From assembly GCA_008632985.1 (NCBI GenBank), contig QPGO01000013.1:310001-374000 (forward strand): a stretch of DNA of 64,000 nucleotides, written 5' to 3'. A model generated the notes under the pieces. That model did no database searches, was not told the origin of the DNA, and worked only from the letters and a program-made list of their open reading frames with translations. The position numbers and the translations under genes were made by a program. Origin of the DNA: Psammoneis japonica. Taxonomy: Eukaryota. This document shows, piece after piece, positions 1 through 64,000 of the stretch (positions are counted from its first letter, which is position 1; the number at the start of each line of letters is the position of its first letter).

Positions 1-338
1 TCCGTCTTATTCAGTTCACCGGCGTCGCTGTTTTGCAAAATGTAGCCAAGCATGGGAAGGTCCGACAGATGAGAAAAGATAATCATGGCTCTTGATTCTC
101 TCTTGCCATAGTTGATATTACTCGAACCAAGTATCGACGATTCATACCATTGGCTGCTGGGCTTGGAAACATCGTTGGGATCAAATCCCCATTCCTCAAG
201 TTTCCGTCGAGCGACGGACTCGCATTCGATTTTATCGGAAATGTTGGAAAGTGAAAACAAAGATGATGATGAGACTTGTCGACAGTCCACAGGAGCGGCT
301 GCTGAGGAGTTATCGTCGTTTGGATCATAGGGGTTCAT
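1..338 (-). CDS. 5' part of a hypothetical protein running off the left edge of the window
   Basis: ATG at 338 opens a stop-free frame to the edge (MNPYDPNDDNSSAAAP...LPMLGYILQNSDAGELNKT); divergent from the CSD-RRM gene. Not in the ORF track because it has no stop in the window. Confidence 0.55.
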   Translation of the reverse strand, partial: MNPYDPNDDNSSAAAPVDCRQVSSSSLFSLSNISDKIECESVARRKLEEWGFDPNDVSKPSSQWYESSILGSSNINYGKRESRAMIIFSHLSDLPMLGYILQNSDAGELNKT

Positions 339-610
339 CGTATTAGCACAGCATTGGAATGTGTTTGTGGGCTTGTGATGTTATTTTTGTGCACACCGCA
401 TCGGTACGCAAAAGAGCCTTCTTCAAGGCTCTTTGTGGCTATTTTTAGGCTTTGACACCAATAAACAGCCTAAAAGAATCCAGAATCACCCACATGATCG
501 CCAAGGCCATCCGTCCATCCCCAAATAAACTCCAACCATTCGAATTCGACACATACACCTATTCAAGTACCTGCTTCTGGTTATGCTAGGGCCCCTACAA
601 TATCATCATC

Positions 611-1138
611 ATGACATCGGAGAGGCAGACTGGAACTGTCACAAAGTGGCTCAATCATCGCGGGATTGGATTCATAACTCCCAAGGGAGATGTGTCTGAG
701 ATTGGCAAGGATATTCTGGTTCACTACTCCAACATTAAACAAGATACCGATGCCGGCACGGATACCTTTAAATCGCTCGCCGTCGGCAGTACCGTTGAAT
801 ACGATACCATGACGGATCCCAAGAATCCCGACAAGTTGGTTGCCATCAATGTCACGGGAGTCGGTGGTGTCGATTGCGAAAAGCGCCGTATCCACAGGCC
901 TCCTCGCAACAACGATAGTACCTTTCAGCTGGAGGTGAGCAACATGAGCGACAAGACGTCTTGGAAGAAACTCAAGGACCTCTTTCGTCAGTGTGGCTAC
1001 GTCGAATGGGTCGATGTCAAGGATGGTCGAGGCGTTGTCAGTTACTCCAAGGCCGAAGAAGCTCAAGCCGCTGTGGAGCGTTTTGATGGATACGAACTGG
1101 ATGGTCAAGAAATCAAGGTGGAACAAATGTCTGGTTAA
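611..1138 (+). CDS. Cold-shock domain + RRM RNA-binding protein
   Basis: N-terminal CSD (TGTVTKWLNHRGIGFI, DILVHYSNI); C-terminal RRM with SWKKLKD, resembling the SWQDLKD motif of SR-protein RRM2, and GRGVVSY...AQAAVERFDGYELDG. Confidence 0.88.
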   Translation: MTSERQTGTVTKWLNHRGIGFITPKGDVSEIGKDILVHYSNIKQDTDAGTDTFKSLAVGSTVEYDTMTDPKNPDKLVAINVTGVGGVDCEKRRIHRPPRNNDSTFQLEVSNMSDKTSWKKLKDLFRQCGYVEWVDVKDGRGVVSYSKAEEAQAAVERFDGYELDGQEIKVEQMSG

Positions 1139-2333
1139 GAAATGATTTTTGCATGATATGGCTTTTTGGGTTTCCAAACAACATACTCATGTCAGCCTCT
1201 GGCGTGTGTGTGTTGGGGGACTTTAGCCTGTTTGATCCACTCTTTTGTTTGGCCCAACGCCTACATTTTTGCTTCCATCAGGATGATTCTTTTTTGCTGT
1301 TTCTATGTCGTATTTCTAAATCAAGTTTAATGTGCAGTTAACAATTTTTTTCTCTCCGTTTCAACTTCCTCTCCGAATTTTTCATCGTCTTGTGTGTGTC
1401 TTGTAGCTTGTAGTGCTGTGCAGTCTAGAGTGCACCCAGCACGGTGGCCTCTCTACTGTTATCCTCTACTACTAGCTAGAGTAGAAAGAGCTTCTCTAGA
1501 GTCAAAGTTGCGGAGAAAACCAATTGACCTCTCTAGAGCAAGTGGTACTCTACTCTAGGCCCAAGGAGTAAAGGACAACAGCGGCGGCTCGCGGCTCGCT
1601 GACTACTTCTCTATATGATGTGAGCGTGCTGGGGGGGTCTTTGGAAGTGGGCAATCGTCGAAGACGGTCTGATCGCCAGTGCGTTTGGGGGTCTTCCCAG
1701 TAAGTACAATTTGTACGCAAAAGAAAACACGTACAGTACAGTACAGTAGGATCTGTCAGCGTTCCAAATACTCCAATCGCACTGATTGACAGACTTTTTC
1801 AGTACAAATTCTACGTAACTTTCTTCGACAATCTCACTTCCAAAGACGTCCCCCAGTGCGTGAAAGCAGACGCGCGTTGTCTGTCAGGCTAGGGCCCTAT
1901 AATTATCCTTCAGCAATGAGGGTTTCGATTTTGGCGGTCACTTCGCTGTATCCGTTGAGGACATTATAATGGTTGAAAATTATATATTCAATGATGGAGT
2001 CTAAAAATAGATAAATTCGAAGAATGGTGTTCCGCACCTGATACCATATAACGTTCGCTGAACGTTCGGATCCCGCACTATTAAATTTTGTGGGTATTAT
2101 TCATCTAATATATTAATATTTAATTCATAAGTACCCTGATTTTCAGCGACGAGTCACTCAAGATTGCTATATCCTCACTTTTTTGGAACGTAAAGAGAGG
2201 CACATGTTGCCGCCAAACCCTATCGAATTGCCATTATCAGTTGGACGTCCTGAACAATTTGACGGTAAAGCAGTTCAAAAGAGTTGAGTTTGGTCGACAC
2301 TGTTGTTTTTTTTTGTTGCCGCAAGATTCCACG

Positions 2334-4191
2334 ATGGTGTTGAGGAAAGAAATGACAATCGCCGCGGTGGCCTCGGCGATGATGGCTCAACATCATCCGG
2401 TGGAAGGTTTCTCATTCTTCAATTTCTTCAAAGGCAAGGACGTGTCGGACAAAAAAACAAAGCGTGCCTTTGAAAACGAGGCAAGTCACAGACGTCGCCG
2501 GGTAGGTGAGGGTGAGTTGAAGTTTCTAAACACTGGAAATATGGATGAGTTCCAGTTAATCGAGAACGAGGTTCTCAATGTCGTGAACGAGTCATCGGAG
2601 GATGACCCCAGCAACGAAGATAGTGAGTTTACCATATCTTTGTTATTGGAAAGTATGAGTATGGAGACTCCGACACCAACGCCTACTCGAAATCCGACCC
2701 CTACACTTGCTCCGACCGGCATCGCAACAACACCTCCGACGCCTCAACCAACATTGGCATCTACACCCTCTCCCACACCCCAACAAACCGGGGGGACGCC
2801 GCTTCCGACGCCCCCGCAAACAGTCGCCACGCCGTCACCGACGCCCCAGCAAACAGTCGGCACACCGTCACCGACGCCCCAGCAAACAGTCGCCACGCCG
2901 TCACCGACGGCTCAGGAAACTGTTCCCGCTCCACCTCTGACATCTCAGCCAACGCTTTCTATTGTCACTTCGCCTCCATCGTTGAGTCCAGTGACTCCAA
3001 GTCCCACCCCTATTCCGACACCGCAACCGTCTTTGGCGCCTTCTCCTCCACCGACGCTGGTACCTACCGCTTCACCCACTCCATCCCCAACAAGTTCTCC
3101 CACGGCTCTTCCTACTCCTGCCCCCACGTTTCAATGTGGTGTGACCCCTGAAAGACGAGAAGAACTAATTTCTATTGTCATTTCTCTAATTTCCAATGGG
3201 CGAGAAAATATTCCGGGGTCGCCGCAGAATGAGGCCTACAACTGGCTTGTTTTCGAGGATCCTGCGTACACCTGCCCGAACGATCTCTTTCTCATTCAAC
3301 GATACGTCATGGCAGTCTTTTATTACAGCACAGACGGTGATGAGTGGACTTATTGCAGCGCACCTTTGGACTTTTCTGATGTAGAATCCGTTGCGGAGGC
3401 AAACAGAAACTGCAACAGAACAGATTCGTCAATCGCATGGTTAACGGCTGGCTCGGAGTGCACTTGGGGTAACTTGACTTGCAACAGTCGAGGTTTCATG
3501 GAGGAAATCGACCTTGGTAAGTGCTTTCCATTGCATTCTTTGTTGTTTTGCGTCCCCCTGCATCACCGCTCTGGCTTACCCTATTTTAATCCGTGACATA
3601 CACAGAGCGTAACAATGTGGGCGGTGTGCTACCACCCGAAATAGGCAGGCTTCAAGCCTTACGCTACCTTCTCGTTGAGGATGGAAAGGTAGGAGGAGTA
3701 ATCCCATCAGAAGTTGGTCTCCTCCAGGAGTTGGAAAGGCTTGATTTAAACTTCAATTTTATTGGTGGTAATATCCCTGAACAGGTGTATCTACTGGGTA
3801 ATTTGAGACAATTGGATTTGAATGGAAACGAGCTTGAGGGCACAATCAGTACTCGTATTGGAACGTTGACTGAGCTTAGTTTCGTTCAGCTTGATTCCAA
3901 CAAGCTTAACGGAACAATACCGAATTCACTTGCGGATCTGTTTCTACTAGAAGTTGGGACATTTCAAATGAACCAATTGAGCGGTGTAATGCCTCCTCTT
4001 GTTTGTCAGAATCGAAGTGGCTTGATTGAAGTTCTAACCGCTGACTGTCTGGGAGCTCCAGGTGCGTTCTTTTCCTGTCTTTTAATCGAATCATGATAAA
4101 GAAAGTTCTCTCACAGTCGTTTCTCCTTTTCTTTTCAGGTCGACCTTCTCCTCCATTTGTTGCTTGCCCATGTTGCACGCAGTGCTTTTAA
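2334..4191 (+). CDS. Diatom-type leucine-rich-repeat protein with Pro/Thr-rich stalk (3 exons)
   Basis: Exons 2334-3516, 3606-4061 and 4139-4191, joined by GT-AG introns that keep the frame. Contains a PT-rich region, [10 protein letters not shown]...[12 protein letters not shown]...EC.W cap, extracellular-type LRRs (LxxLDLxxNxLxGxIP) and C-terminal ADC...CPCCTQCF. Confidence 0.85.
2804..2915 (+). repeat. 33-bp coding tandem repeat ([11 protein letters not shown], about 3.5 copies)
   Basis: ccgacgccccagcaaacagtcgccacgccgtca repeated with few changes inside the LRR gene. Confidence 0.85.
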
Positions 4192-5039
4192 GTGGGAGGG
4201 GTATCGGCATGCTATACAAACCTTGTCAATTCATCGGTGTTTATATCGGAATAATCTGTTTATGATTCATAACACATATAAAGTTCTATACATCACACTA
4301 TTATTAACCGTGGCTATGGTGCAACAACTGAAGATGAAGGTTCCGTGTTGCAGTTCTAAAACGCGTGGACTCGTAGTCCAATGCAAGTCGAGTCAGTATC
4401 GTCTAGCTAGGGCCCTATCTGTGTATCTTCCAGTGCAAGGAGCAAGAGGTTCTGCACATAAACATGAAGGCAGTTTGGACTTCCGTACATGAAAAACAAA
4501 TTTTTGAATGATCAATCGATTTTGTGAGCGAATTTCGTCAGCTGTCAAGAGACGTTTATCCAATTCTACGTTCGTGAATTCCAAAATCTATCATAAAATA
4601 TATTAAGAATGAATAATGTTAAAATAGACCAGGTCATGATGATCTTATCTGATTTTTAATATGAACATTTGATTACAATAACGGATATTCGCGCTCACTT
4701 TTTCTCAATGAAGAAAAGAAAGACGGCAAAGTGCCAGCAATGGTGTGTGAGACTTCTGTTTCCTTCACAGCAAAACATCAAGTCTTCAAAGAACAGTGAA
4801 AGTAAAGCTTGCCACGTCCCAGTATCATTGCAGTAAAGCTGAACGCGGAATCAAAAAGGCACCATCGACGCGACAGCGCTGATACTTGTTGCTTGACACA
4901 ACTACCGTATTCGAAAACGCATACTGTAATACTGTCTGATTCGTCTGCTGACTTCCAATCAAACTCCTATTAAGCAGCAAAGAGTGACAAAAAGATCTGT
5001 CCAAATCACAAGTCCCCGGGCTTTCTGGCTAGCGTCAAG

Positions 5040-6245
5040 ATGATTGGATTAAACGAACGAGTTCCGAGCCGTCGACAGGACGAGCTTCTGCCGAGTCGAG
5101 GTAGTGAAATCCACAATGGCTCTAGCAGTCAGAAACAATACATTCCTCCTGTTGTCAAAATTGAAGGAAATGCACAGGATGAAACCCGATCTCCCTTGAC
5201 GACAACGCCCTGCACGTACTTGACAAGGGAGAGTGAAGTCTTTGCAAATGTCTTTTCCGACGATACTGTTCATCACCATCCGCCGGCGCTGAGAGAGATC
5301 GAAGAAGACTCAGCAGTGCTAGTTCACTTCCATATACTCAAAAGATCAGAGTGTTCTCGGAAACTCTGGTTCATTCACTACAGCTGGGGTCTTTCGGCCA
5401 GACTATGTGAGCGCGTGGGCCGAAGCTGAGTATGACCGACTGAAAAGAAGTTTGCGTTGGTATCGATTTGCATCTCGGTCGCACAGCTTACGGTGTTGAT
5501 GTTGCAACTAACGGTATGTGGCGTAGCTCCCCTGGACGTGAATCCCATTGTTGGACCGTATCCCGATGCCTTTTCGGAGTGGGGTGGAAAGAATCCTTAT
5601 CTGCTTGTCCAAGGCTTGGAGGTATGGAGACTGGTGACGCCTGCCTTTTTGCACGTCGGCGTCTTGCATCTATTGGTAAATGCCGCCGTTCAACTTGAAA
5701 CCTGTGCCTACTTTGAGCGCGAGTGGGGCTCTATACGGTACTTTTTGATTTATTTGATTTCCGAGGTTGGTGCCGTTGGTGTTTCGTCCATTGTCGAACC
5801 CGACACCATCGCCGTGGGAAGTTCTGCGGCGCTCATGGGCCTGTTTGGGGCAAAGCTCGCACAACTTTTGGTCTTGAGCTGTTGTCACTTGAATGAAGAA
5901 AAGGGAGACTTTTCCTTGAATCCGTCGCAAGCCGTGGGGATGATGTTTATGTTTCTCTTGATTGCTTTGCTTAGCGCTATCAGTTACGTCGAATGGTCGG
6001 CTCATGTTGGAGGGTTGGCGACGGGGTTTATCTGTGGGTTTCTCTTTCTAAGTGGCTCTCTCAGGTCTAGATTTCTTCATTGTAGCCTTGTCCTTCTCGC
6101 CCTTGTAGCAATCGTTTGTGGGTTTACAGTGATGATGTACTATCTATTCACTCAAGTTGAGTCCGACGAAGATCTCGGTAATGTGTGCCAATACTTTCGA
6201 AGACTCTATTCCGAGGGATACAACTGCGAGTGCTTCTGGCATTAA
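5040..6245 (+). CDS. Rhomboid family intramembrane serine protease (frame breaks at about 5310-5450)
   Basis: WRLVTPAFLHVGVLHLLVN, catalytic-Ser motif AVGSSAALMGLFG and AHVGGLATG His motif. The N-terminal part needs frameshifts (e.g. ctgaaaagaagttt at about 5445) to connect. Confidence 0.85.
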
Positions 6246-7150
6246 AAAAGAGTACTTTACATTTATGATATTGTTGTATAAGCTTCTAGGTTTGTTGCAG
6301 ATGTTCAAAAAGCTAGTTGCTTCCCAACCGATGATTCTCGCGAACCAAGAACTCGCATTCTGCGACCTCGAAAAAACTGGATTCCAAACAGCCAACTGAA
6401 ATGCCGCCACTCTATTAGAGTAGCATTCCAGCTAAAGAAGTCAGATGATTGTCATTCAAAGAACAAGCCAGGCTTGAGCAATAGGCAATACAGTATCTCT
6501 CTAGCTCTAGAGTAGAGAGAGTAGAGGGATTAGCCAGAGCAACTTTATGTATATTAGACTGGTGTGCTATCCCTAAAATCGAGGCCGCGTTCGTTGCAAT
6601 CGCGCACGGATGAAAATACGCGGAACGCGTCGTATCGTCCCACGTAGAATTCTACACAAAACAGCATCCGTGATCCACGCTCCTCGCCACCGAGCTCGCT
6701 CTTTTTGTTTCGCCGCACTTTCTTTCGCTGTCGTCGTCGTTGCGCATGTGCTGTTCTTGCATCGCAGCTCAATCTTCAGCTCTATTTCATTGTTTGCTGC
6801 CGTTGCATGGGCAGCATCTACGCCAACCTGTGCACTTTAAACTCCCTTCGTTCCTCTTGTAAGAGGGCCGGGCCTCAGAATCCGACGCTGCTTTGCCTTT
6901 GCCTTTGCAGCCGTGACAAACCCGGATAGAATTCTCGCAGTACGATATCTACGTGCATTCTACACAGAACCGCGTGCGGAGTGTGGACTGAAGAAATTGA
7001 GACGTGTCGGGTGTGAATAAGTCGTTTCAAAGAGACTCGAAAAAAAAAGACAACCGATAACAGCATAAGGATCATAGCCAAGCGTCTTGTTTCAAAGACA
7101 GACAGAGAAGAACCCGATTGCATCGAACCGACTCTTAAGTTATTCGCCAA

Positions 7151-7761
7151 ATGAGTAAGACGACTCAACTTGTTCATCCCTCGATTCCAGAAATGGCGGT
7201 CCGATCCACGAACAAAAGCAACTCCTCTGTGGTCATGATTGGCTCCAAGCCGTCCTTGATTTCCGTCCCACCCATGAGATTCCTAATTATGGACGCACCA
7301 CGCCAAGCGAATTTACATCTCTATATTAAAGAGATGCGCAAGCATTCCGTCACGGACATTGTCCGTGTCTGTGAACCTACCTATCACGGTGGCGAGCTCA
7401 ACAGCGCGGGTATATGCCTACACGAAATGGCCTATGAAGACGGACACTCTCCCTCCAAGGAGCTTATTGAAAATGGCTCAAACTCGTCGAAGATACCTTT
7501 TATGGGCCGGCCGGAGGCAGCGACTCGAACAGTAGCAGCAGCTGCATTGCGGTTCACTGCATTGCGGGACTCGGACGGGCGCCCGTCTTGGTGGCGATTG
7601 CTCTTATTGAGTTTGCGAATATGGACCCGGTGGACGCTGTCACCTTTATTCGACGACATCGACGAGGTGCTATTAACGAGAAGCAGTTGAATTACCTTGA
7701 AGGATACAGGCGATTCTACAAGCGATCCACGGCGGAATCCTCGTGCTGTGTCATTTGTTAG
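7151..7761 (+). CDS. PTP4A: PRL/PTP4A-type prenylated protein tyrosine phosphatase (1-bp deletion at about 7470)
   Basis: MRFLIMDAP...VRVCEPTY...YEDG. Restoring one A in gaaaatgg gives KWLKLV...[21 protein letters not shown]...[14 protein letters not shown]...CCVIC*, i.e. a CX5R site and CaaX-like end. Confidence 0.9.
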
Positions 7762-8418
7762 GCAGTTTTGAACAATTTTGAACAAGCTGGGATGCGACAC
7801 ACAAGACTGTGGCGCAAGCAATTCATATTGCTCGTTGGTTTAAGAAGGGCATGCTGTTCCTTAGGGTACCTCTTTCTCGATTGGTTAAATATCGTAAGAT
7901 CTAAAAAGATAAAGTCGGTATCCCGTTATGATCGCTCTTCTACCCGGTGAATTAGTTACATTTAGTAGATTGTTACATTGCTATCGTCACTTGATATCAT
8001 ATGATAGAATGGCTCGGATATTTCTCTACTTGTAGAGGTAGTTCGCTTCAGCTTTTTGTTCCTCGCATCGTGCGACAACAGAAGCGATTGATTCCGGGAT
8101 GGATGGATGAATGGATCGCCCATAACTCGTGACGTGGCGCTACCACTTTGTTTCCAATACTGTGAATGCCAACGAACACACGACTGAACCTCACGACTGA
8201 CGCAACGCTCCCACATTTTTCTCAATTATCAATCACTCCCTAGCTAGACCCTGAATGTTGCACACGTGGCGATTGGCGATCGAAAGCAACCTTCAAGTTC
8301 ACCACTCATGCAACTACAGGCAACAACATTTCACAATTTATGTCTTCTGCTGATCGAAAGCGCCCCGTAGTCTTGACGTCGAACTAGTAATTCTCTACAA
8401 GAGCAATCCGAAATCAGA

Positions 8419-9486
8419 ATGAACTCCAACTCGTCAAAAGATTCTTCGAGCCAAGTCGATTCTGAAAAGGATCCTTCCCTCTTTTCAAAGCTCGGTGGAG
8501 TAGTCCACAAAGCTGCTAGAGCTGTTCGGGACGGATACGCAGCTTCCATGGCGTCCGTGGTGTCCGTCTTGCTTCTCATGTGGCTCAGAACAACCGTGTC
8601 GTACCAATATGTGCACGGCATCTCAATGACGGAAGCCTTTGAGGAACTCTACGCTCAAGGAGGCATTGCAAGGTTCTACAAGGGCATCTTTTTTGCCCTG
8701 TTGATGATGCCTCTCTCACGCTTTGGTGACATTGCTTCCAACGAAATTGCTCGAGAGTTCTTTTCGGCGACTCACACTGCAGCAATTGTTACTGCCATTG
8801 CCTCGACGCTGGCGGCACTGTGGCGAATGGGCATTACGCCGTTCGATACAATGAAATCGGTAATGCAAGTCCACGGACGCGGAGCCATGCCCATCTTGCG
8901 CGAAAAGATTCAAAGGGGGGGGCTCGTTGCGTTGTGGGATGGGGCGCTTGGTTCGGCTGTCGCTACATGGGTTGGCTATTATCCATGGTTCTTTACTCTA
9001 AACTATCTCGAGGCGTTGAGCGTCAGGCGGAAATTTTTAGACGCCCATCTCAAAACAACAAAGGGCACGAAGCGACACGTGCGACGTGCCATTGTTGGTT
9101 TGTGTTCCTCCATCGTTTCTGATGTGTGCAGCAACGCTATTCGTGTCTTGAAAACCTACAAACAGACATCGGCCGAACCACTATCGTACTTTCAAGCCTT
9201 TACGGACATTATTGCCAAATCCGGAATATCCGGTCTCCTATTTCGGGGATTGTCTACCAAGCTTTTTAGCAACGCATTGAACGCCATGCTCTTTACGGTG
9301 CTGTGGAAGGCGATATCGGACAAGCTAGAGCTAATCGGAAAAAGAGAGAAGACAGCAAGTCGGAGTAAACAGGGCGCACTGTACTCCCATCGGCAGCTGT
9401 CGTGTTTCTTCATGAAGAGTTTTTCCGCAAGAAAAAAAGTGATCAGCAACTCAGGACAATGGAGAACCGACTCGAACCGGGGATGA
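8419..9486 (+). CDS. Mitochondrial carrier (SLC25) family protein
   Basis: Three carrier repeats with Px[DE]xxK-like motifs (LMWLRTT, PFDTMKS, AIRVLKT) and GxxxFYKG/LWDG/LFRG motifs. Confidence 0.88.
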   Translation: MNSNSSKDSSSQVDSEKDPSLFSKLGGVVHKAARAVRDGYAASMASVVSVLLLMWLRTTVSYQYVHGISMTEAFEELYAQGGIARFYKGIFFALLMMPLSRFGDIASNEIAREFFSATHTAAIVTAIASTLAALWRMGITPFDTMKSVMQVHGRGAMPILREKIQRGGLVALWDGALGSAVATWVGYYPWFFTLNYLEALSVRRKFLDAHLKTTKGTKRHVRRAIVGLCSSIVSDVCSNAIRVLKTYKQTSAEPLSYFQAFTDIIAKSGISGLLFRGLSTKLFSNALNAMLFTVLWKAISDKLELIGKREKTASRSKQGALYSHRQLSCFFMKSFSARKKVISNSGQWRTDSNRG

Positions 9487-9810
9487 TCGCGTCATCATGT
9501 TGGCGGGACAGTAGTCTGTTTCCAGCAGAACCTATCCTCGTGTAGGCTGACCTTTACTCTAGCTAGCTAGGGCCCTATCTGTGGAAAACCTGGAGAAAAA
9601 TCAGAATGATGATTCCCGCGAAAAAGCAGAAACCTGCCTTTGCCATACCAGGGAAAAAGACGTAGATTCTACGCGTATTCGTGCGGAAACGGCAACCTCT
9701 GTGCATTCTACGTGAAAATGTACCAAACCGGATCTTCGCCATCGTCTCCGCCAACACACAATCATTCACAATTTCGCTGAACTGAGAGTAAGACATTGTC
9801 AAGCCCTGCA

Positions 9811-11931
9811 ATGATGCGATTTCCTCGTTCCGTTTCGCTGTTGCTTTTGGTTTCGGCCATGAAGTCCGCGCCTGTTTACGGTACGAGCTTTTGCGGTTTC
9901 CCGCTCGACTTTTTGTTCGGTGCTCATCCGTTCGACGAGCCGTTACAAGTGTGTCATGAGTTTGTGCCTGACGAAGCGAGTTGCGAGATTCAGTCCTTCT
10001 TTCGACCTACAACTGCTTTTGGCAAGATGGCGCTTGTACCTCTGACCCAGATCTGGCGGGAACGGTCACGACGTGTCCTTCGGAACGGATCCGGCTTCTT
10101 GTGGCTTGGCATCCTGGTCCGGAGCTCGGAACTGCGTTTGGTGGGAGCCAACGGCTCCTCCGAGTTCGGCTCCCTCTTCGGTGCCTTCAACCGTTCCGTC
10201 GGATGTTCCTACCGAGGCTCCTTCGACGATTCCGTCCGATGTTCCTTCTGAAGCTCCTTCGATGATTCCGTCCGATGTTCCTTCTGAAGCTCCTTCGACG
10301 ATTCCGTCCGATGTTCCGTCTCGCACACCTACGGTTAAACCTTCGGCTCTGCCCTCCGTTCAACCCTCGCTCTCTCCGTCGAAGTCTCCGTCCTTCAATC
10401 CGACTAGTGAACCTTCGGTCACGCCGTCAGAAGCGCCGAGCTCCGAGCCTTCGATGCAGCCTTCCCAGGTGCCATCGGTTGGACCAACTGGAGAACCTTC
10501 AGAGTCTCCAAGTGATATTCCTTCGCGTGAACCATCCGCAAGCCCTTCCCTAGCTCCATCTGCCACGATAACCGGGGTTCCGTCCGACCAACCTTCGTCT
10601 AGTCCCAGTCATCGCCTTCGAAAGAGCCTACTGCAGTGCCCAGCTCTTCTCCTTCGATGACGCCGAGTGCAGCGCCTTCTAAGGATCCCACGTCTGAGCC
10701 TAGCGCGCTTCCATCATTGGCACCTTCCCAGACCCTCACTGAGAAGCCAAGCGTGACGCCGTCGTTGTCTCCGAGTCTGTCGCCTACCAACGAGCCATCG
10801 CGGTTTCCGTCATCAATTCCGTCTTCTCAGCCATCGAAGGAAGATAAAGACACGATCAACACTGGTGCTCCGACGACTAGCCAAATGCCATCTACGTCTC
10901 CGACGGCGACGCCAACGATTGTGACCCATCCACCTGTCTTTAATGATCCGCAAAAGTTTTCGTGGAACATTGCCAGGTTGGGAGACCCTATCATCGCTTT
11001 CGATGATCGGTCGGATGCTGAGGAGATCATGGTGGACTACAACATCAGTCTTCGTGAAAACACCGTCATGATTTACCAGGACGACTGCAAGACTGCCGTT
11101 CCCACGTCGGTGATTGGTGTGAACAAGGTGTTGACTCCAGTCACGGCTGAACATGGACTTCTGGAGGTTGACTTGGACATAATGCAAGCCAACATCGTCG
11201 GAAGCCCGATTTGGTCAGAGAACGAAGTTGGCATTGGGAACATTGACATTTGCATTCGTGTGGATTTGTGGCTAGTGGACGACCCAAACCCCCCGGAGTC
11301 AGTGAACTTTCACGAAACGAAGCTTTACTTGACGATCGATTTGACCCAGAACTTCCAAGTTGTGTTGGATCTCAATCGTACGGCGTCGGACGAGATTGCT
11401 CAAAGTGCAAAGGTGAACTACACCCTCGTCGCCTGTCACTGTGATGAAACTAGCCTTGCTTGCATCGACGATGCGCTCACTCCTGGGTCGGACATGCATC
11501 TGTGCGTTGATACCACTTCTCCGAATATCAACTTTGTCTCGATTCTTGATGTTGAGATGACGCAGAATGCCCTCAAATGGCACCCTGTGAAGGATTCGGT
11601 CATGGACGACCTGACGGCTGTAATCTTAAATGGAGATAAGTGCCTCCTTCGTACTCAAATGGCTTCCGCCTTCTTCGCTGAAGAGAACCCGCCGGATGTC
11701 ATTGTTGAAGGTCTTGCCCTTCTCGAGTTCAAGGATACTGGCACTCGTGTGCGGGCTCGATACCTTCAAGGAGGCGGGGTGCCTGCCGTAGACAACGAAG
11801 AAGACGTTGGAAGCTTCTCGGTGCAGCTTGGTTTGTCTTCTGGCGAAGTTAGCTCTGGAGCGAACGGCAACACGAAGGGCGTGGTGTCCATCCTTGCCGT
11901 CACCTTGAGCGCGTTTGTGTTCCTCCTGTAG
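9811..11931 (+). CDS. Secreted Pro/Ser-rich (PSxxPS) mucin-like surface protein with globular C-terminal domain and hydrophobic GPI/TM-like tail; about 3 frame breaks
   Basis: Signal peptide MMRFPRSVSLLLLVSA, then a Cys-rich N-domain spread over ORFs 9796/9981/10073, long PSxxPS repeats, a globular domain, and the tail SSGANGNTKGVVSILAVTLSAFVFLL. Frame switches at about 10005, 10078 and 10610. Confidence 0.7.
10195..10322 (+). repeat. 36-bp coding tandem repeat (PSDVPSEAPSTI, about 3.5 copies)
   Basis: ttccgtccgatgttccttctgaagctccttcgacga repeated. Confidence 0.85.
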
Positions 11932-12302
11932 GCCCTAGAAGGAGACGCCCACGTTGATATTCTACCTGGCGATGTTGAGACGTTTGAGCGGGACTGCTTA
12001 GTTGTTAGAAGTACTATTATTTACATACACGACGAAGCTCCTTCTACTCTTAGTCCTTTCGATAAGTTATAAAGTTGAGCTTTCTTTGATAATGCCTGGT
12101 ACTCATTGAATGCCACATTCTAAATCCTATGCATTCTCCAAAAATGATAGCGAAGCTCAGTGTCAATCAATAAGTAGGCCTCATGAACTGTCCACAGGAG
12201 GCAGAATCATCGCACGCCCAATCTCCAAGATGTGAGCTGATGCACAGATGAATGCTTTCGACCTTTCCTGTTTGGTATTCCCAAAATATAGCGATATTGC
12301 GA

Positions 12303-15030
12303 TCATGGTAGTGTCGGACTGCAGAAATCAACCGGGGACTTGATGGCGTCAACGTGGTGCAGTGACAAGTCCGCTTTCCCGGTGGCTTTGGGAGTCGCCA
12401 AGATGGCCGCAGCAAGCGCTGCTTTTTCTAGATAATCGAAATACAGTGATGTCAGTTGTGATTCATAGTAAAGGCAAGATACAAAGTCGCGTGTTATGCT
12501 TACCTTCAAGGGGACTGTTCGTTGAAGGTTGCTTCTTGCACGCAGTGGTCCGGATCCCGTCACTACCATCGATGCCTGCGTCGGCGCCCTGTGGAGGGAT
12601 GGCCGAGAACGGAGTCTCGATGCCTTGCGTTTGAGAAGAATACTGCGATAAGAGAAAGAGATGTAAGCCAACAACATCATTGAAATTACCGTTAGCTCCT
12701 TACGTTCGCCGTTGGGATACTTACCGTACTCTCTTGTATTGGTACTCTAAAGTGCGTCGGACGATTCTCCTTGTCTGAATCTTGATGTTTGAAGGCCACC
12801 CTTGAGCTATCTCTGCCGACTGAATAGGGGGCTGAAGCATTTGGTTGGGGTGATAGTAGCCCGAAGGAGTAATTGCTGGGGTCGCACCCAGAGGCTGACG
12901 AAGCAACTGCTGAGATTCCTCCTCTTCCCAATAGGGAGTTTTGGTAAGGTCGCATTTCATTGCCGCCGGAGTGAAGCCCATTTGTCCACTACGTGGAGAA
13001 AAGAAAGGACTGAAGGGCTTTTTGGTTGAACCTGGGGTGGACACGAAGGGACCAGCAATAGGGGGCGGACTACGCGGAAACAGCAAGGAGGCTTTGCAGC
13101 TATATTTTGACACGACGAAAGGTACAGAGACGACAAACAATAAAATGAGAGATGATTCGACATGTTTAGTGACGAGCAAAAGTCGCTTGTTGTACTTACG
13201 TGTCTCGGACGATCCCGACCTTCCATACGAAGCATCGCCACGTCTCGAAGACAAAGGAGAAGATTGAAACGGCTGCTGTGGTACCATGGGTTCTGAAGCC
13301 ATCCGAAAGTCACAAGGCTTCGATCGAGAGCTTTTGCGTAGCGGGGACGAGCTCACCGTGCTCGGAGGGACGTTGTAGCGGTAGTCTGGGCGAAACTGAG
13401 GCGGCATAGACTGGTTGTGATAAGGGTTTGTACTTGGGACAGCCAGTTGAGAAACTTTTGAGGGCCCAATATATGGAGCAAGGAAATCCATCTGTTGTTT
13501 CCAGAATGGAGGGAGCATGAAACGCTCGGTGGGCGTAAGGTTCAGCATGTTGAGACCTTGGATCGAGCCTTCTTTGCAAACCTGGTCGGACACGCGTCGT
13601 CTCTCGATTGCTGATTTGTACATGCCGTTCATGTATCCTCCTCTGAGTGAGGAAAGAAAGTGTTTGAGTTCAAACATATCCTGATTGGTCGGTGTCTGCA
13701 GCTTGATTCGTTTCGGGTTGTATTCAGAACTTGTTCCACCACCGCCTCGGTTGGTAACAGGTGCAAGAGGACTAGTACGAACTGGTTCAAAGATGTTGTG
13801 CTTCTCCGCGGGTTTGCTTACGGGCAATTTGAGCTTGCTCCTCTTTGTACGGCTCTTTGTTCCATCTCCTGCCTGCTTCTGCTGTGACGTAGCCTGCCGA
13901 ACCGCTTTCAGGCATCCTTCAATGTCAGTTCCAATGAGGTATCGTCCTCGCTCGTCTTTCGTCTTGTGGACGTCGTCAATGTTCTTGGAGTGGATGTACT
14001 TTTCGATCTTTCGCTTCATTGAAGAGTTCCAGTGGTTCTTGATTGCATTATCCGTACGACCGGGTAAAAATTTTGCAATTTCGGCCCACTTGTTTCCAAG
14101 GTGCGTGTGACTCTCAAGAATGATTCGATCCTCCTTCTCGGTCCACGGCGCTTTGCAAATGTCGGGGTTCAAGTGGTTGTGCCAACGCTCTCGGCATTGC
14201 TTCCCAATGCGACCTGCGTTCAAAGGAAAAACAAGCAGGTTAGAAAAACAGTACAGGCTTTTCCACGTTCACACTGTAGGAAAGAGTTTCTACTCACCTG
14301 GAAGCTCAGCAGCTATCTGACTCCACTTCTTCGCCCCGTGCGCTTTTACAAGAGCAATGATTCTGTTATCTTCCTCTTGAGTCCACGGCCCCTTGAGTGC
14401 ACCAGCTTTTCAGCCCCCGACCCCCAGATAATTTGTTGTATCTCTTCATACATTCTGCGCTGTTTCTCCCGTTGCCTAGCCGCTTCGCTACCAGCGACCA
14501 ATCGATATCTCGGCATTTGTCTCTCTTCAGGACCTTTGGCCTATCGTCGCAAAAATCTGGTTCATCTTCACTGTCGTCCGGTCCCGGAAACAGCTCTCCT
14601 ACGAGAGACTTTAGTCTCATATCCTACGTGGATCACGTTAATGACCATCAGAAATCTTCATACGTACCACAGAGGTCATGCAATACGAAACATCACACAC
14701 AGGTCGACGTACCTCTGGTGCAGACCACGGCATGGGCCTGGACTCTAGAAATGAATGCATTGAGATATCAGGAATAAACGGCTTCGACGCTTTATCAAGC
14801 GGTATGATCGGAGACCGATTTCCTCTTCCTGAGACTGCTGGTGAGAATGTGATTCCCGGGAGATCGATCGAAGTTGTATGGTGCTCATCGATGTCGCTTC
14901 CCTCCAAACTCAGATTTGCATCTCTCACTATCAGACCCCCAATCCTAGTATCGACCGTATCATGTGCATCGGTAGAGTGAAATCCCATGGTGGAAGGAGT
15001 AAGACGGCCGTCCATCATGTTGTGTTCCAT
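12303..15030 (-). CDS. R1R2R3 (3R) MYB transcription factor, multi-exon
   Basis: R1 remnant (MPWSAPE...[22 protein letters not shown]), R2 (KGPWTQEED...[28 protein letters not shown]), R3 ([11 protein letters not shown]...[25 protein letters not shown]), followed by a long SP/TP-rich tail. The 3' exon boundaries are approximate. Confidence 0.85.
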
Positions 15031-15716
15031 GGTTTTCAGTGTGAATGAGAAAATTGTGTCGATCGTATGGTGGACGCACTTACGTGAGTGTCATCACCGT
15101 GGTCCGTGGTATATTTTCTAGTGCGATGGCATCAAGTCATAAGTATTTGAATCCTCGATTTGAATTTTATTTTGGCGATTATGGAAACATGAGTAAAAGG
15201 CTGTAGTAAATTTTTAGCCTATTTTGAATTGGAGAACTCTAAATTTTATTTAAAGACGCACGGGTGGAGACTCCGATGACTCCCATAAATAGATCTTATG
15301 ATATCCTAAGAGTACCAAGCTTGATATGAATGTTGTGTACTGTGTGTACAGAGGTCACACGTAGAAGTACAACGGTGGTTTTTGAATAGACTATCCATCA
15401 ATTAGAAATAAAATAAAATTACTTCGAGCTTTTCGAGCTCTTCGCGATCTCGATCCATTCAACTTTTTTATTTCCCTCCAATACAAACTGATGAAACAGC
15501 ACACACACAAACTCATCGGATGATGAACATGCAACCGATGCTCACTTTATAACTCCACTGTAATTCTGTATTCCGCACTTCGCCCTACCGACGTTCCAAT
15601 TACTTCCAGCCTTCGGCTTCTCCGCATGCTGTTCCCGAGTAATAAAAAGGGTGCAGGATCTTTGGTGGCAACAAGCAAAGAAGTGGTCTCGACGTCTACC
15701 GTGTCAGGTACAATAA

Positions 15717-18700
15717 CTACGTAATCTTCCTCTGAATTGCCGCCAACTTCAATCTATCGATGGAACCATGGGTTCTCGGGGCTGGAGAATTCAACATGCG
15801 GAAGAAATTGGATAGCTACGTGAAAAAGCACAGGTCAGTACAAGAACAAGAGAGAAATCGAAGAACGTGGTGTGGAGTTCACGGATTTTTCGTGAGGAGT
15901 AGTGTCACTTGCCTGCTCGATTGTCTTTTCCTGCCGTTTGGCACCGAGACGGGAAATCATCTTTAGCAAGTTCAGAATCAAGGCGGGCCTTGTCTTTTCG
16001 AGTTCCTTTACACGATAATACGGCAACAAATGTAGTCGACAAGCCGTGACTGCGATACAAACACCAGCACTTCGCATTCCACTCAGCCCTTCAATAGTCC
16101 CAACCACCCATCCTTGACCAATTCTTGCGAGGCGAAACACGTGGGCTTGGTTCCTGTGGCTAGCCAGGTTGCTCTTGACGAGAGCCCCCTCTCGCGCAAC
16201 GGCTTCATCCCTGGCATTCATGTGTCCAATCGACTGAAGAGCCTGAAAATGTACATCCGAACCAAAGCTTGGGCTGCTTCCGACAGAGGGAGCATAGCTT
16301 GTGTCTTGTTGAACTCTAAGGATACCAAACTCGACAAAGAAAAAGCCGCGATCCATCTCATCGTCTCTGAACAAAGTTTCCTCAGGCTGCAACTCCACCA
16401 CCTTGGTGTACTTCTCTAATTCAATCAGCTCTTGAGCAAACTGAACATCGTGCTGCGTGATACGTGTTTAACATGTTGAGCCCTTTCGAGGATATACATA
16501 ACGATAAACTTCAGGAGAGTCCTTACCAGCTCATCAATTTTTTGGAGCGCAAATCGAAATCCATCATCAGCATTACTCAGCGCCCGAGCTCGTCTACGCA
16601 CCCCAGCATCAAGTTCATCCATCTCTTCTACATGGCACACCTTTGTTAAAAGATCGTCTTCAGCTCGTCCTAATGCTGTTTCAAGATTGGAGACAAAGTA
16701 CACGCCAGAACCCCCTTTGATTCCAGCGTGCACAAATGTCGACTTGATACTTGGATTAAGACCCGTGAGGTAGAGCCTGCATCGTTGCTTCCTGCAAAGT
16801 GTTACCACCTCTCGAATCAAGTCGACAGCCGAGGTGTCGACATCAGTAACAATGGTAAAGTCAATGACCAAGTGCTTTGGAATGGGTGGTAGCGGAAACG
16901 GCAGCTCAGCGTGTGAATTCACATCGGGCTCTTCAAACATCGTCGTGATGTAAGACAACACACTTTGCGCGTTACCAAAGAACACAAAACCCTGTAATAC
17001 GCAGATTTGTATTAGATCCCCATTTTGGTCCTTTGCGAAACAAGTTCAAGTTATAGGATCGGCAACGTGAGAAACGGGATTGTTTGGTTTCGAAGCACGG
17101 CACTGCAATTCTTCGGAGAACAACCTACCAACCAGTCATTGTCTCGTATGTTTCGACTAACTATAGAACGCATGGTAAGACCATTTGCGAGGAACTTCAC
17201 TACTCCGGTTCTGTAAAATGAGGCGACAAAGATAAATGTAGAAACTCCAACTCCGATAAAGATGGCATTGAGCATACCAAGAACAAACGTGAAAAACACA
17301 ATGATTGGAACGACTGTCCATTCGAATTTGTTCCTGGTTTTTGAGAACGAGTCGATGAACCACATTCTAACCAAGTCCAGAAAAGAAAGAACCAACAAAC
17401 AGGAGAAGGCTGCTTTCGGGATAAAGCAAACTAGCTTGAAGTCTGTAAGGTAGAAGAAAGCGAGTAAGACCACACTACCATACTGAGGAGGGGGCTTTTC
17501 AGCACCCAGCTACCGTAGTGGAACGCAAATACAGCGGTTTGATGAGAGAGTAACAGTTAGCGACGTTGTGATAGACGCGAGTTTTCTTCAAAACGACTCT
17601 CACCTGGAATAGAGTCATGGCCGCACCTACGGCTGGTGCGACAGCAATTCCTCCACTAAATGCCGCCATGACCTGAGATGATCCGTATCCCACAAGTATT
17701 TCCGGTAGCGACACGTTGCCTGTCTTCTTGTTATCAGTAGAGACTGTTCTCCGCAATCCTTTTGTTGATACAGGCGACGCATCTAGTGGCTGAGCCCTGG
17801 TTACATTGGGAATGTTTTTCTTGAGAGCGGCAGCATGAAGAGATCCGCGAATGACGTAAAGCAAAGCCAACGCAAAAGCAGTAGGAAGCCCGGCGAGAAA
17901 GGCGCCCCAGCGAACCTTACCACGCACCAACGAATGAAACACCCCAAACGGCGCTGGTGGGGCCCATGAATCGAAACCAAGGGAACTTGAACTAGAATCT
18001 GTAAGGTCCTGAGCTGTCCAAAACCATTGAAGCTGCTGTGCTTGGGACAGCGATGTTCCAGATATAAACAGCAGCAAATACGATACTGTAATCGTAGCAA
18101 CAACCAGAAGCAGAACATAAAAGGGATTCTGTGGACCAATCACATGCATAATGACACCAATGGCGAGACTCGGGCATGGTGTAGGATGCAGGTGAAGATC
18201 AAGCTAGCATCGCCGGACAAAAGGACGTGACCAATTTTCTCACCAGTGTCCACGGAAAAGGCCAGAGTGTACATGAGAATCCCAATCGCGCTAAAGAAAC
18301 CACAAAGTACCGAATACGGAAGAAAGGCTCCAAGGTTAGCAAGCTTCACAACTGATCCAAGGATAGAGAGCAAACCCGAAATGAGAATGCCAAAACTGAC
18401 GACAGCCGTGAATGTCGCCAGGAACACGTCCAATTCTTGTTCAAGCCCATCCTGGTATAATGCTTCATCAACAACAACCGCTAGGTTGGCGAGGAACGGT
18501 GCTAAAAACAAGTCACTTGTCGGATATATCGCGGGTATCTGGTCACCCAAAAGGAACACAAACACTGGACTCGCAAACATGATCCCCAGAGCTGCCATTT
18601 TCGCCATGGGCCCAACTATACTGGTCGACGAGTATGGTCTTGTGATTGTAGATGCTTGCCTTGTAGAAAGAAAGAGAGAATAAGGGAAGAGTATAAGAGA

Positions 18701-19168
18701 AAAACATTCCTCGTTTCAAGCTATCATCGAGATGAGCTCGTCTCAGACTTACGCCATACAATAGACAATGTGATAGAGGAGGAATACAAAGCTTCCAATT
18801 ATTGTTGAGGGTTGAAAGGTTGCCTTGAACATGTTCTTGCATCTTTCTTGAATCGGCGGTCTATTGCTTGCGATAAATTTCTCTTCGTCTGCATCTCCCT
18901 TCGCGTTGGCAACTTGAAATTGTGAGATCAGTGCATTTTCACGCACGCGCAAAAAATTTGTTTCTGCAAACACTTACCTTGATTGGGACGGAATAAGACT
19001 CCGGCTGTGGTTGGAACAGATCTCCCAAAGAAGATGCCTTGTCGTCGTGTTGAAGAAGCTTACTTGTCTCTGTTGCTCCATCGTCTTTTGGTGTCGATGG
19101 AGGTGGAAGAGATCAGTCAATGCCGCAGTTCCACCGGGCGAGGATGGAGCAGGATTGCTCCCCAGCAT
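15717..19168 (-). CDS. SulP/SLC26-type anion transporter with STAS and cyclic-nucleotide-binding domains, multi-exon
   Basis: TM core (LANLGAFLPYSVLCGFFSAIG; FIPKAAFSCLLV; AIFIGVGVSTFIFV), STAS (LQGFVFFGNA...LVIDFTIVTDVDTSA) and cNMP domain (LQPEETLFR...FFFVEFGIL...GWVVG). Start is approximate. Confidence 0.88.
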
Positions 19169-19385
19169 GATCGATTGAAAGCACAAGAAAAACAGAAGAG
19201 ATCTTGGTCTTGAGTTTTTAAAATAAGACAGAGTGAAAAGATGTTTCTGTACTGGAACTCAATTCCATCTCACGACGATGATGACAAGCCGCAAGAACAA
19301 AGTGTCAAAAAGAAAGATCGAGCCGCGATGCGGTTTTGATCTTGCGCATCTCGCGCGAGACGCGAGCAAAAGAACATCTACGATA

Positions 19386-19548
19386 CTTTCTGATGAACTA
19401 GCTGATAAAGCACTTTTGGATTAGAATTAACTAAGCTTCTGTTGCTTCGGACGAGAGCTTCAAGCTGTGCATATGCACAAAAATGAGACAGCGCGTCGCA
19501 ACACCTCATGAAAATGCGCAACTCTCGTCCAAATCATTCCGTGGTCCG
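19386..19548 (+). repeat. About 160-bp imperfect direct repeat, copy 1 (copy 2 at 20804-20957)
   Basis: ctttctgatgaact...aagcacttttggattagaatta...ttctgttgcttcggacgagagct...catgaaaatgc...tcattccRtggtccg is present in both copies. Confidence 0.85.
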
Positions 19549-19582
19549 AAACAGTCGACACGCCCATAGCTACGAGTAGTCT

Positions 19583-20488
19583 TTATAGTCTTTGGTGAAC
19601 AAACACTGCACCCACAATAACGGGATCACCAGCGACAACCTCGCTGATGCGTAAATCGCCAGCTTTGCCAGACACCTCGAGATATCTCTGCTTGTACATG
19701 TTTCGTCCAGCAGCTTGCGCCTCGCCATCTCGTGCGTTTAATGCCCGAAAGCCTGCATCAGAACCAGATTCCACCAACTTCACTCTGCTCCCTCCCTGTG
19801 GCAAGCCTAGTCGTCGCAGCGAATCATCTCCCCACACCAACTCGAGTCGAAAGGGCGGAAAAATCTCTAGAGTTGAAAGGTTGTCGCTAACGGGAACAGC
19901 TCCACTGGATAACAAAAGCGATAGAGGAAGAAAAGGAAAATTTAAGACCTGAGCCACTCTTCCGTCACCCACTTGCTTGGCAGCATCGTCACCCAATAAC
20001 TGCAGACTGGTGGGTCGAATCGGTTGTGGAAGATTTAAAAGCGGCGAAAACGCCTGAGCATTCACACTGTAAATCAGCTCCCACGTTCCTCCCAACTCAG
20101 GAGACGCCGCACCAGTTCCCTTGGATGGATCTAATGGCTCCAGCTTTGCAATCAAGTCGACAATATCATCTTCAGACGAAGCGTCGGATGCAACGGCTCG
20201 AAGCAGAGCTTGTCGTTCGGGAGTTCCCTCCGATGTGACGCCCGGGGTAGCAGCAGCATTCGACATGGATGGGTTCAATATTGATACCGCTGTAGCTACA
20301 GTGACTGTTATCCCAGCTACAAGAGCATCACGGCGAGAAACGGTGCTAACTTCATTGACTTTTGTTTTGGGGTTGAGAAACAGCGCTGGTCGACGTTTCC
20401 GTGAGGGTGGCTTGAGAGAGAAGCCGTGGACACTGTAGGTGACTACAAAGAGCGCTAGGAAAAGTGAAGGAAACCACTGGTGACTCAT
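19583..20488 (-). CDS. Plastid-targeted fibrillin/PAP-like protein
   Basis: Signal peptide ending VHG-F, transit region, SRRDALV...SNA twin-Arg-like signal, then IVDLIAKLEPLDPS...LGGTWELIYS, typical of the PAP_fibrillin start. Confidence 0.7.
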   Translation of the reverse strand: MSHQWFPSLFLALFVVTYSVHGFSLKPPSRKRRPALFLNPKTKVNEVSTVSRRDALVAGITVTVATAVSILNPSMSNAAATPGVTSEGTPERQALLRAVASDASSEDDIVDLIAKLEPLDPSKGTGAASPELGGTWELIYSVNAQAFSPLLNLPQPIRPTSLQLLGDDAAKQVGDGRVAQVLNFPFLPLSLLLSSGAVPVSDNLSTLEIFPPFRLELVWGDDSLRRLGLPQGGSRVKLVESGSDAGFRALNARDGEAQAAGRNMYKQRYLEVSGKAGDLRISEVVAGDPVIVGAVFVHQRL

Positions 20489-20803
20489 GTTAAGCAAGAA
20501 ATGAAACGGATCATGTACAAGTAATGGTGCGGAATTATGGTTTCACGTCGAGGTTCGATAGCACTACGGAACGGTCGGGTTGTGGGTGCTCATACTGGAG
20601 TTTCGGATTTCGAGGTTGGTTAGGGTTGAGCCGCTGAGCAGATTGAAGATTGAAGATGAGCGAGCGGCTGTCAAAAATGTCCTGACAGTTTGTCCGATCC
20701 GCGCACGCTGATGATGAGGTGCTACAGTGCGGTTCTATCTGTCGCAATGGAACTGAAAACCAACGCAGATGATGGCTCGTAAGTCCATAGTCCATGAACG
20801 ATC

Positions 20804-20957
20804 CTTTCTGATGAACTGGCCGATTAAGCACTTTTGGATTAGAATTATCTACATAAGTTTCTGTTGCTTCGGACGAGAGCTGTATACACAAGAGAAGAGA
20901 CGGCGCATTGCAACATGCATGAAAATGCTAAACTCTTCCAAGTCATTCCATGGTCCG
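20804..20957 (+). repeat. About 155-bp imperfect direct repeat, copy 2
   Basis: Aligns by eye with 19386-19548. Confidence 0.85.
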
Positions 20958-21033
20958 TATCTTCAGGGGTGCTGGATTGCGGTTCGTCGCCGATCCACAG
21001 ACGTTAACAGCATGTGGAGGGCAAACCTTTGCT

Positions 21034-24000
21034 TTATTCAGTGCCATCTCTTTCAGCAGCTTTAGCTTTAATTTCGTCGAGAAAGCTCCCTCGCCCTCCT
21101 CCCCCACTTACGACTGCACGTTTACTGCCTTTGCTAGATCCTTCCAGTTCAGCACCCCCACGCCCACTGCGACTACCTGACCCCCTTGCAGCAATAGCAG
21201 CCATTAGATCACCTCGTCCGCCGCTCCGACCACTGCGGCTAGATCCCTCCAGCTCAACACCCCCACGCCCACTTCGACTGCCAGAGCCCCTTGCCGCAAT
21301 AGCGGCCATCAAATCCCCGCGTCCGCCACTTCGACTACCTCGCCCTGCCCCCCTCGACGCAATAGCAGCCATGAGATCTCCTCGACCACTCCCGCCATTT
21401 CCACCTCGTCCCCGTCCTCTCGCAGCAATTTCCGACATGAGACCACCTCGCCCGCTTGCTCCCTCGCGTCCACCGCGACCGCTTCCTCTCGCCGCTATAG
21501 CAGACATTAAGTCACCTCTGCCGCTGGGAGAGTCTCCTCTTCCGCGACCTCTTGCGGCGATGGCAGACATCAAATCCCCTCTTCCTCCACCACCACGGCC
21601 ACCGCGACCTCTACCAGCAATGGCGGACATTAGGTCTCCTCTTCCGCCTGCATCACCACCACCTCTTCCTGCAATTGCTGCCATTAGATCCCCACGTCCA
21701 GCCACTGCAGATCCAGTCATACCATGATCATCGGACCCCGCGGCAGTTTCCTCTGCGGATGGTTCAAGCTTAGCTTTGGCTTCCTTCTTCATTTGTTTTC
21801 TTGTCTTGTGCTTTCTTGAAGGCTTAGGTTTTTCAACTCCAAGGGTTTCAAACGTATGAAGGTTACGCTCATGCAGTTCATCCAAAAGCTCACGTAATTG
21901 GCTGATAGAGACTTTCAATCTCCCATCTTTGGCGCCTAGTTCTTTCATCCGCTGTTTCATACCAGTGAAAAAATCACCAGCAACTTCGCACACTTCCTCA
22001 CAAAGGCCTAGTTCTACCGGGCTGCGAATGTCCGCCTTGTTTGCGTTGGCATCTTTCTTTCCCGTAAGCTGCATACCTGACCTTTCGGCAAACTGCAAAA
22101 CGGACAACCTGAGGTCATTCAAGGCGTCGCTTAGTCGCATCATTTCTTTGCGCTTGTCTTCTTCTGCTATCTCTTCTTTTCCTTGATTTATTCCATTCTC
22201 TATCCACGTCATTTGCTTCCCCTCCATTGTATCGATTGCCTCATCCATGAGCTCACAACTTCCATTCGCCAGGGATACTTGAAGCACTCCGTTGTAATGC
22301 TTCTTCAAGGCATCCAACCGTTCAACAGAACGCTTCTCGCGAGCCAAGGCAGCTGCGTTACTTGCAGCCTTTGCCCCCGGATCTTCAGCATCAGCCTTAT
22401 GAGCAACGGTGACTACGTACTCGTCTCCGTCTGGAAATCCGTAATCGTCGTTGTAGCTCGGTTGTTGGTCAGCACGGATAGGACATTGCTTACCAATCAT
22501 GGGACAACCTTCCTTGGGATTTGCCCTCGTCGCGTATGGGTGGTTGTCCGGAGGACCGTACTGCTCGACATGATACTCGTACTGATCCAGGGTTTCTTTG
22601 AAATTTGTCCGCATCATGGACCACCATGTCCACTTGCGTTCCGTCATGGCTTCTGCTTGCATAGCCTTCCACTTTGGACCAATACTTTTGAGGTGAGCAT
22701 ACATGGCCCTTCTTTCGGTAAGGGTCATTCCTGTGACACGCATATTTTCCAATGTTGAGGGGTGCATGCGGGCAATGTCTTCTGGGTTGGTTCGTAGGAG
22801 CTGAAGAACGTTTGTCCGTTTGAACTTCTTGGCAATCGCCTTTGGCAACAGCTTCCCGTTGGGAGACGGTTGAGAACATAGCTGGGCTTCACTCATAGAC
22901 TTGACGTCAACAGGCATGTGCCTTCTGAGCTGTTTGAGAGCCTCATTATTGAGTGGCTCGTTCTTTCTGTCCCACTCCATTTCTTTTTCTTCTTGCTCTT
23001 CTATATACTCGTCCGTCAGCATCAGTGCCGTTGAGTATTTCTCCATGTCTTGTTCTAACTTAAAGTACTCTTCTCGGAGCTCGGCTTGCTTCTGCTTGTC
23101 GGGATGTGTGACCTCACTGGATCCAATTTCTTGCATTCGCTCAGCAATCTTCTCCACTTCTTGCTTGGCTTCTTCGTAGGGGATATCTTCCGCAATCTGA
23201 ACACCAGCTTGCTTCAGCTGTTTTTCAAGTTTCTTCTGCTTCTTTTCTGCTTCTTCTAATTCCTTCAAAAGCTTCTGATGTGCTTCGCTGGTTTTTGGGT
23301 CGTCTTGGATTCGACGAATGGACAATGATTTGCACGATAAGCCCCTACCCGAGCTCCCTAGACTCCGGTTGGATGACGAGAGTTTCTGCTTCTTTGTGTC
23401 AGCCAGCAAGCGCACCTTGGACTGCCGTTTTGTGAAATCACTGAGACTGTGAGTTCGATAGTCTGCCAAACTCCGACTACTGGCTCCCGCGGAACTAGGT
23501 GCAATGTTTCGAAACGCCATTTTCTTTGCGGACTCAAGCTGGGATTGGAGTGACTTGACCTTGGCGTTAAAGAGCGTGAATCCCGAAAAGAAGGCGGCAA
23601 TCTCTCGTTCTGACAATTGCCCATCGTCGAGCATCTGGTCACGAATATCATCCAGGTATTGTTGCTCCTCGTCTTCATCATCTTTTTCTTCAAATTCTTC
23701 AAGCTCATCTGGATCCGGTAAGAGGTCATCGTTCTCAGACAAGGCCCTCCGGTAGGGCTTAAATGCGTGTTCTACCAGCATCTTTGTCCAGTCCCATCTC
23801 GTCTCTAACTTGTTTCGATCATCAATCACAGATGCGTTGCTCATTATTCGTTTCAGGTCACGCTTTCTATGCGAATCATTGTCTCCTTCAGGTGGTTCTG
23901 CAGCAGGAACATCAGAAACTCTTGGAACGGACAGAGACTTGCTTATGGGTTCTGCTTTCTTCACTTCAACCTTCTCGGGATACACAAACTTCACTCTAGC

Positions 24001-24357
24001 GGCGTCCTTACTTTTCGATGGTATAGGTATGTCATCTGTGCTTTTGCTTGTTACTCTCAAGGCAGACTTTTGTTGAGCGCTGCTGCTGCCAGTCCGTGTT
24101 TTTGACGCGAGCGCAGACTTTGGTTTCAGCGCTGACACCGGCTTATCGCCTGATTCTTTTGACTTACCACCCGGTTTGAACACGGCAGTCTTGAGAAACG
24201 CAGTGGACTCTTTCTCATGAGGCGACTTTGCTGACTGCGCTGAAGCGGAATCAGTCGTCCTTCGACGAGGAGGAGATTTACCAGAGGAAGAACGACCCGG
24301 CGGAGGTGCTAAACCACGGTCGTCATCCTCTTCTGCCTTTCTCCAATTGCTACTCAT
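21034..24357 (-). CDS. 1107-aa hypothetical protein with coiled coils and a C-terminal array of WH2-like GRGDLMxAIAxRG repeats
   Basis: Uninterrupted ORF with K/E-rich coiled coils, 8 GRG(D/G)LMxxIAxRG units and a terminal GRGSFLDEIKAK. Confidence 0.8.
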   Translation of the reverse strand: MSSNWRKAEEDDDRGLAPPPGRSSSGKSPPRRRTTDSASAQSAKSPHEKESTAFLKTAVFKPGGKSKESGDKPVSALKPKSALASKTRTGSSSAQQKSALRVTSKSTDDIPIPSKSKDAARVKFVYPEKVEVKKAEPISKSLSVPRVSDVPAAEPPEGDNDSHRKRDLKRIMSNASVIDDRNKLETRWDWTKMLVEHAFKPYRRALSENDDLLPDPDELEEFEEKDDEDEEQQYLDDIRDQMLDDGQLSEREIAAFFSGFTLFNAKVKSLQSQLESAKKMAFRNIAPSSAGASSRSLADYRTHSLSDFTKRQSKVRLLADTKKQKLSSSNRSLGSSGRGLSCKSLSIRRIQDDPKTSEAHQKLLKELEEAEKKQKKLEKQLKQAGVQIAEDIPYEEAKQEVEKIAERMQEIGSSEVTHPDKQKQAELREEYFKLEQDMEKYSTALMLTDEYIEEQEEKEMEWDRKNEPLNNEALKQLRRHMPVDVKSMSEAQLCSQPSPNGKLLPKAIAKKFKRTNVLQLLRTNPEDIARMHPSTLENMRVTGMTLTERRAMYAHLKSIGPKWKAMQAEAMTERKWTWWSMMRTNFKETLDQYEYHVEQYGPPDNHPYATRANPKEGCPMIGKQCPIRADQQPSYNDDYGFPDGDEYVVTVAHKADAEDPGAKAASNAAALAREKRSVERLDALKKHYNGVLQVSLANGSCELMDEAIDTMEGKQMTWIENGINQGKEEIAEEDKRKEMMRLSDALNDLRLSVLQFAERSGMQLTGKKDANANKADIRSPVELGLCEEVCEVAGDFFTGMKQRMKELGAKDGRLKVSISQLRELLDELHERNLHTFETLGVEKPKPSRKHKTRKQMKKEAKAKLEPSAEETAAGSDDHGMTGSAVAGRGDLMAAIAGRGGGDAGGRGDLMSAIAGRGRGGRGGGGRGDLMSAIAARGRGRGDSPSGRGDLMSAIAARGSGRGGREGASGRGGLMSEIAARGRGRGGNGGSGRGDLMAAIASRGAGRGSRSGGRGDLMAAIAARGSGSRSGRGGVELEGSSRSGRSGGRGDLMAAIAARGSGSRSGRGGAELEGSSKGSKRAVVSGGGGRGSFLDEIKAKAAERDGTE

Positions 24358-25112
24358 TGTTTCTTATTTTTATTACAGCTCTGACACTATCTCGCTCCAC
24401 ACTGCACTGCTAATTGGGTGTTGGGGGCATGCGCCATTGTGACTGCAGCATGCAACGGCGCAAGATTGAAGTGCATCTGGCTTTCCAATTTTTGATATCT
24501 TATATTAATGAATGAATACATTTTGAATTGCCACGTCGTGATACGAATTCGGTCCGTCCATGTCACGCGCCCAGAAACTCCCGCCAAATCTTGCGCCGCA
24601 AACTTCCCGCCTCTTCCAATGATGCACATCCTCACTTAGACTTAATACTGTGCATGCGAAGTCTAATGTGTATCTGTTTCAGATATCTACTTACATTTTA
24701 GAGAATCGAAATGTTATGCAAGAGACTTGCAAAAAAAATGTGAAACATGGGATGCATATTATATATTGCCAGCTATCTCCGCCGGATCATGCGTGAAATA
24801 AAACGGCACCGTGGTTCGCTCCTATCATCATCAACCTTCGTTTCCTCTCGCCTCATGAAATATCGAAATGGTAGCTGCGGACGCATATGAACTACACACG
24901 AAAGAACGTTTTGCTCAGCGATAAAGAGTGAAAGTGGCGCATTAACATTTGCGCTCCAAAAGGCTTACATGTATATGTAGGGTGCGGTGCCGTCCACTAT
25001 GGGCATACCGCGTGGATGGCAGGATATGCGATGCAATAGAGGCAGACAACCTTTACAAAATTGGTGGCTGTGTACAAGCAAAATAGTCACAAGGAGAGCG
25101 CTTGCATCTCTC

Positions 25113-26255
25113 TCATGATCGATATGCGACTTGATCGTTCTCTCCTTTCATTTGATCCACGTTTTCTTGAGTCAAATCACTTCGAAACCACTGGAGATTC
25201 GGACAATGACGGACAAGTTCCTTCATCGATTCTTGAGGAATGGCTTGAGCATGCGCTTGCATCCTTCCTCGCACTTGACATTTGACGTTCTTCAGACTTA
25301 CACGCTCGAGACTGGAAAAATTCGAATCATGCAAGACAAACTGGCTCTGGTGCGCTTGGGGCAATTCACTCCCGGGCCACTTCATGCACGTATCATCGAG
25401 ATACAACTCGGTCAAGCTCGTGAGATCTTTTAGACAAAGAGCCGCAAATGGAAAACGTCTCGCGCCGTGCCAAGTGATTCTCTTGAGGTTGACGCAGGAC
25501 TTGAAGTTTCGAAGGGCGCTGGATGTTTGATCAGTAGCGATGATGCTGTTGCTCAAGTTCACCTCCACTAGATTGGGAAGCATGATGGATAGTAACCTTG
25601 GAACACACAGCTGAAGTATTCTTTCGTTCTCGGGAATGGTTATGGGGATCGAAAGGTCTAGGCTCGTCACAGCACGCAACCGTCGGTACGCTGGAGCCAT
25701 TCCTCGCCCGACTCGGGCTGGATCGATACGCCAGTGACCCGAGAGCCTCATCTTGGTTCGTGGGATCTGAAATGCATTGCGCGACTGGAGTAACTTTGAC
25801 AAGAGCTCTCTAATGGTGCAATCTGGAGTGCAGACGATTTCTCCGGTTTTGATTTGGGGAAAGTCGTCCGAACTGTCTTCATGACATTGCTTAGATACGA
25901 TTGAAAAGCTTTCGTGTAGTTCCTCCTCAGTCAGGAACGAAAGGATACAAAGTCGATTGTCTCTCGGAAGATCAGAAAAATTCAGGCTCTTCACACGACA
26001 GAGTACCATGAGAGCCGCATCGGCACCAGCTTGCTCCTGTGTAGCAGAGGAAGACAGACCAGCAGTCTTTTTCGCTTCTGTCGTGCACTGTCGCTTTCCT
26101 CTCTGCTGTGCCTCTTGTTGTTCTGTGGAGGAGGAGTTCACAATAGCAGTAGCTGTACCAACGGTTGAAGCTGTAGTGCCCGCCAGCAGGTCGCTTCCTC
26201 CTTGGTATGGCACGTTTGACGGAGCGCCGCTCCTCTTCTTGTTGTTGTCATTCAT
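25113..26255 (-). CDS. Hypothetical F-box/LRR-like protein
   Basis: FSDLPRDNRLCILSFL...FSIVSKQC is F-box-like; followed by LRR-like segments (VTSLDLS, LPNLVEVNLS, LTELYLDD, LERVSLKN, CPNLQWFRSDL). Confidence 0.65.
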   Translation of the reverse strand: MNDNNKKRSGAPSNVPYQGGSDLLAGTTASTVGTATAIVNSSSTEQQEAQQRGKRQCTTEAKKTAGLSSSATQEQAGADAALMVLCRVKSLNFSDLPRDNRLCILSFLTEEELHESFSIVSKQCHEDSSDDFPQIKTGEIVCTPDCTIRELLSKLLQSRNAFQIPRTKMRLSGHWRIDPARVGRGMAPAYRRLRAVTSLDLSIPITIPENERILQLCVPRLLSIMLPNLVEVNLSNSIIATDQTSSALRNFKSCVNLKRITWHGARRFPFAALCLKDLTSLTELYLDDTCMKWPGSELPQAHQSQFVLHDSNFSSLERVSLKNVKCQVRGRMQAHAQAIPQESMKELVRHCPNLQWFRSDLTQENVDQMKGENDQVAYRS

Positions 26256-27796
26256 AATCCTCGTTCTTGACGATACGTGCTAGCCTAACAAGAGTAGAAG
26301 CAAAGTGACACGAGAACAACAAATACAAGTCTTTGTGTACCTTTCCTTTGTTTGCGGAGGACTAGTCGGTGTGTTGTACAAAAGAGTGAGACTGTCTCGT
26401 GCCTCGACTTGCTGCTATTGGACTACTTTGTTCTGCCCTCCGCTTCCTCAGTGCTAGTGTGGATAGAATGATTGCTGCTCTCCTTTTCCTTCGTGGCTTT
26501 TTTACACTCTTTCATGTGTTGCTTTTCAACTAGTCGAGGAGCATGATCTCGATTCGTGCTTTACTGGGTTTGCGTCTACTGTGAACAGGGATCCTCGAAC
26601 CATGCATGCAACCAAATGCTGATTCGCGGCAAATCGTTGCGAACGCGAAGTGCCGGACGAGTGTGTCAGTTGAAGCGGTGGTTTTCTCAATGCGCAATCG
26701 TAGTTTCACCGAGGTTAATGCCAAGGGCAATAGACAGCGAGTAAAGCCGTTGGATTTTTGCAATAAATCTCGTCTCCTTTCCATTTAACGGCAAGATTGA
26801 CATTATTTCCACCATGGCCAAACCTCTTCTTATTGAAGGCGTTTCTGCATTCATCGTCTCCGAGCAGGTTTGTTTAACACCACCAATGGCTCTATTTAAA
26901 GACATGTCCCTGGGAAATATCTTGCTTAAGTGATATTAAATCCATCTCTGGTGTTCGATTTTTTTACTGTACATTGAGTCGCTTGTTGTGTGCGGCAGGA
27001 CGACCGCAATCCGAGTCGCTGTTGATGATTCCGTGCTGCAACGCAACGCGCTCTCTGCAGGCGGCTCCCACAGACCTCCCATGTTGGGAGCGCCTCTAGA
27101 GCAGCTCTTCCCATGTTGGGAGCATCTCCAGCTGGCAGAAGGGGCTGGAACAGGGGTGGCCACATTGGAGAACATGAGAACCTTCAAGCAAACGAGTTGG
27201 TCTGTGAAGCCACCACTCCCGGGTGTGTTGTGGCCCCGCCAGTGCATGGCGCAACTCTTGTGTGCAAAAAAGAGAGCAACAAAATGATCACACAACAAAA
27301 GACAGAGCCCAGCAGCTGTGCAAAACAGCAAAGACCACATCTTGAATCTGCTGCTCCGCAGGTTTTTTCAGCCACTGTTGACAAGCGCTCTAATCTTTGC
27401 AGAGCTCAAGCTGCTGGTTCCCTGCTTGTCACCTGGCCCACAGCGGCTCTGAAGCAGGAGAGCCAGAGCCCTTCAACACACATGTTGGGGGTGCTCTCAA
27501 GCCTGTCCTGTTGCTTTGCCTCCACCTGCAAGAGCATCTTTGTCCAAAGCTGCTCCGTGTGGGGCACAGCTCTTCCCTGAGGGCGCGGCAACAAAAGAGA
27601 ACAAGGGTGGGGGGGGGGGCAGGCCCACAGCTGTTGCACCAGCTCCAAAAAGAAAAATGGCATGGCCACAGCAGTGTGGCAGAGGAGTTTTGCCATGTGC
27701 TTCTCTCCACAAACTCATGCCACCGACACTTTTGTTGGAAATGAAGAAGCAAAACAATGCCGCCAGCCAGCGACACACACACGCACACACACACAC

Positions 27797-27965
27797 TGAC
27801 AGACATCCGAGACGGGGAGTGCACTCCCTTGTCTCGGACAGACTGGCGTGGACAGCATGGAGAGATCCGATGATCTCTCCTTTGCTCACTTTCTTTCTCA
27901 TCTAGTGCACGATCATCATCTGTCCCAGACATCAGTCAGATCATCCCAATGCCGCTAGTCCACAA
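27797..27965 (+). repeat. 5' LTR (169 bp)
   Basis: Matches 35018-35186 without gaps, 15 substitutions; contains hairpins (ggagagatc-cgat-gatctctcc; tccgaga..gggag-N4-ctccc..tctcgga). Confidence 0.93.
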
Positions 27966-28166
27966 GGTTGTGAGCAGCAGCATGCTGTTTGTCTTCCTCA
28001 GTGCAACTGCGTTGCAATGTTCGCTGTGTGATTTGGCACCGTTTCTCCTTTGAAATCGTCATCTTTGTCACAGCTGTTTTTCTCACTCGATTTTTGTGAT
28101 CATCACCACCACCACAGACCACATGCCAGCATTCCATGCAGGATTTTGATTTTTTTTCGCACAACC

Positions 28167-30192
28167 ATGGCGCCGACCAAGCAAACTTCCATCGATTTGA
28201 CCAAGATCAAGTCAATGCAGGTCAAATTCAAACAGCAAAATTGCTTGCCTGATGCCCATTCTTGCCTGAATGACCTTTGTTCAGACGCCATGCCTGCTCC
28301 TGAAGATCTTCTGGATGGATTTGCTCCTCCAGGCCTCAAGCCCAACGCAGTTGCAATCATCCATCACAAGATCGTTCATGATCTGATCACACCTCAGGCC
28401 ACCTTGACTGAGGATCTTCAACGGATTGGACCGCTCATTGACAAAGCTCCCCTCTTCGTGGCAGCTCCTCAAGACACCCCAATCTGTCTGAACCTTGCCA
28501 ATCTTCAGAAAGCTGTGATCAAAGCCATCTCAGATGCCCAAGACACCACAACCACATGTGTTGGGACTGTCAGTCTCTTCTTTTGCCCTGGTTTTGAGAA
28601 TTGTCTGTGTTGGGATGATGTCTCTGACACTCCACACCCACCGTCAGCCTCTCCTCCAAGCTCTGCATCTCAATCGACCACTGCTTCAGGTCCGACTCCT
28701 GAAGATTTTGCCAAGGCCTCAGCTGCTCATTTGCCTGGAGACCAAAACAGTTTGAGCAAGCTGTGACCAACGCATGGAAGACTTCTGCGGCTTCTGCACC
28801 ATCTCCTTTGCTTTCTGCCAAGACCACTGCTGCTGTGGTTTCCCCTGCGACAACGACCAGTGCTTTGTACACTTTCAACCCGAAGGGACTTCCAAAAGAT
28901 GCATTGGCTTGCTGTCAACGCAAGGAATCTGGGAAAGCAGCACTTGGGAAGTCACTGGCACCTTGCAAATCAGGAAACCTCTACCATGAAGATGGCACTG
29001 AACGTCTCATCCTTGCAGATGGTTCCCTCTTTGTCCATCATGCAGATTGGGATGCCAAGTCTTTCCTCCGTGATCCTTTGACATGTGACGATGTCTCACC
29101 TCAAGGAATCCGAGTGTGGTGTGCTGCAGCAACCCAACAAGCCTCGGCTTGTGGCATCTACATGCATCCTCTCTGGTGTTTCATCAAGGACGGTGGTGAC
29201 TGGGGTTTCACGAGCGGCAGCGACCCGACTGATGACCTGCCACTTCGCATGCATGCACCCCTTGACCGCATGAAGCTTGCACTTCTTCAGTGTGTTCAGA
29301 AGGTTGGAATTTTCCCAGCCGATTCCAAGCATCCTGACATTGTTCGTCAATGCCATGGAGACGGATGTGCTGCCCTCAAGATGACCCTGTTCGACATTCT
29401 TCCGATCTGGACCAAGCGCCCACATGAACTGATCAAGAGCTGCCCGCACCAAAACAATCTCACAATTCTCAGTTGCTGCGCTCTGTCTGGGATTTCCTCC
29501 AACTGCAGGCCATCATTTCCAATGTTGATGCCTCTCTTGATGATCCTGGTGAGCTGGACATCTTTCTCAGCAATGCTCGACATGGAGAGCACCTGCATCG
29601 AAAGACAGTTGCCGCCAGGGAAGACAAGAGTCAGGAACACAAATTCACTCAGAAGAAGATTGTCGAGATGATTGCTGCGATTCTCAAGGAACCAGACAGT
29701 CCTGCTCTTTGTGTCAAGGATCCTTCCAAATGCCCTGCATGACGCCTCCACAACCAGAATCTGGCCAATCCTCCTTTGGCAGCTCCTCTCCAAGCCCTTG
29801 ACTTGACACCTGAGGACGAAGCACCAGATCCACCTCTGATTGCTCTGGAACCTCCAATGGAAACTGCTCCTGCTTCCATTGAAGAACCTGTGGAAACTGT
29901 GGAGTGCTTTGTGGGCGAACTTGCTGCTGTGGAAATTCCACCGGATGATGACACACAAGCACTGCACGGCATTCACAAGGCTTGCATCTGCAGGATCAAG
30001 TCTTCCCCTGCCATTGCCCACTCTCAACCATGTGTTGCATGTGGTGATGACCACTTGTTCCACGAGTGTCCGGTCTTGAACAATGCTGAGCACCTGCGCA
30101 CCCATCTCATCCGCTTCTGCCAGCTCCTTCAATGTGACCGCCGTGCCCGAGACGCACCCAAGGATGGAAAGTCAAAAACGGATTTTTCCTGG
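28167..30192 (+). pseudogene. gag: Copia gag, degenerate and frameshifted
   Basis: Chain of ORFs 28050/28763/29473/29776; zinc knuckle CVACGDDHLFHEC near 30030; ends at DFS(W)G. Confidence 0.7.
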
Positions 30193-33100
30193 GGCCATTG
30201 TTGCATTCGGATGAACAATGCTGCCCGTCACTTCTCAATCCGAAACTGCATGCCAGCGGGGCAACTGCGAAAGAGGGTCCCAAAGACTCGTTGCCTTCCG
30301 CTGAACTGCCTCTTTCACGTGTCTCATTTGCTGACCTCTTGTCACCCTCAACGAAGACTGGAACCCCGGTGCAATGTGCAGCTGCCAATGAGAGTCAACG
30401 CATCACGGCGACGTGTTGCAGCCTTTAAATGTCACAAGGGCGTGACAAAAACAACCTTTTGTCTGCATGCATGCTGCGTTGTGAATTCACAACGGAGTGG
30501 TTCATCGCAACCATCAGGCAGGAGGCCAGGGGTTCGAAACCCTGAGTGGGAGTTGTCTGCAGCAACGTTGATCACTGTCGAACGCGTTAGACTCTGTGCA
30601 GTTCTGTGTGTTCCTTCGCACGTGCCCACACTGTTCCGCCAAAACCGTGCAGTGTCAGCACACGTTAGTAAAGAGCCGCATGGACGCGTGATGCATGGGG
30701 AGGAGTGCAACACACAGCTGCCAACAAGAGCCAATGCACCACGGCGACGTGTTGCAGCCTTTAAATGTCACAAAGGGCGTGACAAAAACAACCTTTTGTC
30801 TGCATGCATGCTGCACCGGATCTCAACACTGTTCCGGATGATGACCCAGACACTGCCAATCAGGGGAGGGCAACGCCTTCTCATGAAACATCCACCAGCG
30901 AGAACGATTTCTCTCTCTCCACTGATCATGATCAAGATTTTGAGTGCATCGATGTGGACGCCAACCAACATCTCTCACCTTTGAGTGCAGTGCACATCTC
31001 TCCGATTTTTTCTCCACCTGCAGCACCCACGACGTTTGACTCCTTGACTGCCCCCGTCATCCCGATCAACCATGCAATGCGTGATTCAACGATCTGTCGT
31101 GCGCAAATTGACACTGGCGCTTGGGTGTCTTGTGCCGGAGACAAACAACTCCTTCATGCTTGCACTCCATTTGGTCTGGATGACCCCTGTCCTTTGAAGA
31201 TGCTCCCTGCTGCTGAAGGCTCTGATGCAATCCCTCATGGTTTTGGTTGTCTGCAAGCACCTGCTGCGAATGCTGATGGTTTCCTTCTTGTTTGCACTTT
31301 CTGCCATCCCAGCCTCCGTTCCACCTTGATTGATGAACGCGACTTTGCACAGGCTTCTGGACTTACACTGAAAGCCATTTGTTCCGAGTCCCTCGAGAAG
31401 ACCTGCGCTGATGGAACGTGTGCCCATGCTGCTTCGACTGATGCTCAAGTGGTGATTGTCCATGGCATCCTCCGACATGGAAAAGTTTTTGCCCAGCCCC
31501 TGGTCCCACCGTCTCCGACCAATGATCCCTCCATGCCTGCGACTTCTGACTTGCTTCCGGTTGATGACATTGACGATGCCTGCCAACGTGCGATTTTTTA
31601 TGTCAACGTTCAGCAAATGCCGTCTGACCCTTGGTTGATGGATGCTGAGTTGTTTCCAACACAATGCAACTCCATTGTGCACTGTTCATCGCCTCCGCCA
31701 AGTTCTGCCCCGGTCCGCTCTCTCAAAGTTGAGACTGAACGTCTCCTTTGGCGCCAACGCCTTGGACATCCCAGCAATCACCATTTGCATCATGCTCACA
31801 AGCACATCAAGGGAGTTCCTGAGTTCCGTCATGCCAATCCAGCTCTTGACATTTGTCCCACGTGCATCCAGGCAAAACAAGTCAAGACTCCTGCTGGACC
31901 AAACTCCACTCGCACGGCAACTCAACCATGTCAAGGTCTCACTGTGGATTTTGCCTTTGCTGGACAAGCCTCCAAGAATGCATGTCGCACCTCTGATTGC
32001 CTTGGCCACAATGGCGAAACATGTTGGATCACCGTTTGCAACCATAAAACACGCGTGCTTCATGGTGTTGCACGAGTCTCGAAGGCTGGTCCTCTCAAGT
32101 GGCTTTGCCGATTCTTGGATCGACACTCGCCAAATTGTCATGACAAATGTGTGTTTGTGGACCAGGGAGGGGAATTGCACAAGAACCCCAAAGTTTGTGA
32201 CCTCTTCAAACGAGAATTCCAGCATGACATTTGCCCATCAGGCGCTGGTGCTTCCAATCAATGTGGCCCTGTGGAACGCTCACATTTAACTGTTGAGAAC
32301 GCGATTCGTGCAATCTCAATTGGCGCCAATCTCCCGATCAGATTCTGGCCCTGTGCTTTTTACCATTGCCTCCGCATCAAGAATGCTGCTCCTGCGAAAG
32401 ATCAAGATGCATCTCCTGTCACCCTTGCTGCTGGAAAGGTCGAAGACTTTGCCACCTTGAAGACTTTTGGATGTCGAGCATGGGCCAAACGCTCCACAAA
32501 ACGCTCCGCCACTTTTCGCTCCAACTCCAAGAAGGGTGCATTCCTTGGACATCTCCCAAACACCCTGAAGAATGTTCTTTGGTGGGATCCGGAGACTGAC
32601 AACGTCAAGACAGCTAAACACGTCCGTTGTGACGAGGGCATGAATGACCTCTCCACAGATCAACTCCCTCTGAATGCCATCCAGTTGCAATGCATGGAAA
32701 ATGGTCAGCCTTTTCCGGCTGAAACACAGGACACGACCGTCCCAATGTTTGCTTCTTCATCAAATCCTTTTGCCAAGACCATCACTTGCACCATGAAGCG
32801 TCCTCCAATGGATCCCAGCTGTGGTTTTGGGTTCTCCATGTGTGCTCTCATGGAACGCACACATGTCTCGGACATCAAGCAACGCAGTCCTGCGGCCTCC
32901 CTGTTCTCTTCTCTCCGTGCCACTCGGAACAAGCTCATGGGTGCCCATGTTGTCTCTGTCAACAAGCACGAAGTCTTTACACCGCAAGATGCTGAAAAAG
33001 CACTCCTGCAGGTCTGCCAAGATGACATCCCTACTTTTGAACTTGCGTTTGCGCCTGAACGACGTCTAGATTCTCGCACCCTTAACAAAGCCTTTGAGGA

Positions 33101-34904
33101 AGCGGAGCCATTTGATCCTGACTCAATGGAAGATGACTCCCATGCACCGGAGCTCACTTTGGAGGATGCACGATCCATTGCAGCAGTCCTGTGTCCTGAT
33201 GATGACTTCTCCAATGATGCTGTTCCGACCGAGGCTTTCTGTGCTCATCTCCATGCCATCAGCTCTCGTGCAATCACCCCGGAGGAAGCTGCCCTTGAAC
33301 GCCTTGCCCGTGCCAAGCTCTGTAAACTTGAAACATGGCCTGAATGGGAAGAAGGAGAGAAGCGCCAATTGGACCAATTTTGTGCACTTGGCATGTGTGG
33401 CCCTCCACAACCTCGTCCCGCATTCTTCATGTGTGGAACGCTTGGTTGAAAAGATGTTTTTCGCTCTCAGTGCTGCCACATCTTATCGAATCTATGGTGG
33501 TGACGCACGCGATGCATGTGCTCATTCTCCTGGCCCTTCACAACCGGTGTTTGTCGCCATTGATGATGCCTGTGCTGCTTGGCATGAAAATTGCTTTGGC
33601 AAGAAGGCACCTCGCCACTGCATCCTTCCGCTCCGGCATGCTCTCCAAGGTCATCCTGAAGCTGGTGTTCTGTGGGAAAAGCACATCAGTTCGATTCTCA
33701 CTGGTGCAAAACTTCTTTTTCGCAACACTGCTCATGACAAGTGCATCTGCTCTGGTGAACATGACGGTGTCAAGGTCCTGTTGCTCCGTCAAGTTGATGA
33801 TTTTGCACTTGCTTGTCCTTCCGAGAAGGTTGCGAAGGAAATCTATGATCACATTGGGAAAGCTCTTCAGATGGAGAACGAGGACACTCCCCCCTTCAAA
33901 CATCTCAGCCTCGTTGCTGAATTCAATGGCATTGATGTTGTTCAGGGTCAGAATGATGATTCGATCATGATCAATGTTGCCAGCTGCCTCGACCGTGTCT
34001 TCAAGACCCATGGATGGGACACTCCCGCTGCGAATGAAACCGACACCGATTTCAAGGCTGCCCCTGTGCCAGTCGACTGCATTCCCGAGTTGTGCACTGC
34101 TGAAGGCCCCGAGGAGGGTGCTCCTGAATGTGATGCTCTCTCTGCCTCTCATGGTTTTTCCTGTTGCTCTCTCTTGGGTGAATTGGTCTTTGCACACTGT
34201 GCTGTCGCTTGGACATTGGACACCCTGTTGTCACCTTGTCCAAGTTCTCCAAGGCTCCCGCTGATGTTCACTGTGATTCCCTCAAGCGCATGACTGAGCA
34301 CCTGCGATGTGCCAAACACTGGGGCTTGACACACAAGAAGACTGAGCGTGATCCGGGCCTGCCTCCCCGTGCTTTTGAGTGGCTCGAAGATGATCCTTCT
34401 CTTCCTGAGTTCCCCCGCGTTGATGATCTGTTCCAACTGCTTGGCTTTGTTGATGCGGCACATGCCAATGAACTGTGGTGTCGCCGCTCTGCCACTGGGT
34501 GTGCGCATGTCCTTGCTGGTGCTGTGATTGATTGTCGTTGCCATGCACAGACCATTGCAGCTGCCAGTTCCGCCGAGGCTGAATTCCTCGCGGCTGTCAC
34601 TGCTGCCAAGCAGACGTTGTGCCTTCGCATGGTCCTTGAAGAGCTGGGCTTTGCCCAACGTGACCCCACTTGCTTGCATGTTGACAACTCCTCCGCCATC
34701 CGGATGATCAACAACAAGGTGCCTGCGGAGTGATCGCGCCACATTGACATTCAACATTTTGCGATCCAAGACTGGCGCGATGCAGAAAAAATTGTCACAA
34801 GACATGTTCCGGGTGTTGTTGACCCTGCCGACGTCCTCACCAAGGCTGTGGGTTGGATGCTTCATTCCCACCATGCCCGTCGTCTCATGGGACACTGCTG
34901 TTGA
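30180..34904 (+). pseudogene. pol: Copia pol (protease, integrase, RT, RNase H), mutated
   Basis: PR IDTGA (about 31110); LLW(R)QRLGHP...CPTC; integrase VDF / DQGGEL / GPVERSH; RT ALQGHPEAG and LRQVDDF; RNase H GFVDAAHAN, EAEFLAAV, RHIDIQHFAIQDW, HARRLMGH(C); internal TGA at 34731. Confidence 0.92.
30370..30815 (+). mobile_element. Nested TRIM-like non-autonomous LTR element (446 bp)
   Basis: About 110-bp terminal direct repeats (30370-30478, 30706-30815), outer ends TG...CA, PPT ggggaggag before the 3' repeat, CCGG duplication on both sides; removing it restores the pol frame. Confidence 0.8.
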
Positions 34905-35017
34905 TTGTTGTTCTGTTTTGTGTGTCTTTTTGGTTTGCTGTTCTGGTCCTCATTTTTTTCTCTCGGATTGTCTCCTTTCTTTCTTGATGAGCTTTTGCAT
35001 TGCTCATCAGGGGAGGG

Positions 35018-35186
35018 TGACAGACATCCGAGATGGGGAGCACACTCCCTTGTCTCGGACAGACTAGCATGGACAGCATGGAGAGATCCGATGATCTCTC
35101 CTTTGCTCACTTTCTTTCTCATCTAGCACACGATTGTCATCTGTCCTAGACATCAGTTAGATCATCCCGATGCCGCTAGTCCGTGA
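35018..35186 (+). repeat. 3' LTR (169 bp)
   Basis: Preceded by the PPT, followed by the TSD CACAC, and matches the 5' LTR. Confidence 0.93.
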
Positions 35187-38100
35187 CACACAGTGGCAGC
35201 TGCTGCAGCTGCTGCACAGCTTTGATCTTCTTGCACTTGCACCCTGCTGCTGCATGCCTTGACAACTTTCATTTTTGGGAAGGAGCACATGCATGTGTGG
35301 TGGACACAACCTGCTGCTTCCCTGTGGTTGGACATGCCTCTCCACTTCCCACCAGCACAGACCCAGTCCTGACCCTGTGATTTTTGACCCATGGCTTTGG
35401 CAACAACAAAACGAACTTTCACCTTGTGATGGTGCACTGTGACACACTTGATGTCCTCAGGAGTGAGCAGACCTCACATTGCAACCTCCTTTGTGCCTTC
35501 TGGTGTGCAGGCAAGCCAAAAAATCTTGGCACTTCTGTGTGTTTCTCTTGGTTTTTTGTCTTCAGGAGTTGCTGCGCTGTCCACTGATGACCTGCTGCTG
35601 CACTTTTTCCTGGTCTTTTGTTGGGTCATGGCACTGGACATCAAGGGTGAAGCCAAGGTGGCACCTGGCCTGCAAAAAAAGCTCCCCAAGAACTTGCATT
35701 TCAGCTGAAGAAAGGTGAGCAGCCTGGGCTCCAGCGGGAACTTTTGGCTCACCTCAGCAACAGTCTGCTGCAAGGAGAAGCAACACCTTCTCTTGAGGCT
35801 GCAACAGCCACATTCCAGACACACACAAACTGCACACCACCACATGCATCATGTGACAACAGGAACCCATGATCAAACATGTTTGTGGTGTGTGGAGACA
35901 AGTGAAAATGTCCTCACAAAAGATCAGCGAGGTGCTCAAATGTGCATTTTACATGGTGGTGGCAGGATTGACACAATGGCGCTGTCAGCTGGGCTTCACG
36001 ACAGCGCCAGCATGCAATGCCAAATGCAACACCCAATGTCCTCCATTCCAAGACAGTCTCAGATGCACACAAGACTTGTTCTGGGGCTGTTCTCAGGACC
36101 ACAAACATGCATGACTGGACTGAACAACTCTCAGCAGAAAATGAAGAATCTCTTGCCATAATTTCCATCTGGCTCCCAGTTGCAGAAGTTGCAGCTGTCA
36201 CTGTGTGGATCACTCAGCACTGCTCCAGCAGCACCAGAACCCACTTTTTACAGGGTCAAAGTCTTGTGGAAGTTGGCTGAACACACACTGGAGTGCCAGC
36301 CAATGACCTGGTGTTGCCTTGTCAAAATTCTCAGATGGATCTGTGCTGGGGACAAGCTTCTCAAATTTGTTGACCAGCAAAATGCAAGCATCATGATGTG
36401 CTTGCCATGAACCAAGAACAGCTGCTTGCTGGCTGTTTTGTTTTTTCTTGCAGTCACAGCTGACAAGCCCTGTTCACCATTTGTCAGCCCTGGCAGCAGT
36501 GCAGGCTCTCTGGCATTGAGTCATCCAGCAATGGCTGGAGGAAGACCTGAAGTTGTGTTGCGTTTGCCTTCCAAACCTTTTCTTCAAGGCAGCCAGCAGT
36601 GGGTGAAGCCAACCACTGGAAGAAAAGCTTGACTGGCTCAGGCAGAGTGGGAGCTGGATGTGCTGAAGCACCTGCCCATGTGATGCTGCTTGCAAGCTGC
36701 CATTTTGTGTGGTTGTTGGGCTGTGAGAGCTGCAACAATGGCGCAACATGCAGCCTTTAAGTGTCTGTTGCTGCCTGCTGACCACTGCAGAGCTGCTTGG
36801 CATTGACAACAAGACAAAGCCACTCCACCAGTGTCATGGGAGAATGATCTCTTGTGCAACAAGATGTTGCTGGGCATTGAGGTCACTTGCCTGGAAGATG
36901 TCACAGCAGCTGGTGATGGCAAGGAACAAGAACTGGGCAACATCAGCAATGGCAACTCTGGTCAATCTAGACCAGACAAATGAGGCTCCCTGCCACTGGC
37001 TGTAAAAGGCTGACAATGGCCAGGACAATGCTGCTCTCTGCTGCAGGATTGAGTGGGGGTGCCAGAAGGAACATGCCAAGTTGAGGATGTGAGCAAACTG
37101 TGTGGAGTGGAGGGAAAGGATGAGACCATCATCCCATTCAATGAAGTTGAAGTGATGCTTGTGCTGGGCTTGCCACATTGTTCTTGGTTCCAATGACTCT
37201 GATGACAGGGAGCTTGCAAAGAAACAGGGGGAAATGCACGTGCAAGTGCTGAGGGTGTGCAGAGCAGACAAAAAAGAGTGGCAAAAATCACTTCAAGAAG
37301 CACAGGGCCAGCTCTCACAGCTGACAAGCACCAGACATGGGAGAAGCTCTGCAAGAGACTGTTGATGCTGTCTCTGGTGCTTGGCCTCCAAACAATGAGG
37401 ACAATGTCAACAAAAAAGAGTGTGCTGCTGATGTCAGGCCAGTCTCTGTGAGAGCTTGAGGAGGTGCAGCTTCCCCACATTGAGTTGTGTGCAGCCACAG
37501 CTTGTCATGCAGTCAAGATGACAGAGCAGATTGTTGCACTGGGCAGCTGTGGTGTGCAGCCATCACTGCTTGCAAGCCCAATGTGCAGCAAACAAAGAAA
37601 TGGCAGCCATGCAATGGCAGCTGGCAACCACAACAGCACAAATTGGCAACTGAGAAAAAGTTTATTTTTGCCAGGCACACTTGTGGAACAAGCAAGAGCT
37701 GCTGGACACAATGTCAAACATGACTTGGAGAAATGGTCAACATGCACACATCTGCAAGAAGAACTCAGAAAATCTGATGGCATTGTCGTCACAACCTGCA
37801 CAAAACAAGCAGGATTTGTGACATGGAGTGTTGGAGCACCAAACACCCAACTCCCCACCCCTCTGATGTGCCAGCACCAGCTGTTTCTGAGACACATTGA
37901 GAGCTTGCTTTTGCTTGGCTTTTTCATCATCAAGGCAAGTGCAGCTGTGATGTGAGCTCCCACCACAGTGCCCAAGGCCCAAGCTGGCAGCATGTGTTGG
38001 CAGACATGGTCTTTTTTTGTGTGTTAGATTTTCAAAGAAAAAAGAGTGCCGCACCTCTGGGAAAAGGTTTGCTCTTGCAGATCCTCAAGGTGGCCCACAT

Positions 38101-41100
38101 TGGAGCTCACATGCTAGCATTGGCGGGAGGCTTGTGCTGCTAGATGCCACAGAGCTCTCTCACCAACCCCCCCTCTGTGCACACATGTGAGAGGTTGCCC
38201 CCCTTGGCATCAGCAAGGGGGTTCCCTTGATGCAACACATCAAAAGCAGAATTTTTGTGGTTGTGTGAGACCAGCTCTCCCCCATGGTGAGAAGAAACTC
38301 TCTTGTGCAACTGCTGACACCACACCCCTCTGTGACCCAGCTCTCTCCTCCAGTCAAGCATGTGCAGCTGCTCATTTTCAAATGTGGTGTTTGCGTCAAT
38401 TCATTTTCTTCAGCAAATGATCAACTCTCAACCATCTCCAATTTGTGCTGCATTTTTCCATGGCCAGCAGAAAATTGCTGGCTGCTGGCCATGTCATTGC
38501 ACACAAGAATGGAGCCATCCAGCACACCCTCATCTCAAATGTTGTCTGGTGTCATCCAGACAGGCCAACCATGATCATTTGCTCCCATTGTGGCTTTGTT
38601 CTTCTTGTTGGAATCCCTGCTGCTGTGTGCTTCTTCAATTGTTTTCATTCATGCTGTTGCTTGGGTTTCTTGCATCAATGAGCTTGCTCTTGTTTTGTTC
38701 CTCTTGCCTTCTTTTCACTTGGGTGAGTGTCATCATCACCACAGAGGCTGCAGGCAGATGGCAGCATGCTTGTTTTGGTGCATGCTTCCTCACCTGCACC
38801 CAGCCTGCAACACATGCATTGACTTCTGGTGTGATGCCAGCTCAAATGAATGAGTTGCAATGTGAAAGAGCTGGTGAGTCAAATGCAAATGAAGGAAGTG
38901 AAGTTAAGTGCAGGTTAGAAAAGTCATCTTTGACACACACCTGAATGTCAGAAATTTCCACTGTCACAAAATGACTGCTGAGCACAGACACAATCAACAA
39001 ACATCAAATGGAACAGCTTGCCACACAGCCCAAGTCTGCTTTTCCACATTGTGTTGTTCTCATTTGCACGAACCCGTTTGCCTGAGAACTGAGAAGCACC
39101 ATCCACAAATTTGCATCAACAAATGTTTTGACACACCAGCAATGGAGACCAGATTGTTTGATGACAAAAATGTGACCGCTGGATTTGTGTGTGTGTCATT
39201 TTTCATTGCCTCTGTTGTCAAGCACAACCTCAACTCCTTTTTGACTGCCAGCCAATGAACTTTGATTGCTTGTTGCTCATGAGCAATCAAAGTTGATTTT
39301 AAAAAGGGCACAAATGCACCTTGTGTGAGAGGTTGCACTGGCTCTTGAATTTTTGGCATGATGGAGCACAACGTCAAGGTGGTCACCCCCCACCAGAGCC
39401 AACACCTCATGTTCCTTTGTCATTTTTTGCCTCAAAGACGATGTGCTCCATGTTTTCAAAATCATTGTCATCAAGTTCTTCCCTGATGAGGACTGTGGTG
39501 GTTGCTCTCTTGCTGAACTTTGTTTTGGTCCTGCGTTGTTGCTTGCATCAGAGCTTGTCAGCACAAAAAAGTGGTTTCTTGTGGCTTTGGGAGTGTTTGC
39601 CTTGTCAGGCATCAGGGCCGCATCATTGCAAGGGCTCGTGCAGGGAGCCACAAAGTGCGTTGATCCATGAGATGTTTTTGTTGCAGTGTGGCTGCCAGGC
39701 ATGTGCTCTTCTGTCAGTGGGCGCAAATGCATGCTTGTCATTGTCTTGGTGTCTGCCAAGCATTGTCTGGTCTGCAAAAGACCTCAATTGAAGCAAGCAG
39801 CATCACACCTCTCCTTTCTCTCCCCCCCCCCCCCCCATTGAAAAATCTGGTTGCTGCAATGAAGGATTTGGTGCATCATGGTTCAAGGAAAGGAAGCAAG
39901 AGAAGGCCAACTTGTCACAGGAGGCAGAGAAGAAGCACAGCAGAGAGGAGAAGAGGAAGGAGAGAGAGGGCAGATGGCCACTCTGATGGGAGAGAGGTCC
40001 TGCCCTTGTAGCCAGTGGCAGCTGGCAATGGTGCGGAAGCAATTGCAGCCATGGCAACAAACCAAACTGGTGTGCAAATGCAACAATGCAAGGAGATGAA
40101 ATGCAGAAAGAAGTTGCACAGGTGCAGAGGATGGGTTGCAGGTGGCAAGAGATGTGATGAAAAAGGCATGAGGAAAAGCAAATGACAAGAAGGGTTGAGA
40201 ACAAAACCACGGGCAAGAATGTTCGTGCTTCAAAGTGGGGTGAAAGCTGGAGCCCACCGAAACTTGTAAACTCAATTGGTTCTTTGCCAATGTTCAAAGA
40301 AAGACTTGGCTCACAAGTTCACAATTGTCTGGGATTGGAGTCAAGAAATGCCCAGATTGTGACAGGTGGTCAGACCCAGATCATTGGTGTCCCAGATGCA
40401 CAACAAGGCACACTTTCAAATGGCAACAGACCCACAGTCAAACTGACCCACCAACCAACCGGCCAACACGAACAAAAAGTCACAATCACCAACCACTGAG
40501 TGTCAATGAAAACTCCAACTGCACTGCCAAACAAAGCAGAGTTCTTCCAACCCTGAAGCCCGTGCCAGGCCCAATGCAGACAATGGCTGCCACATGTGCC
40601 TGCTGCTTTGCCTCTGTCTCCAAACTCATTTGGTTTTGCCCATTTGGAGATTCCCCAAAATGGCAAGGGCAAGGGGAATTGCCTCACCCTTTTGGGAAAT
40701 GCCCAGGAAATGAGAGCAATTTAGCGGGAAGGAACAACTGAAAGGGTTCAGGGGAAGGAACCAAAAATGAGTGCAGTGCGGCAACCCCACTTGATTTGGC
40801 TTGGGCAGGTGTGCTTTTTCCTTGTTTTCATCCAGCCGTGGCTGGGCGACGACCATGATGGATGCATCAACAAATTGACACAAAGTGGCCCCTTGTGGCA
40901 GAGCAAGGGAGAACAAACTTTGCCATTAAATCATGCACATTGACATTGCTCACATGCAGCTCCATTTGTGCCCCAGCCCAGAGCCCAGCTCCCACAAATT
41001 GTCATTGTTTGTGTGCTGTGGAATTTGACAGAGGGAGGGAAGGGCAAATTTTTAGGCAGTGAGCAAAACATTTGTGAGGGCAGGCATTTGCAGTGCAGTG

Positions 41101-44100
41101 CTGCACATGGCTGAATTCTTCACACTCCACAAAGACATGTGACTCCATTTGCAGGCACTGGCATGAGTTTTTGCATTCAAATCATTGAAATGGTGAATGA
41201 CCGTTTCACAGTTCTGGTGGACCCCACGAAAACCCACAGCACAAGCACTGTACAATCCTCAATTGAGGAAAATCCCGGTGGACCAGACATTTTAAAGTGC
41301 TTCTTCATGTGTGATGTGAGAACACTCCACGGCAGTCTCTGCTCTTTCTTTTTGTGCAATTTTCAAGACCGTCATTGTTTTTAATTTAAGCTTTTTCCGT
41401 TCAGATTTCAAAAAATCCGGATTGATTGTTCTGGCCATTTTTTCAGGCAACGCAAATCGCCCGCATCCCGCATTTGCTTTCGGTTGCCTCAAGCCTCAAG
41501 TGAAACAAGACGTGGTTGCGACCATGTGCAAAGCCGATGAAGAGCCGAAATCAACCAGTGCGGTTTTCAAACCACCTCTTTCACCAGAGATGTCACAACG
41601 AGAACTAAAGATCATCAAGTTGAATGACCGAGTTGACAAGATTGCTCAAGGGGCCACAAAAGAGGCCAAGAAAAACGGAACAGAGCTCAAAACGCAGTTT
41701 GCACACACCCAGAGAAAGAAAACCTTTGTCAATGCAGGATTGCCGATCTGCATGCGACATCATGCCTGGTTGGTGTGCACATGCACCTTCCTGGCTGCTG
41801 GAATGATTGCCTGCGGTGTGACCCGAGCAAACCCCCAGAACAATCAACCCAATTCAGTTAATTGCAGTTGGTTGCAATTGCAAATCAATTGCAGCATGTT
41901 CACCTGTTCCTCAACGCATTGGTTTGATTTGTGTTGTGCTTGATTTCTGCACATTGCATGCAAAAAATTGCATCGCTTCTCAGCACAAAAACGATGCAGG
42001 TTTCTACACGGTCATGAAGCAATGGCGGCATCTTGCTCTGCTTCTCCCAACACAATGCGATCTGCACCCATTTGTTTGTTGTTGTTGCCGTTGAGTGCAG
42101 CACGTCATGTTGCATGAAGGAAAACAAGGATCTCTGGGATGTCAGTGATGTGGTTGAAGCCATCAAAAAGAGGCTGGAGAAAAGCAAGGAGAGCTGAGCA
42201 TCCAAGAAGATTGAAGAGGAGGCCCTCATCATTGCAGCCATGGTGGCTATGGTGGCATGTGATGATGACGAATCTCAGCAGCAATTGCTTCATCACAATT
42301 GTGCAATTGATTGCAATTTAATTGCAGCCTCTCCAGCCCCAGCTGCAATGAATGGAACCTCCAGTGTTGTTGGCGGGAAATTAAAAAATGAAATTTTCTG
42401 GGGGTTTGGACCCAAGTCCACCCTCTGATTGGCAATCTTGTCCATTGTTTTCATGTGTTTTGAGTGCAACATGCACTCAGGAATCCTTCACGTCATGTTT
42501 GATCTCCCCAAAACATCGATGCACCAGTTCCAGGACAAGTCTGCTGCCTTAATTCCAATGGCATCATTTCATCGCCAATGATCTGGTGCACAAGGACTTT
42601 GTCGACACCTGTGGTGACCTCAATGTTGTTGCAGCCATCTTTTAGCATCAACCTGATGCTCCCAGACTTCAGCAAAAGCAGTGTTGCCAAGATTGTGTTT
42701 GGCACAAAGATCCTGATGGGACACTTTGGTCAACACACTCATTGCAGTGGTCATGCCATTGGTGCAAGTCTGTCATCCCTGGCAAGATTTTTGCAAAAGT
42801 GCGGCCTGATGATGTCAACCAAGGATTGCTGGATGCACCATCAAGAGCCCCATGACTCCAATTTCTGCAACATCAGTTGCTGCAACCCAGTCATTCATTT
42901 TCTAAGAAAGACCATGCTCAATGATTTGGCATGGATTGTGCTCTTTCTTGTGTGGAGCATCTTCATGATCAAAGTGCCAGTCATGTTCATGGAAATGGTC
43001 TCTTGACATTTTCTTTCTAAAAGCAACAGGCATCTTTTCCCATTGTCTGCCCACCCTAAAGCATTGTTCTGTTCTGTCCATGTGCAAGATGAAACAGAAT
43101 TGTTGCACAGTTGACATTAAAAACACACAGTCGTCATAAATCCATGTGATGACTGAGGTGTCACAGTGCAAGTGCCGGCATGACAACAACTGTGAACATG
43201 CCTCACGGGTGTGGCAGCCACAATCTGCAGCAGACAATGAACTCTGTGCAGAAGTTACAATGTGTGGCATGTTCATGCAAAAGGACCAGTGGGCATTTGC
43301 GATGGCCAGCAGTTTGATTCTCTAAAAGCCAAAACACTGAGTGTCATTCTTGAGCAGGCAACCTGTGTCATTTTGATTGCATGGACTGTCTTGCACTGGC
43401 CAGTGGATCTCTTTTTGTGGAAAAATCCAATGCCAGATCAGAAAGCTTTGCTTCATGAGCCAAGTTTTTTGTTGTGTGATGGTGATTCACTGTGCAGCTT
43501 TTGCCAGTGGCATGTGTCAATGTCTGGCTGGTGACATGCAACCAACTGTGGCTGCTGGTGCATTCCTCTCTTTGGCATTCTTTCCTTTGCAGCCAGCACA
43601 CCCACATGTGACTGTGTGTGCTTGGGTGGACAAGGAAGAGCTGCCATCCACAGGGTGTGCTGCAAGACTTGGGCATGTGGCCAATGTGCAAATGCCACAA
43701 GAAAAACTCTGAAAATCCAGTGGCATTGCCATCACAAACCCAGACAAAATTTTGCCCCTGCCAGCTCTCTCAGAGATGCTGGGCTTTTGTTGGTCATGCT
43801 TTTGTTGCAATCATCATCAAGTGCAAACTCTCACACATGGCACTCACAAAGCCCCTCCTCAGCAAGCTGCACATTGTGCCCCTTGTTCAGCTTCAGAAGA
43901 AAACAATGGCACCTGGCAGGGCCCTTGTTGTCTTTCTTCAAGGAATGCAACACCCTGCTGGGAAACCATGCAGAGCTGAGAAGTTTGATCTTGCCAGGTT
44001 CTCAAGGTGGTGAATGTGGGAGCTCATGACATGCTCTCCCAGCTCTCTTGAACACCCCTCTCATGAGATTGTCTCTTTTTGGATCAAAGGGACAGGGGAC

Positions 44101-47100
44101 CCAGGTTTTTCTTTAATGCACACATGGCAGAAAGCAGTTTTTTGGCATGTTGCATGAGATGATGCCACATGATTGGCAAGAACAGCTTCTGTTGTGCACA
44201 AAATCATGCCAAAATCTTCTGCTGGTTGCAAGGAGAGGCAGAATTTCAAAGCAACGTTTTCCAAAATTGGTCTCAGCTGGTGCATTGTGTCTTGTGACTC
44301 TCGATGATGGTGCTCATTTTGCTGTGGTGATGACATTGACAACTGCTGCAGCTTCATTGAGCAAAGAAGTTGTCTTTGCCAAGAACAAAAAAACCTGCAC
44401 AATTTCTGTGGTTTTCCCCAACCAAAGCAGCAGCAGGATGCAAACAAGAAACAATCAAAGCCACACTGCTTGGGGGCAAATGATCATGATGCAGACCTGC
44501 AAGCAAAAGAGGCAGGCAAGTGCTCCTGGCCAGCCAGCAGCGGGCAATGATCAGACCAAAAAAAGCAGCAGCAGCATCAAAAGAAATTGGATTTGGCTAA
44601 AAAACTGTCACAAGGTGCCAAGCTTCTAACTCCCACTGCACCCTTTGCTGAACAACACACACCAAACAAGTGCATGGTTTCTCACCAAAGAGCTGCTTTC
44701 ATGAACTCAAGATCATGATGGACAGTTGCCTTTTGATGCCATCATGTCCACCATCATTGACCTGAGAGTGGGGTGCACCTGTGCACAAGTTTTAATGGCA
44801 GTCTCATCAAATGGTTTTGAAGTGTCTGCACAGCTCCACATCTTTTGTTTGAGCAACACATGCCATCATCCAAATGGCACCTTTGTGAGAATGAATTTTG
44901 TCATTTGCTGAAAATGTGAGCTGCAAAGACTTTGTCTGTCAGCAAACAACTTGCAAACATGATGAAAGCTCCAAGGAAAGGATTTTTGGGCTCTGAGTCT
45001 GCTGGGTGCCAATGCACAGATTTGGAGAACATGCAACCAAATCGACTTCACACCCACTGCTTCTTGCATGGGAACTGGCACAAAGCTTTTCCAGCGAGCT
45101 GCTTGAATGAGAAAGCTGGGATAAAAACAAACCTGCATTTTCCAGTTTGTCTGCTCAAGCAGGTTCAAATCAGTGCAAATTGTGAAACTCATGACAGGCA
45201 AAAACCAGAGCCTGAGTGTGCTTCTTGCTGCCACTTGTTGCTGTTCAACTTGGGTGAACTGTGGCAACTTGATGTGTGGCGATTGACAAAGAAGCTCGCA
45301 CATTTCTCAGAGCTGGCAAAAAAGATGCAGCATCAGAGGAGCAGGAAGTGCCAGGTGTCACCTGTCAAAAGGCTGAAGATTTTAAATCTTCTCTTGCCAA
45401 ACACACTTTACAATCATGATCAAGGTCAAGGTCTGTGCAAGTTTGCACCAGCACAGACAGCCACACCTGTGCCTGTTCTTCCACCAGAAACTCTGACTCC
45501 GGCTCCAGGAAATTGCTGTCTCAGAGGAAAGGTGGAGAAGAGACACTTGCTTTCAGCAGGTTCTCTGAGATGGTCTGTCTTCAGTCTCTTAAAAAAACAC
45601 TTGCTGCCTGGACAAGCTTGCTTGCCTTAAACTGACAACTCATCCGCTGGGTGATTCAAAGAACAAAGCCAAAAACAAGAGTGGTGGCATGGATGTGGCT
45701 GATTGCAGAGCTCAAGAAGCTCAACAAAATTGCTCTCAATGCTCCAGTTGCATTGATGCTGCTGCTTTGCAAGGCTTCTCTGGAAGAGTGGTGTCAGAAG
45801 TGAGCAAGAACAATGTCAAGACACCATGGAAGAGCATCTTGGGTGCTGTGCAAGTGGCTTTTTCCATCCAGAAGAAGAACATTGTCTGTGCAAGTGGGTT
45901 GGAGACTGCTGCAACACTCTGAAGGTGCAAAACTCCCTGCCCAAAACTGTGAAAAGTGTCCAGACAACTGCCAGCTGTGGCCCACAGATGTCACAGCACA
46001 CACACCACACATGCCACATCATCTGTTGTTGCAACAACATCATGTGCCAGCACCCAGCTCTGATGACACACTTTGTGAGAACACTTTTTCTTTGTTGTCT
46101 CCTGTGAGAGATGGAGTTTTGCTGGTGCCATGACTCTTCATTTCTGTTGACTGCATCATGCTTGTCTGTCATTGATCAGCATCCTTTCAACAAACACTTC
46201 AAGAAGTTCACACCACTCCAGACAAACACAGGCTCTGCTGTTGGTGGCACATGGTCACAGATGACTCAGCACATGTTTTTTTTTTAACAAGCACACACGC
46301 TTCATCAAGTTTCACATTTAAAAATGAGGTGTTGGGGTTGGCACCAACTCCCTGTGTTTTCATCTTTTGATGGCAGGCAAGTGTGCATGTGTGATTTGTT
46401 CCTCCCTTGTTGATCAACTTCTTTGTTCTGTGTTTTTAATTTGTCCATTCCTTTCTCAGGCCACACCACTTCCAAAGATGGCAAAGCAGGTGTTGAGCTC
46501 AGTGCAAACACAACAAAAGAGAGCAACTGTGGGAAAATGTTGCCAAACACCCAACAAGAGAGGGGCTGCTGGCAATGCAATTGACACACATGACAGCCAA
46601 ACAAGAGGTCTCACTTGCTTTCAAGAAAACTGCAGAACTTTCAAAGGAGGCCAAGACACAAGTGTGTGCAAGACCACCAATGCCTGACAACTGACTGTGC
46701 CCAAGTGTTTGTGGAGCCAGCATGTGCATTTGGGCAACACACTTTGTTGTGCTACCTCATTGTGCAGCATGCCAGCAATGCTGACTGCCTTTAGAACACA
46801 GAGCAAGGCAGTCATTCACAGCTTCATCATTGTCAGCCCCATTTGCTTCAGTTGATTTGTGATGTCCACAACCACAGCCATGGTGACTGCAGGAGATCAC
46901 AAGACACAATGGATGCAATTCTCAAAGAACCACAGCAGCTGAGGACAGAATGTGAATCCAGTCAACTCATGAGCAACAGGCATGTTGATCAGCAGCAAAT
47001 GGGTGTTTTTCTGAGTGGAGTGATTGCATCTCTTGACATTCACACCAATGGCAGCATCTCTTGCTTGCTGGATGCATGGGAGCACTGCATGGAAAAGTGC

Positions 47101-49291
47101 ATGTCAGCATGCACATTTGTCACATGTCTGGGGTGGTCTTGCCAGTGCTCAAGATGCCAACTGTCACAGTGGTGGTGCATTTTGAGGAAGTGTTGCTGGT
47201 TTGCTTCAAAGCTGCTTGCACACATCAAGCCATTCTGGGCATTTTGAAATGCCCCAGATGTTGCACACTCAAGATCCATCAGGATTTGCATTTTGGGTTC
47301 ATGGCTCCATTCTGGATGAGCACAAAGAAGGAGCACCACCACAAAGAGATACACATTTCCCAAGAGACACTTGGTTGCCTCAACACCAAAGTGTGCCACA
47401 GTGAGGGAGAGAAGTGGAGAGGACCCATGCTCCAGTGGGCAGCAGTGCTGCACGCAGGGCACTCTTGGAATTGTTGAATTTTCTTTTTCTGCTCTGCATG
47501 TCTTGCTTGCTCACAGATCCCTTGTGATGGCTGCTGCTGCTTCAACCAGTGCTGGCAGTCACATCAATTTTGAAGACATTTGTGCACTTGCATGTGCAGA
47601 TGGTGTGGCTCCTCTTGAGGACCACATTTAGTTTGACCTGCTTGCTGATGGCAAAGGCTCCATCATCTGCTGGTTCCAAAAATGGGGCTTCCATCTGCAC
47701 ACATGTGCAAGACAACTTTTGGCATCTCAGCCTCAAGAGAGCACGGGAGTGTGCAAGAAGCTGCTTCCTCAGATGACTTCAAGAATAATTTCGGTTGTTT
47801 GTCATGCCAAGGTTTTTTTCACTGCATGCACCCCAGCAACTAGAAAATCACCGAGCAGCTTCATGGACAGCTGCAGCTCAATTTAGAGAGAAATGTGTTG
47901 CTCCTTTGGCAGCAGTGTGAAAAAGCTAACAAAAACAAGGAGGAGGGCAAGTCAGATGGAAGAAGCAACCAGAGGTTGTGCCCAGCAATGAGTGCTCCTG
48001 AAGCACAAGGAGCCAAAGAGTGGCAACAGCATTCATGTGGAGAACAGCTGCAGTCAAGCCCAAAAAAGCATGGGCTGCACACAACTGCAGCTGTCCCAGA
48101 GATGAAGTGAGAGGAAGGACATGGCTGCACAGATTTCACATGAGAAAGGTGTGAGACATGCCAAGGCTCAAGACCTCGACACCAAAGAAAATCAAAAAGC
48201 TGCTGACAAGGTGATGCACCAGCCCATTGATTCACTCACAAGCCTGTGAATTTAGAAAGATGGCAAGCAAAAGCCAATGTGAACAATGTGGACAATGACA
48301 AGACATGGGGTCATGGATCCCAATGAAAAACAAAGATCAGAAGATCCCAGCTGGCTTGCATCTGACAAGTTCTGGGAAGGATCGAAAGCAAAGAACAGCT
48401 TTCACGACATTCTGGAAGCAGTTTTCCCCTGCTTGCTTCTGGCTCAATGGGATGAAAACCAAAACCAAAATTGAGTCTGGTGAAAATGACACCTTGCAGC
48501 ATTTAAAGATTGCTGGCTGGGTTGCAGAGAAAAATGTCAACGACAATCTTTTGGAGTGCAAAACATGGAAGACTTGAATGAAAAACAAATCCTCTCCACT
48601 TGTTGGAAAGTTGATGCCCAGACACACCTTGAAGAGAAGCATGGGGCAAATGAAAAGCAGAGTGAGTTACACAGCAAACTGCTGCAATCACTTGGCATGC
48701 CCGTGCAGAGTCACCCATGGCTTTTGTTGGGGAGAAAAGCAAGGAAAGAGCAACAGCAGAGATGTCATGGAGAGAGCGATGATGAGGGCTCATGAAGTTG
48801 AAGAACGCAAATGAGGAGAATTAGACTGTTGCTCTGGGCAGCTTGCCAGAAAGGAGAAAGACTGCAGAGTTGAGCATGTCAGAAAATGGGGCCTCAGTTT
48901 TGCCACCAAATGGGAGTGTTGTTTGCTGGCAGCACCTGGGTGTGATCTTTGCATGGTGAAGTGCGGCAACAGAGAGAAAAACAAAAAGCGGTTTCATTTT
49001 CTTGGCACACCCAAATGGCCAGATGTGGTGTGCATGCGAGCTGCTGTAGAATGGATTTGTTTGCTAGCCAGTCCTCTCAAAAATTGACACTGCAAAATTT
49101 TACAAGAGAACGCATTGTTTGAGGGCGTTGCAGTTGCGCGGTGGCGCGCTTTTTTTGCGCGCGTTCTCCCACCCACACGGAACAACGCACGCACTTGCAA
49201 GAAAACTGAAATTTCGAACTAACTTCGCACTTCACTCATTTTTGTTGTTGACCTGCGGTTGACGGTGGTATTGTGTTGATTGCTTCTGACC

Positions 49292-50145
49292 ATGTTTTTC
49301 TCTAGGATCTTTTTTGTGTTGATGATCAGCACGGCGACTAATGTTTCAGCGTACAGCAGTTTTTCCAGTGGAAACTCTCTAAAGAACCCTACACAAAATG
49401 ATGTTCGTCTACCCATGGATAGAAGGTCGGCATTCTTAGCAGCTGCTTCTGGAGTAGGAACAGCGCTCGTCGTTACTCAGTCCACCAATCAGATGGCATG
49501 GGCTAGTGGAGGTGCCACGGCTGGAAAATATACGACAATTCCAATCGCTAAACGGCGCTATTATGGACGGGTACAAGAAGCGGTTCACGAGTTTCTCGAA
49601 ATGGGCCCAGCGGTTCTCAAGGCCGACATGACGGCTCCCGAAATCCAGAGTTTCTTTGATGTAGAGGGGACTGTTGTTGTAGAAGCTCGCAACCAAGCTA
49701 TCAATGGTCAGTGTACAAAGAAGGATCAATCTTGTCGAGGAAAAGAGGTTCGTGATTCGAGATACAACGACATGAAAACGTCCATGTACCTTCTAGGGAA
49801 TGCCTTCCGATTCAATCAACAAAAGGTACGTCCTTCACTTTTGTGCGTTGCTTATTCGAAAGTCCTTTGTTCTCTCTTACAAAATAATTTCCATCGTTTG
49901 TAAAGGCTCCTGATAACTTACCCACGGTTAAGGCAGCCAAAGCCTTTTTCAAAGAAATGGATGCAATGGAGAAAGCCGTCGTCAAGAAGCCAAAAACGAA
50001 TGATATGGCTTCTGTTAAGCATTACGCAGCAGCTTTGGACATTCTAGACCAATATCTGGACCTTGTAGAGCTTCCTCCCACCTCGAGTGGAAATTATGAC
50101 CAAGAGTTTTCGACAAAAGTGGGAGAATCTTCCCGCATTACTTAG
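49292..50145 (+). CDS. Plastid thylakoid-lumen-targeted helical protein (loosely PsbQ/Psb31-like), 2 exons
   Basis: Signal peptide ending VSA-Y, DRRSAFL...AWA twin-Arg lumen signal, mature ASGGATAG...AKRRYYGRV; GT-AG intron 49826-49905 joins in frame to ORF 49957. Confidence 0.7.
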
Positions 50146-50274
50146 ATGAATGATAACGTGGCAAGACTACAGATAAGAGTCTTGCTACAATAAGAGACTG
50201 CCCCAGCTAAGAAATTTAAGAATATTTCCCAATCAAGAGCAGCGGTTTTGATCTTCGCTACAAGTTTCTCCCAC

Positions 50275-51906
50275 TTACGACGAATCTTCATCCTCCTTGT
50301 TATCCTCCGCGTGTACTTCTTGAGCGTCTTTCATTTCGTCGTCATCGGTATCCTTCGGTGAGGTTGACTCTTCCTCGCTTTCTGCCGGTTCCGCATCTGA
50401 TTTTTGAGGTTCTTCTTTTGGCGATTCTTGTGTTGTCTCCGGTGCTACGCCAGTAACCACGGCTGTTGTTGCCGATGGCGAAGATTTCGTGACGGCTGTA
50501 GTCAACCCCACAGAGACAAAACCACTTTCTCCGTCTTCCTCTTCCAACACAATTTTCTTCATCCCTTCCAAAACTTCCAAACGATCCCCAACGTACAGTG
50601 GACCATCCTCATGAACCGGTTCGTCTGCAGCAGAATTCGTGGGCATGCCTGGTACCTTCCCCATGATCCGCCGCCTACGTCTCGTTGCTTCATCTTCGTC
50701 CACGTGACATTTGGCCACGACATGGTAACCCACTCGCTTGGGCTCTTCCCAGGTTAGCTGAAATTCTGACTTTAGTAAAACTCCATTGCCATCTGCATCC
50801 CAGCCGGCAACCGCAACCGTGTTGGGGGAGTCTGGGAGAAACGCACATGCTTGAGGGTGCGGAACTCCCCGTATTTGTACCAACGACTTTTTCTGATCAC
50901 CCTCGATCGATTTCCGAACTTTTTTCAGTAACCGAGATGTCATACTACTTGATCCCTTGGAGGGACTTGTGGACGACGACGAAGCGTTAGACGCCGTGCT
51001 TGACATTGCAAACACGTGTGCTGTACCCTTGTCAGAAGTGCATGCCAAGTACTGTCCCTGATAACTCCACGTCAAGCAGGTAATATCTGCACGCTCTACT
51101 CCACGACGAAACTCTTGCAGACACGACGAAGTTGTCACGTCCCAAACGCGAATCACAGTGCCCTTGATACTCGCAGTGGCAAGCCGCGTTCCATCGGCTG
51201 CCAAGGCCAAGGCACGCAGAGAGGATTCATGTGCCTCCATCAACTAAGTTTCGTGCAGAAAGGACAAATTTGTGAGGTCCAAAGCATGAATAGCGTCACA
51301 AATCCAAGTATTCTAATGAATAATGTAACGTACCACAGTTTTTCTCTTGCCATACAATTCAACTCGTACATGTCCCTCTGTGACAGAAGGACACGCCAGC
51401 ACCATGTCTTGAACTGTAGTCGACAGACAGAGCAGCCCATGGGGATTGTCAGCAGTGTATATCTTATCACGTAAGCTCAAGTCAGCAAGATTATAGACAT
51501 AGACCCGATCTCTCAACGTAACTGCAACAGCATCGCGACGAAGTCTAACGCTGAGCACGACTTGTCGAAAGCTCAATTCACCGATAGCCTTCCCGACGTG
51601 GTCGTCCCATATCATTATACGATGAGGCGGTGCATACGGAGAGGGCCCACCACCGACCAACGCCAACAAGTTACAGCGAAAAAGCATCTCGATACGCCCA
51701 ACTCCACCCGGCAACTGGCGATCTACAGAGATCTGATAAGGATGCAAGTTGTGAATAGCAAAGCCGTTCGTTGTGCCGACAGCAAGGCAGCCACCGTCTT
51801 GATTAAAGGCACAGCACAACATGGACGGTGATCGACCTCCTGTGTCACCGTCATCATCAAAATCAGAGGATGATGTTTGAGCTTGCTCATCGTCGGTGTG
51901 CATCAT
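50275..51906 (-). CDS. ATG18: ATG18/WIPI PROPPIN beta-propeller autophagy protein, 2 exons
   Basis: FNQDGGCLAVGT, EMLFRCNLLALVGGG, IWDD, AH.S.L..LAL..DG..LATAS.KGTVIRVW, FRRG lipid-binding motif, TSDKGTAHVF; intron 51244-51333. Confidence 0.93.
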
Positions 51907-52333
51907 GGTTGGACGGTCGCAATGACTTCACACTTCGTCAAAAAAGTGAAAAAAGTGAAACACGCGGAGGCATCAGTTGGGTCGTGTCAGTCTCACGCGC
52001 ACGTAGGCTGAATACTGAATTCTACGTGAGGAAAATTCCAAAAGGACTTTCGCTTTCAGGGTCATGTGCTCCACCACCAAGGAGAGTAAGTTAGTGATCG
52101 ATAGCGATCATCTCTACTCTACTAGCTAGATAATCTATCTATCGCGTCGCAATCTATCGTCTCACAATAGAGAGAATTCTCACTGGTTATCGATGTCGAG
52201 ATGAAAATTTATTCTTGCAGAGCAGTAAAGCAATATCATATTCTAGCTCTTTTAGATTATTGCATTAGGTCGCTAATAAGTCTACGCGCAGTCAATCTCC
52301 ATCCCGCCTCTGGGTGATTCACCTTTCAAGATT

Positions 52334-55300
52334 CTAGCTCTGAAACTTAACTTTCAGATGTTTTGCAGAAGCAAGAACCCTGGATCCACCCCATTGCAAT
52401 TTTTCTACAACGATTGACCCAACTTTCGATCCAATCCGACGAAGCTCTTGCGCAGCTTTGCTTTCTTCGTCTTCTTCTGGATCAGGATCTGCCATACTTT
52501 TCAAGAGCTTGGCATGCAAATCTTGCATTGCTTCCGTCGCCTCGGAATGAGCATAATGCTTTGCATACCAGCTTTTTGCTTCCCACGTTTCAACCGCATG
52601 TTGAGCTGCAGCCTTGGACACGTGTGCATTTGCCAGGTCAACCACCTCTTGCCGGGCCGCAGAAGTGGCGCGCGGCGTGAAAGCCCTGCCTCTGCTCGTA
52701 AAGCCAGGCAAGACTGGCGTCACGTCATCAAGAGAAATTAATTCTTCCTCCTCCATGCTTTCTTGCATTTCTACGTCGTACATCACCTCCGAGGGGCTTT
52801 CTTCTTGCTCTGCATCAACATCCATCGCTCGGTCGGCCATCGTTTCATTGGTCTCCACTCCTTCTACGTCGTTCGTCACCTCCGAGGGGCTTTCTTCTTG
52901 CTCTGCATCAACATCCATCGCGCGGTCGGCCATCGTTTCATTGGTCTCCACCACTTCTACGTCGTTCATCACCTCCGAGGGGCTTTCTTCTTGCTCTGCA
53001 TCAACATCCATCGCGCGGTCGGCCGTCGTTTCATTGGTCTCCACTCCGTCACTACTCGTAGCGGATTCGGAGAATTGCTCCTCAGACGAGTCTATGGTGT
53101 CCTTTTCCACCGTACTTTTAGAAACACCAGGCGTTAACTCTTCTCTTTGGACTCTTCTGGAGGAGCCGTTCCCCTGGTGTCCACTCCGTCACGAGCGGAT
53201 TCGGAGGACTGCCAGTCAGAACCGGCAATGTTGTCCTCTTCCTCTTTTTCAATACCTTCCGCACCACCGGAAGAGGATTCTGGCGTCGTTTCGTCGGTGC
53301 CAACAGATTCATCAGCGGATTCGCAGGATTGATCTTCAGACGTGTCATCTTCCTTAGCACCAGACGTTGATTCTTCGTCTTTGTCTAGCCCTTCAGTAGC
53401 AGACTTGGAGGATTGCTTCTCAGACGAGTCGATGGAGCCCTCTTCCTCTTTCATCGTGCCTTTTTCACCACCAGAAGAGGAATCTTCATCGATGTCCGAT
53501 GTGTGTAAAGTAGCACTCGAAGCCTCGTCCTCCTCGGTGGCTATTTCACCACTAGCTTTTGCAACCAAGTCCTCATGAACGGATGAGTCGTCGCCTGTAT
53601 CCCTCACATCTGGCATAGCATCGTTACCAGATTCACTCTTATCTGTTGTCGACATGAAGGCGTCGATTTTACCACCCCTCCTGGTAGGTGGAGGAAGACC
53701 CGCAAATGAACTGGCTTTTTCCGCCCCTTGTTGCGTTCCCTCGATACCTTCGTTGACAGACCGCGTCAAAGGGTTGACTCTGTTAGTAATTTTGCCTGAT
53801 GATGCACCGAACCAAAAGATACCAAAGAGAAGAGCAAAAAGCAACATCACAAGAAAGATTAATATTCTCTTGGATCTCGACTGGCTTTCTTCGCGAGCCG
53901 GAGCATGCTGGTACCATTCTTCCAAGGATCCTTCCTTTGTTTCTACCAACTTAATGCTTCGCCAGTAGTCGGAGAGTGAATAATCACCCATCCCTATTCT
54001 AGGAACGCATTCAGCAAGATTATCCAGCTCTTGAGACGATACCTTTTCGTCTCCATTGACTTTTGCAACTAGCGAACTCCACAAGCGCTTTCGGGCGTAA
54101 TAGTCTCGGTTACAAAGCGTCAGGGTAACTCCCACAGGGTAATAGCGCCCTGAAAGGGGGTGGCGAGGGGAGTTCTCAACACGAACATGGCGTAGTTTGC
54201 CCTGACGCTCAAGGCGTGCGTGTGTCTCTTGAAAGCCGCCATCGCCAACCGCGGACGAGCCAAACGCCCATACCGAGGGAACACCAAAACTCCAAACACA
54301 AATCGGTTCTTCTCGCGCAGACGCCAACACGAGACCCAGCACACTCGCCAACGCACCACCCCACGGTAACCAACCACACTGAGACGGGCAAGCAGCATGG
54401 GTTGTTCATTGATTTCTTGCAATATCCTCGCCACAAGAGTGGTTTCATCGTCTCGGGTTCCGGCAAGCACATCACCAAACGAAGCATCCACACCAACCAA
54501 ACGGCCAGAGTTTCGTTCAATCTCATACTTTTTCACACCAGGACCTTTGGGATCGGGATCTGTTCGGTTGTAGCCCACAACCACAGTGACGCTGTTTAAC
54601 GAGCGGGAGATGAGAATGGCATACAACACTCCGTCGTGTTTCTTAATTTCATGTATGTACAGGTCTTCTGCAAACAGTTCAGGCATATCGGTAACCCAAG
54701 AACACCACTGCTGCCATATTCTTGGATATGAAAAAAACAACGCCGATATCGTGAGAAGACTTTAAAGCATGCGGAGATGAGAATTCTCTCTTACTGTCGT
54801 AAGATACTCACTGCTTTGGGTACGATCTTTCCGAATGCTTTGGATCCTCTGTGAAAACGACCTCCTCTTCTGCAGTGACACCAGCCATGTCTATCAAATC
54901 CTTCGCTCTTATGACTGCGGGAAGCTTTCCATACTCATCAACAAGCGTCGCGGAGTTACATCTATCTTCACTTATTGCATCCCGGAGCTCGGCGTAAGCC
55001 ATAACCATGCCCAGCAGAAACAAGTAATGCTCCGCTTGTGCTTCGACAGAAACAGACCCCCAATCGAAATTTTCACACGGACTCTCGACTTGAACGACGG
55101 GAATCGATTCTGGCACAGTCTGTAACGTCTTGGCGGTTGTGCGTTCATTGCTGCCTTCACTCGTCATTTCTGGCACACTCGCACCTTCAGCGCTATCTTT
55201 TCCCGTGGAAAGCGAGTCGTCGAGATCCCTCGCAGTTTCGTCATCACCAGCCACTTTTGTGCTACATCGAGACCTTCTTTCGACACATCCGGATGCTTCT

Positions 55301-55389
55301 CTTCTGTCGGGGATGAATTGTTGTTGCCCATGGTCGCGACAAGATCTCAGAACGGAAATTCTGAACAATGTCAACGCCCGCCTCCGCAC
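52334..55389 (-). CDS. Large hypothetical protein with one TM segment and acidic repeats; exon structure and start uncertain
   Basis: Colinear ORFs 54808-55389, 54120-54740, 53134-54351 and 52334-53110, joined by an intron and apparent frameshifts; TM segment ILIFLVMLLFALLFGIFWF; D/E/S-rich tail. Confidence 0.55.
52768..53046 (-). repeat. 93-bp coding tandem repeat x3 (VETNETMADRAMDVDAEQEESPSEVxNDVEx)
   Basis: Three near-identical units with 93-bp period (e.g. 52781 vs 52874). Confidence 0.9.
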
Positions 55390-56785
55390 CCGCCCCCTGT
55401 GCCTTTATTTTCGGCCTCAAAAACTCGCAAGACGATGGCGCCCGCCAGGTCCGCCCGCCTGCCTGCCACCAAGGGGCGCCAGGCTCCAGGGGGTGAAATC
55501 GATTGCATCATTTAGCATGTTCGTGCCGAACAAAATGAATGTTATTTTCGAACATTGGTCACAATGGCGGGAGAATTGTTTGATGATGACAATCCTCATT
55601 CACAAATGCCCTCACAACACAATTCACATCTTCGTGCTCTCGCTCCACCGGCATCATGCTTCTGTGTCAACAGACAACATTGAGCGCAGAACAACAAAGG
55701 AGGCGCCGCCCTTGCCTGGCTGCCACCGGCAAAGATGCAGCCAAGTCGGAAAAAGCCCAGCCCATCATTGAACCCTCTTTGCACTGTCTTGCTGCCAGTT
55801 TGTCACAACAAGAACTCAAGAAGCACATTGCAGAAAAATCCAAGGCTTGTGAAAGGCTGTGCTGGACCAAAGCACTTCAAAGCGGCGCCAACAAGGTGGC
55901 AGCTGACACAATGTTGTTGGCTGAAATGATGTCAGCAGTCAGATGATTGTCCCTGCACCATGTCAGCATTGCCAGAAGGACACTTGTGAGAGCCGGTCTC
56001 AATGACACTCCATCCACTCAGCTCAATGGCCCCTTCAGAAATGCAAAAACAGCGTGTCAGCGCAGTTGCTGCCTCAGAAGAAAAACAGCAGAAACTTTTG
56101 AACATGGAAAAGAGCCCTCATTGTCATGTCAAACAAACAGCTGCAGCTTCTCTCTTGACACGTTGGAGAAAAAAAGTCCCCTCTGACAGAACAGCCACCG
56201 CGTTTGAGTGCCATGCCATTGGTCAATGTGCGCGCAAGGCGCTCGGCCACACAAACCAAATCAAGTTTCCTGTTGACTTGTCTCCAATTTGCAAAACAAC
56301 TGCCAGTGGGATCATCAAGAGGTTTTTGAGTTGCACCAGAAAATTGGGCTCGTTTGTCACATCTGTGTGAGGTGCAGTGGGCAGGAGGAGAGCGGGAGCG
56401 ACTGCGGGGCGGCGGCTGCAAGAAGAGGAGAATTTGAAGCATGGTGCACTGACGCATGCATTTTGATGGCTCTTGCAAGCATTGGCAGAACCATGACACC
56501 AACAGTTGAAGCACCAAAGCAGGCAAAAGCACAGATCAAGGCTGCGAGCGACAAGAAAGCAAGCCAACAATGCCACAAGCCAATCCCAGCACACAATGCT
56601 GTGATTTTTTGTGTGTTGCCAACTGCTTCCGCATCCATCCATCCATCCATCCACAGAAAAGTTCACTGTCTTTGATCAAGGTTGGTCAAGTTCCCATGAT
56701 GGCGCCACCGATCTGCAAAAACAAGAGACAGCAAGGCATGTTTTGTGAATCGGAGTCGAGAGAGAAAGTCATTGTGTCTCAGGAC
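55300..56785. other. TpA-depleted block 2
   Basis: TA is nearly absent until an abrupt TA-rich stretch at 56788 (tttatcttcaatttgtttattatttttatgtaa). Confidence 0.75.
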
Positions 56786-56994
56786 GTTTTATCTTCAATT
56801 TGTTTATTATTTTTATGTAAAGGGTTATGCTGATTGGGTCATTATGACTCAATGGCACCTTATACATGTCTTCGTAGCGTTGGATATGGAATGTCTTTTC
56901 GAAATTTTTTTTTGCGGTCATTGTTTTCGTCATTATAGCGATCGATCTGATTGAGCGAGAAAGGAGAAAATGTAACAGGAAAAGAAGGAGCAAC

Positions 56995-58719
56995 GTGAGT
57001 GTCGTTGGTAATACACTTCTCACCGTCACAGCCGTATTATTGACGATGCTCGTGGCAATCTGGAGAAAGCTCTCTGGTCGCATCACTTCTATGCTGCTAG
57101 CTATACTGGTTATTCAGAATGTTTGGCACAGTCTCAACATCGAAACGGAAGTTCTTGATTTTCACACCGACACTTCTTCGCCACCATGGTTGCAGAGTCG
57201 GGCTTTGACAGTAAGCAATGAATCATCATCATTGTTGTCGCTCATGCCTGGAGAACTGCCTGGTTACACAGGATGGGCACGACCACAGCACACCTTGGCT
57301 GGTAACTTTTTTCTCTACCAAATATCGTCTCCTGAAATAATCGTCAACAAGGATTGGTTCTTTACCATTTCATGCGACGAGAATGAATGCAAAAAGGGAG
57401 GAGCTCACTTTTATGTACGAGCCTATGGACCGTCCGTCGTTACATCGCAAGTGCGAGACAATTTCGATGGCAAGTATGATTTTCGATTGCTGCTGTTGGA
57501 TCCGGGGCATTACACGTTGGAAGTGGTTCTGGTGACGTCGTATACTCCCAATCTGGACTCGTTTCCAATACAAAATGAACCCGAATACGAAGGATACATG
57601 CTTCCGGACTTTCCAATGCAACTGGAAGTATTTGCAGACAATAACGCACTCTCTGTGGAGGAGCCTTTATCAAAGCCTACTTCACTTTGCACCATGGATC
57701 AGCTTGTCGACAAGAATGTTGGGTATGCATACGGAAAAGCAAGATGGGTGGTTGTGGAAAAGAATGCTCTTGCGCGCAAAAATTCGCCGAATAATGAAAT
57801 GATTCCTAAAGAGAGGAGTCGAGCTGTACAGAATTCTTTGGGCATCGCAATGGACTATGTGCCAAAAGATTGTTCGTTGTTACCACGAGATGCAGTGACA
57901 ACGCCTGACTTCGGAATCATCACGAATTTGTGCTTGAAAAAGAGCACACATTCATCGACACCAGTGCGCATCATTTTTGTGGGTGATTCGATAGGCTCGA
58001 TTCAGGCACGGGCAATGAATGAAACCCTATCACGTATAAACCAAGGTATGGTTCGTCCCACACACATTAGCAAGAGCGGTGGCATTGCTGTTGCATTGGA
58101 TAACGTCATGCACCAGCTAGAAGAACTGAAACGAGAGTATCCCAACGAGCGTCGTATTGTGTTTTTCAATACTGGCCTGGATGATGCGGAAAAATCGTGC
58201 AGTCAAGAGTATCATGCCATTGGAAGGAGGGAAACGAAACGAAAGGATCTCGGACGATATTCATGCACGACCGAGTACAAGGAATACTTTTCCAAACTTG
58301 TTGGGTACATTGAGACCTTTCCCGCTGAACTTCGGGTCTTTCAATCAACCTCTGCAGGTTGGTTGCGTTATGGAAATTACGGATTTGGATGGTCACCGGG
58401 AGAAAAACAGTTGTTCAGCACGACTTCCAATTTTGTGGCTCACCTGAACAAGATTGCTTATCACGTATTGGCAGACGCCACTGGAATTCAAATTGTGGAT
58501 GGCTATTGGATGAGTCTATCTAGACCGGATGACCAACGAGTTGGTCTCGACACTGAAAGTGGGCATCGTTTAGTTCATCCTGGTATCGAAGTAGTGAATG
58601 CCATGGAGCGAATCTGGTGGATGCTGATATTTCGTACATTGTGTGGCGAAGCTTTGGATGATATATTCAGTGTTGTGTTTGGGCAAGATGATGCGACACG
58701 AAAGGGGGAGCCGGAGTAG
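56995..58719 (+). CDS. Type II membrane SGNH/PC-esterase (NXPE/CPED1-like) protein; start uncertain
   Basis: N-terminal hydrophobic anchor, Ig/filamin-like GGAHFYVRAYGP...DNFDGKYDF...DPGHYTLEV, then IIFVGDS, FFNTGL and a C-terminal D...HP. Confidence 0.65.
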   Translation: MSVVGNTLLTVTAVLLTMLVAIWRKLSGRITSMLLAILVIQNVWHSLNIETEVLDFHTDTSSPPWLQSRALTVSNESSSLLSLMPGELPGYTGWARPQHTLAGNFFLYQISSPEIIVNKDWFFTISCDENECKKGGAHFYVRAYGPSVVTSQVRDNFDGKYDFRLLLLDPGHYTLEVVLVTSYTPNLDSFPIQNEPEYEGYMLPDFPMQLEVFADNNALSVEEPLSKPTSLCTMDQLVDKNVGYAYGKARWVVVEKNALARKNSPNNEMIPKERSRAVQNSLGIAMDYVPKDCSLLPRDAVTTPDFGIITNLCLKKSTHSSTPVRIIFVGDSIGSIQARAMNETLSRINQGMVRPTHISKSGGIAVALDNVMHQLEELKREYPNERRIVFFNTGLDDAEKSCSQEYHAIGRRETKRKDLGRYSCTTEYKEYFSKLVGYIETFPAELRVFQSTSAGWLRYGNYGFGWSPGEKQLFSTTSNFVAHLNKIAYHVLADATGIQIVDGYWMSLSRPDDQRVGLDTESGHRLVHPGIEVVNAMERIWWMLIFRTLCGEALDDIFSVVFGQDDATRKGEPE

Positions 58720-59449
58720 CACATTGGAAGAGACTCTGTGCGTTCCTTTGTCAGTCCCAATGCCAGGCTGTGAGCTTCCAATGAACAATCGCGGAGATCC
58801 GTCGGTAGCAGACAGTTCACTGCAATACTCATGAGTGCTATGTTCTTGTTTCTCGCATTTTATGGAGGGACCATACAGCACTACTTAACACCGCAGCAAA
58901 CGGGGTTTAGAATTCACAGAAATGGCAACGAGTGCGAAAGACAAATGCAAAAATGATTGGTTCTACCGATGTCGGACCTTACTTTATGGTTTCCGTCGAT
59001 GCAGTTGCAAGTTCTATGGTGCTGAGATTCTTCCTTCAGGAACAGACAACAAGCGCGTTTCGCTGTCGCAAGCGCTCTACTAGCTCTAGACTGACGGCGT
59101 AGCATGCGCTGCTCCAGTAGATCGATTTTAGCAGGAAGACGTTACAAACCTTTATTTGAGGATGGGGCATGTATTGCAACTTCTATGTGGGTACATTCTC
59201 ATGCAGTGATTGGTTTTCATACATAAAAGGGTGGTCAGTCAAAAGCTCTTTATCAGATTATGGGCTGCTCAGATAAAAATGTAAATCATGTAAATGCATT
59301 CATGAATGGGACAAATCGTGGAACGAAAACGAAAGCTGTCAATTTCGCTACCACTTATGCATTCATCCTCGGGAGCAGGAATGGTCTTCACAGAGAAATA
59401 GAGTCATTCTAAGCAGTTCCTTGGCGCAGCACCAAACAAAATAGATTGG

Positions 59450-62400
59450 CTGCCGTGACATGTTCCTCTTGACTGACATCACAGCATCTCCATCATTAAA
59501 TGCAACATGAAGCATGGGGAATCCGGTTGCTGAGTCCTTCATCTTGCACATGACAACTGACACCACCCTCATGAGCAACCTTGGAGTTGTTGATCCAAAT
59601 TATTGGATTCTGCTGACACAGCTGGCAAATCATTGGCTGTCATCTTGCAGCCACCACCACTCATGGAATCATCAGGACTGGACAGACCATCCTTGCTCAG
59701 ACCTGGATGCAGACAAGTCACTTTGTCCACAGGCTCAAGGGAGCCATTCAGCAATGGCTCCAAGGGCACAGAGTCCTCAGCTGACAAATCCTTGGCCGGC
59801 ATTGCACCACCACCAGAATCCTCAGGACCAGAGAACATGCCCTTGCTCAGGCCTGGAGATGGACAAGAAAATGCCACTGTGCCCACAGACAACTCAGGTG
59901 AGCCACTCAGCAATGTCTCTGAGGGGGGCATGGAGTCCCCAGCTGGCAAAAAAGGCACTGCATTCAAAAACCTGGGCAGGGCACCAGACAAGAGCACAGA
60001 GTCATCAGCTGGCAAATCATCAGCCAGCAATTTGTCAGCTGGCAAATTTGCAGCTGGCATCTTGCCACCACTGAAACACTCAGAGGACCAGAGAACCCAC
60101 TCTTGCTCAGGCCCAGAGATGCACCTCAAGTCAAGGTTTAATTGACATGCAGCAATGAACAGCAACACCTCTTTTGACCCTTTTTATGCTGCATGGCCCT
60201 CATCCACTTTGCTTTCCCAGCACATGTGCTGACAAACAAAAAGTTCTTCAAGTCATCAAAGGTCCCCAATGCTGTTGTTGCCTCCAATGAGGAAGCATTT
60301 GCCCCTTGCAAGTCACATCCAGAAACATGCTTTAAGGGCTGAAATGATCACAAACGGCCTGAACAAATGATTGAAACACAAAAAGAAGTTGATTGAAAGC
60401 CTCTGCAGCTCCTGAAACAAATGCAGAATTGCCAGTTGCAGGTAAAAAGCATTGTCTCAGCACTTGTTCTTCAGACCAGACAGCATTTCTGGTTGGCTCA
60501 TTTGCTTGTTCTGATTGCTGAAAATAGAGATTTTTTATGCACAGCTCATTGAAAGCAACAACTGAGAGGCAGAGTGCAGCTCCATGTCCCCAAAGTGGTT
60601 GAGTTTCCTTGCCATGAACACCACATTTTTTTGTTGATCTACAAAGAAAGTTCTGCACAATGGAGCTCTTTTTTGTTCTTGAACATGTCAAAACAACCAG
60701 CACTTCATTTGCCCCCACTTCCAGGTTGATGACAGAGCACACATCTTCAAGAGTGTTTGAAATTCTTCAGAATGCCGATGAAAAAGAGGCAAGCTGGTCA
60801 ACCAGGTCAAGTTGTGTGGCAGGTGCAAGTGACAGTGATGTGTTGAGTCCTTGGAAGATCATGAAAAGGTTGCATTTGCACTGATTGCTCTCCTTCCTTT
60901 CCAGTTTTTAGACACACTTGCTGTTCTCACAAAACACACTTGTCACTCTCACAGTTTTGCCGAAGATGAACAAGAGGATGGAGAAGATGGTGGACAACAG
61001 AACAGTTGGAATTTCTGCCATCAACATGAAGGGGCAAATGGACTGACACACATTGCTCCAAGACACAAGGCACAGGCTCACCTTGAACCTTCAAGCATCA
61101 CACATGCTCTTTTTGTGTGGTGCTTGCCTCCAGAAAGTTGTTCAAGGCAACAGAAAGCATGCCAGCACTCATTGTCTGTTCCACAGAAATGAATTTTGGC
61201 ACAACTCATTGTGAGCCTGTGACAGCTTTGCAGGCCATTGGCACTTGGTGAACATTGAACACATGAAACAATGAGAAATGGGCCGCTCACAGTTGCAACA
61301 AGGAAATGGTGATGTTCTGCAATTGCCTCCTTCACAAAATTATGGCAATGCCACAAAAACCATTCATCAAGAAAGGAAAAAGCCATTTGGAACATTTTGC
61401 TGCATCAACGCAGCATTGCATCAGCTCCATTCTTGACAGGGACTGACACAGACTCCAGCACAACAAGCATCTACAAAGGTGACAACCTTGAAGTGGCTGT
61501 GGGTTGCTCTGTGTGATTTTATTTGTCCAATCATTGCACAACCCACAAGGAGGGAATGGGCCCAAGTCCTGATCTGGGCAAGAGAGTGCAAGCAGCAAAA
61601 CAAGATGAACAACAATGCAAGCTTCAAAGAAGTGAAGGCAGCTCAAATGATCTTGCCTCAGAGGAATTCACAACAACTTTGTGCTTCTGTCAGTCTTTTT
61701 ACAAGAATGTGAGCAGAGGTCAATGGCACTTTTTGGCTTTCCTGGTGGCATCTTGTTGGGTGTTGAAGAGACCAGAGACATTGATGGCTTTCCATCTTGA
61801 GAGAATCTTGGTTTGCTCTTGCTGCCATCACCAGACAAGCCATGTTGCCAGGGAGCATGTTCCATGACCCAGCAGTTGTCTTTTGTCCCCTCTTTGTCTC
61901 CTGACTTTCATTGGCCTGTTCTTGAATGACACCAGAGAAACTCTCTGCATGCTTGAACACTGTCCAGCTGGGTCACTTTGTGGCTTGACCACATCAGCCA
62001 CTGCCTTGTGGTGTGTCGACAACTCAGATGATCCTGCATCTTTGCTGCTGCTGCCAAAGTTGAACAGAAACAAGACCATTGAGCGTCCAGATAAAATGAC
62101 AAAATGACAGCAAGTGCAAAGAATGCCTGCAGACCTTGTGACAACTCTCTGCATTGCCTCCCAAAAGTTCTCTTCTGCATCAAGAAGCCAGTGCCATCAA
62201 CACACAGATTGAAGCCTGGCTTGACAAACATCAGCATCTTTCAGCTCAGGCAAACATGTGGCCCACATCAAGAGAAGATGCAAGCATGAAGCCCAAGCTT
62301 GCTTGAAGTGTTCACTCTTGTGACTGCAGCTTCATCCTCTCTCATTGCTCTTTTGGGCTTGCTTGCAGCAGTGTTGGGACCCCTTTCTTCACAAGATCTG

Positions 62401-64000
62401 CTGCCAAAGTGTTTCTCTCTTTGCAGGTTTTGGATTGCAAGATCTTTGCAGTGTTGCTTTTGTCTGAAAAATGTTGTTTCTCTTGCTCAGAGTTGAAATT
62501 TGCTGAACAACAAGTGTGCATTCTTGTCAAGTGCTCCTTGTCTGTGAGTGAACATTCTTCAACACTTGTTCCCTCAAGCAAAGCAGGAAATGACACTCAG
62601 AATAATTTGGTCTTGTGAAGCCTGTGATTTTGATGAGAAGAATGGTGCACTTGTTCAGAACCTCATGACAATTGATGAGGTGTCATCAATGATCATCAAC
62701 GGAGCATGTGAAGCAGGAAATGACACTCACTGAATTTCTTTGTGTGTGAGCACAAGAACAACTCTTGACAAGTGTTCATTCAGATGGCTCCCTTCTGCTC
62801 ACACATTGCAGCCAATGTCATGGTTGTTCATTGTCAATTTTTGTGTGGTTTTTACAATCAGATGACAGTTGTGGACCACATTTTAGAGCATCACTGTGCT
62901 GTTGGCAATTGACGCATGCTCTGATGGCATTGCTCTGCCACATGGCTTTTCCCATTTGTTGCCTTTTTCTTTGATTCTTTGCACTTCTTGCTCTTGCCTC
63001 AGTCTCTCTCTCTCTTTTTCTCTCCTTTTGGTGTTGCTTCTTGGCCAATGTGGCTTCTTTTTGTGTTCATGGCACAGTGTGCTTGACCAGCTGACCAGCC
63101 CCTTTCTGCATCTTGACATCAGCAACAGTGTTTCTGGCAAGAAAAGTGCAAAAAGGTGGTCAGCTTTGCCCTCACAATTTTGCCAGCAAGGGACAATGTT
63201 GTTGTTCTGACTCACCTGTGTTCAGCATTTTCTTTTGCTTTTGACAGCTGTCAGGTGCTTTCTTGTCAATTTGTCCTGAGTGCAAGAAAGAAAGCAATGA
63301 CCCAAGCATGAGTTTGAATGGCTTTTGCTGTTGCCGCCCATCTTGTGTGCTGCTGCTGTGCATCTCACCTCTTTTGTGCTTGTTCTTTGTTTTGGTGGCA
63401 CCATGTTGGCGGCTTTCTGTCATTTCCTTTCTGCCATTTTTTGTCCTTGTTGTTCACATTGACCAGCTGTGCATTGTTTTGTGTGCCATTGATGATCTCT
63501 TTTCACAGGTCCTGCCTTTCTCACCAAACTGGCTGGCCTTTCTCTCCATGGTTGCATCAATTTTCAGCAGATTTTTGTTTTGCAATCCTTTTCTCATGTG
63601 TGTTTTGATGTTTTCAATGATTTGAATCAACTTCAACAAATCACAAATTTTTTTTCTGCATTGTTGTTGACACAACTGAGTTCTTGTCAAGAACAAAATT
63701 TTCATGTTTGAGTGGTGCTGTGAGACCAAAATTTAAAGTTTTTGAATCTGATTCTGCAACTTGTTTTTCAAAATGGGACCCACATCTCACAACTGTCTGC
63801 ATTTCCGTTGCATTCATTGTTGTCTCATCATGGCACATCAAGGTCAGAGACATGGGCACAGGCCCACAGGGACAATGGGGAGGAGGTGGTTGAGGAGCTG
63901 CTTGAGGAGGTGGGCAACAAGAGTGGGGAAGAGGTGTGGGAAAGGATTGTGGGAAGGAGGTCAGCAGGGGGGAGGTGGCAGAGGTGGGCAAGCAATTTCT
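59450..64000. other. TpA- and CpG-depleted block 3 (runs off the right edge)
   Basis: Same TG/CA-rich composition; surviving TA is mostly in TTTA/TAAA/TTAG contexts. Confidence 0.88.
59618..60120. repeat. Degenerate tandem repeat, period about 160 bp
   Basis: Recurring cagctggcaaa, caccaccac..gaatc.tcaggac, cttgctcag.cctgga and gagcca.tcagcaatg segments. Confidence 0.6.

Follow-up and report, generated by a model that had tools for sequence, protein, structure and literature searches.

Why should some 22 kb of a diatom chromosome be nearly void of the dinucleotide TpA when the DNA on either side of it is of ordinary composition? The question was raised by a sequence-only reading of a 64,000 nt stretch of the Psammoneis japonica genome (GenBank assembly GCA_008632985.1, contig QPGO01000013.1, positions 310,001 to 374,000 of the forward strand), here called the window. 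Counting confirms that impression. Between 26980 and 49046 there are 92 TA in 22,067 nt, an observed/expected (o/e) ratio of 0.06, compared with 0.58 in the left flank (1-26970) and 0.56-0.57 in two gene-bearing spacers between the TA-free blocks; the genes of the flanks (rhomboid, mitochondrial-carrier, Myb and WD40) lie in DNA with a TA o/e of 0.56-0.58. The left border is sharp, around 20 TA per 500 nt giving way to 0-6 per 500 nt past 26970, and on the right TA is back at 49047-49220. TA-free DNA also reaches beyond the span first noticed, into two further blocks (D2 and D3 in Table 1). The loss is limited to the blocks, the neighbouring genome being normal.

The blocks are also rich in TG and CA, a surplus that the sequence-only reading had ascribed to loss of TA. 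This is right for around half of it. CpG is depleted too (o/e from 0.06 to 0.58), most strongly in D3 and D1b and least in the retrotransposon described below. Relative to the left flank, D1 has 34.8 fewer TA and 38.1 fewer CG per kb, with 38.5 more TG and 39.5 more CA, the corresponding figures for D3 being -35.0, -53.8, +37.7 and +45.8. The surplus thus balances the lost TA and CG together, so that about half of it stems from CG, by CpG decay as a separate process. The composition of the window shows no depletion of AA in the TA-free blocks, and their G+C ranges from 0.456 to 0.495, the left flank having 0.483. The TAs left over in D1 are mostly of the form YTAR (60 of 92; in the flanks 243 of 1224 TAs have this form).

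Table 1. Positions in the window of the TA-free blocks and of the features recognised within them (ratios are observed/expected).
Feature	Position	Strand	Remarks
Block D1, TA-free island	26980..49046	.	TA o/e 0.06, CG 0.31, TG 1.81, CA 1.66
Degenerate Ty1/copia-type LTR retrotransposon	27797..35182	+	TA o/e 0.07, CG 0.58
5' LTR, 165 nt	27797..27961	+	12 bases unlike 3' LTR
Nested small element	30369..30815	+	Terminal direct repeats of ~110 nt
gag-integrase ORF, 881 aa, 2 Tyr	30804..33449	+	Pfam gag_pre-integrs, SH3_retrovirus
Reverse transcriptase/RNase H part	33355..34901	+	Two more frames, 33355-34242 and 34197-34901
3' LTR, 165 nt	35018..35182	+	5 TAs left; less mutated of the LTR pair
D1b, older degenerate DNA of no recognisable type	35183..49046	.	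TA o/e 0.06, CG 0.13
Lipid_desat (PF10520) pseudogene fragment	42503..43003	+	Pfam match
Block D2	55544..56789	.	1246 nt, zero TA; CG o/e 0.48
Block D3	59498..64000	.	TA o/e 0.05, CG 0.06; continues past window end

D1 contains a copia element in which the direction of the change can be followed. Its paired LTRs enclose gag, integrase and reverse transcriptase in the copia order, collinear with homologues of 1400 aa that have the RVT_2 domain, but its polyprotein is broken into three frames with one stop. The reverse transcriptase part is homologous to residues 916-1429 of the protein P0001, and RVT_2 is no longer reached there by Pfam. In a tblastn search of the window, 44 copia homologues matched no further copy beyond 29815-34901. 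The small element nested within it retains 5 TAs and has very high k-mer depth in read run X1.

Codons were assessed in an alignment of 26 homologues, restricted to the 805 columns in which 60% or more of the sequences agree. Among the 36 conserved Tyr columns the window element has Cys (TGY) in 18 and His (CAY) in 11, with Tyr kept in just three, so that the Cys and His first suspected at former Tyr sites are found at 29; around 92% of its Tyr TAs are gone. Where a codon with an initial A is expected (for I, M, T, N or K), G takes the place of that A in 28 of 34 codons preceded by T but in only 7 of the other 116 (P = 3e-18). Replacement of Thr and Val by Ala where TA spans or sits in the codon, also proposed from the sequence, is seen as well: Ala occupies 17 of 50 Thr columns, 16 of these being preceded by T, and 4 of 31 Val columns. 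The relation of Tyr outcome to the preceding base in the window is marginal (P = 0.052). As judged from these codons, the change runs from TA towards TG or CA, which is equivalent to A to G on either strand. The gag-integrase ORF does have the extreme Tyr poverty first noted (2 of 881 aa, 0.2%), compared with 2.4-4.7% in 43 of 44 homologues and 1.2% in the other. The Tyr poverty that the sequence-only reading would have looked for in intact relatives is not shared by these homologues.

The LTRs date the change relative to insertion. All 12 differences between them fall among the 74 positions in YR dinucleotides and none among the remaining 91 (P = 4e-5), and every one is a transition. They include three TG/CA doubles and three sites at which one LTR has TA and the other TG or CA. 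Since the pair differ at YR sites, change after insertion is indicated.

Related copia elements at 80 metagenome loci, 41 of them stacked on one family reference, carry the same signature in graded form. Across the 41 copies, loss of TA ranges from 4 to 84%; the 165 TA sites of copy L052, for instance, have become 79 TG and 50 CA, with 27 kept. Divergence at non-TA sites is 2.5-15.5% overall and 3.5-8.2% in seven hypermutated copies. A TA loss of 68% goes with a background divergence of 3.5% in some copies, and one of 4% with 3.3% in their sister copies. CG loss (14-52% per copy) is unrelated to TA loss. The groups compared here, seven hypermutated and 14 little-mutated copies, were picked by TA loss, so that the contrast in TA itself is circular and the informative results are those for other classes of change, context and independence. 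In the seven, counted per strand, TA became TG at 461 of 1665 sites (27.7%), compared with 122/2691 (4.5%) for A changes at AA, 176/3458 (5.1%) at CA and 92/3347 (2.7%) at GA, transversions totalling 1.7%. The excess of A to G in a TA context that the sequence-only reading would have sought in a substitution spectrum is therefore present in copies picked in this way. CG changed to TG equally in the two groups (216/1917 in the hypermutated and 291/2892 in the little-mutated copies, 10-11%, P = 0.2), so that CpG decay behaves as a process separate from TA loss.

The same copies reveal a context preference. TA to TG is seen at 173 of 464 TAC and 177 of 507 TAT but at 44 of 230 TAA and 67 of 464 TAG, a two- to three-fold preference for 5'-TAY-3' on the strand whose A changes. 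The strands are symmetric once this is allowed for, the TG outcome being found at 221/593 (37%) sites with a 3' pyrimidine and the CA outcome at 106/304 (35%) with a 5' purine. Strand-coordinated runs are significant in only one of eight copies. Pairs of hypermutated copies agree at only about half of their co-mutated sites (51 of 93, for example); TA loss arose independently, copy by copy. No LTR pairs were found within the retrieved stretches of the hypermutated loci.

Sequence reads speak to the state of the genome itself. Runs X1-X3 are from one sample, which may be the assembly's own, and the accuracy of their reads was judged from the size and depth of the contigs. Run X3 gave no contig on the window. 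X1 contigs, at a depth of around 60, span the left edge (25001-27759) with three differences, and match the bases of the window identically at 32750-33314 and 44336-44958, with one gap in the latter. Read-derived contigs thus contain the TA-free sequence, for which confirmation in reads had been suggested, so that it is not an assembly artefact. Only one X1 contig covers 35433-36945. It departs from the window at 26 of 1509 bases, significantly more often than is seen at the left edge (3 of 2759, P = 2e-9), and ten of the 26 make up five TG/CA doubles. Should this contig represent the same locus, these are recent changes in situ; it could instead be a paralogue. Around 800 nt to the left of the 5' LTR are TA-free at single-copy k-mer depth.

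Beyond the retrotransposon, D1b, D2 and D3 match no element type, and we infer that they too are mobile-element islands. Pfam searches with 132 ORFs of at least 90 aa and 142 of 55-89 aa yielded only the desaturase fragment and weak or sub-threshold matches, among them a short deaminase-like one below threshold and a few others taken as chance. In the desaturase fragment an invariant His has become Cys, an invariant Gly Ser and a conserved Tyr His; a full HMMER search finds 54 relatives for it where a word-index search found none. Scans of the window for tRNAs and Rfam families gave no matches. The deaminase-like ORF P0045 was dropped as a candidate gene, having no usable match in the protein atlas and, by eye, no upstream H-x-E motif.

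The explanation that we consider highly probable is a hypermutation of silenced mobile DNA, acting in situ at the DNA level, specific to TpA and changing A:T to G:C, superimposed on ordinary CpG decay. The blocks would be silent, degenerate mobile-element islands on a diatom nuclear chromosome, rewritten in place by two processes. The first would be a fast conversion of TpA to TpG or CpA, A:T to G:C on either strand, that strikes single integrated copies or domains episodically and nearly to saturation, turning Tyr codons into Cys or His, erasing TAA and TAG and ruining coding capacity. The second would be the CpG to TpG/CpA decay expected for methylated transposons, independent of the first and slower. 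That the first acts on chromosomal DNA after integration is likely, and it may serve as genome defence. The core of the sequence-only reading, a DNA-level conversion of TA to TG or CA destroying the coding of mobile elements, is supported by the codons, the LTR pair and the metagenome copies. Its idea that repeats are the target fares less well, the blocks holding stretches of single-copy depth and the desaturase pseudogene; chromatin state or foreign origin could equally steer targeting.

That reading had also supposed the process to be undescribed, but there is a precedent. In the available text of a recent preprint, the new A>G/T>C mutations that integrated viral DNA gained during mutation accumulation in Bigelowiella natans are reported to lie at TpA and nowhere else (Mettrop et al., bioRxiv 10.64898/2026.01.13.699255, April 2026). 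On that account the two cases are alike in that changes are only from TpA to TpG or CpA and confined to foreign or selfish DNA in an otherwise normal nuclear genome, they are episodic (in some lines there, in some metagenome copia copies here), and their long-term footprint is of TpA-poor clusters rich in TpG and CpA. The preprint text further describes reverse transcriptase and DDE domains as over-represented among low-TpA coding sequences, and gives a de novo rate in the mutation-accumulation lines about 1000-fold over background. The cases also differ. B. natans is a chlorarachniophyte (Rhizaria) and our host a diatom (Stramenopila); a rate of about 6e-7 per site per generation was measured there, according to the same text, whereas here there is a footprint alone; the depletion it gives for an NCLDV insert is mild (rho TpA 0.45) compared with the near saturation seen here (0.05-0.07); and the target identified here is an LTR retrotransposon rather than an integrated virus. 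The 3'-pyrimidine preference, strand symmetry and decoupling from CpG found here go unmentioned for B. natans in the available text, in which a term search did not find 'trinucleotide', 'CpG' or 'diatom'.

Could another chemistry or another stage account for the same footprint? In other protists silent DNA bears 5hmU and base J as marks, and 5-formyluracil is able to mispair with G. Hypermutation in situ could proceed through thymine at TpA, by a TET/JBP-type 5hmU or 5fU or an O4-type adduct that mispairs with G to give T>C. TA>CA and TA>TG cannot be separated by strand, and T>C at R-T-A would fit the data on context and symmetry equally well. We regard this as improbable; the B. natans authors prefer adenine deamination, in the available text from a homology search only (10.64898/2026.01.13.699255).

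Editing might instead take place during retrotransposition, an adenine deaminase or ADAR-like editor acting on the RNA genome or single-stranded cDNA in the manner of APOBEC3G, so that copies integrate already hypermutated. The copy-specific hypermutation, independent between copies of one family, would be expected of such a mechanism, and the best-characterised target is indeed an LTR retrotransposon. It is nevertheless hard to reconcile with the strand symmetry, which is unexpected where single-stranded exposure is very unequal, and with a TA-free state that runs unbroken for 22 kb across element borders, taking in the 800 nt of single-copy DNA and the desaturase pseudogene. The five TG/CA doubles at 35433-36945 imply change after integration if the contig is the same locus, and in B. 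natans, by the preprint's available account, integrated DNA acquires the signature anew in the course of mitotic growth (10.64898/2026.01.13.699255). We consider editing before integration quite improbable.

It is very improbable, too, that there is no dedicated system and that late-replicating or heterochromatic DNA is slowly eroded by a regional bias, through an error-prone polymerase or repair at TA steps. D1b and D3 are old and degenerate, with CpG decay that testifies to long residence, as such erosion would have it. Against this, the LTRs are without difference at their 91 non-YR positions while nearly all Tyr TAs have disappeared, and metagenome copies of similar divergence differ so much in TA loss that the process looks fast and episodic rather than clock-like. 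AA, the Pol-eta WA site, is unaffected; being neither depleted nor mutated, it makes the Pol-eta mechanism offered in the sequence-only reading a poor fit.

Miscalling of modified bases by a long-read platform, carried into the assembly, is scarcely credible given the agreement of the X1 k-mer contigs at depth ~60, coherent changes at protein level accompanied by frameshifts and a stop, and recurrence of the signature in unrelated metagenome assemblies. Hardly more can be said for an intrinsic composition, with DNA from a source avoiding TA and CG or with TA avoidance selected in the elements: the want of a recognisable element type in D1b, D2 and D3 would allow it, but the replacements at conserved Tyr, Thr, Ile and Arg of the polyprotein are precisely those that one TA or CG transition would give, the frame is broken, Tyr is at normal levels in all but one of the homologues and LTR differences are confined to YR sites.

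In situ hypermutation at TpA invites comparison with the better known systems. Like fungal RIP, it would make dinucleotide-specific transitions in place in repeated or mobile DNA, ruining coding in copy-specific episodes, and strand-coordinated runs recall RIP in the one copy that has them. The polarity, however, is opposite: RIP creates TpA by C>T at CpA, raising TpA and A+T, whereas here TpA is destroyed, falling to 0.06, and G+C is gained (blocks and flank as given above). Relatives of the fungal RID enzyme, the DNMT4 proteins, are present in diatoms, without known function in the available part of PMC9998398. Decay of 5mC at CpG accounts for the CG>TG/CA half of the surplus, which has the form expected in repeats that are presumably methylated, and hypermutated copies have as much of it as the others; it cannot remove TpA, the loss of which is faster and uncoupled from it.

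With APOBEC3 and ADAR the likeness lies in a deamination-type hypermutation directed against selfish elements. Both ADAR and ADAT prefer to edit an A that follows U or T. APOBEC3 and ADAR, however, act on cDNA or RNA with a bias to one strand, whereas here both strands are affected equally (221/593 and 106/304) and the TA-free state extends beyond the element into non-retroelement DNA. To our knowledge ADAR is restricted to animals. TadA/ADAT2 naturally act at A34 after U33, with C as the next base in tRNA-Arg, a context that resembles the 5'-TAY-3' preference found here. Amphioxus ADAT2 is reported to deaminate both A and C in DNA, in the available portion of PMC10354150. Our leading guess for the agent, as the best remaining candidate, is a putative TadA/ADAT-like deaminase; tentatively, we propose that an adenine deaminase of the TadA/ADAT2 type acts on DNA and is recruited to silenced or foreign regions.

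Our literature search found no diatom report of TpA hypermutation, and in the available text of the diatom copia paper of Maumus (2009) a term search found no mention of hypermutation, RIP, dinucleotides or deamination. The occurrence of such hypermutation in a diatom appears to be new, as does the preference for a 3' pyrimidine. The first report, in a single preprint of 2026, concerned one chlorarachniophyte. The saturated footprint in a diatom and the graded footprints in environmental copia elements of diatom type suggest that the process is widespread among marine algae. A bolder proposal, which we consider rather unlikely, is that diatoms and chlorarachniophytes share a natural, chromatin-directed DNA adenine deaminase system, a mirror of fungal RIP. 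Silenced mobile or foreign DNA would be what this system recognises, and 5'-TAY-3' on both strands would be turned into TGY until no Tyr codons, TAA or TAG were left. Were this so, A-to-I editing of DNA would be an ancient defence of the SAR supergroup and would supply natural adenine base editors whose motif is defined. Should the agent simply be a DNA adenine deaminase, it would be a natural counterpart of the engineered adenine base editors. Any candidate enzyme would have to satisfy the 3'-pyrimidine preference, strand symmetry, independence from CpG decay and copy-specific events. The process would be a genome-defence or mutational force on transposon landscapes, one that biases the regions it hits towards G+C and conceals old elements from homology-based annotation, as with the RVT_2 domain of the copia element.

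When dinucleotides are counted in windows of 2 kb and 500 nt, TpA is seen to collapse at 26970/27097 and to return at 49047-49220. The block so delimited, D1, has a TpA observed/expected ratio of 0.06, compared with 0.58 in the left flank and 0.56 and 0.57 in the two gene-bearing spacers, while TG rises to 1.81 and CA to 1.66. A near-absence of TpA over some 22 kb between normal flanks, with TG and CA in excess, was the starting point of a sequence-only reading, and both the composition and the block stand; two further TA-free blocks, D2 and D3, and a depletion of CpG had, however, been overlooked. CpG is low in D1 as a whole (0.31), with values of 0.58 in the copia element described below and 0.13 in 35183-49046. 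Per kb and relative to the left flank, D1 has lost 34.8 TA and 38.1 CG and gained 38.5 TG and 39.5 CA; the corresponding figures for D3 are 35.0, 53.8, 37.7 and 45.8, and in both blocks losses and gains balance. The TA-poor DNA also has an excess of GpC (1.23-1.36) and a deficit of ApT (0.77-0.86), consistent with TAC>TGC and TAT>TGT. The TAs that survive in D1 are mainly of the form YTAR (60/92 vs 243/1224 in the flanks, P=2e-19), namely TTAA (25), TTAG (13), CTAA (10) and CTAG (12).

The flanks carry ordinary nuclear genes: a rhomboid, a mitochondrial carrier, a Myb, a PAP_fibrillin-like ORF and a WD40/PROPPIN protein. Among named proteins the carrier is best matched by those of diatoms (Discostella, Thalassiosira, Cyclotella, Stephanodiscus and a Corethron-labelled transcript; 56-64% identity), with other stramenopiles at 42-47%, which makes the source of the DNA a diatom rather than Bigelowiella. 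The polyprotein of the degenerate copia element in D1 aligns collinearly with homologues of 1400 aa (46-54% identity), those named being from Cylindrotheca, Nitzschia and Pseudo-nitzschia, but is broken into three frames, with one stop. Its reverse-transcriptase segment matches no Pfam family at E<=0.001, RVT_2 being present in all full-length homologues, and domain-based transposon annotation will miss hypermutated elements of this kind. A small element nested within it contains an internal GGTTCGAAACC tRNA-like box, has terminal repeats that differ from each other by TG/CA doubles, and keeps five TAs, mainly TTAA or TTAG. Since its bin has a summed k-mer depth of 63,477 in sequencing run X1, where single-copy DNA has about 60, it may represent a very high-copy TRIM/SINE-like family. 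In the rest of D1 (14 kb) and throughout D2 and D3 no coding content is recognisable apart from a lipid desaturase fragment, which has 54 relatives (best E 5.6e-25, 48% identity) and substitutions at invariant His and Gly. As this fragment lies within a TA-free block, non-retroelement coding sequence is affected too, either caught by the same process or brought there by a mobile element. Separately, an ORF in D3 gives a sub-threshold Pfam match over 27 residues around PCGLC to the LmjF365940-type CDA-like deaminase family (E 3.8e-5; 23.9 bits, cut-off 27.1). No H-x-E motif was seen upstream and a protein-atlas search gave no match; the similarity may have arisen by chance, the mutated sequence being rich in Cys, or the ORF may derive from a stramenopile deaminase gene, as a dead copy.

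Features of the window and their coordinates
Feature	Position	Strand	Remarks
D1, TA-free block	26980-49046		92 TA in 22,067 nt
Ty1/copia-type element	27797-35182	+	inside D1; 165-nt LTRs
Small nested element	30369-30815		in copia gag region; terminal direct repeats of ~110 nt
gag-integrase ORF	30804-33449		881 aa
Reverse-transcriptase segment	33355-34242		
Lipid desaturase (PF10520) fragment	42503-43003	+	degenerate; Pfam E 3.5e-10
Direct repeat	52769-53044		96% identity, offset 93 nt; within ORF region of normal composition
D2, TA-free block	55544-56789		0 TA in 1246 nt; CG observed/expected 0.48
D3, TA-free block	59498-64000		TA observed/expected 0.05, CG 0.06
ORF with deaminase-like match	61335-61667	-	in D3

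The direction of change is visible in the codons of pol. Three translated segments were aligned with 26 full-length homologues, and the 805 columns with at least 60% agreement were retained. At the 36 Tyr columns the window reads Cys in 18 (all TGY), His in 11 (all CAY), Tyr in three, Phe in two and Trp in two; Trp columns are unchanged in 14/14 cases and Gly columns in 52/60. Where the consensus is I, M, T, N or K, codons otherwise beginning with A have G as first base in 28/34 cases after T (P=3e-18), compared with 1/16 after A, 1/66 after C and 5/34 after G. Thr has become Ala in 17/50 columns, with T as the preceding base in 16 of the 17, and Arg has become Cys (CGN>TGN) in 7/60. The base before the codon is a purine in 9/11 Tyr>His and a pyrimidine in 11/18 Tyr>Cys changes, the expected direction at marginal significance (P=0.052). 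Tyr makes up 2/881 residues of the gag-integrase ORF but 2.4-4.7% in 43 of 44 homologues and 1.2% in the other. The sequence-only reading had remarked on the two Tyr residues, on Cys or His at Tyr positions and on Ala for Thr where TA spans a codon border, explaining them by A->G at TpA on either strand; the alignment bears out each point, with Cys or His at 29 of the 36 Tyr columns, and the metagenome copies below the equivalence of TG and CA outcomes.

The tempo can be judged from the copia LTRs, which were identical when the element integrated. Twelve base differences now separate them, spread over nine dinucleotides: three TG/CA doubles, three TA vs TG/CA and three CG vs TG/CA. All 12 differences fall within 74 YR-dinucleotide positions and none at the other 91 (P=4e-5). 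Given this lack of change at non-YR positions the element is young by the background clock, yet about 92% of its Tyr TAs are gone; slow decay is therefore rejected in favour of hypermutation.

Scanning of metagenome contigs with homologue alignment gave 80 loci of related copia elements, whose TA observed/expected ratios run continuously from 0.15 to 0.78; inside contigs, TA-poor stretches adjoin TA-normal ones. We piled 41 of these on the family reference L066 with a 60% majority consensus, leaving out 10 near-duplicates and 29 without an alignment of at least 72% identity over at least 800 nt. TA loss per piled copy ranges from 4% (L078) to 84% (L052, where 165 TA sites comprise 27 kept, 79 TG, 50 CA and nine other) and does not track divergence outside TA and CG sites (2.5-15.5%): L049 combines 68% loss with 3.5% divergence, L078 its 4% with 3.3%. 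CG loss is 14-52% in all piled copies. For the mutation spectrum, seven non-redundant copies with TA loss of at least 32% were compared with 14 at 13% or less; the groups were picked by TA loss, so that the TA contrast between them arises by construction and the other classes are informative. Per strand, A>G in the seven hypermutated copies affects 461/1665 sites at TA, against 122/2691 at AA, 176/3458 at CA and 92/3347 at GA. CpG C>T rates are alike (216/1917 vs 291/2892 in the low group, P=0.2), so CpG decay is a separate process affecting all copies alike; transversions stand at 1.7% and 1.2%.

The same copies define the target. Mutation is commoner at TAC (173/464) and TAT (177/507) than at TAA (44/230) and TAG (67/464), and, as the equivalent of the TAY preference, a preceding purine favours CA as the outcome. 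TG is found at 221/593 sites having a 3' pyrimidine and CA at 106/304 having a 5' purine; as targets, the strands are equivalent. Where two hypermutated copies are mutated at the same site, they agree in outcome only about half of the time (51/93, 32/50 and 30/54), and each copy was thus hit independently. A runs test for strand-coordinated outcomes was significant in one of eight copies and marginal in one more. In half-mutated L032, TG and CA lie in long alternating runs (13 vs 24 expected, P<0.0002), which looks as if single events had each affected about 1 kb of one strand, a pattern not clear in the seven others.

The window stretch is also present in one sample (runs X1-X3), X1 being represented by k-mer contigs at a depth of about 60. 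One contig spans the left edge (25001-27759) with three differences, and others match 32750-33314 and 44336-44958 without base differences, the latter with one gap. Read-derived contigs thus reproduce the TA-free sequence. As the library type is unrecorded and the assembly may have been made from this very sample, the evidence is not fully independent, but such contigs are unlikely to derive from error-prone reads. The sole X1 contig over 35433-36945 differs at 26/1509 bases, compared with 3/2759 at the left edge (P=2e-9). Five adjacent TG/CA doubles account for ten of these bases and CG/TG or CG/CA differences for four others, a pattern suggesting activity of the process even after the two versions had parted. 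If the contig represents this locus in a different haplotype or strain, then mutation in place struck the same ancestral dinucleotides independently in each; it could instead be a paralogue. Divergence between window and X1 is about 16-fold higher in this TA-free stretch than in the adjoining gene flank.

Taken together, the data describe a TpA-specific A:T>G:C transition process that prefers 5'-TAY-3', is strand-symmetric, episodic and copy-specific, stays within blocks of DNA that is mobile or degenerate and runs independently of CpG decay. It would act on chromosomal DNA after integration, given the LTR differences, the strand symmetry and the X1 differences, and because the TA-free state crosses element borders and takes in non-retroelement DNA. 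The agent would be an enzyme, the leading candidate being a TadA/ADAT2-type adenine deaminase, since the natural substrate of such enzymes is U-A, with C next in tRNA-Arg; the same candidate has been proposed for Bigelowiella natans. A chemistry acting on thymine, in which the T at TpA is modified so as to pair with G, is equally compatible. The Pol eta-like WA->WG mutagenesis entertained in the sequence-only reading fits poorly, AA being untouched. The process may find its targets by their repetition, their chromatin state or their foreignness.

Fungal RIP creates TpA, and the process in the window is its mirror image; the RID-related DNMT4 proteins of diatoms are reported to have no known function (PMC9998398). 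What the sequence-only reading observed stands and is widened, and its interpretation is correct at the core: TpA->TpG/CpA hypermutation is real, but it is not categorically new. In the literature searched we found no description of it in diatoms, for which it is new. According to a preprint (bioRxiv 10.64898/2026.01.13.699255), mutation-accumulation lines of B. natans had 231/302 new substitutions in two integrated viral regions, at a rate there of about 6e-7 per site per generation; nearly all were A>G or T>C, all on TpA, with events in some lines only. The preprint also reports 124 genomic clusters of TpA-poor, TpG+CpA-rich windows and enrichment of low-TpA CDS for reverse-transcriptase and DDE domains, its authors proposing an ADAT2 homologue as agent. 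The terms 'diatom', 'CpG' and 'trinucleotide' are absent from it by term search, and the window analysis adds constraints that it does not mention. The window carries the same TpA signature in a lineage of another supergroup, on an LTR retrotransposon island and near saturation.

Follow-up and report, generated by a model that had tools for sequence, protein, structure and literature searches.

Near-complete loss of TpA in transposon-rich blocks of the diatom Psammoneis japonica, consistent with A:T to G:C hypermutation after insertion

Hypermutation defences are well established for cytosine, as in RIP and APOBEC. Fungal RIP converts C to T at CpA, which results in an excess of TpA; it is confined to duplicated sequence and creates stop codons. 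For adenine in DNA, by comparison, the record consists of a single preprint on a single alga, the rhizarian Bigelowiella natans (Mettrop et al., 10.64898/2026.01.13.699255), whose main text describes integrated viruses hypermutated from A:T to G:C at TpA only. In mutation-accumulation lines of this alga, 230 of 231 hypermutations were A>G or T>C, all of them at TpA, and the per-generation rate was raised about 1000-fold. Moreover, TpA-depleted coding sequences were enriched in RT and DDE domains, and an ADAT2-like deaminase was proposed by the authors, who cite a report of amphioxus ADAT2 as a DNA editor (10.64898/2026.01.13.699255).

Here, a window of 64,000 nucleotides (the whole stretch of DNA that was analysed) was considered from P. 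japonica, a stramenopile and as such on a separate supergroup branch from B. natans. Three blocks depleted in TpA were found:

26971..49220, no strand: main TpA-depleted block, spanning some 22.2 kb and sharply bounded, with CpG low too and TG/CA raised
55026..56790, no strand: second, smaller TpA-depleted block, 1,765 bp, with 6 TA, all 5′ of position 55544, and CpG mildly low
59602..64000, no strand: third block, TpA- and CpG-depleted, 4,399 bp, with 17 TA and 13 CG, continuing past the window end

A total of 120 TA were counted in the 28,414 bp of the three blocks (4.2 per kb) vs. 1,390 in the 35,586 bp of the flanks (39.1 per kb; Fisher P = 6e−221). In the main block, the observed/expected ratio (o/e) of TpA was 0.00–0.12 in all 22 consecutive 1-kb bins from 27001 to 49000, compared to 0.39–0.76 in the genic flanks, while TG and CA reached 1.3–2.1 in its bins. 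These bins and pooled counts confirm what had been noticed from the letters alone, namely the near-absence of TpA over about 22 kb, with an excess of TG/CA and ordinary flanks. The depletion is near saturation (o/e about 0.06), vs. 0.45 given for an NCLDV region in the main text on B. natans. Furthermore, the edges are abrupt, as TA is dense in the sequence until 26970 and dense again after 49220, and block edges adjoin gene starts. CpG o/e was 0.4–0.7 in the copia element described below and 0.02–0.2 across most of 35–49 kb; this CpG depletion is an addition to the sequence-only reading, which had named TpA only.

Regarding the dinucleotide shares, the change from flanks to blocks was −3.48 percentage points for TA, −3.79 for CG and +3.76 for each of TG and CA, so that the gain of TG and CA almost exactly equals the loss of TA and CG, while AA/TT showed no depletion. 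Since these blocks have also lost CpG, CG is the source of roughly half the excess of TG and CA. The direction is opposite to that of fungal RIP, as had been claimed, and RIP itself was ruled out on these shares, with TA falling and CA/TG rising. Both share dense context-specific transitions in DNA that is at least partly selfish, sharp edges, dinucleotide distortion and disabled elements; however, RIP makes TpA from CpA and introduces stops, whereas here TpA is destroyed, TAA and TAG are removed and long frames are left.

When the 83 open frames of the blocks were run against Pfam, two matches merited follow-up. None was obtained in the 9 ORFs of the second block (55026..56790), Rfam gave no match across the whole 64-kb window, and about 13 kb of the main block were without recognisable origin, with a Pfam match in 1 of the 51 ORFs there. 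The largest recognisable target in the main block was a retroelement, with the following parts:

27797..35182, + strand: copia-type LTR retrotransposon, hypermutated, identified by its LTR pair, polypurine tract and Pfam matches; its internal 7,056 bp have 22 TA
27797..27961, + strand: 5′ LTR, 165 bp aligned
35018..35182, + strand: 3′ LTR, identified by the LTR pair, with the polypurine tract immediately 5′
30804..33449, + strand: Pol ORF, integrase part, open, 881 aa with 2 Tyr, matching Pfam gag_pre-integrs and SH3_retrovirus
33094..34293, + strand: Pol reverse transcriptase part, in a different frame and degraded, RVT_2 at E = 0.0022 and 18.1 bits (cut-off 31.6)
30375..30814, + strand: small insert within the copia element, lying between two direct repeats of roughly 100 bp each, of very high copy number in run X1

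The assignment to Ty1/copia relies on the two LTRs, the polypurine tract and matches to PF13976 and PF25597 over their cut-offs, with RVT_2 under its cut-off. The copia protein had 44 homologues, the named ones belonging to Bacillariales diatoms, and gag-pre-integrase, integrase and RVT_2 domains were all present in the full-length homologues. In addition, positions 33420–34930 showed about 60% DNA similarity to copia loci in metagenomes.

Within the blocks, comparison of the window with itself yielded only two repeat pairs that were informative, the LTR pair and the direct repeats of the insert. The LTRs, spaced 7,221 bp, were 93% identical, and their 12 mismatches comprised three TG/CA doublets (6 nt), three sites with TA vs. 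TG/CA and three with CG vs. TG/CA, with no other kind present; thus, 9 of the 12 positions were TA-derived and the remaining 3 were CpG. The direct repeats of the insert differed at three TG/CA doublets, one CpG site, two other T/C sites and one indel. As all the LTR mismatches are TA- or CG-derived, and the second repeat pair adds three doublets, the mutations arose at the DNA level after insertion. None of the 12 LTR mismatches was of background type while most TA sites had been converted, which ranks the rates indirectly. In the young copia element, CpG o/e is still 0.4–0.7 whereas TA o/e is already about 0.05. CpG decay is therefore parallel to TpA loss but slower. Deamination of 5mC at CpG acts in the same blocks and leaves the same TG/CA products (CpG o/e of 0.02–0.7, and 3 of the 12 LTR mismatches), but it is unable to remove TA. 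In the copia element, 752 TG and 638 CA were counted; unmutated relatives are similar, so that no conclusion on strand bias is drawn from this difference.

At the protein level, composition bore out the count of only 2 Tyr in the 881-aa ORF, which also has 42 Cys and 38 His, and the eight peptide strings that had been listed as altered were all found in the copia element. In the protein columns, none of 13 conserved Tyr was kept, 6 being Cys, 4 His, 2 Phe and 1 Trp, so that the expected replacement by Cys or His holds for 10 of the 13. Other conserved residues were intact (Trp 8/8, Glu 12/12 and Gln 9/9), and a single TA step accounts for 23 of the 95 replacements. Similarly, the proposed Thr to Ala changes where TA spans into the codon were seen in at least six cases, each with a T preceding the codon. 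The process would act by missense rather than stop changes (Tyr to Cys/His, Thr to Ala, Val to Ala and Ile to Val), and since TAA and TAG are also erased, long empty ORFs persist.

The direction of change in the window was deduced from the LTRs and the protein columns, its nearest DNA relatives being only about 60% identical; for the same metagenome alignments, protein columns were used in place of a nucleotide spectrum. It had been foreseen that relatives might prove equally poor in TA and Tyr, which was not seen: Tyr made up 2.4–4.7% in 43 of the 44 homologues vs. 0.2% in the pol of the window, and TA o/e was at least 0.5 at 69 of 80 related metagenome loci. The same reading had allowed for a spectrum without an A>G excess in TA context, but an environmental copy (L060) was found half converted. 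With both strands pooled, A>G changes in this copy affected 49/148 TpA, 7/254 ApA, 23/363 CpA and 11/337 GpA. Its private changes at TpA were 31/80 for A>G and 18/68 for T>C, vs. 14/495 and 27/459 elsewhere, while a control copy (L050) showed 0/59 and 2/51 at TpA, respectively. Altogether, the conversion of TA to TG/CA stands as a real process acting after insertion on both strands and ruining pol, as indicated by the LTR pair, the second repeat pair, the Tyr to Cys/His replacements and the normal relatives.

The sequence rule could be further specified from TA survival in the blocks, which by tetramer was 0.49 for TTAA, 0.20 for CTAG, 0.026 for GTAC and 0 for ATAT. These values fit a multiplicative per-strand model with one neighbour, and the 4-mer gains agree. 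Conversions in L060 followed the 3′ neighbour in the order C, T >> G, A (C 20/35, T 13/35, G 5/39 and A 2/17), and strand-coordinated runs were absent (30 runs vs. 28.6 expected), with TG and CA products interspersed. The target is 5′-TAY-3′ on either strand, the strands being mutated independently, which is a new detail. If T is the mutated base, the equivalent target is 5′-RTA-3′; TA is palindromic, so that deamination of A and modification of T leave identical footprints.

As to what is being targeted, the main block also contains a remnant of a host-type gene:

42503..43003, + strand: lipid desaturase remnant, host-type, inside the main block, Pfam Lipid_desat at E = 3.5e−10, 0 Tyr

This remnant had 54 relatives (best E = 5.6e−25) and no Tyr in 167 residues, compared to 1.5–4.9% in 20 homologues. 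Summed contig depth in run X1 was 63,477 in the bin 30337–31003, which covers the insert, vs. about 60 in unique bins, and most bins from 35.7 to 45 kb had such single-copy-like depth (about 60) at 90% likeness or more, a threshold below which independently converted copies would score. The targets recognised in the block are a copia element, a high-copy insert and a host-type gene remnant, and the proposal that the process is directed at repeats found no clear support, with 35–45 kb mostly at single-copy depth and the lipid desaturase remnant equally Tyr-free.

The likeness to B. natans, as far as the main text of that preprint goes, lies in A>G/T>C changes at TpA giving TpG/CpA (seen here in the LTRs and L060), in their confinement to blocks, here presumably of foreign or silent DNA, and in a TpA loss coupled to CpA+TpG gain in clustered windows (10.64898/2026.01.13.699255). 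On the other hand, giant viruses and virophages are described as targets there, and a copia LTR element with a host-type gene remnant here. The strong CpG loss and the 3′ Y rule are found here and not in that main text, although its supplements could hold context data. The novelty that had been claimed is weakened: TpA hypermutation as such has a precedent in B. natans (10.64898/2026.01.13.699255), and the literature reached by our searches held nothing on diatoms, to which these results would extend it.

The explanation favoured, at a probability of roughly 0.6, is A:T to G:C hypermutation at TpA in silenced, transposon-rich DNA after insertion, by an agent that we infer to be a DNA adenine deaminase. 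The blocks would represent silenced DNA hypermutated in the chromosome once elements had inserted. Each strand of the palindromic TA would be struck independently, giving TG or CA with a preference for 5′-TAY-3′, at a rate well above CpG decay (presumably 5mC deamination) and far above background mutation, and the process would halt sharply at block edges. The enzyme may act on the DNA of silent chromatin, where it would deaminate adenine to inosine, and could plausibly derive from the tRNA A34 deaminases (TadA/ADAT2, from which base editors have been derived). In the natural substrate of these enzymes the target A comes after U33, in agreement with the strict 5′ T found here, and the bacterial TadA substrate is UACG, which the 3′ Y preference fits. 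However, we know of no natural TadA or ADAT2 for which activity on chromosomal double-stranded DNA at such a scale is established. The effect may be interpreted as genome defence disabling foreign or selfish DNA; repair or replication peculiar to heterochromatin would produce the same picture as a side effect. A broader version, put forward only tentatively, is that an old DNA adenine deaminase directed at chromatin is common to diatoms and chlorarachniophytes and erases 5′-TAY-3′ on both strands of silent or foreign DNA.

Several other explanations were weighed against the deaminase. A long-read artefact, with heterochromatic TpA carrying a modified base that the basecaller misreads, is very unlikely, even though the runs found derive from a single sample whose library is unrecorded. 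A contig of the public run X1 (8,681 bp, k-mer depth 61.8; the longest contig of the run being 315 kb) covers 25001–27759 with three differences, none of which restores TA, and reproduces 789 bp of the block. Run X1 represents one sample, possibly the source of the window's assembly, with library type unrecorded, and the fraction of sampled words of 25001–35000 present in it was 0.73; runs X2 (five contig pieces) and X3 (none) were excluded from the evidence. Among the 40 differences listed between contigs and window, 12 made up six doublets in which a CA of the window was TG in the contig, and TA was read in only 3. Moreover, TA-free blocks also appeared in metagenome contigs, several of them named in the style of a short-read assembler: L025 carries such a block, and L011 has 5 TA over 199–2660, its sharp block counting only as a sighting of TA-free DNA, as it may be an assembly chimera. 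The B. natans hypermutation, according to the main text, came from Illumina reads (10.64898/2026.01.13.699255). An even smaller probability is given to editing of the retrotransposon transcript by an ADAR-like enzyme before reverse transcription and integration. A>G with a 5′ U preference is ADAR-like, and a retroelement is the largest target that could be recognised, but the LTRs, identical at integration, now differ at TA-derived sites, which contradicts this reading, TG and CA products are interspersed on one strand, non-retroelement sequence in the block is also converted, and the 3′ preference is for Y (C, T >> G, A) and not G; to our knowledge, ADARs occur in animals only. APOBEC and ADAR are comparable in that retroelements hypermutated by deaminases are preserved in the genome, but they act before integration on cDNA or RNA, on one strand and in other contexts (A>I preferring a 3′ G, or C>U), whereas here both strands are affected at TAY after integration. 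Finally, a native composition, with element families naturally poor in TA or losing it by selection, has a negligible probability, given the Tyr content of 43 of the 44 homologues and the TA o/e at 69 of the 80 related loci; the divergence of the LTRs at TA sites after insertion contradicts it.

Two alternatives are more difficult to set aside, each being unlikely but to a far lesser degree. The signature might be a by-product of replication or repair in silent or late-replicating chromatin, through an error-prone polymerase patch or mismatch-repair bias and with no dedicated defence, for which the host-type gene remnant, the sequence of unrecognised origin, the block edges adjoining gene starts and the CpG decay marking the same domains would speak. 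Against it, the dinucleotide specificity is extreme (in L060, TpA 49/148 vs. ApA 7/254, CpA 23/363 and GpA 11/337), and the clean one-neighbour rule resembles the site preference of an enzyme more than polymerase error. In particular, Pol-eta-like WA>WG patch mutagenesis, one of the mechanisms suggested from the sequence, was ruled against, as the predicted ApA conversion was not seen (7/254 in L060) and AA/TT is undepleted in the blocks. Alternatively, the T of 5′-RTA-3′ in silent chromatin might be oxidised or otherwise modified (for example to 5hmU or 5fU, by a TET/JBP-type enzyme) and mispair with G, giving T>C. The footprint would be identical, TA being palindromic, and the co-located CpG loss would suit a domain of base-modifying enzymes; 5-formyluracil is mutagenic and dinoflagellate 5hmU prefers TpA. 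However, near-complete conversion demands a very high mispairing rate, and no such modification is known to us from diatoms.

The near-saturated TpA signature in diatom transposons and related environmental contigs suggests a process beyond one species. A shared deaminase system, if real, might occur widely among SAR protists and influence the composition of their repeats; it would edit adenine naturally in the double-stranded DNA of eukaryotes and mirror fungal RIP, acting by missense with frames left open. A natural DNA adenine deaminase would also be of interest for base-editor development. The rule found (TAY, independent strands and no coordinated runs) constrains the enzyme, and diatoms with genetic tools would permit identification of the gene. 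On a practical level, gene prediction, the dating of repeats and codon statistics can be led astray by the long Tyr-free frames of converted elements.

A candidate deaminase frame was found in the third block:

61335..61667, − strand: open frame with a CDD/CDA-like deaminase match, PF14421 at E = 3.8e−5 and 23.9 bits (cut-off 27.1), unconfirmed

The rest of the domain was not found in 21 neighbouring frames (E up to 5), and the frame matched nothing in PDB at E up to 10 and gave no usable Atlas match, so that a full LmjF36.5940-like CDD/CDA deaminase (PF14421) was rejected for its short match, under the cut-off and with no support from its neighbours. The match comprises 27 residues, below threshold, and includes the PCxxC motif.

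TpA was nearly absent and TG and CA were in excess over about 22 kb, as had been read from the sequence alone: in the 1-kb dinucleotide profile, the observed/expected ratio (o/e) of TpA was 0.00-0.12 in all bins of 27001-49000, compared to 0.39-0.76 in the genic flanks, with TG and CA at 1.3-2.1 in the same bins. The domain was sharp, TA being dense until 26970 and dense again from 49220, and two further depleted blocks were found. A total of 120 TA in 28,414 bp (4.2 per kb) were present in the pooled blocks, compared to 1,390 in 35,586 bp (39.1 per kb) in the window outside them (Fisher P = 6e-221). Moreover, CpG was also depleted, a point absent from the sequence-only reading, its o/e being 0.4-0.7 within the copia element but falling to 0.02-0.2 across most of 35-49 kb; this decay was parallel to that of TpA and slower. 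The dinucleotide shares of the blocks changed by -3.48 (TA), -3.79 (CG), +3.76 (TG) and +3.76 (CA) percentage points, so that losses and gains balanced. Furthermore, TAA fell from 8.7 to 2.1 per kb and TAG from 9.2 to 1.3 per kb, and because of this scarcity long open frames were numerous on both strands. The edges of the main block (26971-27100 and 49111-49220) were CpG-dense but already TA-free; TA loss therefore extends beyond CpG loss, to the adjoining gene starts.

Features in and beside the main block (26971-49220)
27797-35182, copia-type LTR retrotransposon (LTR pair, purine tract, Pfam domains)
30375-30814, small insert of 440 bp in the copia gag region, with direct repeats of ~100 bp
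42503-43003, + strand, host-type lipid desaturase remnant (Pfam E = 3.5e-10)
55026-56790, further TpA-depleted block
about 59602 to window end, further TpA-depleted block (third)
61335-61667, - strand, deaminase-like open frame in the third block (27-residue match to the LmjF36.5940-like CDD/CDA family)

The copia element had LTRs of 165 bp each, 93% identical and spaced 7,221 bp, with a purine tract immediately 5′ of the 3′ LTR, and it carried gag-pre-integrase and integrase SH3 Pfam domains together with a weak RVT_2 match. Its 881-aa pol ORF shared 36-53% identity with its 44 homologues, of which those with a named source were from Cylindrotheca, Nitzschia and Pseudo-nitzschia, and the closest named relatives of a flanking host protein of 1,107 aa were from Bacillariaceae and oomycetes. 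These relatives place the organism among the stramenopiles, most likely with the pennate diatoms. The insert reached a summed depth of 63,477 in X1, a public sequencing run with contigs matching the window, compared to ~60 for unique DNA (~thousandfold); no Rfam family matched it, and an internal stretch resembles a tRNA T-arm box in its sequence. In the normal-composition DNA between the blocks, a 93-nt unit in three tandem copies (52766-53050), 92-95% identical to the reference copy, is probably a coding repeat.

The LTRs of a retrotransposon are identical at integration. All 12 mismatches of this pair were of three kinds: six positions formed three TG-vs-CA doublets, three sites had TA in one LTR and TG or CA in the other, and three were CG-vs-TG/CA sites. 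A doublet must be the product of two independent hits, on opposite strands, at one ancestral TA. Since LTRs identical when integrated now differ at TA- and CG-derived sites, the changes in the blocks are mutations of DNA that followed insertion. Between the direct repeats of the insert there were three more doublets, a difference at one CpG site, a further two T/C changes and a single indel. In the pol ORF, 274 of the 369 columns conserved in at least 70% of homologues were kept, including tryptophan (8/8), glutamate (12/12) and glutamine (9/9), while none of the 13 conserved tyrosines remained (now six Cys, four His, two Phe and one Trp). Among the 95 replacements, 23 were explained by a single TA>TG/CA step and five by a single CG step; at least six Thr>Ala replacements belonged to the TA class, all with T preceding the codon. 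The core of the sequence-only reading, TA converted to TG/CA with loss of tyrosine from pol, was therefore right, as seen from the LTR doublets and the lost tyrosines, and the phenomenon is real and striking.

TA survival by neighbouring bases, blocks compared to flanks
TTAA 0.49
CTAA 0.31
CTAG 0.20
GTAA 0.12
ATAA 0.11
CTAC 0.06
ATAG 0.04
GTAC 0.026
ATAC 0.006
ATAT 0

The ten values fitted a per-strand model: the A of each strand is a separate target, and a single neighbouring base determines the rate at which it is hit. Calculated from the palindromic contexts, the survival expected under this model was 0.315 for CTAA, and for GTAA it was 0.113. The five TA retained by the insert were all in resistant contexts (TTAA, TTAG and GTAA). 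According to the 4-mer gains, in which noise arises from the use of genic flanks, and not of the elements' ancestors, as the reference, ancestral ATAA and GTAA became mostly ACAA and GCAA rather than ATGA and GTGA; the sensitive A is therefore the one with a 3′ pyrimidine. In L060, a related metagenome locus for which ancestral states were inferred, hits by 3′ neighbour were 20/35 (C), 13/35 (T), 5/39 (G) and 2/17 (A). TG and CA products were interspersed there (30 runs vs. 28.6 expected, P = 0.71), which argues against processive, strand-coordinated action.

A native TA-poor composition was contradicted by the relatives, which were normal rather than equally poor in TA and tyrosine: tyrosine made up 2.4-4.7% of 43 of the 44 homologues, 1.2% of the other and 0.2% of the window's pol ORF, and 69 of 80 related metagenome loci had a TA o/e of at least 0.5. 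Five loci were below 0.35 (L025, 0.14; L011, 0.27; L023, 0.31; L060 and L022, 0.33 each). L011 had five TA in a block at 199-2660 with normal flanks and sharp edges, one within pol, although this block may be an assembly chimera. Private changes of L060 (2001-9694), called against the majority of the other members among ten that were 81-85% identical to it, comprised A>G at 31/80 and T>C at 18/68 TpA positions, compared to 14/495 and 27/459 away from TpA; a control locus of the same family, L050, showed 0/59 and 2/51 at TpA. Environmental copia contigs spanned all grades of conversion, L060 being converted by about half and L040 mildly (A>G at 11/122 TpA sites). By 5′ neighbour, the A>G excess in L060 was specific to the TA context (TpA 49/148, ApA 7/254, CpA 23/363, GpA 11/337); Pol eta-like patch repair (WA->WG), an earlier candidate, is contradicted by the ApA count. 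ADAR-type RNA editing is likewise contradicted by the counts, such as the LTR pair differing at TA-derived sites.

Regarding miscalling, the public runs containing the stretch came from one sample in one study. The X1 reads look accurate because the longest contig reached 315 kb and unique depth was ~60. An X1 contig of 8,681 bp (depth 61.8) spanned 25001-27759, including 789 bp of the main block, and none of its three differences from the window restored TA, the library type not being on record. Other contigs at ≥90% likeness differed by 268 transitions and 53 transversions; 40 differences were listed, ahead of 282 others, and among these 40, 12 formed six TG/CA doublets, three were TA where the window had TG, five were CpG transitions and 20 were other changes. 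TA-free DNA was also seen in metagenome contigs, several with short-read-assembler-style names, and the Bigelowiella natans mutations considered below were called from Illumina reads (bioRxiv 10.64898/2026.01.13.699255). On the available evidence, the TA depletion is not an artefact. At 35433-36945, an X1 contig of 1,509 bp (depth 55, unique 62) showed 26 differences from the window, with TG/CA doublets frequent among them. This contig may represent a paralogue or else the second haplotype, and if it is an allele, conversion went on independently on two homologues.

The hypermutation was most likely produced by deamination of adenine to inosine in the DNA of silent chromatin. Thymine-directed modification may instead cause the TpA loss, and its footprint would equal that of adenine deamination. 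In tRNA A34 deaminases, the target A follows the conserved U33. The strict 5′ T of the block hypermutation matches this U33. An ADAT2 homologue is proposed as the agent by Mettrop et al. (bioRxiv 10.64898/2026.01.13.699255), who report that in B. natans two integrated viral regions carry 231 mutations, of which 230 are A>G or T>C changes and fall without exception on TpA, and that 324 TpA-poor CDS are enriched in RT and DDE domains; its main text covers neither diatoms nor trinucleotide context. Literature searches covering hypermutation, RIP-like processes and mutation accumulation in diatoms, as well as TpA depletion, gave no other match to the signature. The hypermutation in the window belongs to a kind whose first description dates from 2026; it adds a new lineage and a more extreme case, and is not a categorically new system.

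Targeting by repetition had also been inferred from the sequence alone. Across 35183-49220 (14 kb), one of 51 open frames had a Pfam match, to a lipid desaturase domain. This frame had 54 relatives among 1.84 billion representatives searched and no tyrosine in 167 residues (nine Cys, eight His), compared to 1.5-4.9% in 20 homologues, so host-type sequence was converted too; the histidine-rich motif common to the homologues persists. Given that this remnant is converted and that depth is single-copy over most of 35-45 kb, repetition is no more than a putative targeting cue, and a 'defence' role is an interpretation. The remnant, which perhaps extends to the CpG-richer stretch at 41200-42100, may be a pseudogene, a fragment that was captured, or a gene around which silent chromatin has spread. 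Finally, the match of the deaminase-like frame in the third block spans the PCxxC motif at 23.9 bits, under the cut-off of 27.1, and the frame may be what is left of a deaminase gene, now dead, or the match may be due to chance in Cys-enriched sequence; LmjF36.5940-like deaminases are described as occurring in stramenopiles and as possible DNA mutators (Iyer et al. 2011, PMC3239186).

Follow-up and report, generated by a model that had tools for sequence, protein, structure and literature searches.

The window analysed here, 64,000 nucleotides of the genome of the pennate diatom Psammoneis japonica (contig QPGO01000013.1, positions 310,001 to 374,000), raises the question of why the dinucleotide TpA is nearly absent from some blocks of DNA that lie directly beside ordinary sequence. 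The answer is very probably a post-insertion conversion of TpA to TpG or CpA in transposon-derived blocks, i.e., a real and targeted hypermutation of silenced transposon DNA. The following blocks were found:

26975..49100, no strand: main TA-poor, TG/CA-rich domain of about 22 kb, TA O/E 0.00-0.21 in all 500-nt bins of 27001-48501, flank bins 0.56-0.70
55544..56789, no strand: small TA-free island amid ordinary genes, 0 TA in 1,246 nt, CG O/E 0.48, TG 1.75, CA 1.66
59602..64000, no strand: third block, poor in TA (O/E 0.05) and CG (0.06), which extends past the end of the window

The preliminary description had reported a near absence of TpA over about 22 kb, an excess of TG and CA, and ordinary flanks, and the counts agree with this. 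Within 26980-49046 (22,067 nt) 92 TA were present versus 852 expected at the flank rate. The TA O/E was 0.02-0.10 in every 2-kb bin of 28001-48000 versus 0.58 in the flanks, and TG and CA reached O/E values of 1.35-2.09 in the same bins. Both edges were sharp: TA was frequent through position 26970 and rare beyond it, and it became frequent again from about 49047-49220. The transition occurred within about 130 nt, from 0.58 outside to 0.05-0.07 inside, and the TpA changes halt sharply at the block borders.

The same description had set 5mC decay aside. This was justified for the loss of TA, but the depletion of CG in the same blocks had been missed. The CG O/E was 0.58 in a copia element and 0.13 in older DNA (0.06-0.58 across the blocks), so a 5mC-type decay would have acted in the same domain as a separate process, slower than the TA process. 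Because CG was lost within the same borders, past CpG methylation of these blocks is suggested. The share of pyrimidine-purine (YR) steps among all dinucleotides was 0.238 in the TA-poor DNA versus 0.236 in the flanks, which can stand in only approximately for the original make-up of the elements, and the loss of TA and CG (0.074) nearly equalled the gain of TG and CA (0.077). The pyrimidine-purine total was thus unchanged, and TA and CG would have turned into TG and CA. The GC content was slightly raised in the TA-poor DNA, and the AA O/E was not reduced. Comparison of the TA-poor blocks within the window revealed no similarity among them, except for the LTRs described below and one 100-nt repeat (30379-30477 and 30715-30814).

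Such a composition could also be intrinsic, if the elements had always shunned TA, e.g., for escape from nucleases or because of codon usage. TpA is indeed under-represented throughout the genome, the flanks included (O/E 0.58). The probability of this explanation is close to negligible, as the LTRs and the coding sequence of the element in the left part of the main domain contradict it. The features of this part are:

26980..27796, no strand: left remnant of older TA-poor DNA, the insertion target of the copia element, 2 TA (O/E 0.05), CG O/E 0.41
27792..27796, plus strand: target-site duplication CACAC, left copy, matching the right flanking copy
27797..35186, plus strand: nested Ty1/copia-type LTR retrotransposon of about 7.4 kb, Pfam gag_pre-integrs, SH3_retrovirus and weak RVT_2, TA O/E 0.07, CG 0.58
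27797..27965, plus strand: 5' LTR of 169 nt, matches 35018-35186 with 15 differing letters
30804..33449, plus strand: open frame of 881 aa from pol (protease/integrase part), heavily missense-mutated, 2 Tyr, 98 of 379 conserved columns altered
33094..34293, plus strand: reverse-transcriptase remnant in another frame, RVT_2 E 0.0022, under the cutoff, DACAHSP at 33511
35018..35186, plus strand: 3' LTR, 5 TA kept, all in [CT]TAG context
35187..35191, plus strand: target-site duplication CACAC, right copy, matching the left flanking copy

The assignment to Ty1/copia is based on the two LTRs, a target duplication of 5 bp, and the domain order gag-pre-integrase, integrase-SH3, RVT_2, the RVT_2 match being weak. 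The choice of CACAC as target duplication is plausible, but not unique, because the surroundings are CA-rich. TA is nearly gone from the element, about 40% of CG are lost, and pol is split over several frames. In the comparison of the two LTRs, the 15 differing letters represent 11 events, all at TA, CG, TG or CA steps: three TA versus TG/CA, four TG versus CA, and four CG versus TG/CA. Non-YR mismatches were totally absent in the 169 nt, while about 93% of the TA were lost. Judged by this alignment, the changes postdate the insertion and arose independently in both LTRs, and a divergence at YR steps alone is not compatible with a composition that the element had from the beginning.

The LTRs also bear on A-to-I editing of retrotransposon transcripts by an ADAR-like enzyme and fixation by reverse transcription. 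This route has in its favor that ADAR prefers a 5' U and that the sequences hosting the changes are here retroelements, a comparison for which the accessible text of a preprint on another alga is the source (10.64898/2026.01.13.699255). However, LTRs are identical at insertion, and the present differences at 11 YR events contradict an origin before integration. The ADAR route is, therefore, highly improbable, and further points against it are given below.

Next, the coding consequences were considered. The relatives are diatom copia polyproteins of about 1,400 aa. If TpA were the target, Tyr codons (TAY) would turn into Cys or His codons, and at T/A codon junctions Thr would be exchanged for Ala, and Ile for Val. 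The count of only two Tyr in the 881-aa frame given in the preliminary description was confirmed (0.23%), and Cys accounts for 4.8%. In contrast, 44 of 44 relatives contain 1.2-4.7% Tyr and 1.1-3.3% Cys. The polarity of the changes was deduced from outgroups, using 379 columns conserved among 39 relatives. The consensus Tyr was lost in 14 of 14 columns, and replaced by Cys (TGY) in seven, His (CAY) in four, Phe in two and Trp in one. Thr was replaced by Ala in six columns, with a preceding T in all six, and Ile by Val in four, with a preceding T in three. Three columns showed an exchange of Arg by Cys (CGC to TGC). The readings of Tyr to Cys/His and of T|A-spanning Thr to Ala, which had been proposed in the preliminary description, were thus upheld, and all motifs cited for them were retrieved at the locus: FWPCAF, GELH, DKCVF and FLGHLP within the 881-aa frame, DACAHSP at 33511, KCICSG at 33739, and TGCA (34494) and MGHC (34887), both in another frame. 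The loss of all Tyr columns in a frame-broken pol, together with the normal Tyr content of the relatives, contradicts an intrinsic avoidance of TA. As TAA and TAG stops vanish, frames remain open though the protein is dead.

The copia element lies within older DNA, for which the following features were recorded:

35192..49046, no strand: older DNA poor in TA (O/E 0.06) and CG (0.13), no recognisable transposon domains, mostly single-copy depth in run X1
42503..43003, plus strand: fragment of a lipid desaturase pseudogene of cellular type (FAD4/Lipid_desat), embedded in TA-poor DNA, PF10520 E 3.5e-10

A Pfam search with the 51 ORFs of at least 100 aa within 35192-49046 gave no transposon family. 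Among the ORFs of the TA-poor DNA (91 of at least 100 aa, 59 of at least 40 aa) Lipid_desat alone was found above its Pfam cutoff. A word-indexed search with the desaturase fragment retrieved no relatives; an exhaustive search gave a best relative with an E value of 5.6e-25 and 48% identity, and the conserved QWHHxIPDD box is absent from the fragment. This DNA outside of the retroelement, including the pseudogene, is changed to the same extent, which is a second argument against editing of retrotransposon transcripts. One further match, a CDD/CDA-like deaminase (PF14421) at 61335-61667 on the minus strand, was rejected. It reached 23.9 bits versus a cutoff of 27.1, it comprised 27 aa around PCxxC, and the neighbouring frames gave no support. 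Since Cys and His abound when TA-poor DNA is translated, and a further zinc-motif family matched at 8.7e-4, it was not counted as a gene.

A second data set, the public run X1, was used to verify the TA-poor state. Its library type is off record, it possibly stems from the same sample as the assembly, and its technological independence is judged from k-mer depth only. X1 contigs with a k-mer depth of about 60 contain the same TA-poor sequence as the window. An X1 piece covering 32750-33314 showed 0 differences. One X1 contig crosses the left edge (24001-27759) and joins TA-rich flank and TA-poor DNA; its three differing letters all lie within 26980-27796. In single-copy TA-poor DNA 61 of 5,020 letters differed between the window and X1, versus 0 of 2,979 in the adjoining normal DNA (24001-26979). 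At least five adjacent TG/CA double differences were found, three in single-copy DNA and two in copia DNA. Among the runs listed with matches to 25001-35000, none was an RNA run.

These results make it very unlikely that the signature is a sequencing or assembly artefact, in which modified bases at palindromic TA and CG would be miscalled and the consensus would settle randomly on TG or CA. Miscalls that conflict between the strands of symmetric sites would indeed give TG and CA at a conserved YR total, and the unrecorded library type of X1 leaves room for them. But the identical TA-poor sequence in X1 at about 60-fold k-mer depth, with a TA-rich flank on the same contig, does not fit, and noisy long reads are doubted as the source of X1 because exact 31-mers at such a depth should be impossible to obtain from them. 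In addition, metagenome contigs from other samples, several of which carry names of short-read assemblers, show conversions that are fixed differently in each copy.

X1 also bears on the target of the process. The preliminary description had proposed a repeat-directed conversion of A:T to G:C at TpA that destroys the coding capacity of transposable elements. The directional change of TpA to TpG/CpA, the loss of coding capacity and the transposon-type DNA were borne out, but the targeting of repeats was not, as most of the older TA-poor DNA has single-copy depth in X1 at a likeness of at least 85%. The same finding argues against homology-dependent targeting as in fungal RIP, by which duplicates would be recognised by pairing, perhaps at a sexual stage, and not via chromatin or small RNA. 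We regard such targeting as unlikely, although several observations would suit it: the copia family is high-copy in X1 (summed depth 500-35,000 versus about 60), the desaturase fragment, possibly a duplicate, was mutated too, and at two of the metagenome loci TA-poor sequence sets in within about 100-170 nt of the start of the transposon homology. Against it, TA-normal and TA-poor copies that are 90-96% alike coexist in one environmental family, and the loss of CG inside the same borders suggests a domain defined by chromatin or methylation. Furthermore, the main target in the chlorarachniophyte Bigelowiella natans is single-copy according to the accessible text of the preprint (10.64898/2026.01.13.699255).

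Related copia copies in metagenome contigs were used to characterize the substitutions. In 80 loci the TA O/E ranged from 0.15 to 0.78. At the 153 TA sites of one of them, L021, seven TA-rich copies retain TA in 578 of 676 cells, while in seven TA-poor copies 815 cells contain 259 TG, 245 CA and 179 TA. At 74 sites of L021 both TG and CA are present among the TA-poor copies. As read from these alignments, related copia copies convert TA to TG or CA independently, copy by copy. For the comparison, environmental pairs were picked that differ in how much TA they contain (20 of the 1,374 pairs that could be aligned, fewer in later comparisons), and thus the asymmetry in TA counts is partly built in by the choice of pairs. 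This does not apply to the polarity, nor to the specificity of the change to TG/CA. Loss of CG was uncoupled from loss of TA among related copies. A search for LTR pairs in 16 metagenome loci gave none.

The rate of A to G per strand was 0.348 after a 5' T, and only 0.079 after A, 0.112 after C and 0.065 after G, which is an excess in TA context; its absence had been listed in the preliminary description as a refutation. The outcomes on the coding strand were 258 TG and 225 CA. In the alignments, the changes present themselves as A:T to G:C transitions that are confined to TpA and affect both strands about equally; this equality (also seven Cys versus four His in pol) is a third point against the ADAR route. 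The event rate was 0.42 for TAT, 0.44 for TAC, 0.21 for TAG and 0.31 for TAA. T-A-pyrimidine was changed about twice as often as T-A-purine, and therefore YTAR sites, e.g., CTAG, last longest. The surviving TA in the window match such a per-strand model (CTAA predicted 0.31, observed 0.29; GTAA predicted 0.12, observed 0.11). TTAA survives best within the window, yet only 3 of 15 were retained in the environmental family, and thus the ranks of the contexts differ in detail. Taken together, the LTRs and the copies suggest that TpA changes far faster than background mutation, and faster than CpG decay.

What chemistry could be responsible? The process would be enzymatic and aimed at silenced DNA. 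The likeliest chemistry would be that a TadA/ADAT-like or another nucleic-acid deaminase turns adenine in DNA into hypoxanthine, and this may well be the case, although we propose it with reserve. A processive single-strand deaminase might leave clusters of events. In six pairs tested no strand-coordinated clusters were found (P of as few runs 0.08-0.995), which would count against such an enzyme. This absence would fit a mark on double-stranded DNA, and thus a chemistry that starts at thymine, either a modification of the T in TpA steps of silenced DNA (e.g., TET/JBP-type oxidation) or error-prone patch repair, which would convert T to C. TA is palindromic, and the sequence, therefore, cannot reveal whether A became G or T became C. 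Oxidised thymines mispair with G, and the hydroxymethyluracil of dinoflagellates favours TpA. Nevertheless, a start at thymine is a doubtful alternative. A literature search on hydroxymethyluracil in diatoms gave nothing relevant. Pol eta-like repair (WA to WG), one of the mechanisms proposed earlier, is disfavoured, as the targeting of WA is absent: the value for ApA (0.079) was near that of GpA (0.065) and far from that of TpA (0.348). Finally, deaminases are known that recognise adenine in a U-A context; the routes from T to C are indirect.

Conversion of TpA in silenced DNA would have several consequences. RIP has long been seen as a fungal peculiarity, and a second hypermutation defence of opposite polarity in two distant algal lineages would broaden mutational genome defence across eukaryotes. 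If true, it points to a natural enzyme that edits DNA adenine at a defined motif, and such an enzyme would be of direct interest for base editing. TA-poor blocks conceal transposons from homology searches, inflate the local heterozygosity and bias the molecular dating of LTR elements, and, as TAA and TAG have vanished from them, they contain spurious long ORFs. As some diatoms can be transformed and crossed, the enzyme and the targeting signal should be findable by experiment.

Several known systems resemble the process in part. Fungal RIP (Neurospora and others) also kills mobile elements by hypermutation in a dinucleotide context, with sharp borders and a strong dinucleotide signature. But RIP converts CpA to TpA and yields AT-rich DNA with many stops, whereas here TpA is converted to TpG/CpA, GC is slightly up, and TAA and TAG are lost. 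C:G to T:A changes with a gain of TpA were not seen; TA was lost, and TG and CA were gained. Homology dependence, premeiotic timing and a cytosine methyltransferase of the RID/DIM-2 type are known from RIP. 5mC decay at CpG gives TG and CA products in the same blocks, and the loss of CG to TG/CA (O/E 0.06-0.58) is consistent with its action. It does not account for the whole signature, since it cannot remove TA, is slower here (CG 0.58 versus TA 0.07 in the copia element), and is uncoupled in related copies. APOBEC3 (C to U in cDNA) and ADAR (A to I in RNA) inactivate retroelements as well, through transitions that are clustered and depend on the neighbouring base, but they work on a single strand prior to integration, in contrast to the post-integration, symmetric changes here, which include DNA other than retroelements.

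TadA and ADAT2-ADAT3, adenosine deaminases of tRNA, are similar in specificity. Their natural target A34 follows U33 (U-A context), and the U-A-C read by bacterial TadA is akin to the T-A-pyrimidine preference observed here. Some ADAT2 enzymes are reported to be active on DNA (cited in 10.64898/2026.01.13.699255); an action of TadA/ADAT on chromosomal double-stranded DNA is hypothetical.

The closest match as a whole is the TpA-only A:T to G:C hypermutation of integrated viral DNA in B. natans (Mettrop et al., bioRxiv 2026, 10.64898/2026.01.13.699255), so far the only earlier report of such a targeted TpA process, from an unrelated alga. A mutation-accumulation experiment there gave 231 mutations in two regions of integrated viral DNA, of which 230 were changes of A to G or of T to C, every one of them at TpA. 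The accessible text of the preprint makes no mention of diatoms, and our literature searches for TpA hypermutation in diatoms found no report; the earlier statement that no description was known thus holds for diatoms, but not in the sense of a wholly unprecedented process. As far as that text goes, both cases have in common A:T to G:C changes only at TpA, giving TpG/CpA on either strand, and a confinement to foreign or transposon-type DNA beside a normal genome. In addition, they share a raised regional polymorphism, an enrichment of TpA-poor sequences for reverse transcriptase, and an uneven action, on some lines there and on some copies here. By this analogy, the diatom process probably works as a genome defence. 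The two differ in lineage (Stramenopila versus Rhizaria), in targets (LTR retrotransposons and decayed DNA near saturation, O/E about 0.05, versus 0.45 in the viral region), and in the coinciding loss of CpG and the 3' pyrimidine preference seen here. The rate was measured directly in B. natans, whereas here it is deduced from LTRs and copies. It is conceivable, though rather doubtful, that diatoms and chlorarachniophytes share one enzymatic defence, which would edit adenine at T-A(-pyrimidine) in silenced or foreign chromosomal DNA, on either strand and repeatedly in growing cells, until TpA is erased. Its U-A(-C/U) specificity would go back to a chromatin-recruited, TadA/ADAT2-like deaminase of tRNA anticodon loops, and a natural DNA adenine base editor would be widespread in SAR.

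Dinucleotide counts agreed with the preliminary description that TA is nearly absent and TG/CA in excess over about 22 kb, while the flanks have ordinary TA. In all 2-kb bins from 28001 to 48000 the observed/expected ratio (O/E) was 0.02-0.10 for TA and 1.35-2.09 for TG and CA, whereas the gene-bearing flanks had O/E values of 0.58 for TA, 0.98 for CG, 1.12 for TG and 1.14 for CA. With the flanks as a proxy for the composition that the elements originally had, 852 TA were predicted from the flank rate for 26980-49046 (22,067 nt), but 92 were observed. Both borders were abrupt: on the left, TA occurs every 5-50 nt until 26970 and the next ones follow at 27097, 27391 and 27903; on the right, dense TA resumes from 49047-49220. 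Two aspects had been overlooked in the preliminary description. First, CG is depleted within the identical borders (copia element O/E 0.58, older DNA 0.13, last block 0.06), which suggests past CpG methylation. Second, two further blocks carry the same signature, and the TA-poor blocks together occupy about 43% of the window. Pyrimidine-purine (YR) steps were as frequent inside the blocks (0.238) as outside (0.236), and the loss of TA + CG (0.074) matched the gain of TG + CA (0.077), as expected for transitions within YR steps. The following features were recognized in the TA-poor DNA:

27797-27965 and 35018-35186: long terminal repeats (LTRs), 169 nt each, bounding the copia element
30804-33449: pol open frame, 881 aa, Pfam gag_pre-integrs and SH3_retrovirus domains
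42503-43003, + strand: lipid desaturase pseudogene fragment of cellular type, Pfam Lipid_desat E 3.5e-10, within older TA- and CG-poor DNA
55544-56789: TA-free island, 0 TA in 1,246 nt, same signature as the main block
59602-64000: third TA-poor block, same signature as the main block

The copia element is nested in older DNA that is poor in both TA and CG, and CACAC is a plausible target duplication. A weak RVT_2 match lies downstream of the pol frame, in a different frame. In the ORFs of the older DNA a Pfam scan revealed no recognizable transposon domains. The desaturase fragment (best relative E 5.6e-25, 48% identity) is without a conserved histidine box and carries replacements of the types Tyr to His and Arg to Cys; thus, non-transposon sequence is affected too. 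The fragment may be a duplicate, or it may have been captured by a transposon. The 1.25-kb island lies between ordinary genes and its CG is only half depleted; it had no likeness to the other TA-poor blocks and no protein domain, and may be a small young insertion struck by the same process. In the third block, 61335-61667 on the minus strand matched the LmjF36.5940-like CDD/CDA deaminase family with 23.9 bits, under the cutoff of 27.1. The match spans 27 aa around a PCxxC motif, and the neighbouring sequence yielded no additional pieces. A genuine match would be noteworthy, but a compositional effect of Cys/His-rich translation is the probable cause. In stramenopiles these deaminases form a host gene family according to PMC3239186, which also notes Tudor-fused CDD/CDA deaminases there. 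Among named sequences, the best relatives of a flanking PROPPIN/WD40 gene are from Epithemia, Seminavis and Amphiprora (48-52% identity), which marks the organism as a diatom, probably a raphid pennate. Also in the flanks, a short tandem duplication (52766-53050, units of about 93 nt, 95-96% alike) lies in normal TA-containing DNA.

The direction of change was analyzed with the pol frame, in which the reported content of only 2 Tyr was confirmed (Cys 4.8%) and all previously quoted peptide motifs were present in the window translation. It has 44 relatives, mostly copia polyproteins of about 1,400 aa, the named ones from Cylindrotheca, Nitzschia and Pseudo-nitzschia. All 44 contain 1.2-4.7% Tyr, showing that the family is not inherently Tyr-poor. 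One database protein, P0043, is likewise Tyr-poor (1.2%) and Cys-rich (3.3%). The frame was aligned to 39 of the 44, and 379 columns, each holding 25 residues or more and agreeing to 70% or more, were retained. At none of the 14 consensus-Tyr columns was Tyr kept in the window: 7 were Cys (TGY), 4 His (CAY), 2 Phe and 1 Trp, in agreement with the proposed reading of Tyr as Cys or His. Thr was replaced by Ala in six columns, and in all six the preceding codon ends in T, as had been proposed for T|A codon junctions. Ile was replaced by Val in four columns (three after T), and Arg by Cys (CGC to TGC) in three.

Next, the two LTRs were compared, which are copies of one template at the time of insertion. 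They differ in 15 letters, representing 11 events, and all 11 are in YR steps: 3 TA versus TG/CA, 4 TG versus CA and 4 CG versus TG/CA. Differences outside YR steps were absent across the 169 nt. The changes therefore occurred after integration, in chromosomal DNA and on either strand, and the TG versus CA differences imply an intermediate TA or CG that was mutated independently in each LTR. Because about 93% of the TA are gone while the LTRs are free of ordinary substitutions, the mutation rate of TA sites is estimated to exceed background by two orders of magnitude or more. It is also estimated to be several-fold above that of CG sites, based on the O/E values of the copia element (TA 0.07 versus CG 0.58).

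The pol frame was aligned with 26 relatives and the alignment was used to scan metagenome contigs, yielding 80 loci with a TA O/E of 0.15-0.78, many of which are members of one family, 90-96% alike. Pairs for comparison were picked for TA contrast (20 of 1,374 pairs aligning over at least 800 nt), so that some asymmetry is built in. In one such pair, L023 and L046, 98 TA were TG/CA in the TA-poor copy, 6 showed the opposite, and 43 TA were common to both. CG versus TG/CA differences were symmetric (31 and 43), and over 3,352 nt there were 107 other substitutions. Symmetry was also seen in four pairs of two TA-rich copies. Due to the pair choice, polarity was tested separately at the 153 TA sites of locus L021. 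Seven TA-rich copies had kept TA in 578 of 676 cells, and seven TA-poor copies had TG in 259, CA in 245 and TA in 179 of 815 cells. Different TA-poor copies carried both TG and CA at 74 sites. Thus, TA is ancestral and the copies were mutated separately. Outcomes on the coding strand were balanced (TG 258, CA 225 in six pairs) and randomly intermixed along the elements. Together with the Tyr columns and the LTR events, this balance bears out the proposed change of TpA to TpG/CpA, i.e., A to G on either strand.

Several loci (L016, L063, L048, L025/L026, L029, L066 and L046) are partially TA-depleted (O/E 0.15-0.31) and coexist with family members of normal TA content. In L066 and L046 the TA-poor part starts about 100-170 nt or less from the start of transposon homology. 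Based on the partly depleted copia relatives beside TA-normal copies in other samples, the process seems to be widespread in environmental diatom-like populations.

The per-strand A to G rate depended on the 5' neighbour: it was 0.348 at TpA, 0.079 at ApA, 0.112 at CpA and 0.065 at GpA, and 0.060 at TpA in controls. The motif is thus TA and not WA, and error-prone repair of the Pol eta type (WA to WG), a candidate of the preliminary description, is disfavoured. The 3' neighbour was also important. In the window, TA has survived mainly in YTAR (density compared with the flanks: TTAA 0.51, CTAA 0.29, CTAG 0.19; ATAT 0, ATAC 0.006, GTAC 0.028), and all five TA remaining in the 3' LTR are in [CT]TAG. 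The mixed contexts in the window fit a model in which each strand is attacked independently, with survival, calculated from window counts, of about 0.71 for T-A-A, 0.44 for T-A-G, 0.17 for T-A-C and 0.05-0.1 for T-A-T. In the environmental family the event rates were 0.42 for TAT, 0.44 for TAC, 0.31 for TAA and 0.21 for TAG. T-A-pyrimidine is favoured in both, but the best-protecting purine differs.

Miscalling of palindromic steps modified on both strands would also yield TG/CA in place of TA. This artefact is very improbable, because the environmental copies are independent of the sequencing platform of the window and a public run, X1, contains the same sequence. X1 carries 0.73 of the sampled words of 25001-35000, and where the sequence is single-copy it has a word depth of about 60; judged from exact 31-mers at this depth, its reads, of a library type not on record, appear accurate. 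Among contigs matched to 24001-44000, one piece (24001-27759) spans the normal flank and the left border with 3 differences, 32750-33314 is exact, and identity over the older DNA is 98-99%. Compared with the X1 version, which may represent an allele, a different strain or a paralogue, 61 of 5,020 letters differed in single-copy TA-poor DNA (five pieces within 35433-44000) versus 0 of 2,979 in normal DNA (24001-26979). Among the differences listed were at least five adjacent TG/CA double differences (three in single-copy DNA, two in copia) and several CG versus TG/CA and TA versus TG/CA differences.

Depth in X1 was uneven over the copia element. The exact contig at 32750-33314 has a depth of 34.5, about half of the single-copy value of 61.8, a weak hint that the insertion is on one haplotype only. 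Over 30004-31337 the summed contig depth is about 30,000-35,000, compared with 500-1,600 in the rest of the element and about 60 in single-copy DNA. This very high-copy segment, possibly a satellite derived from the copia element, holds a 100-nt repeat at 30379-30477 and 30715-30814, and TG/CA swaps distinguish the two repeat copies.

Taken together, a TpA-specific, strand-symmetric A:T to G:C process has acted after integration and is confined to transposon-type DNA; it is quicker than CpG decay and uncoupled from it. It would be an enzymatic process directed at silenced chromatin, with adenine deamination in DNA as the leading candidate chemistry. tRNA adenosine deaminases act in a U33-A34 context and bacterial TadA at a U-A-C site, and such a specificity would account for the T-A-Y preference. 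A thymine-modification route is possible as well. For the copia element the consequences are Tyr loss and missense changes at T|A codon junctions, and TA-containing signals, e.g., TATA boxes and AATAAA, would be destroyed. TAA and TAG are rare in 26980-49046 (2.0 and 1.2 per kb versus 8.5 and 8.2 in the flanks); with these stop codons removed, long open frames persist in dead DNA and long chance ORFs arise in all six frames, and gene callers will over-predict in TA-poor DNA.

Among known systems, fungal RIP is a functional analogue, but its direction does not fit the window, where stop codons are removed. ADAR and APOBEC models failed the tests applied to them. The closest known case is the hypermutation of Bigelowiella natans (Mettrop et al., bioRxiv 2026, 10.64898/2026.01.13.699255). 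In this preprint, A to G or T to C changes at TpA account for 230 of the 231 mutations of two integrated viral regions, with rates of about 1,000 times background, and reverse transcriptase is enriched among TpA-poor coding sequences. SNP density in the hypermutable region is 27-fold higher, paralleling the differences between the window and X1. The authors likewise propose adenine deamination and point to an ADAT2 candidate. Diatoms are unmentioned in that paper, and literature searches found no diatom report of TpA hypermutation, in line with the preliminary description; the process is nevertheless not unprecedented, given the B. natans case. The diatom case belongs with this very recently described TpA hypermutation, in a new major lineage. 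New in comparison with B. natans are the retrotransposon targets and the action almost to saturation, and information is added on sequence context, timing and independence from CpG decay.
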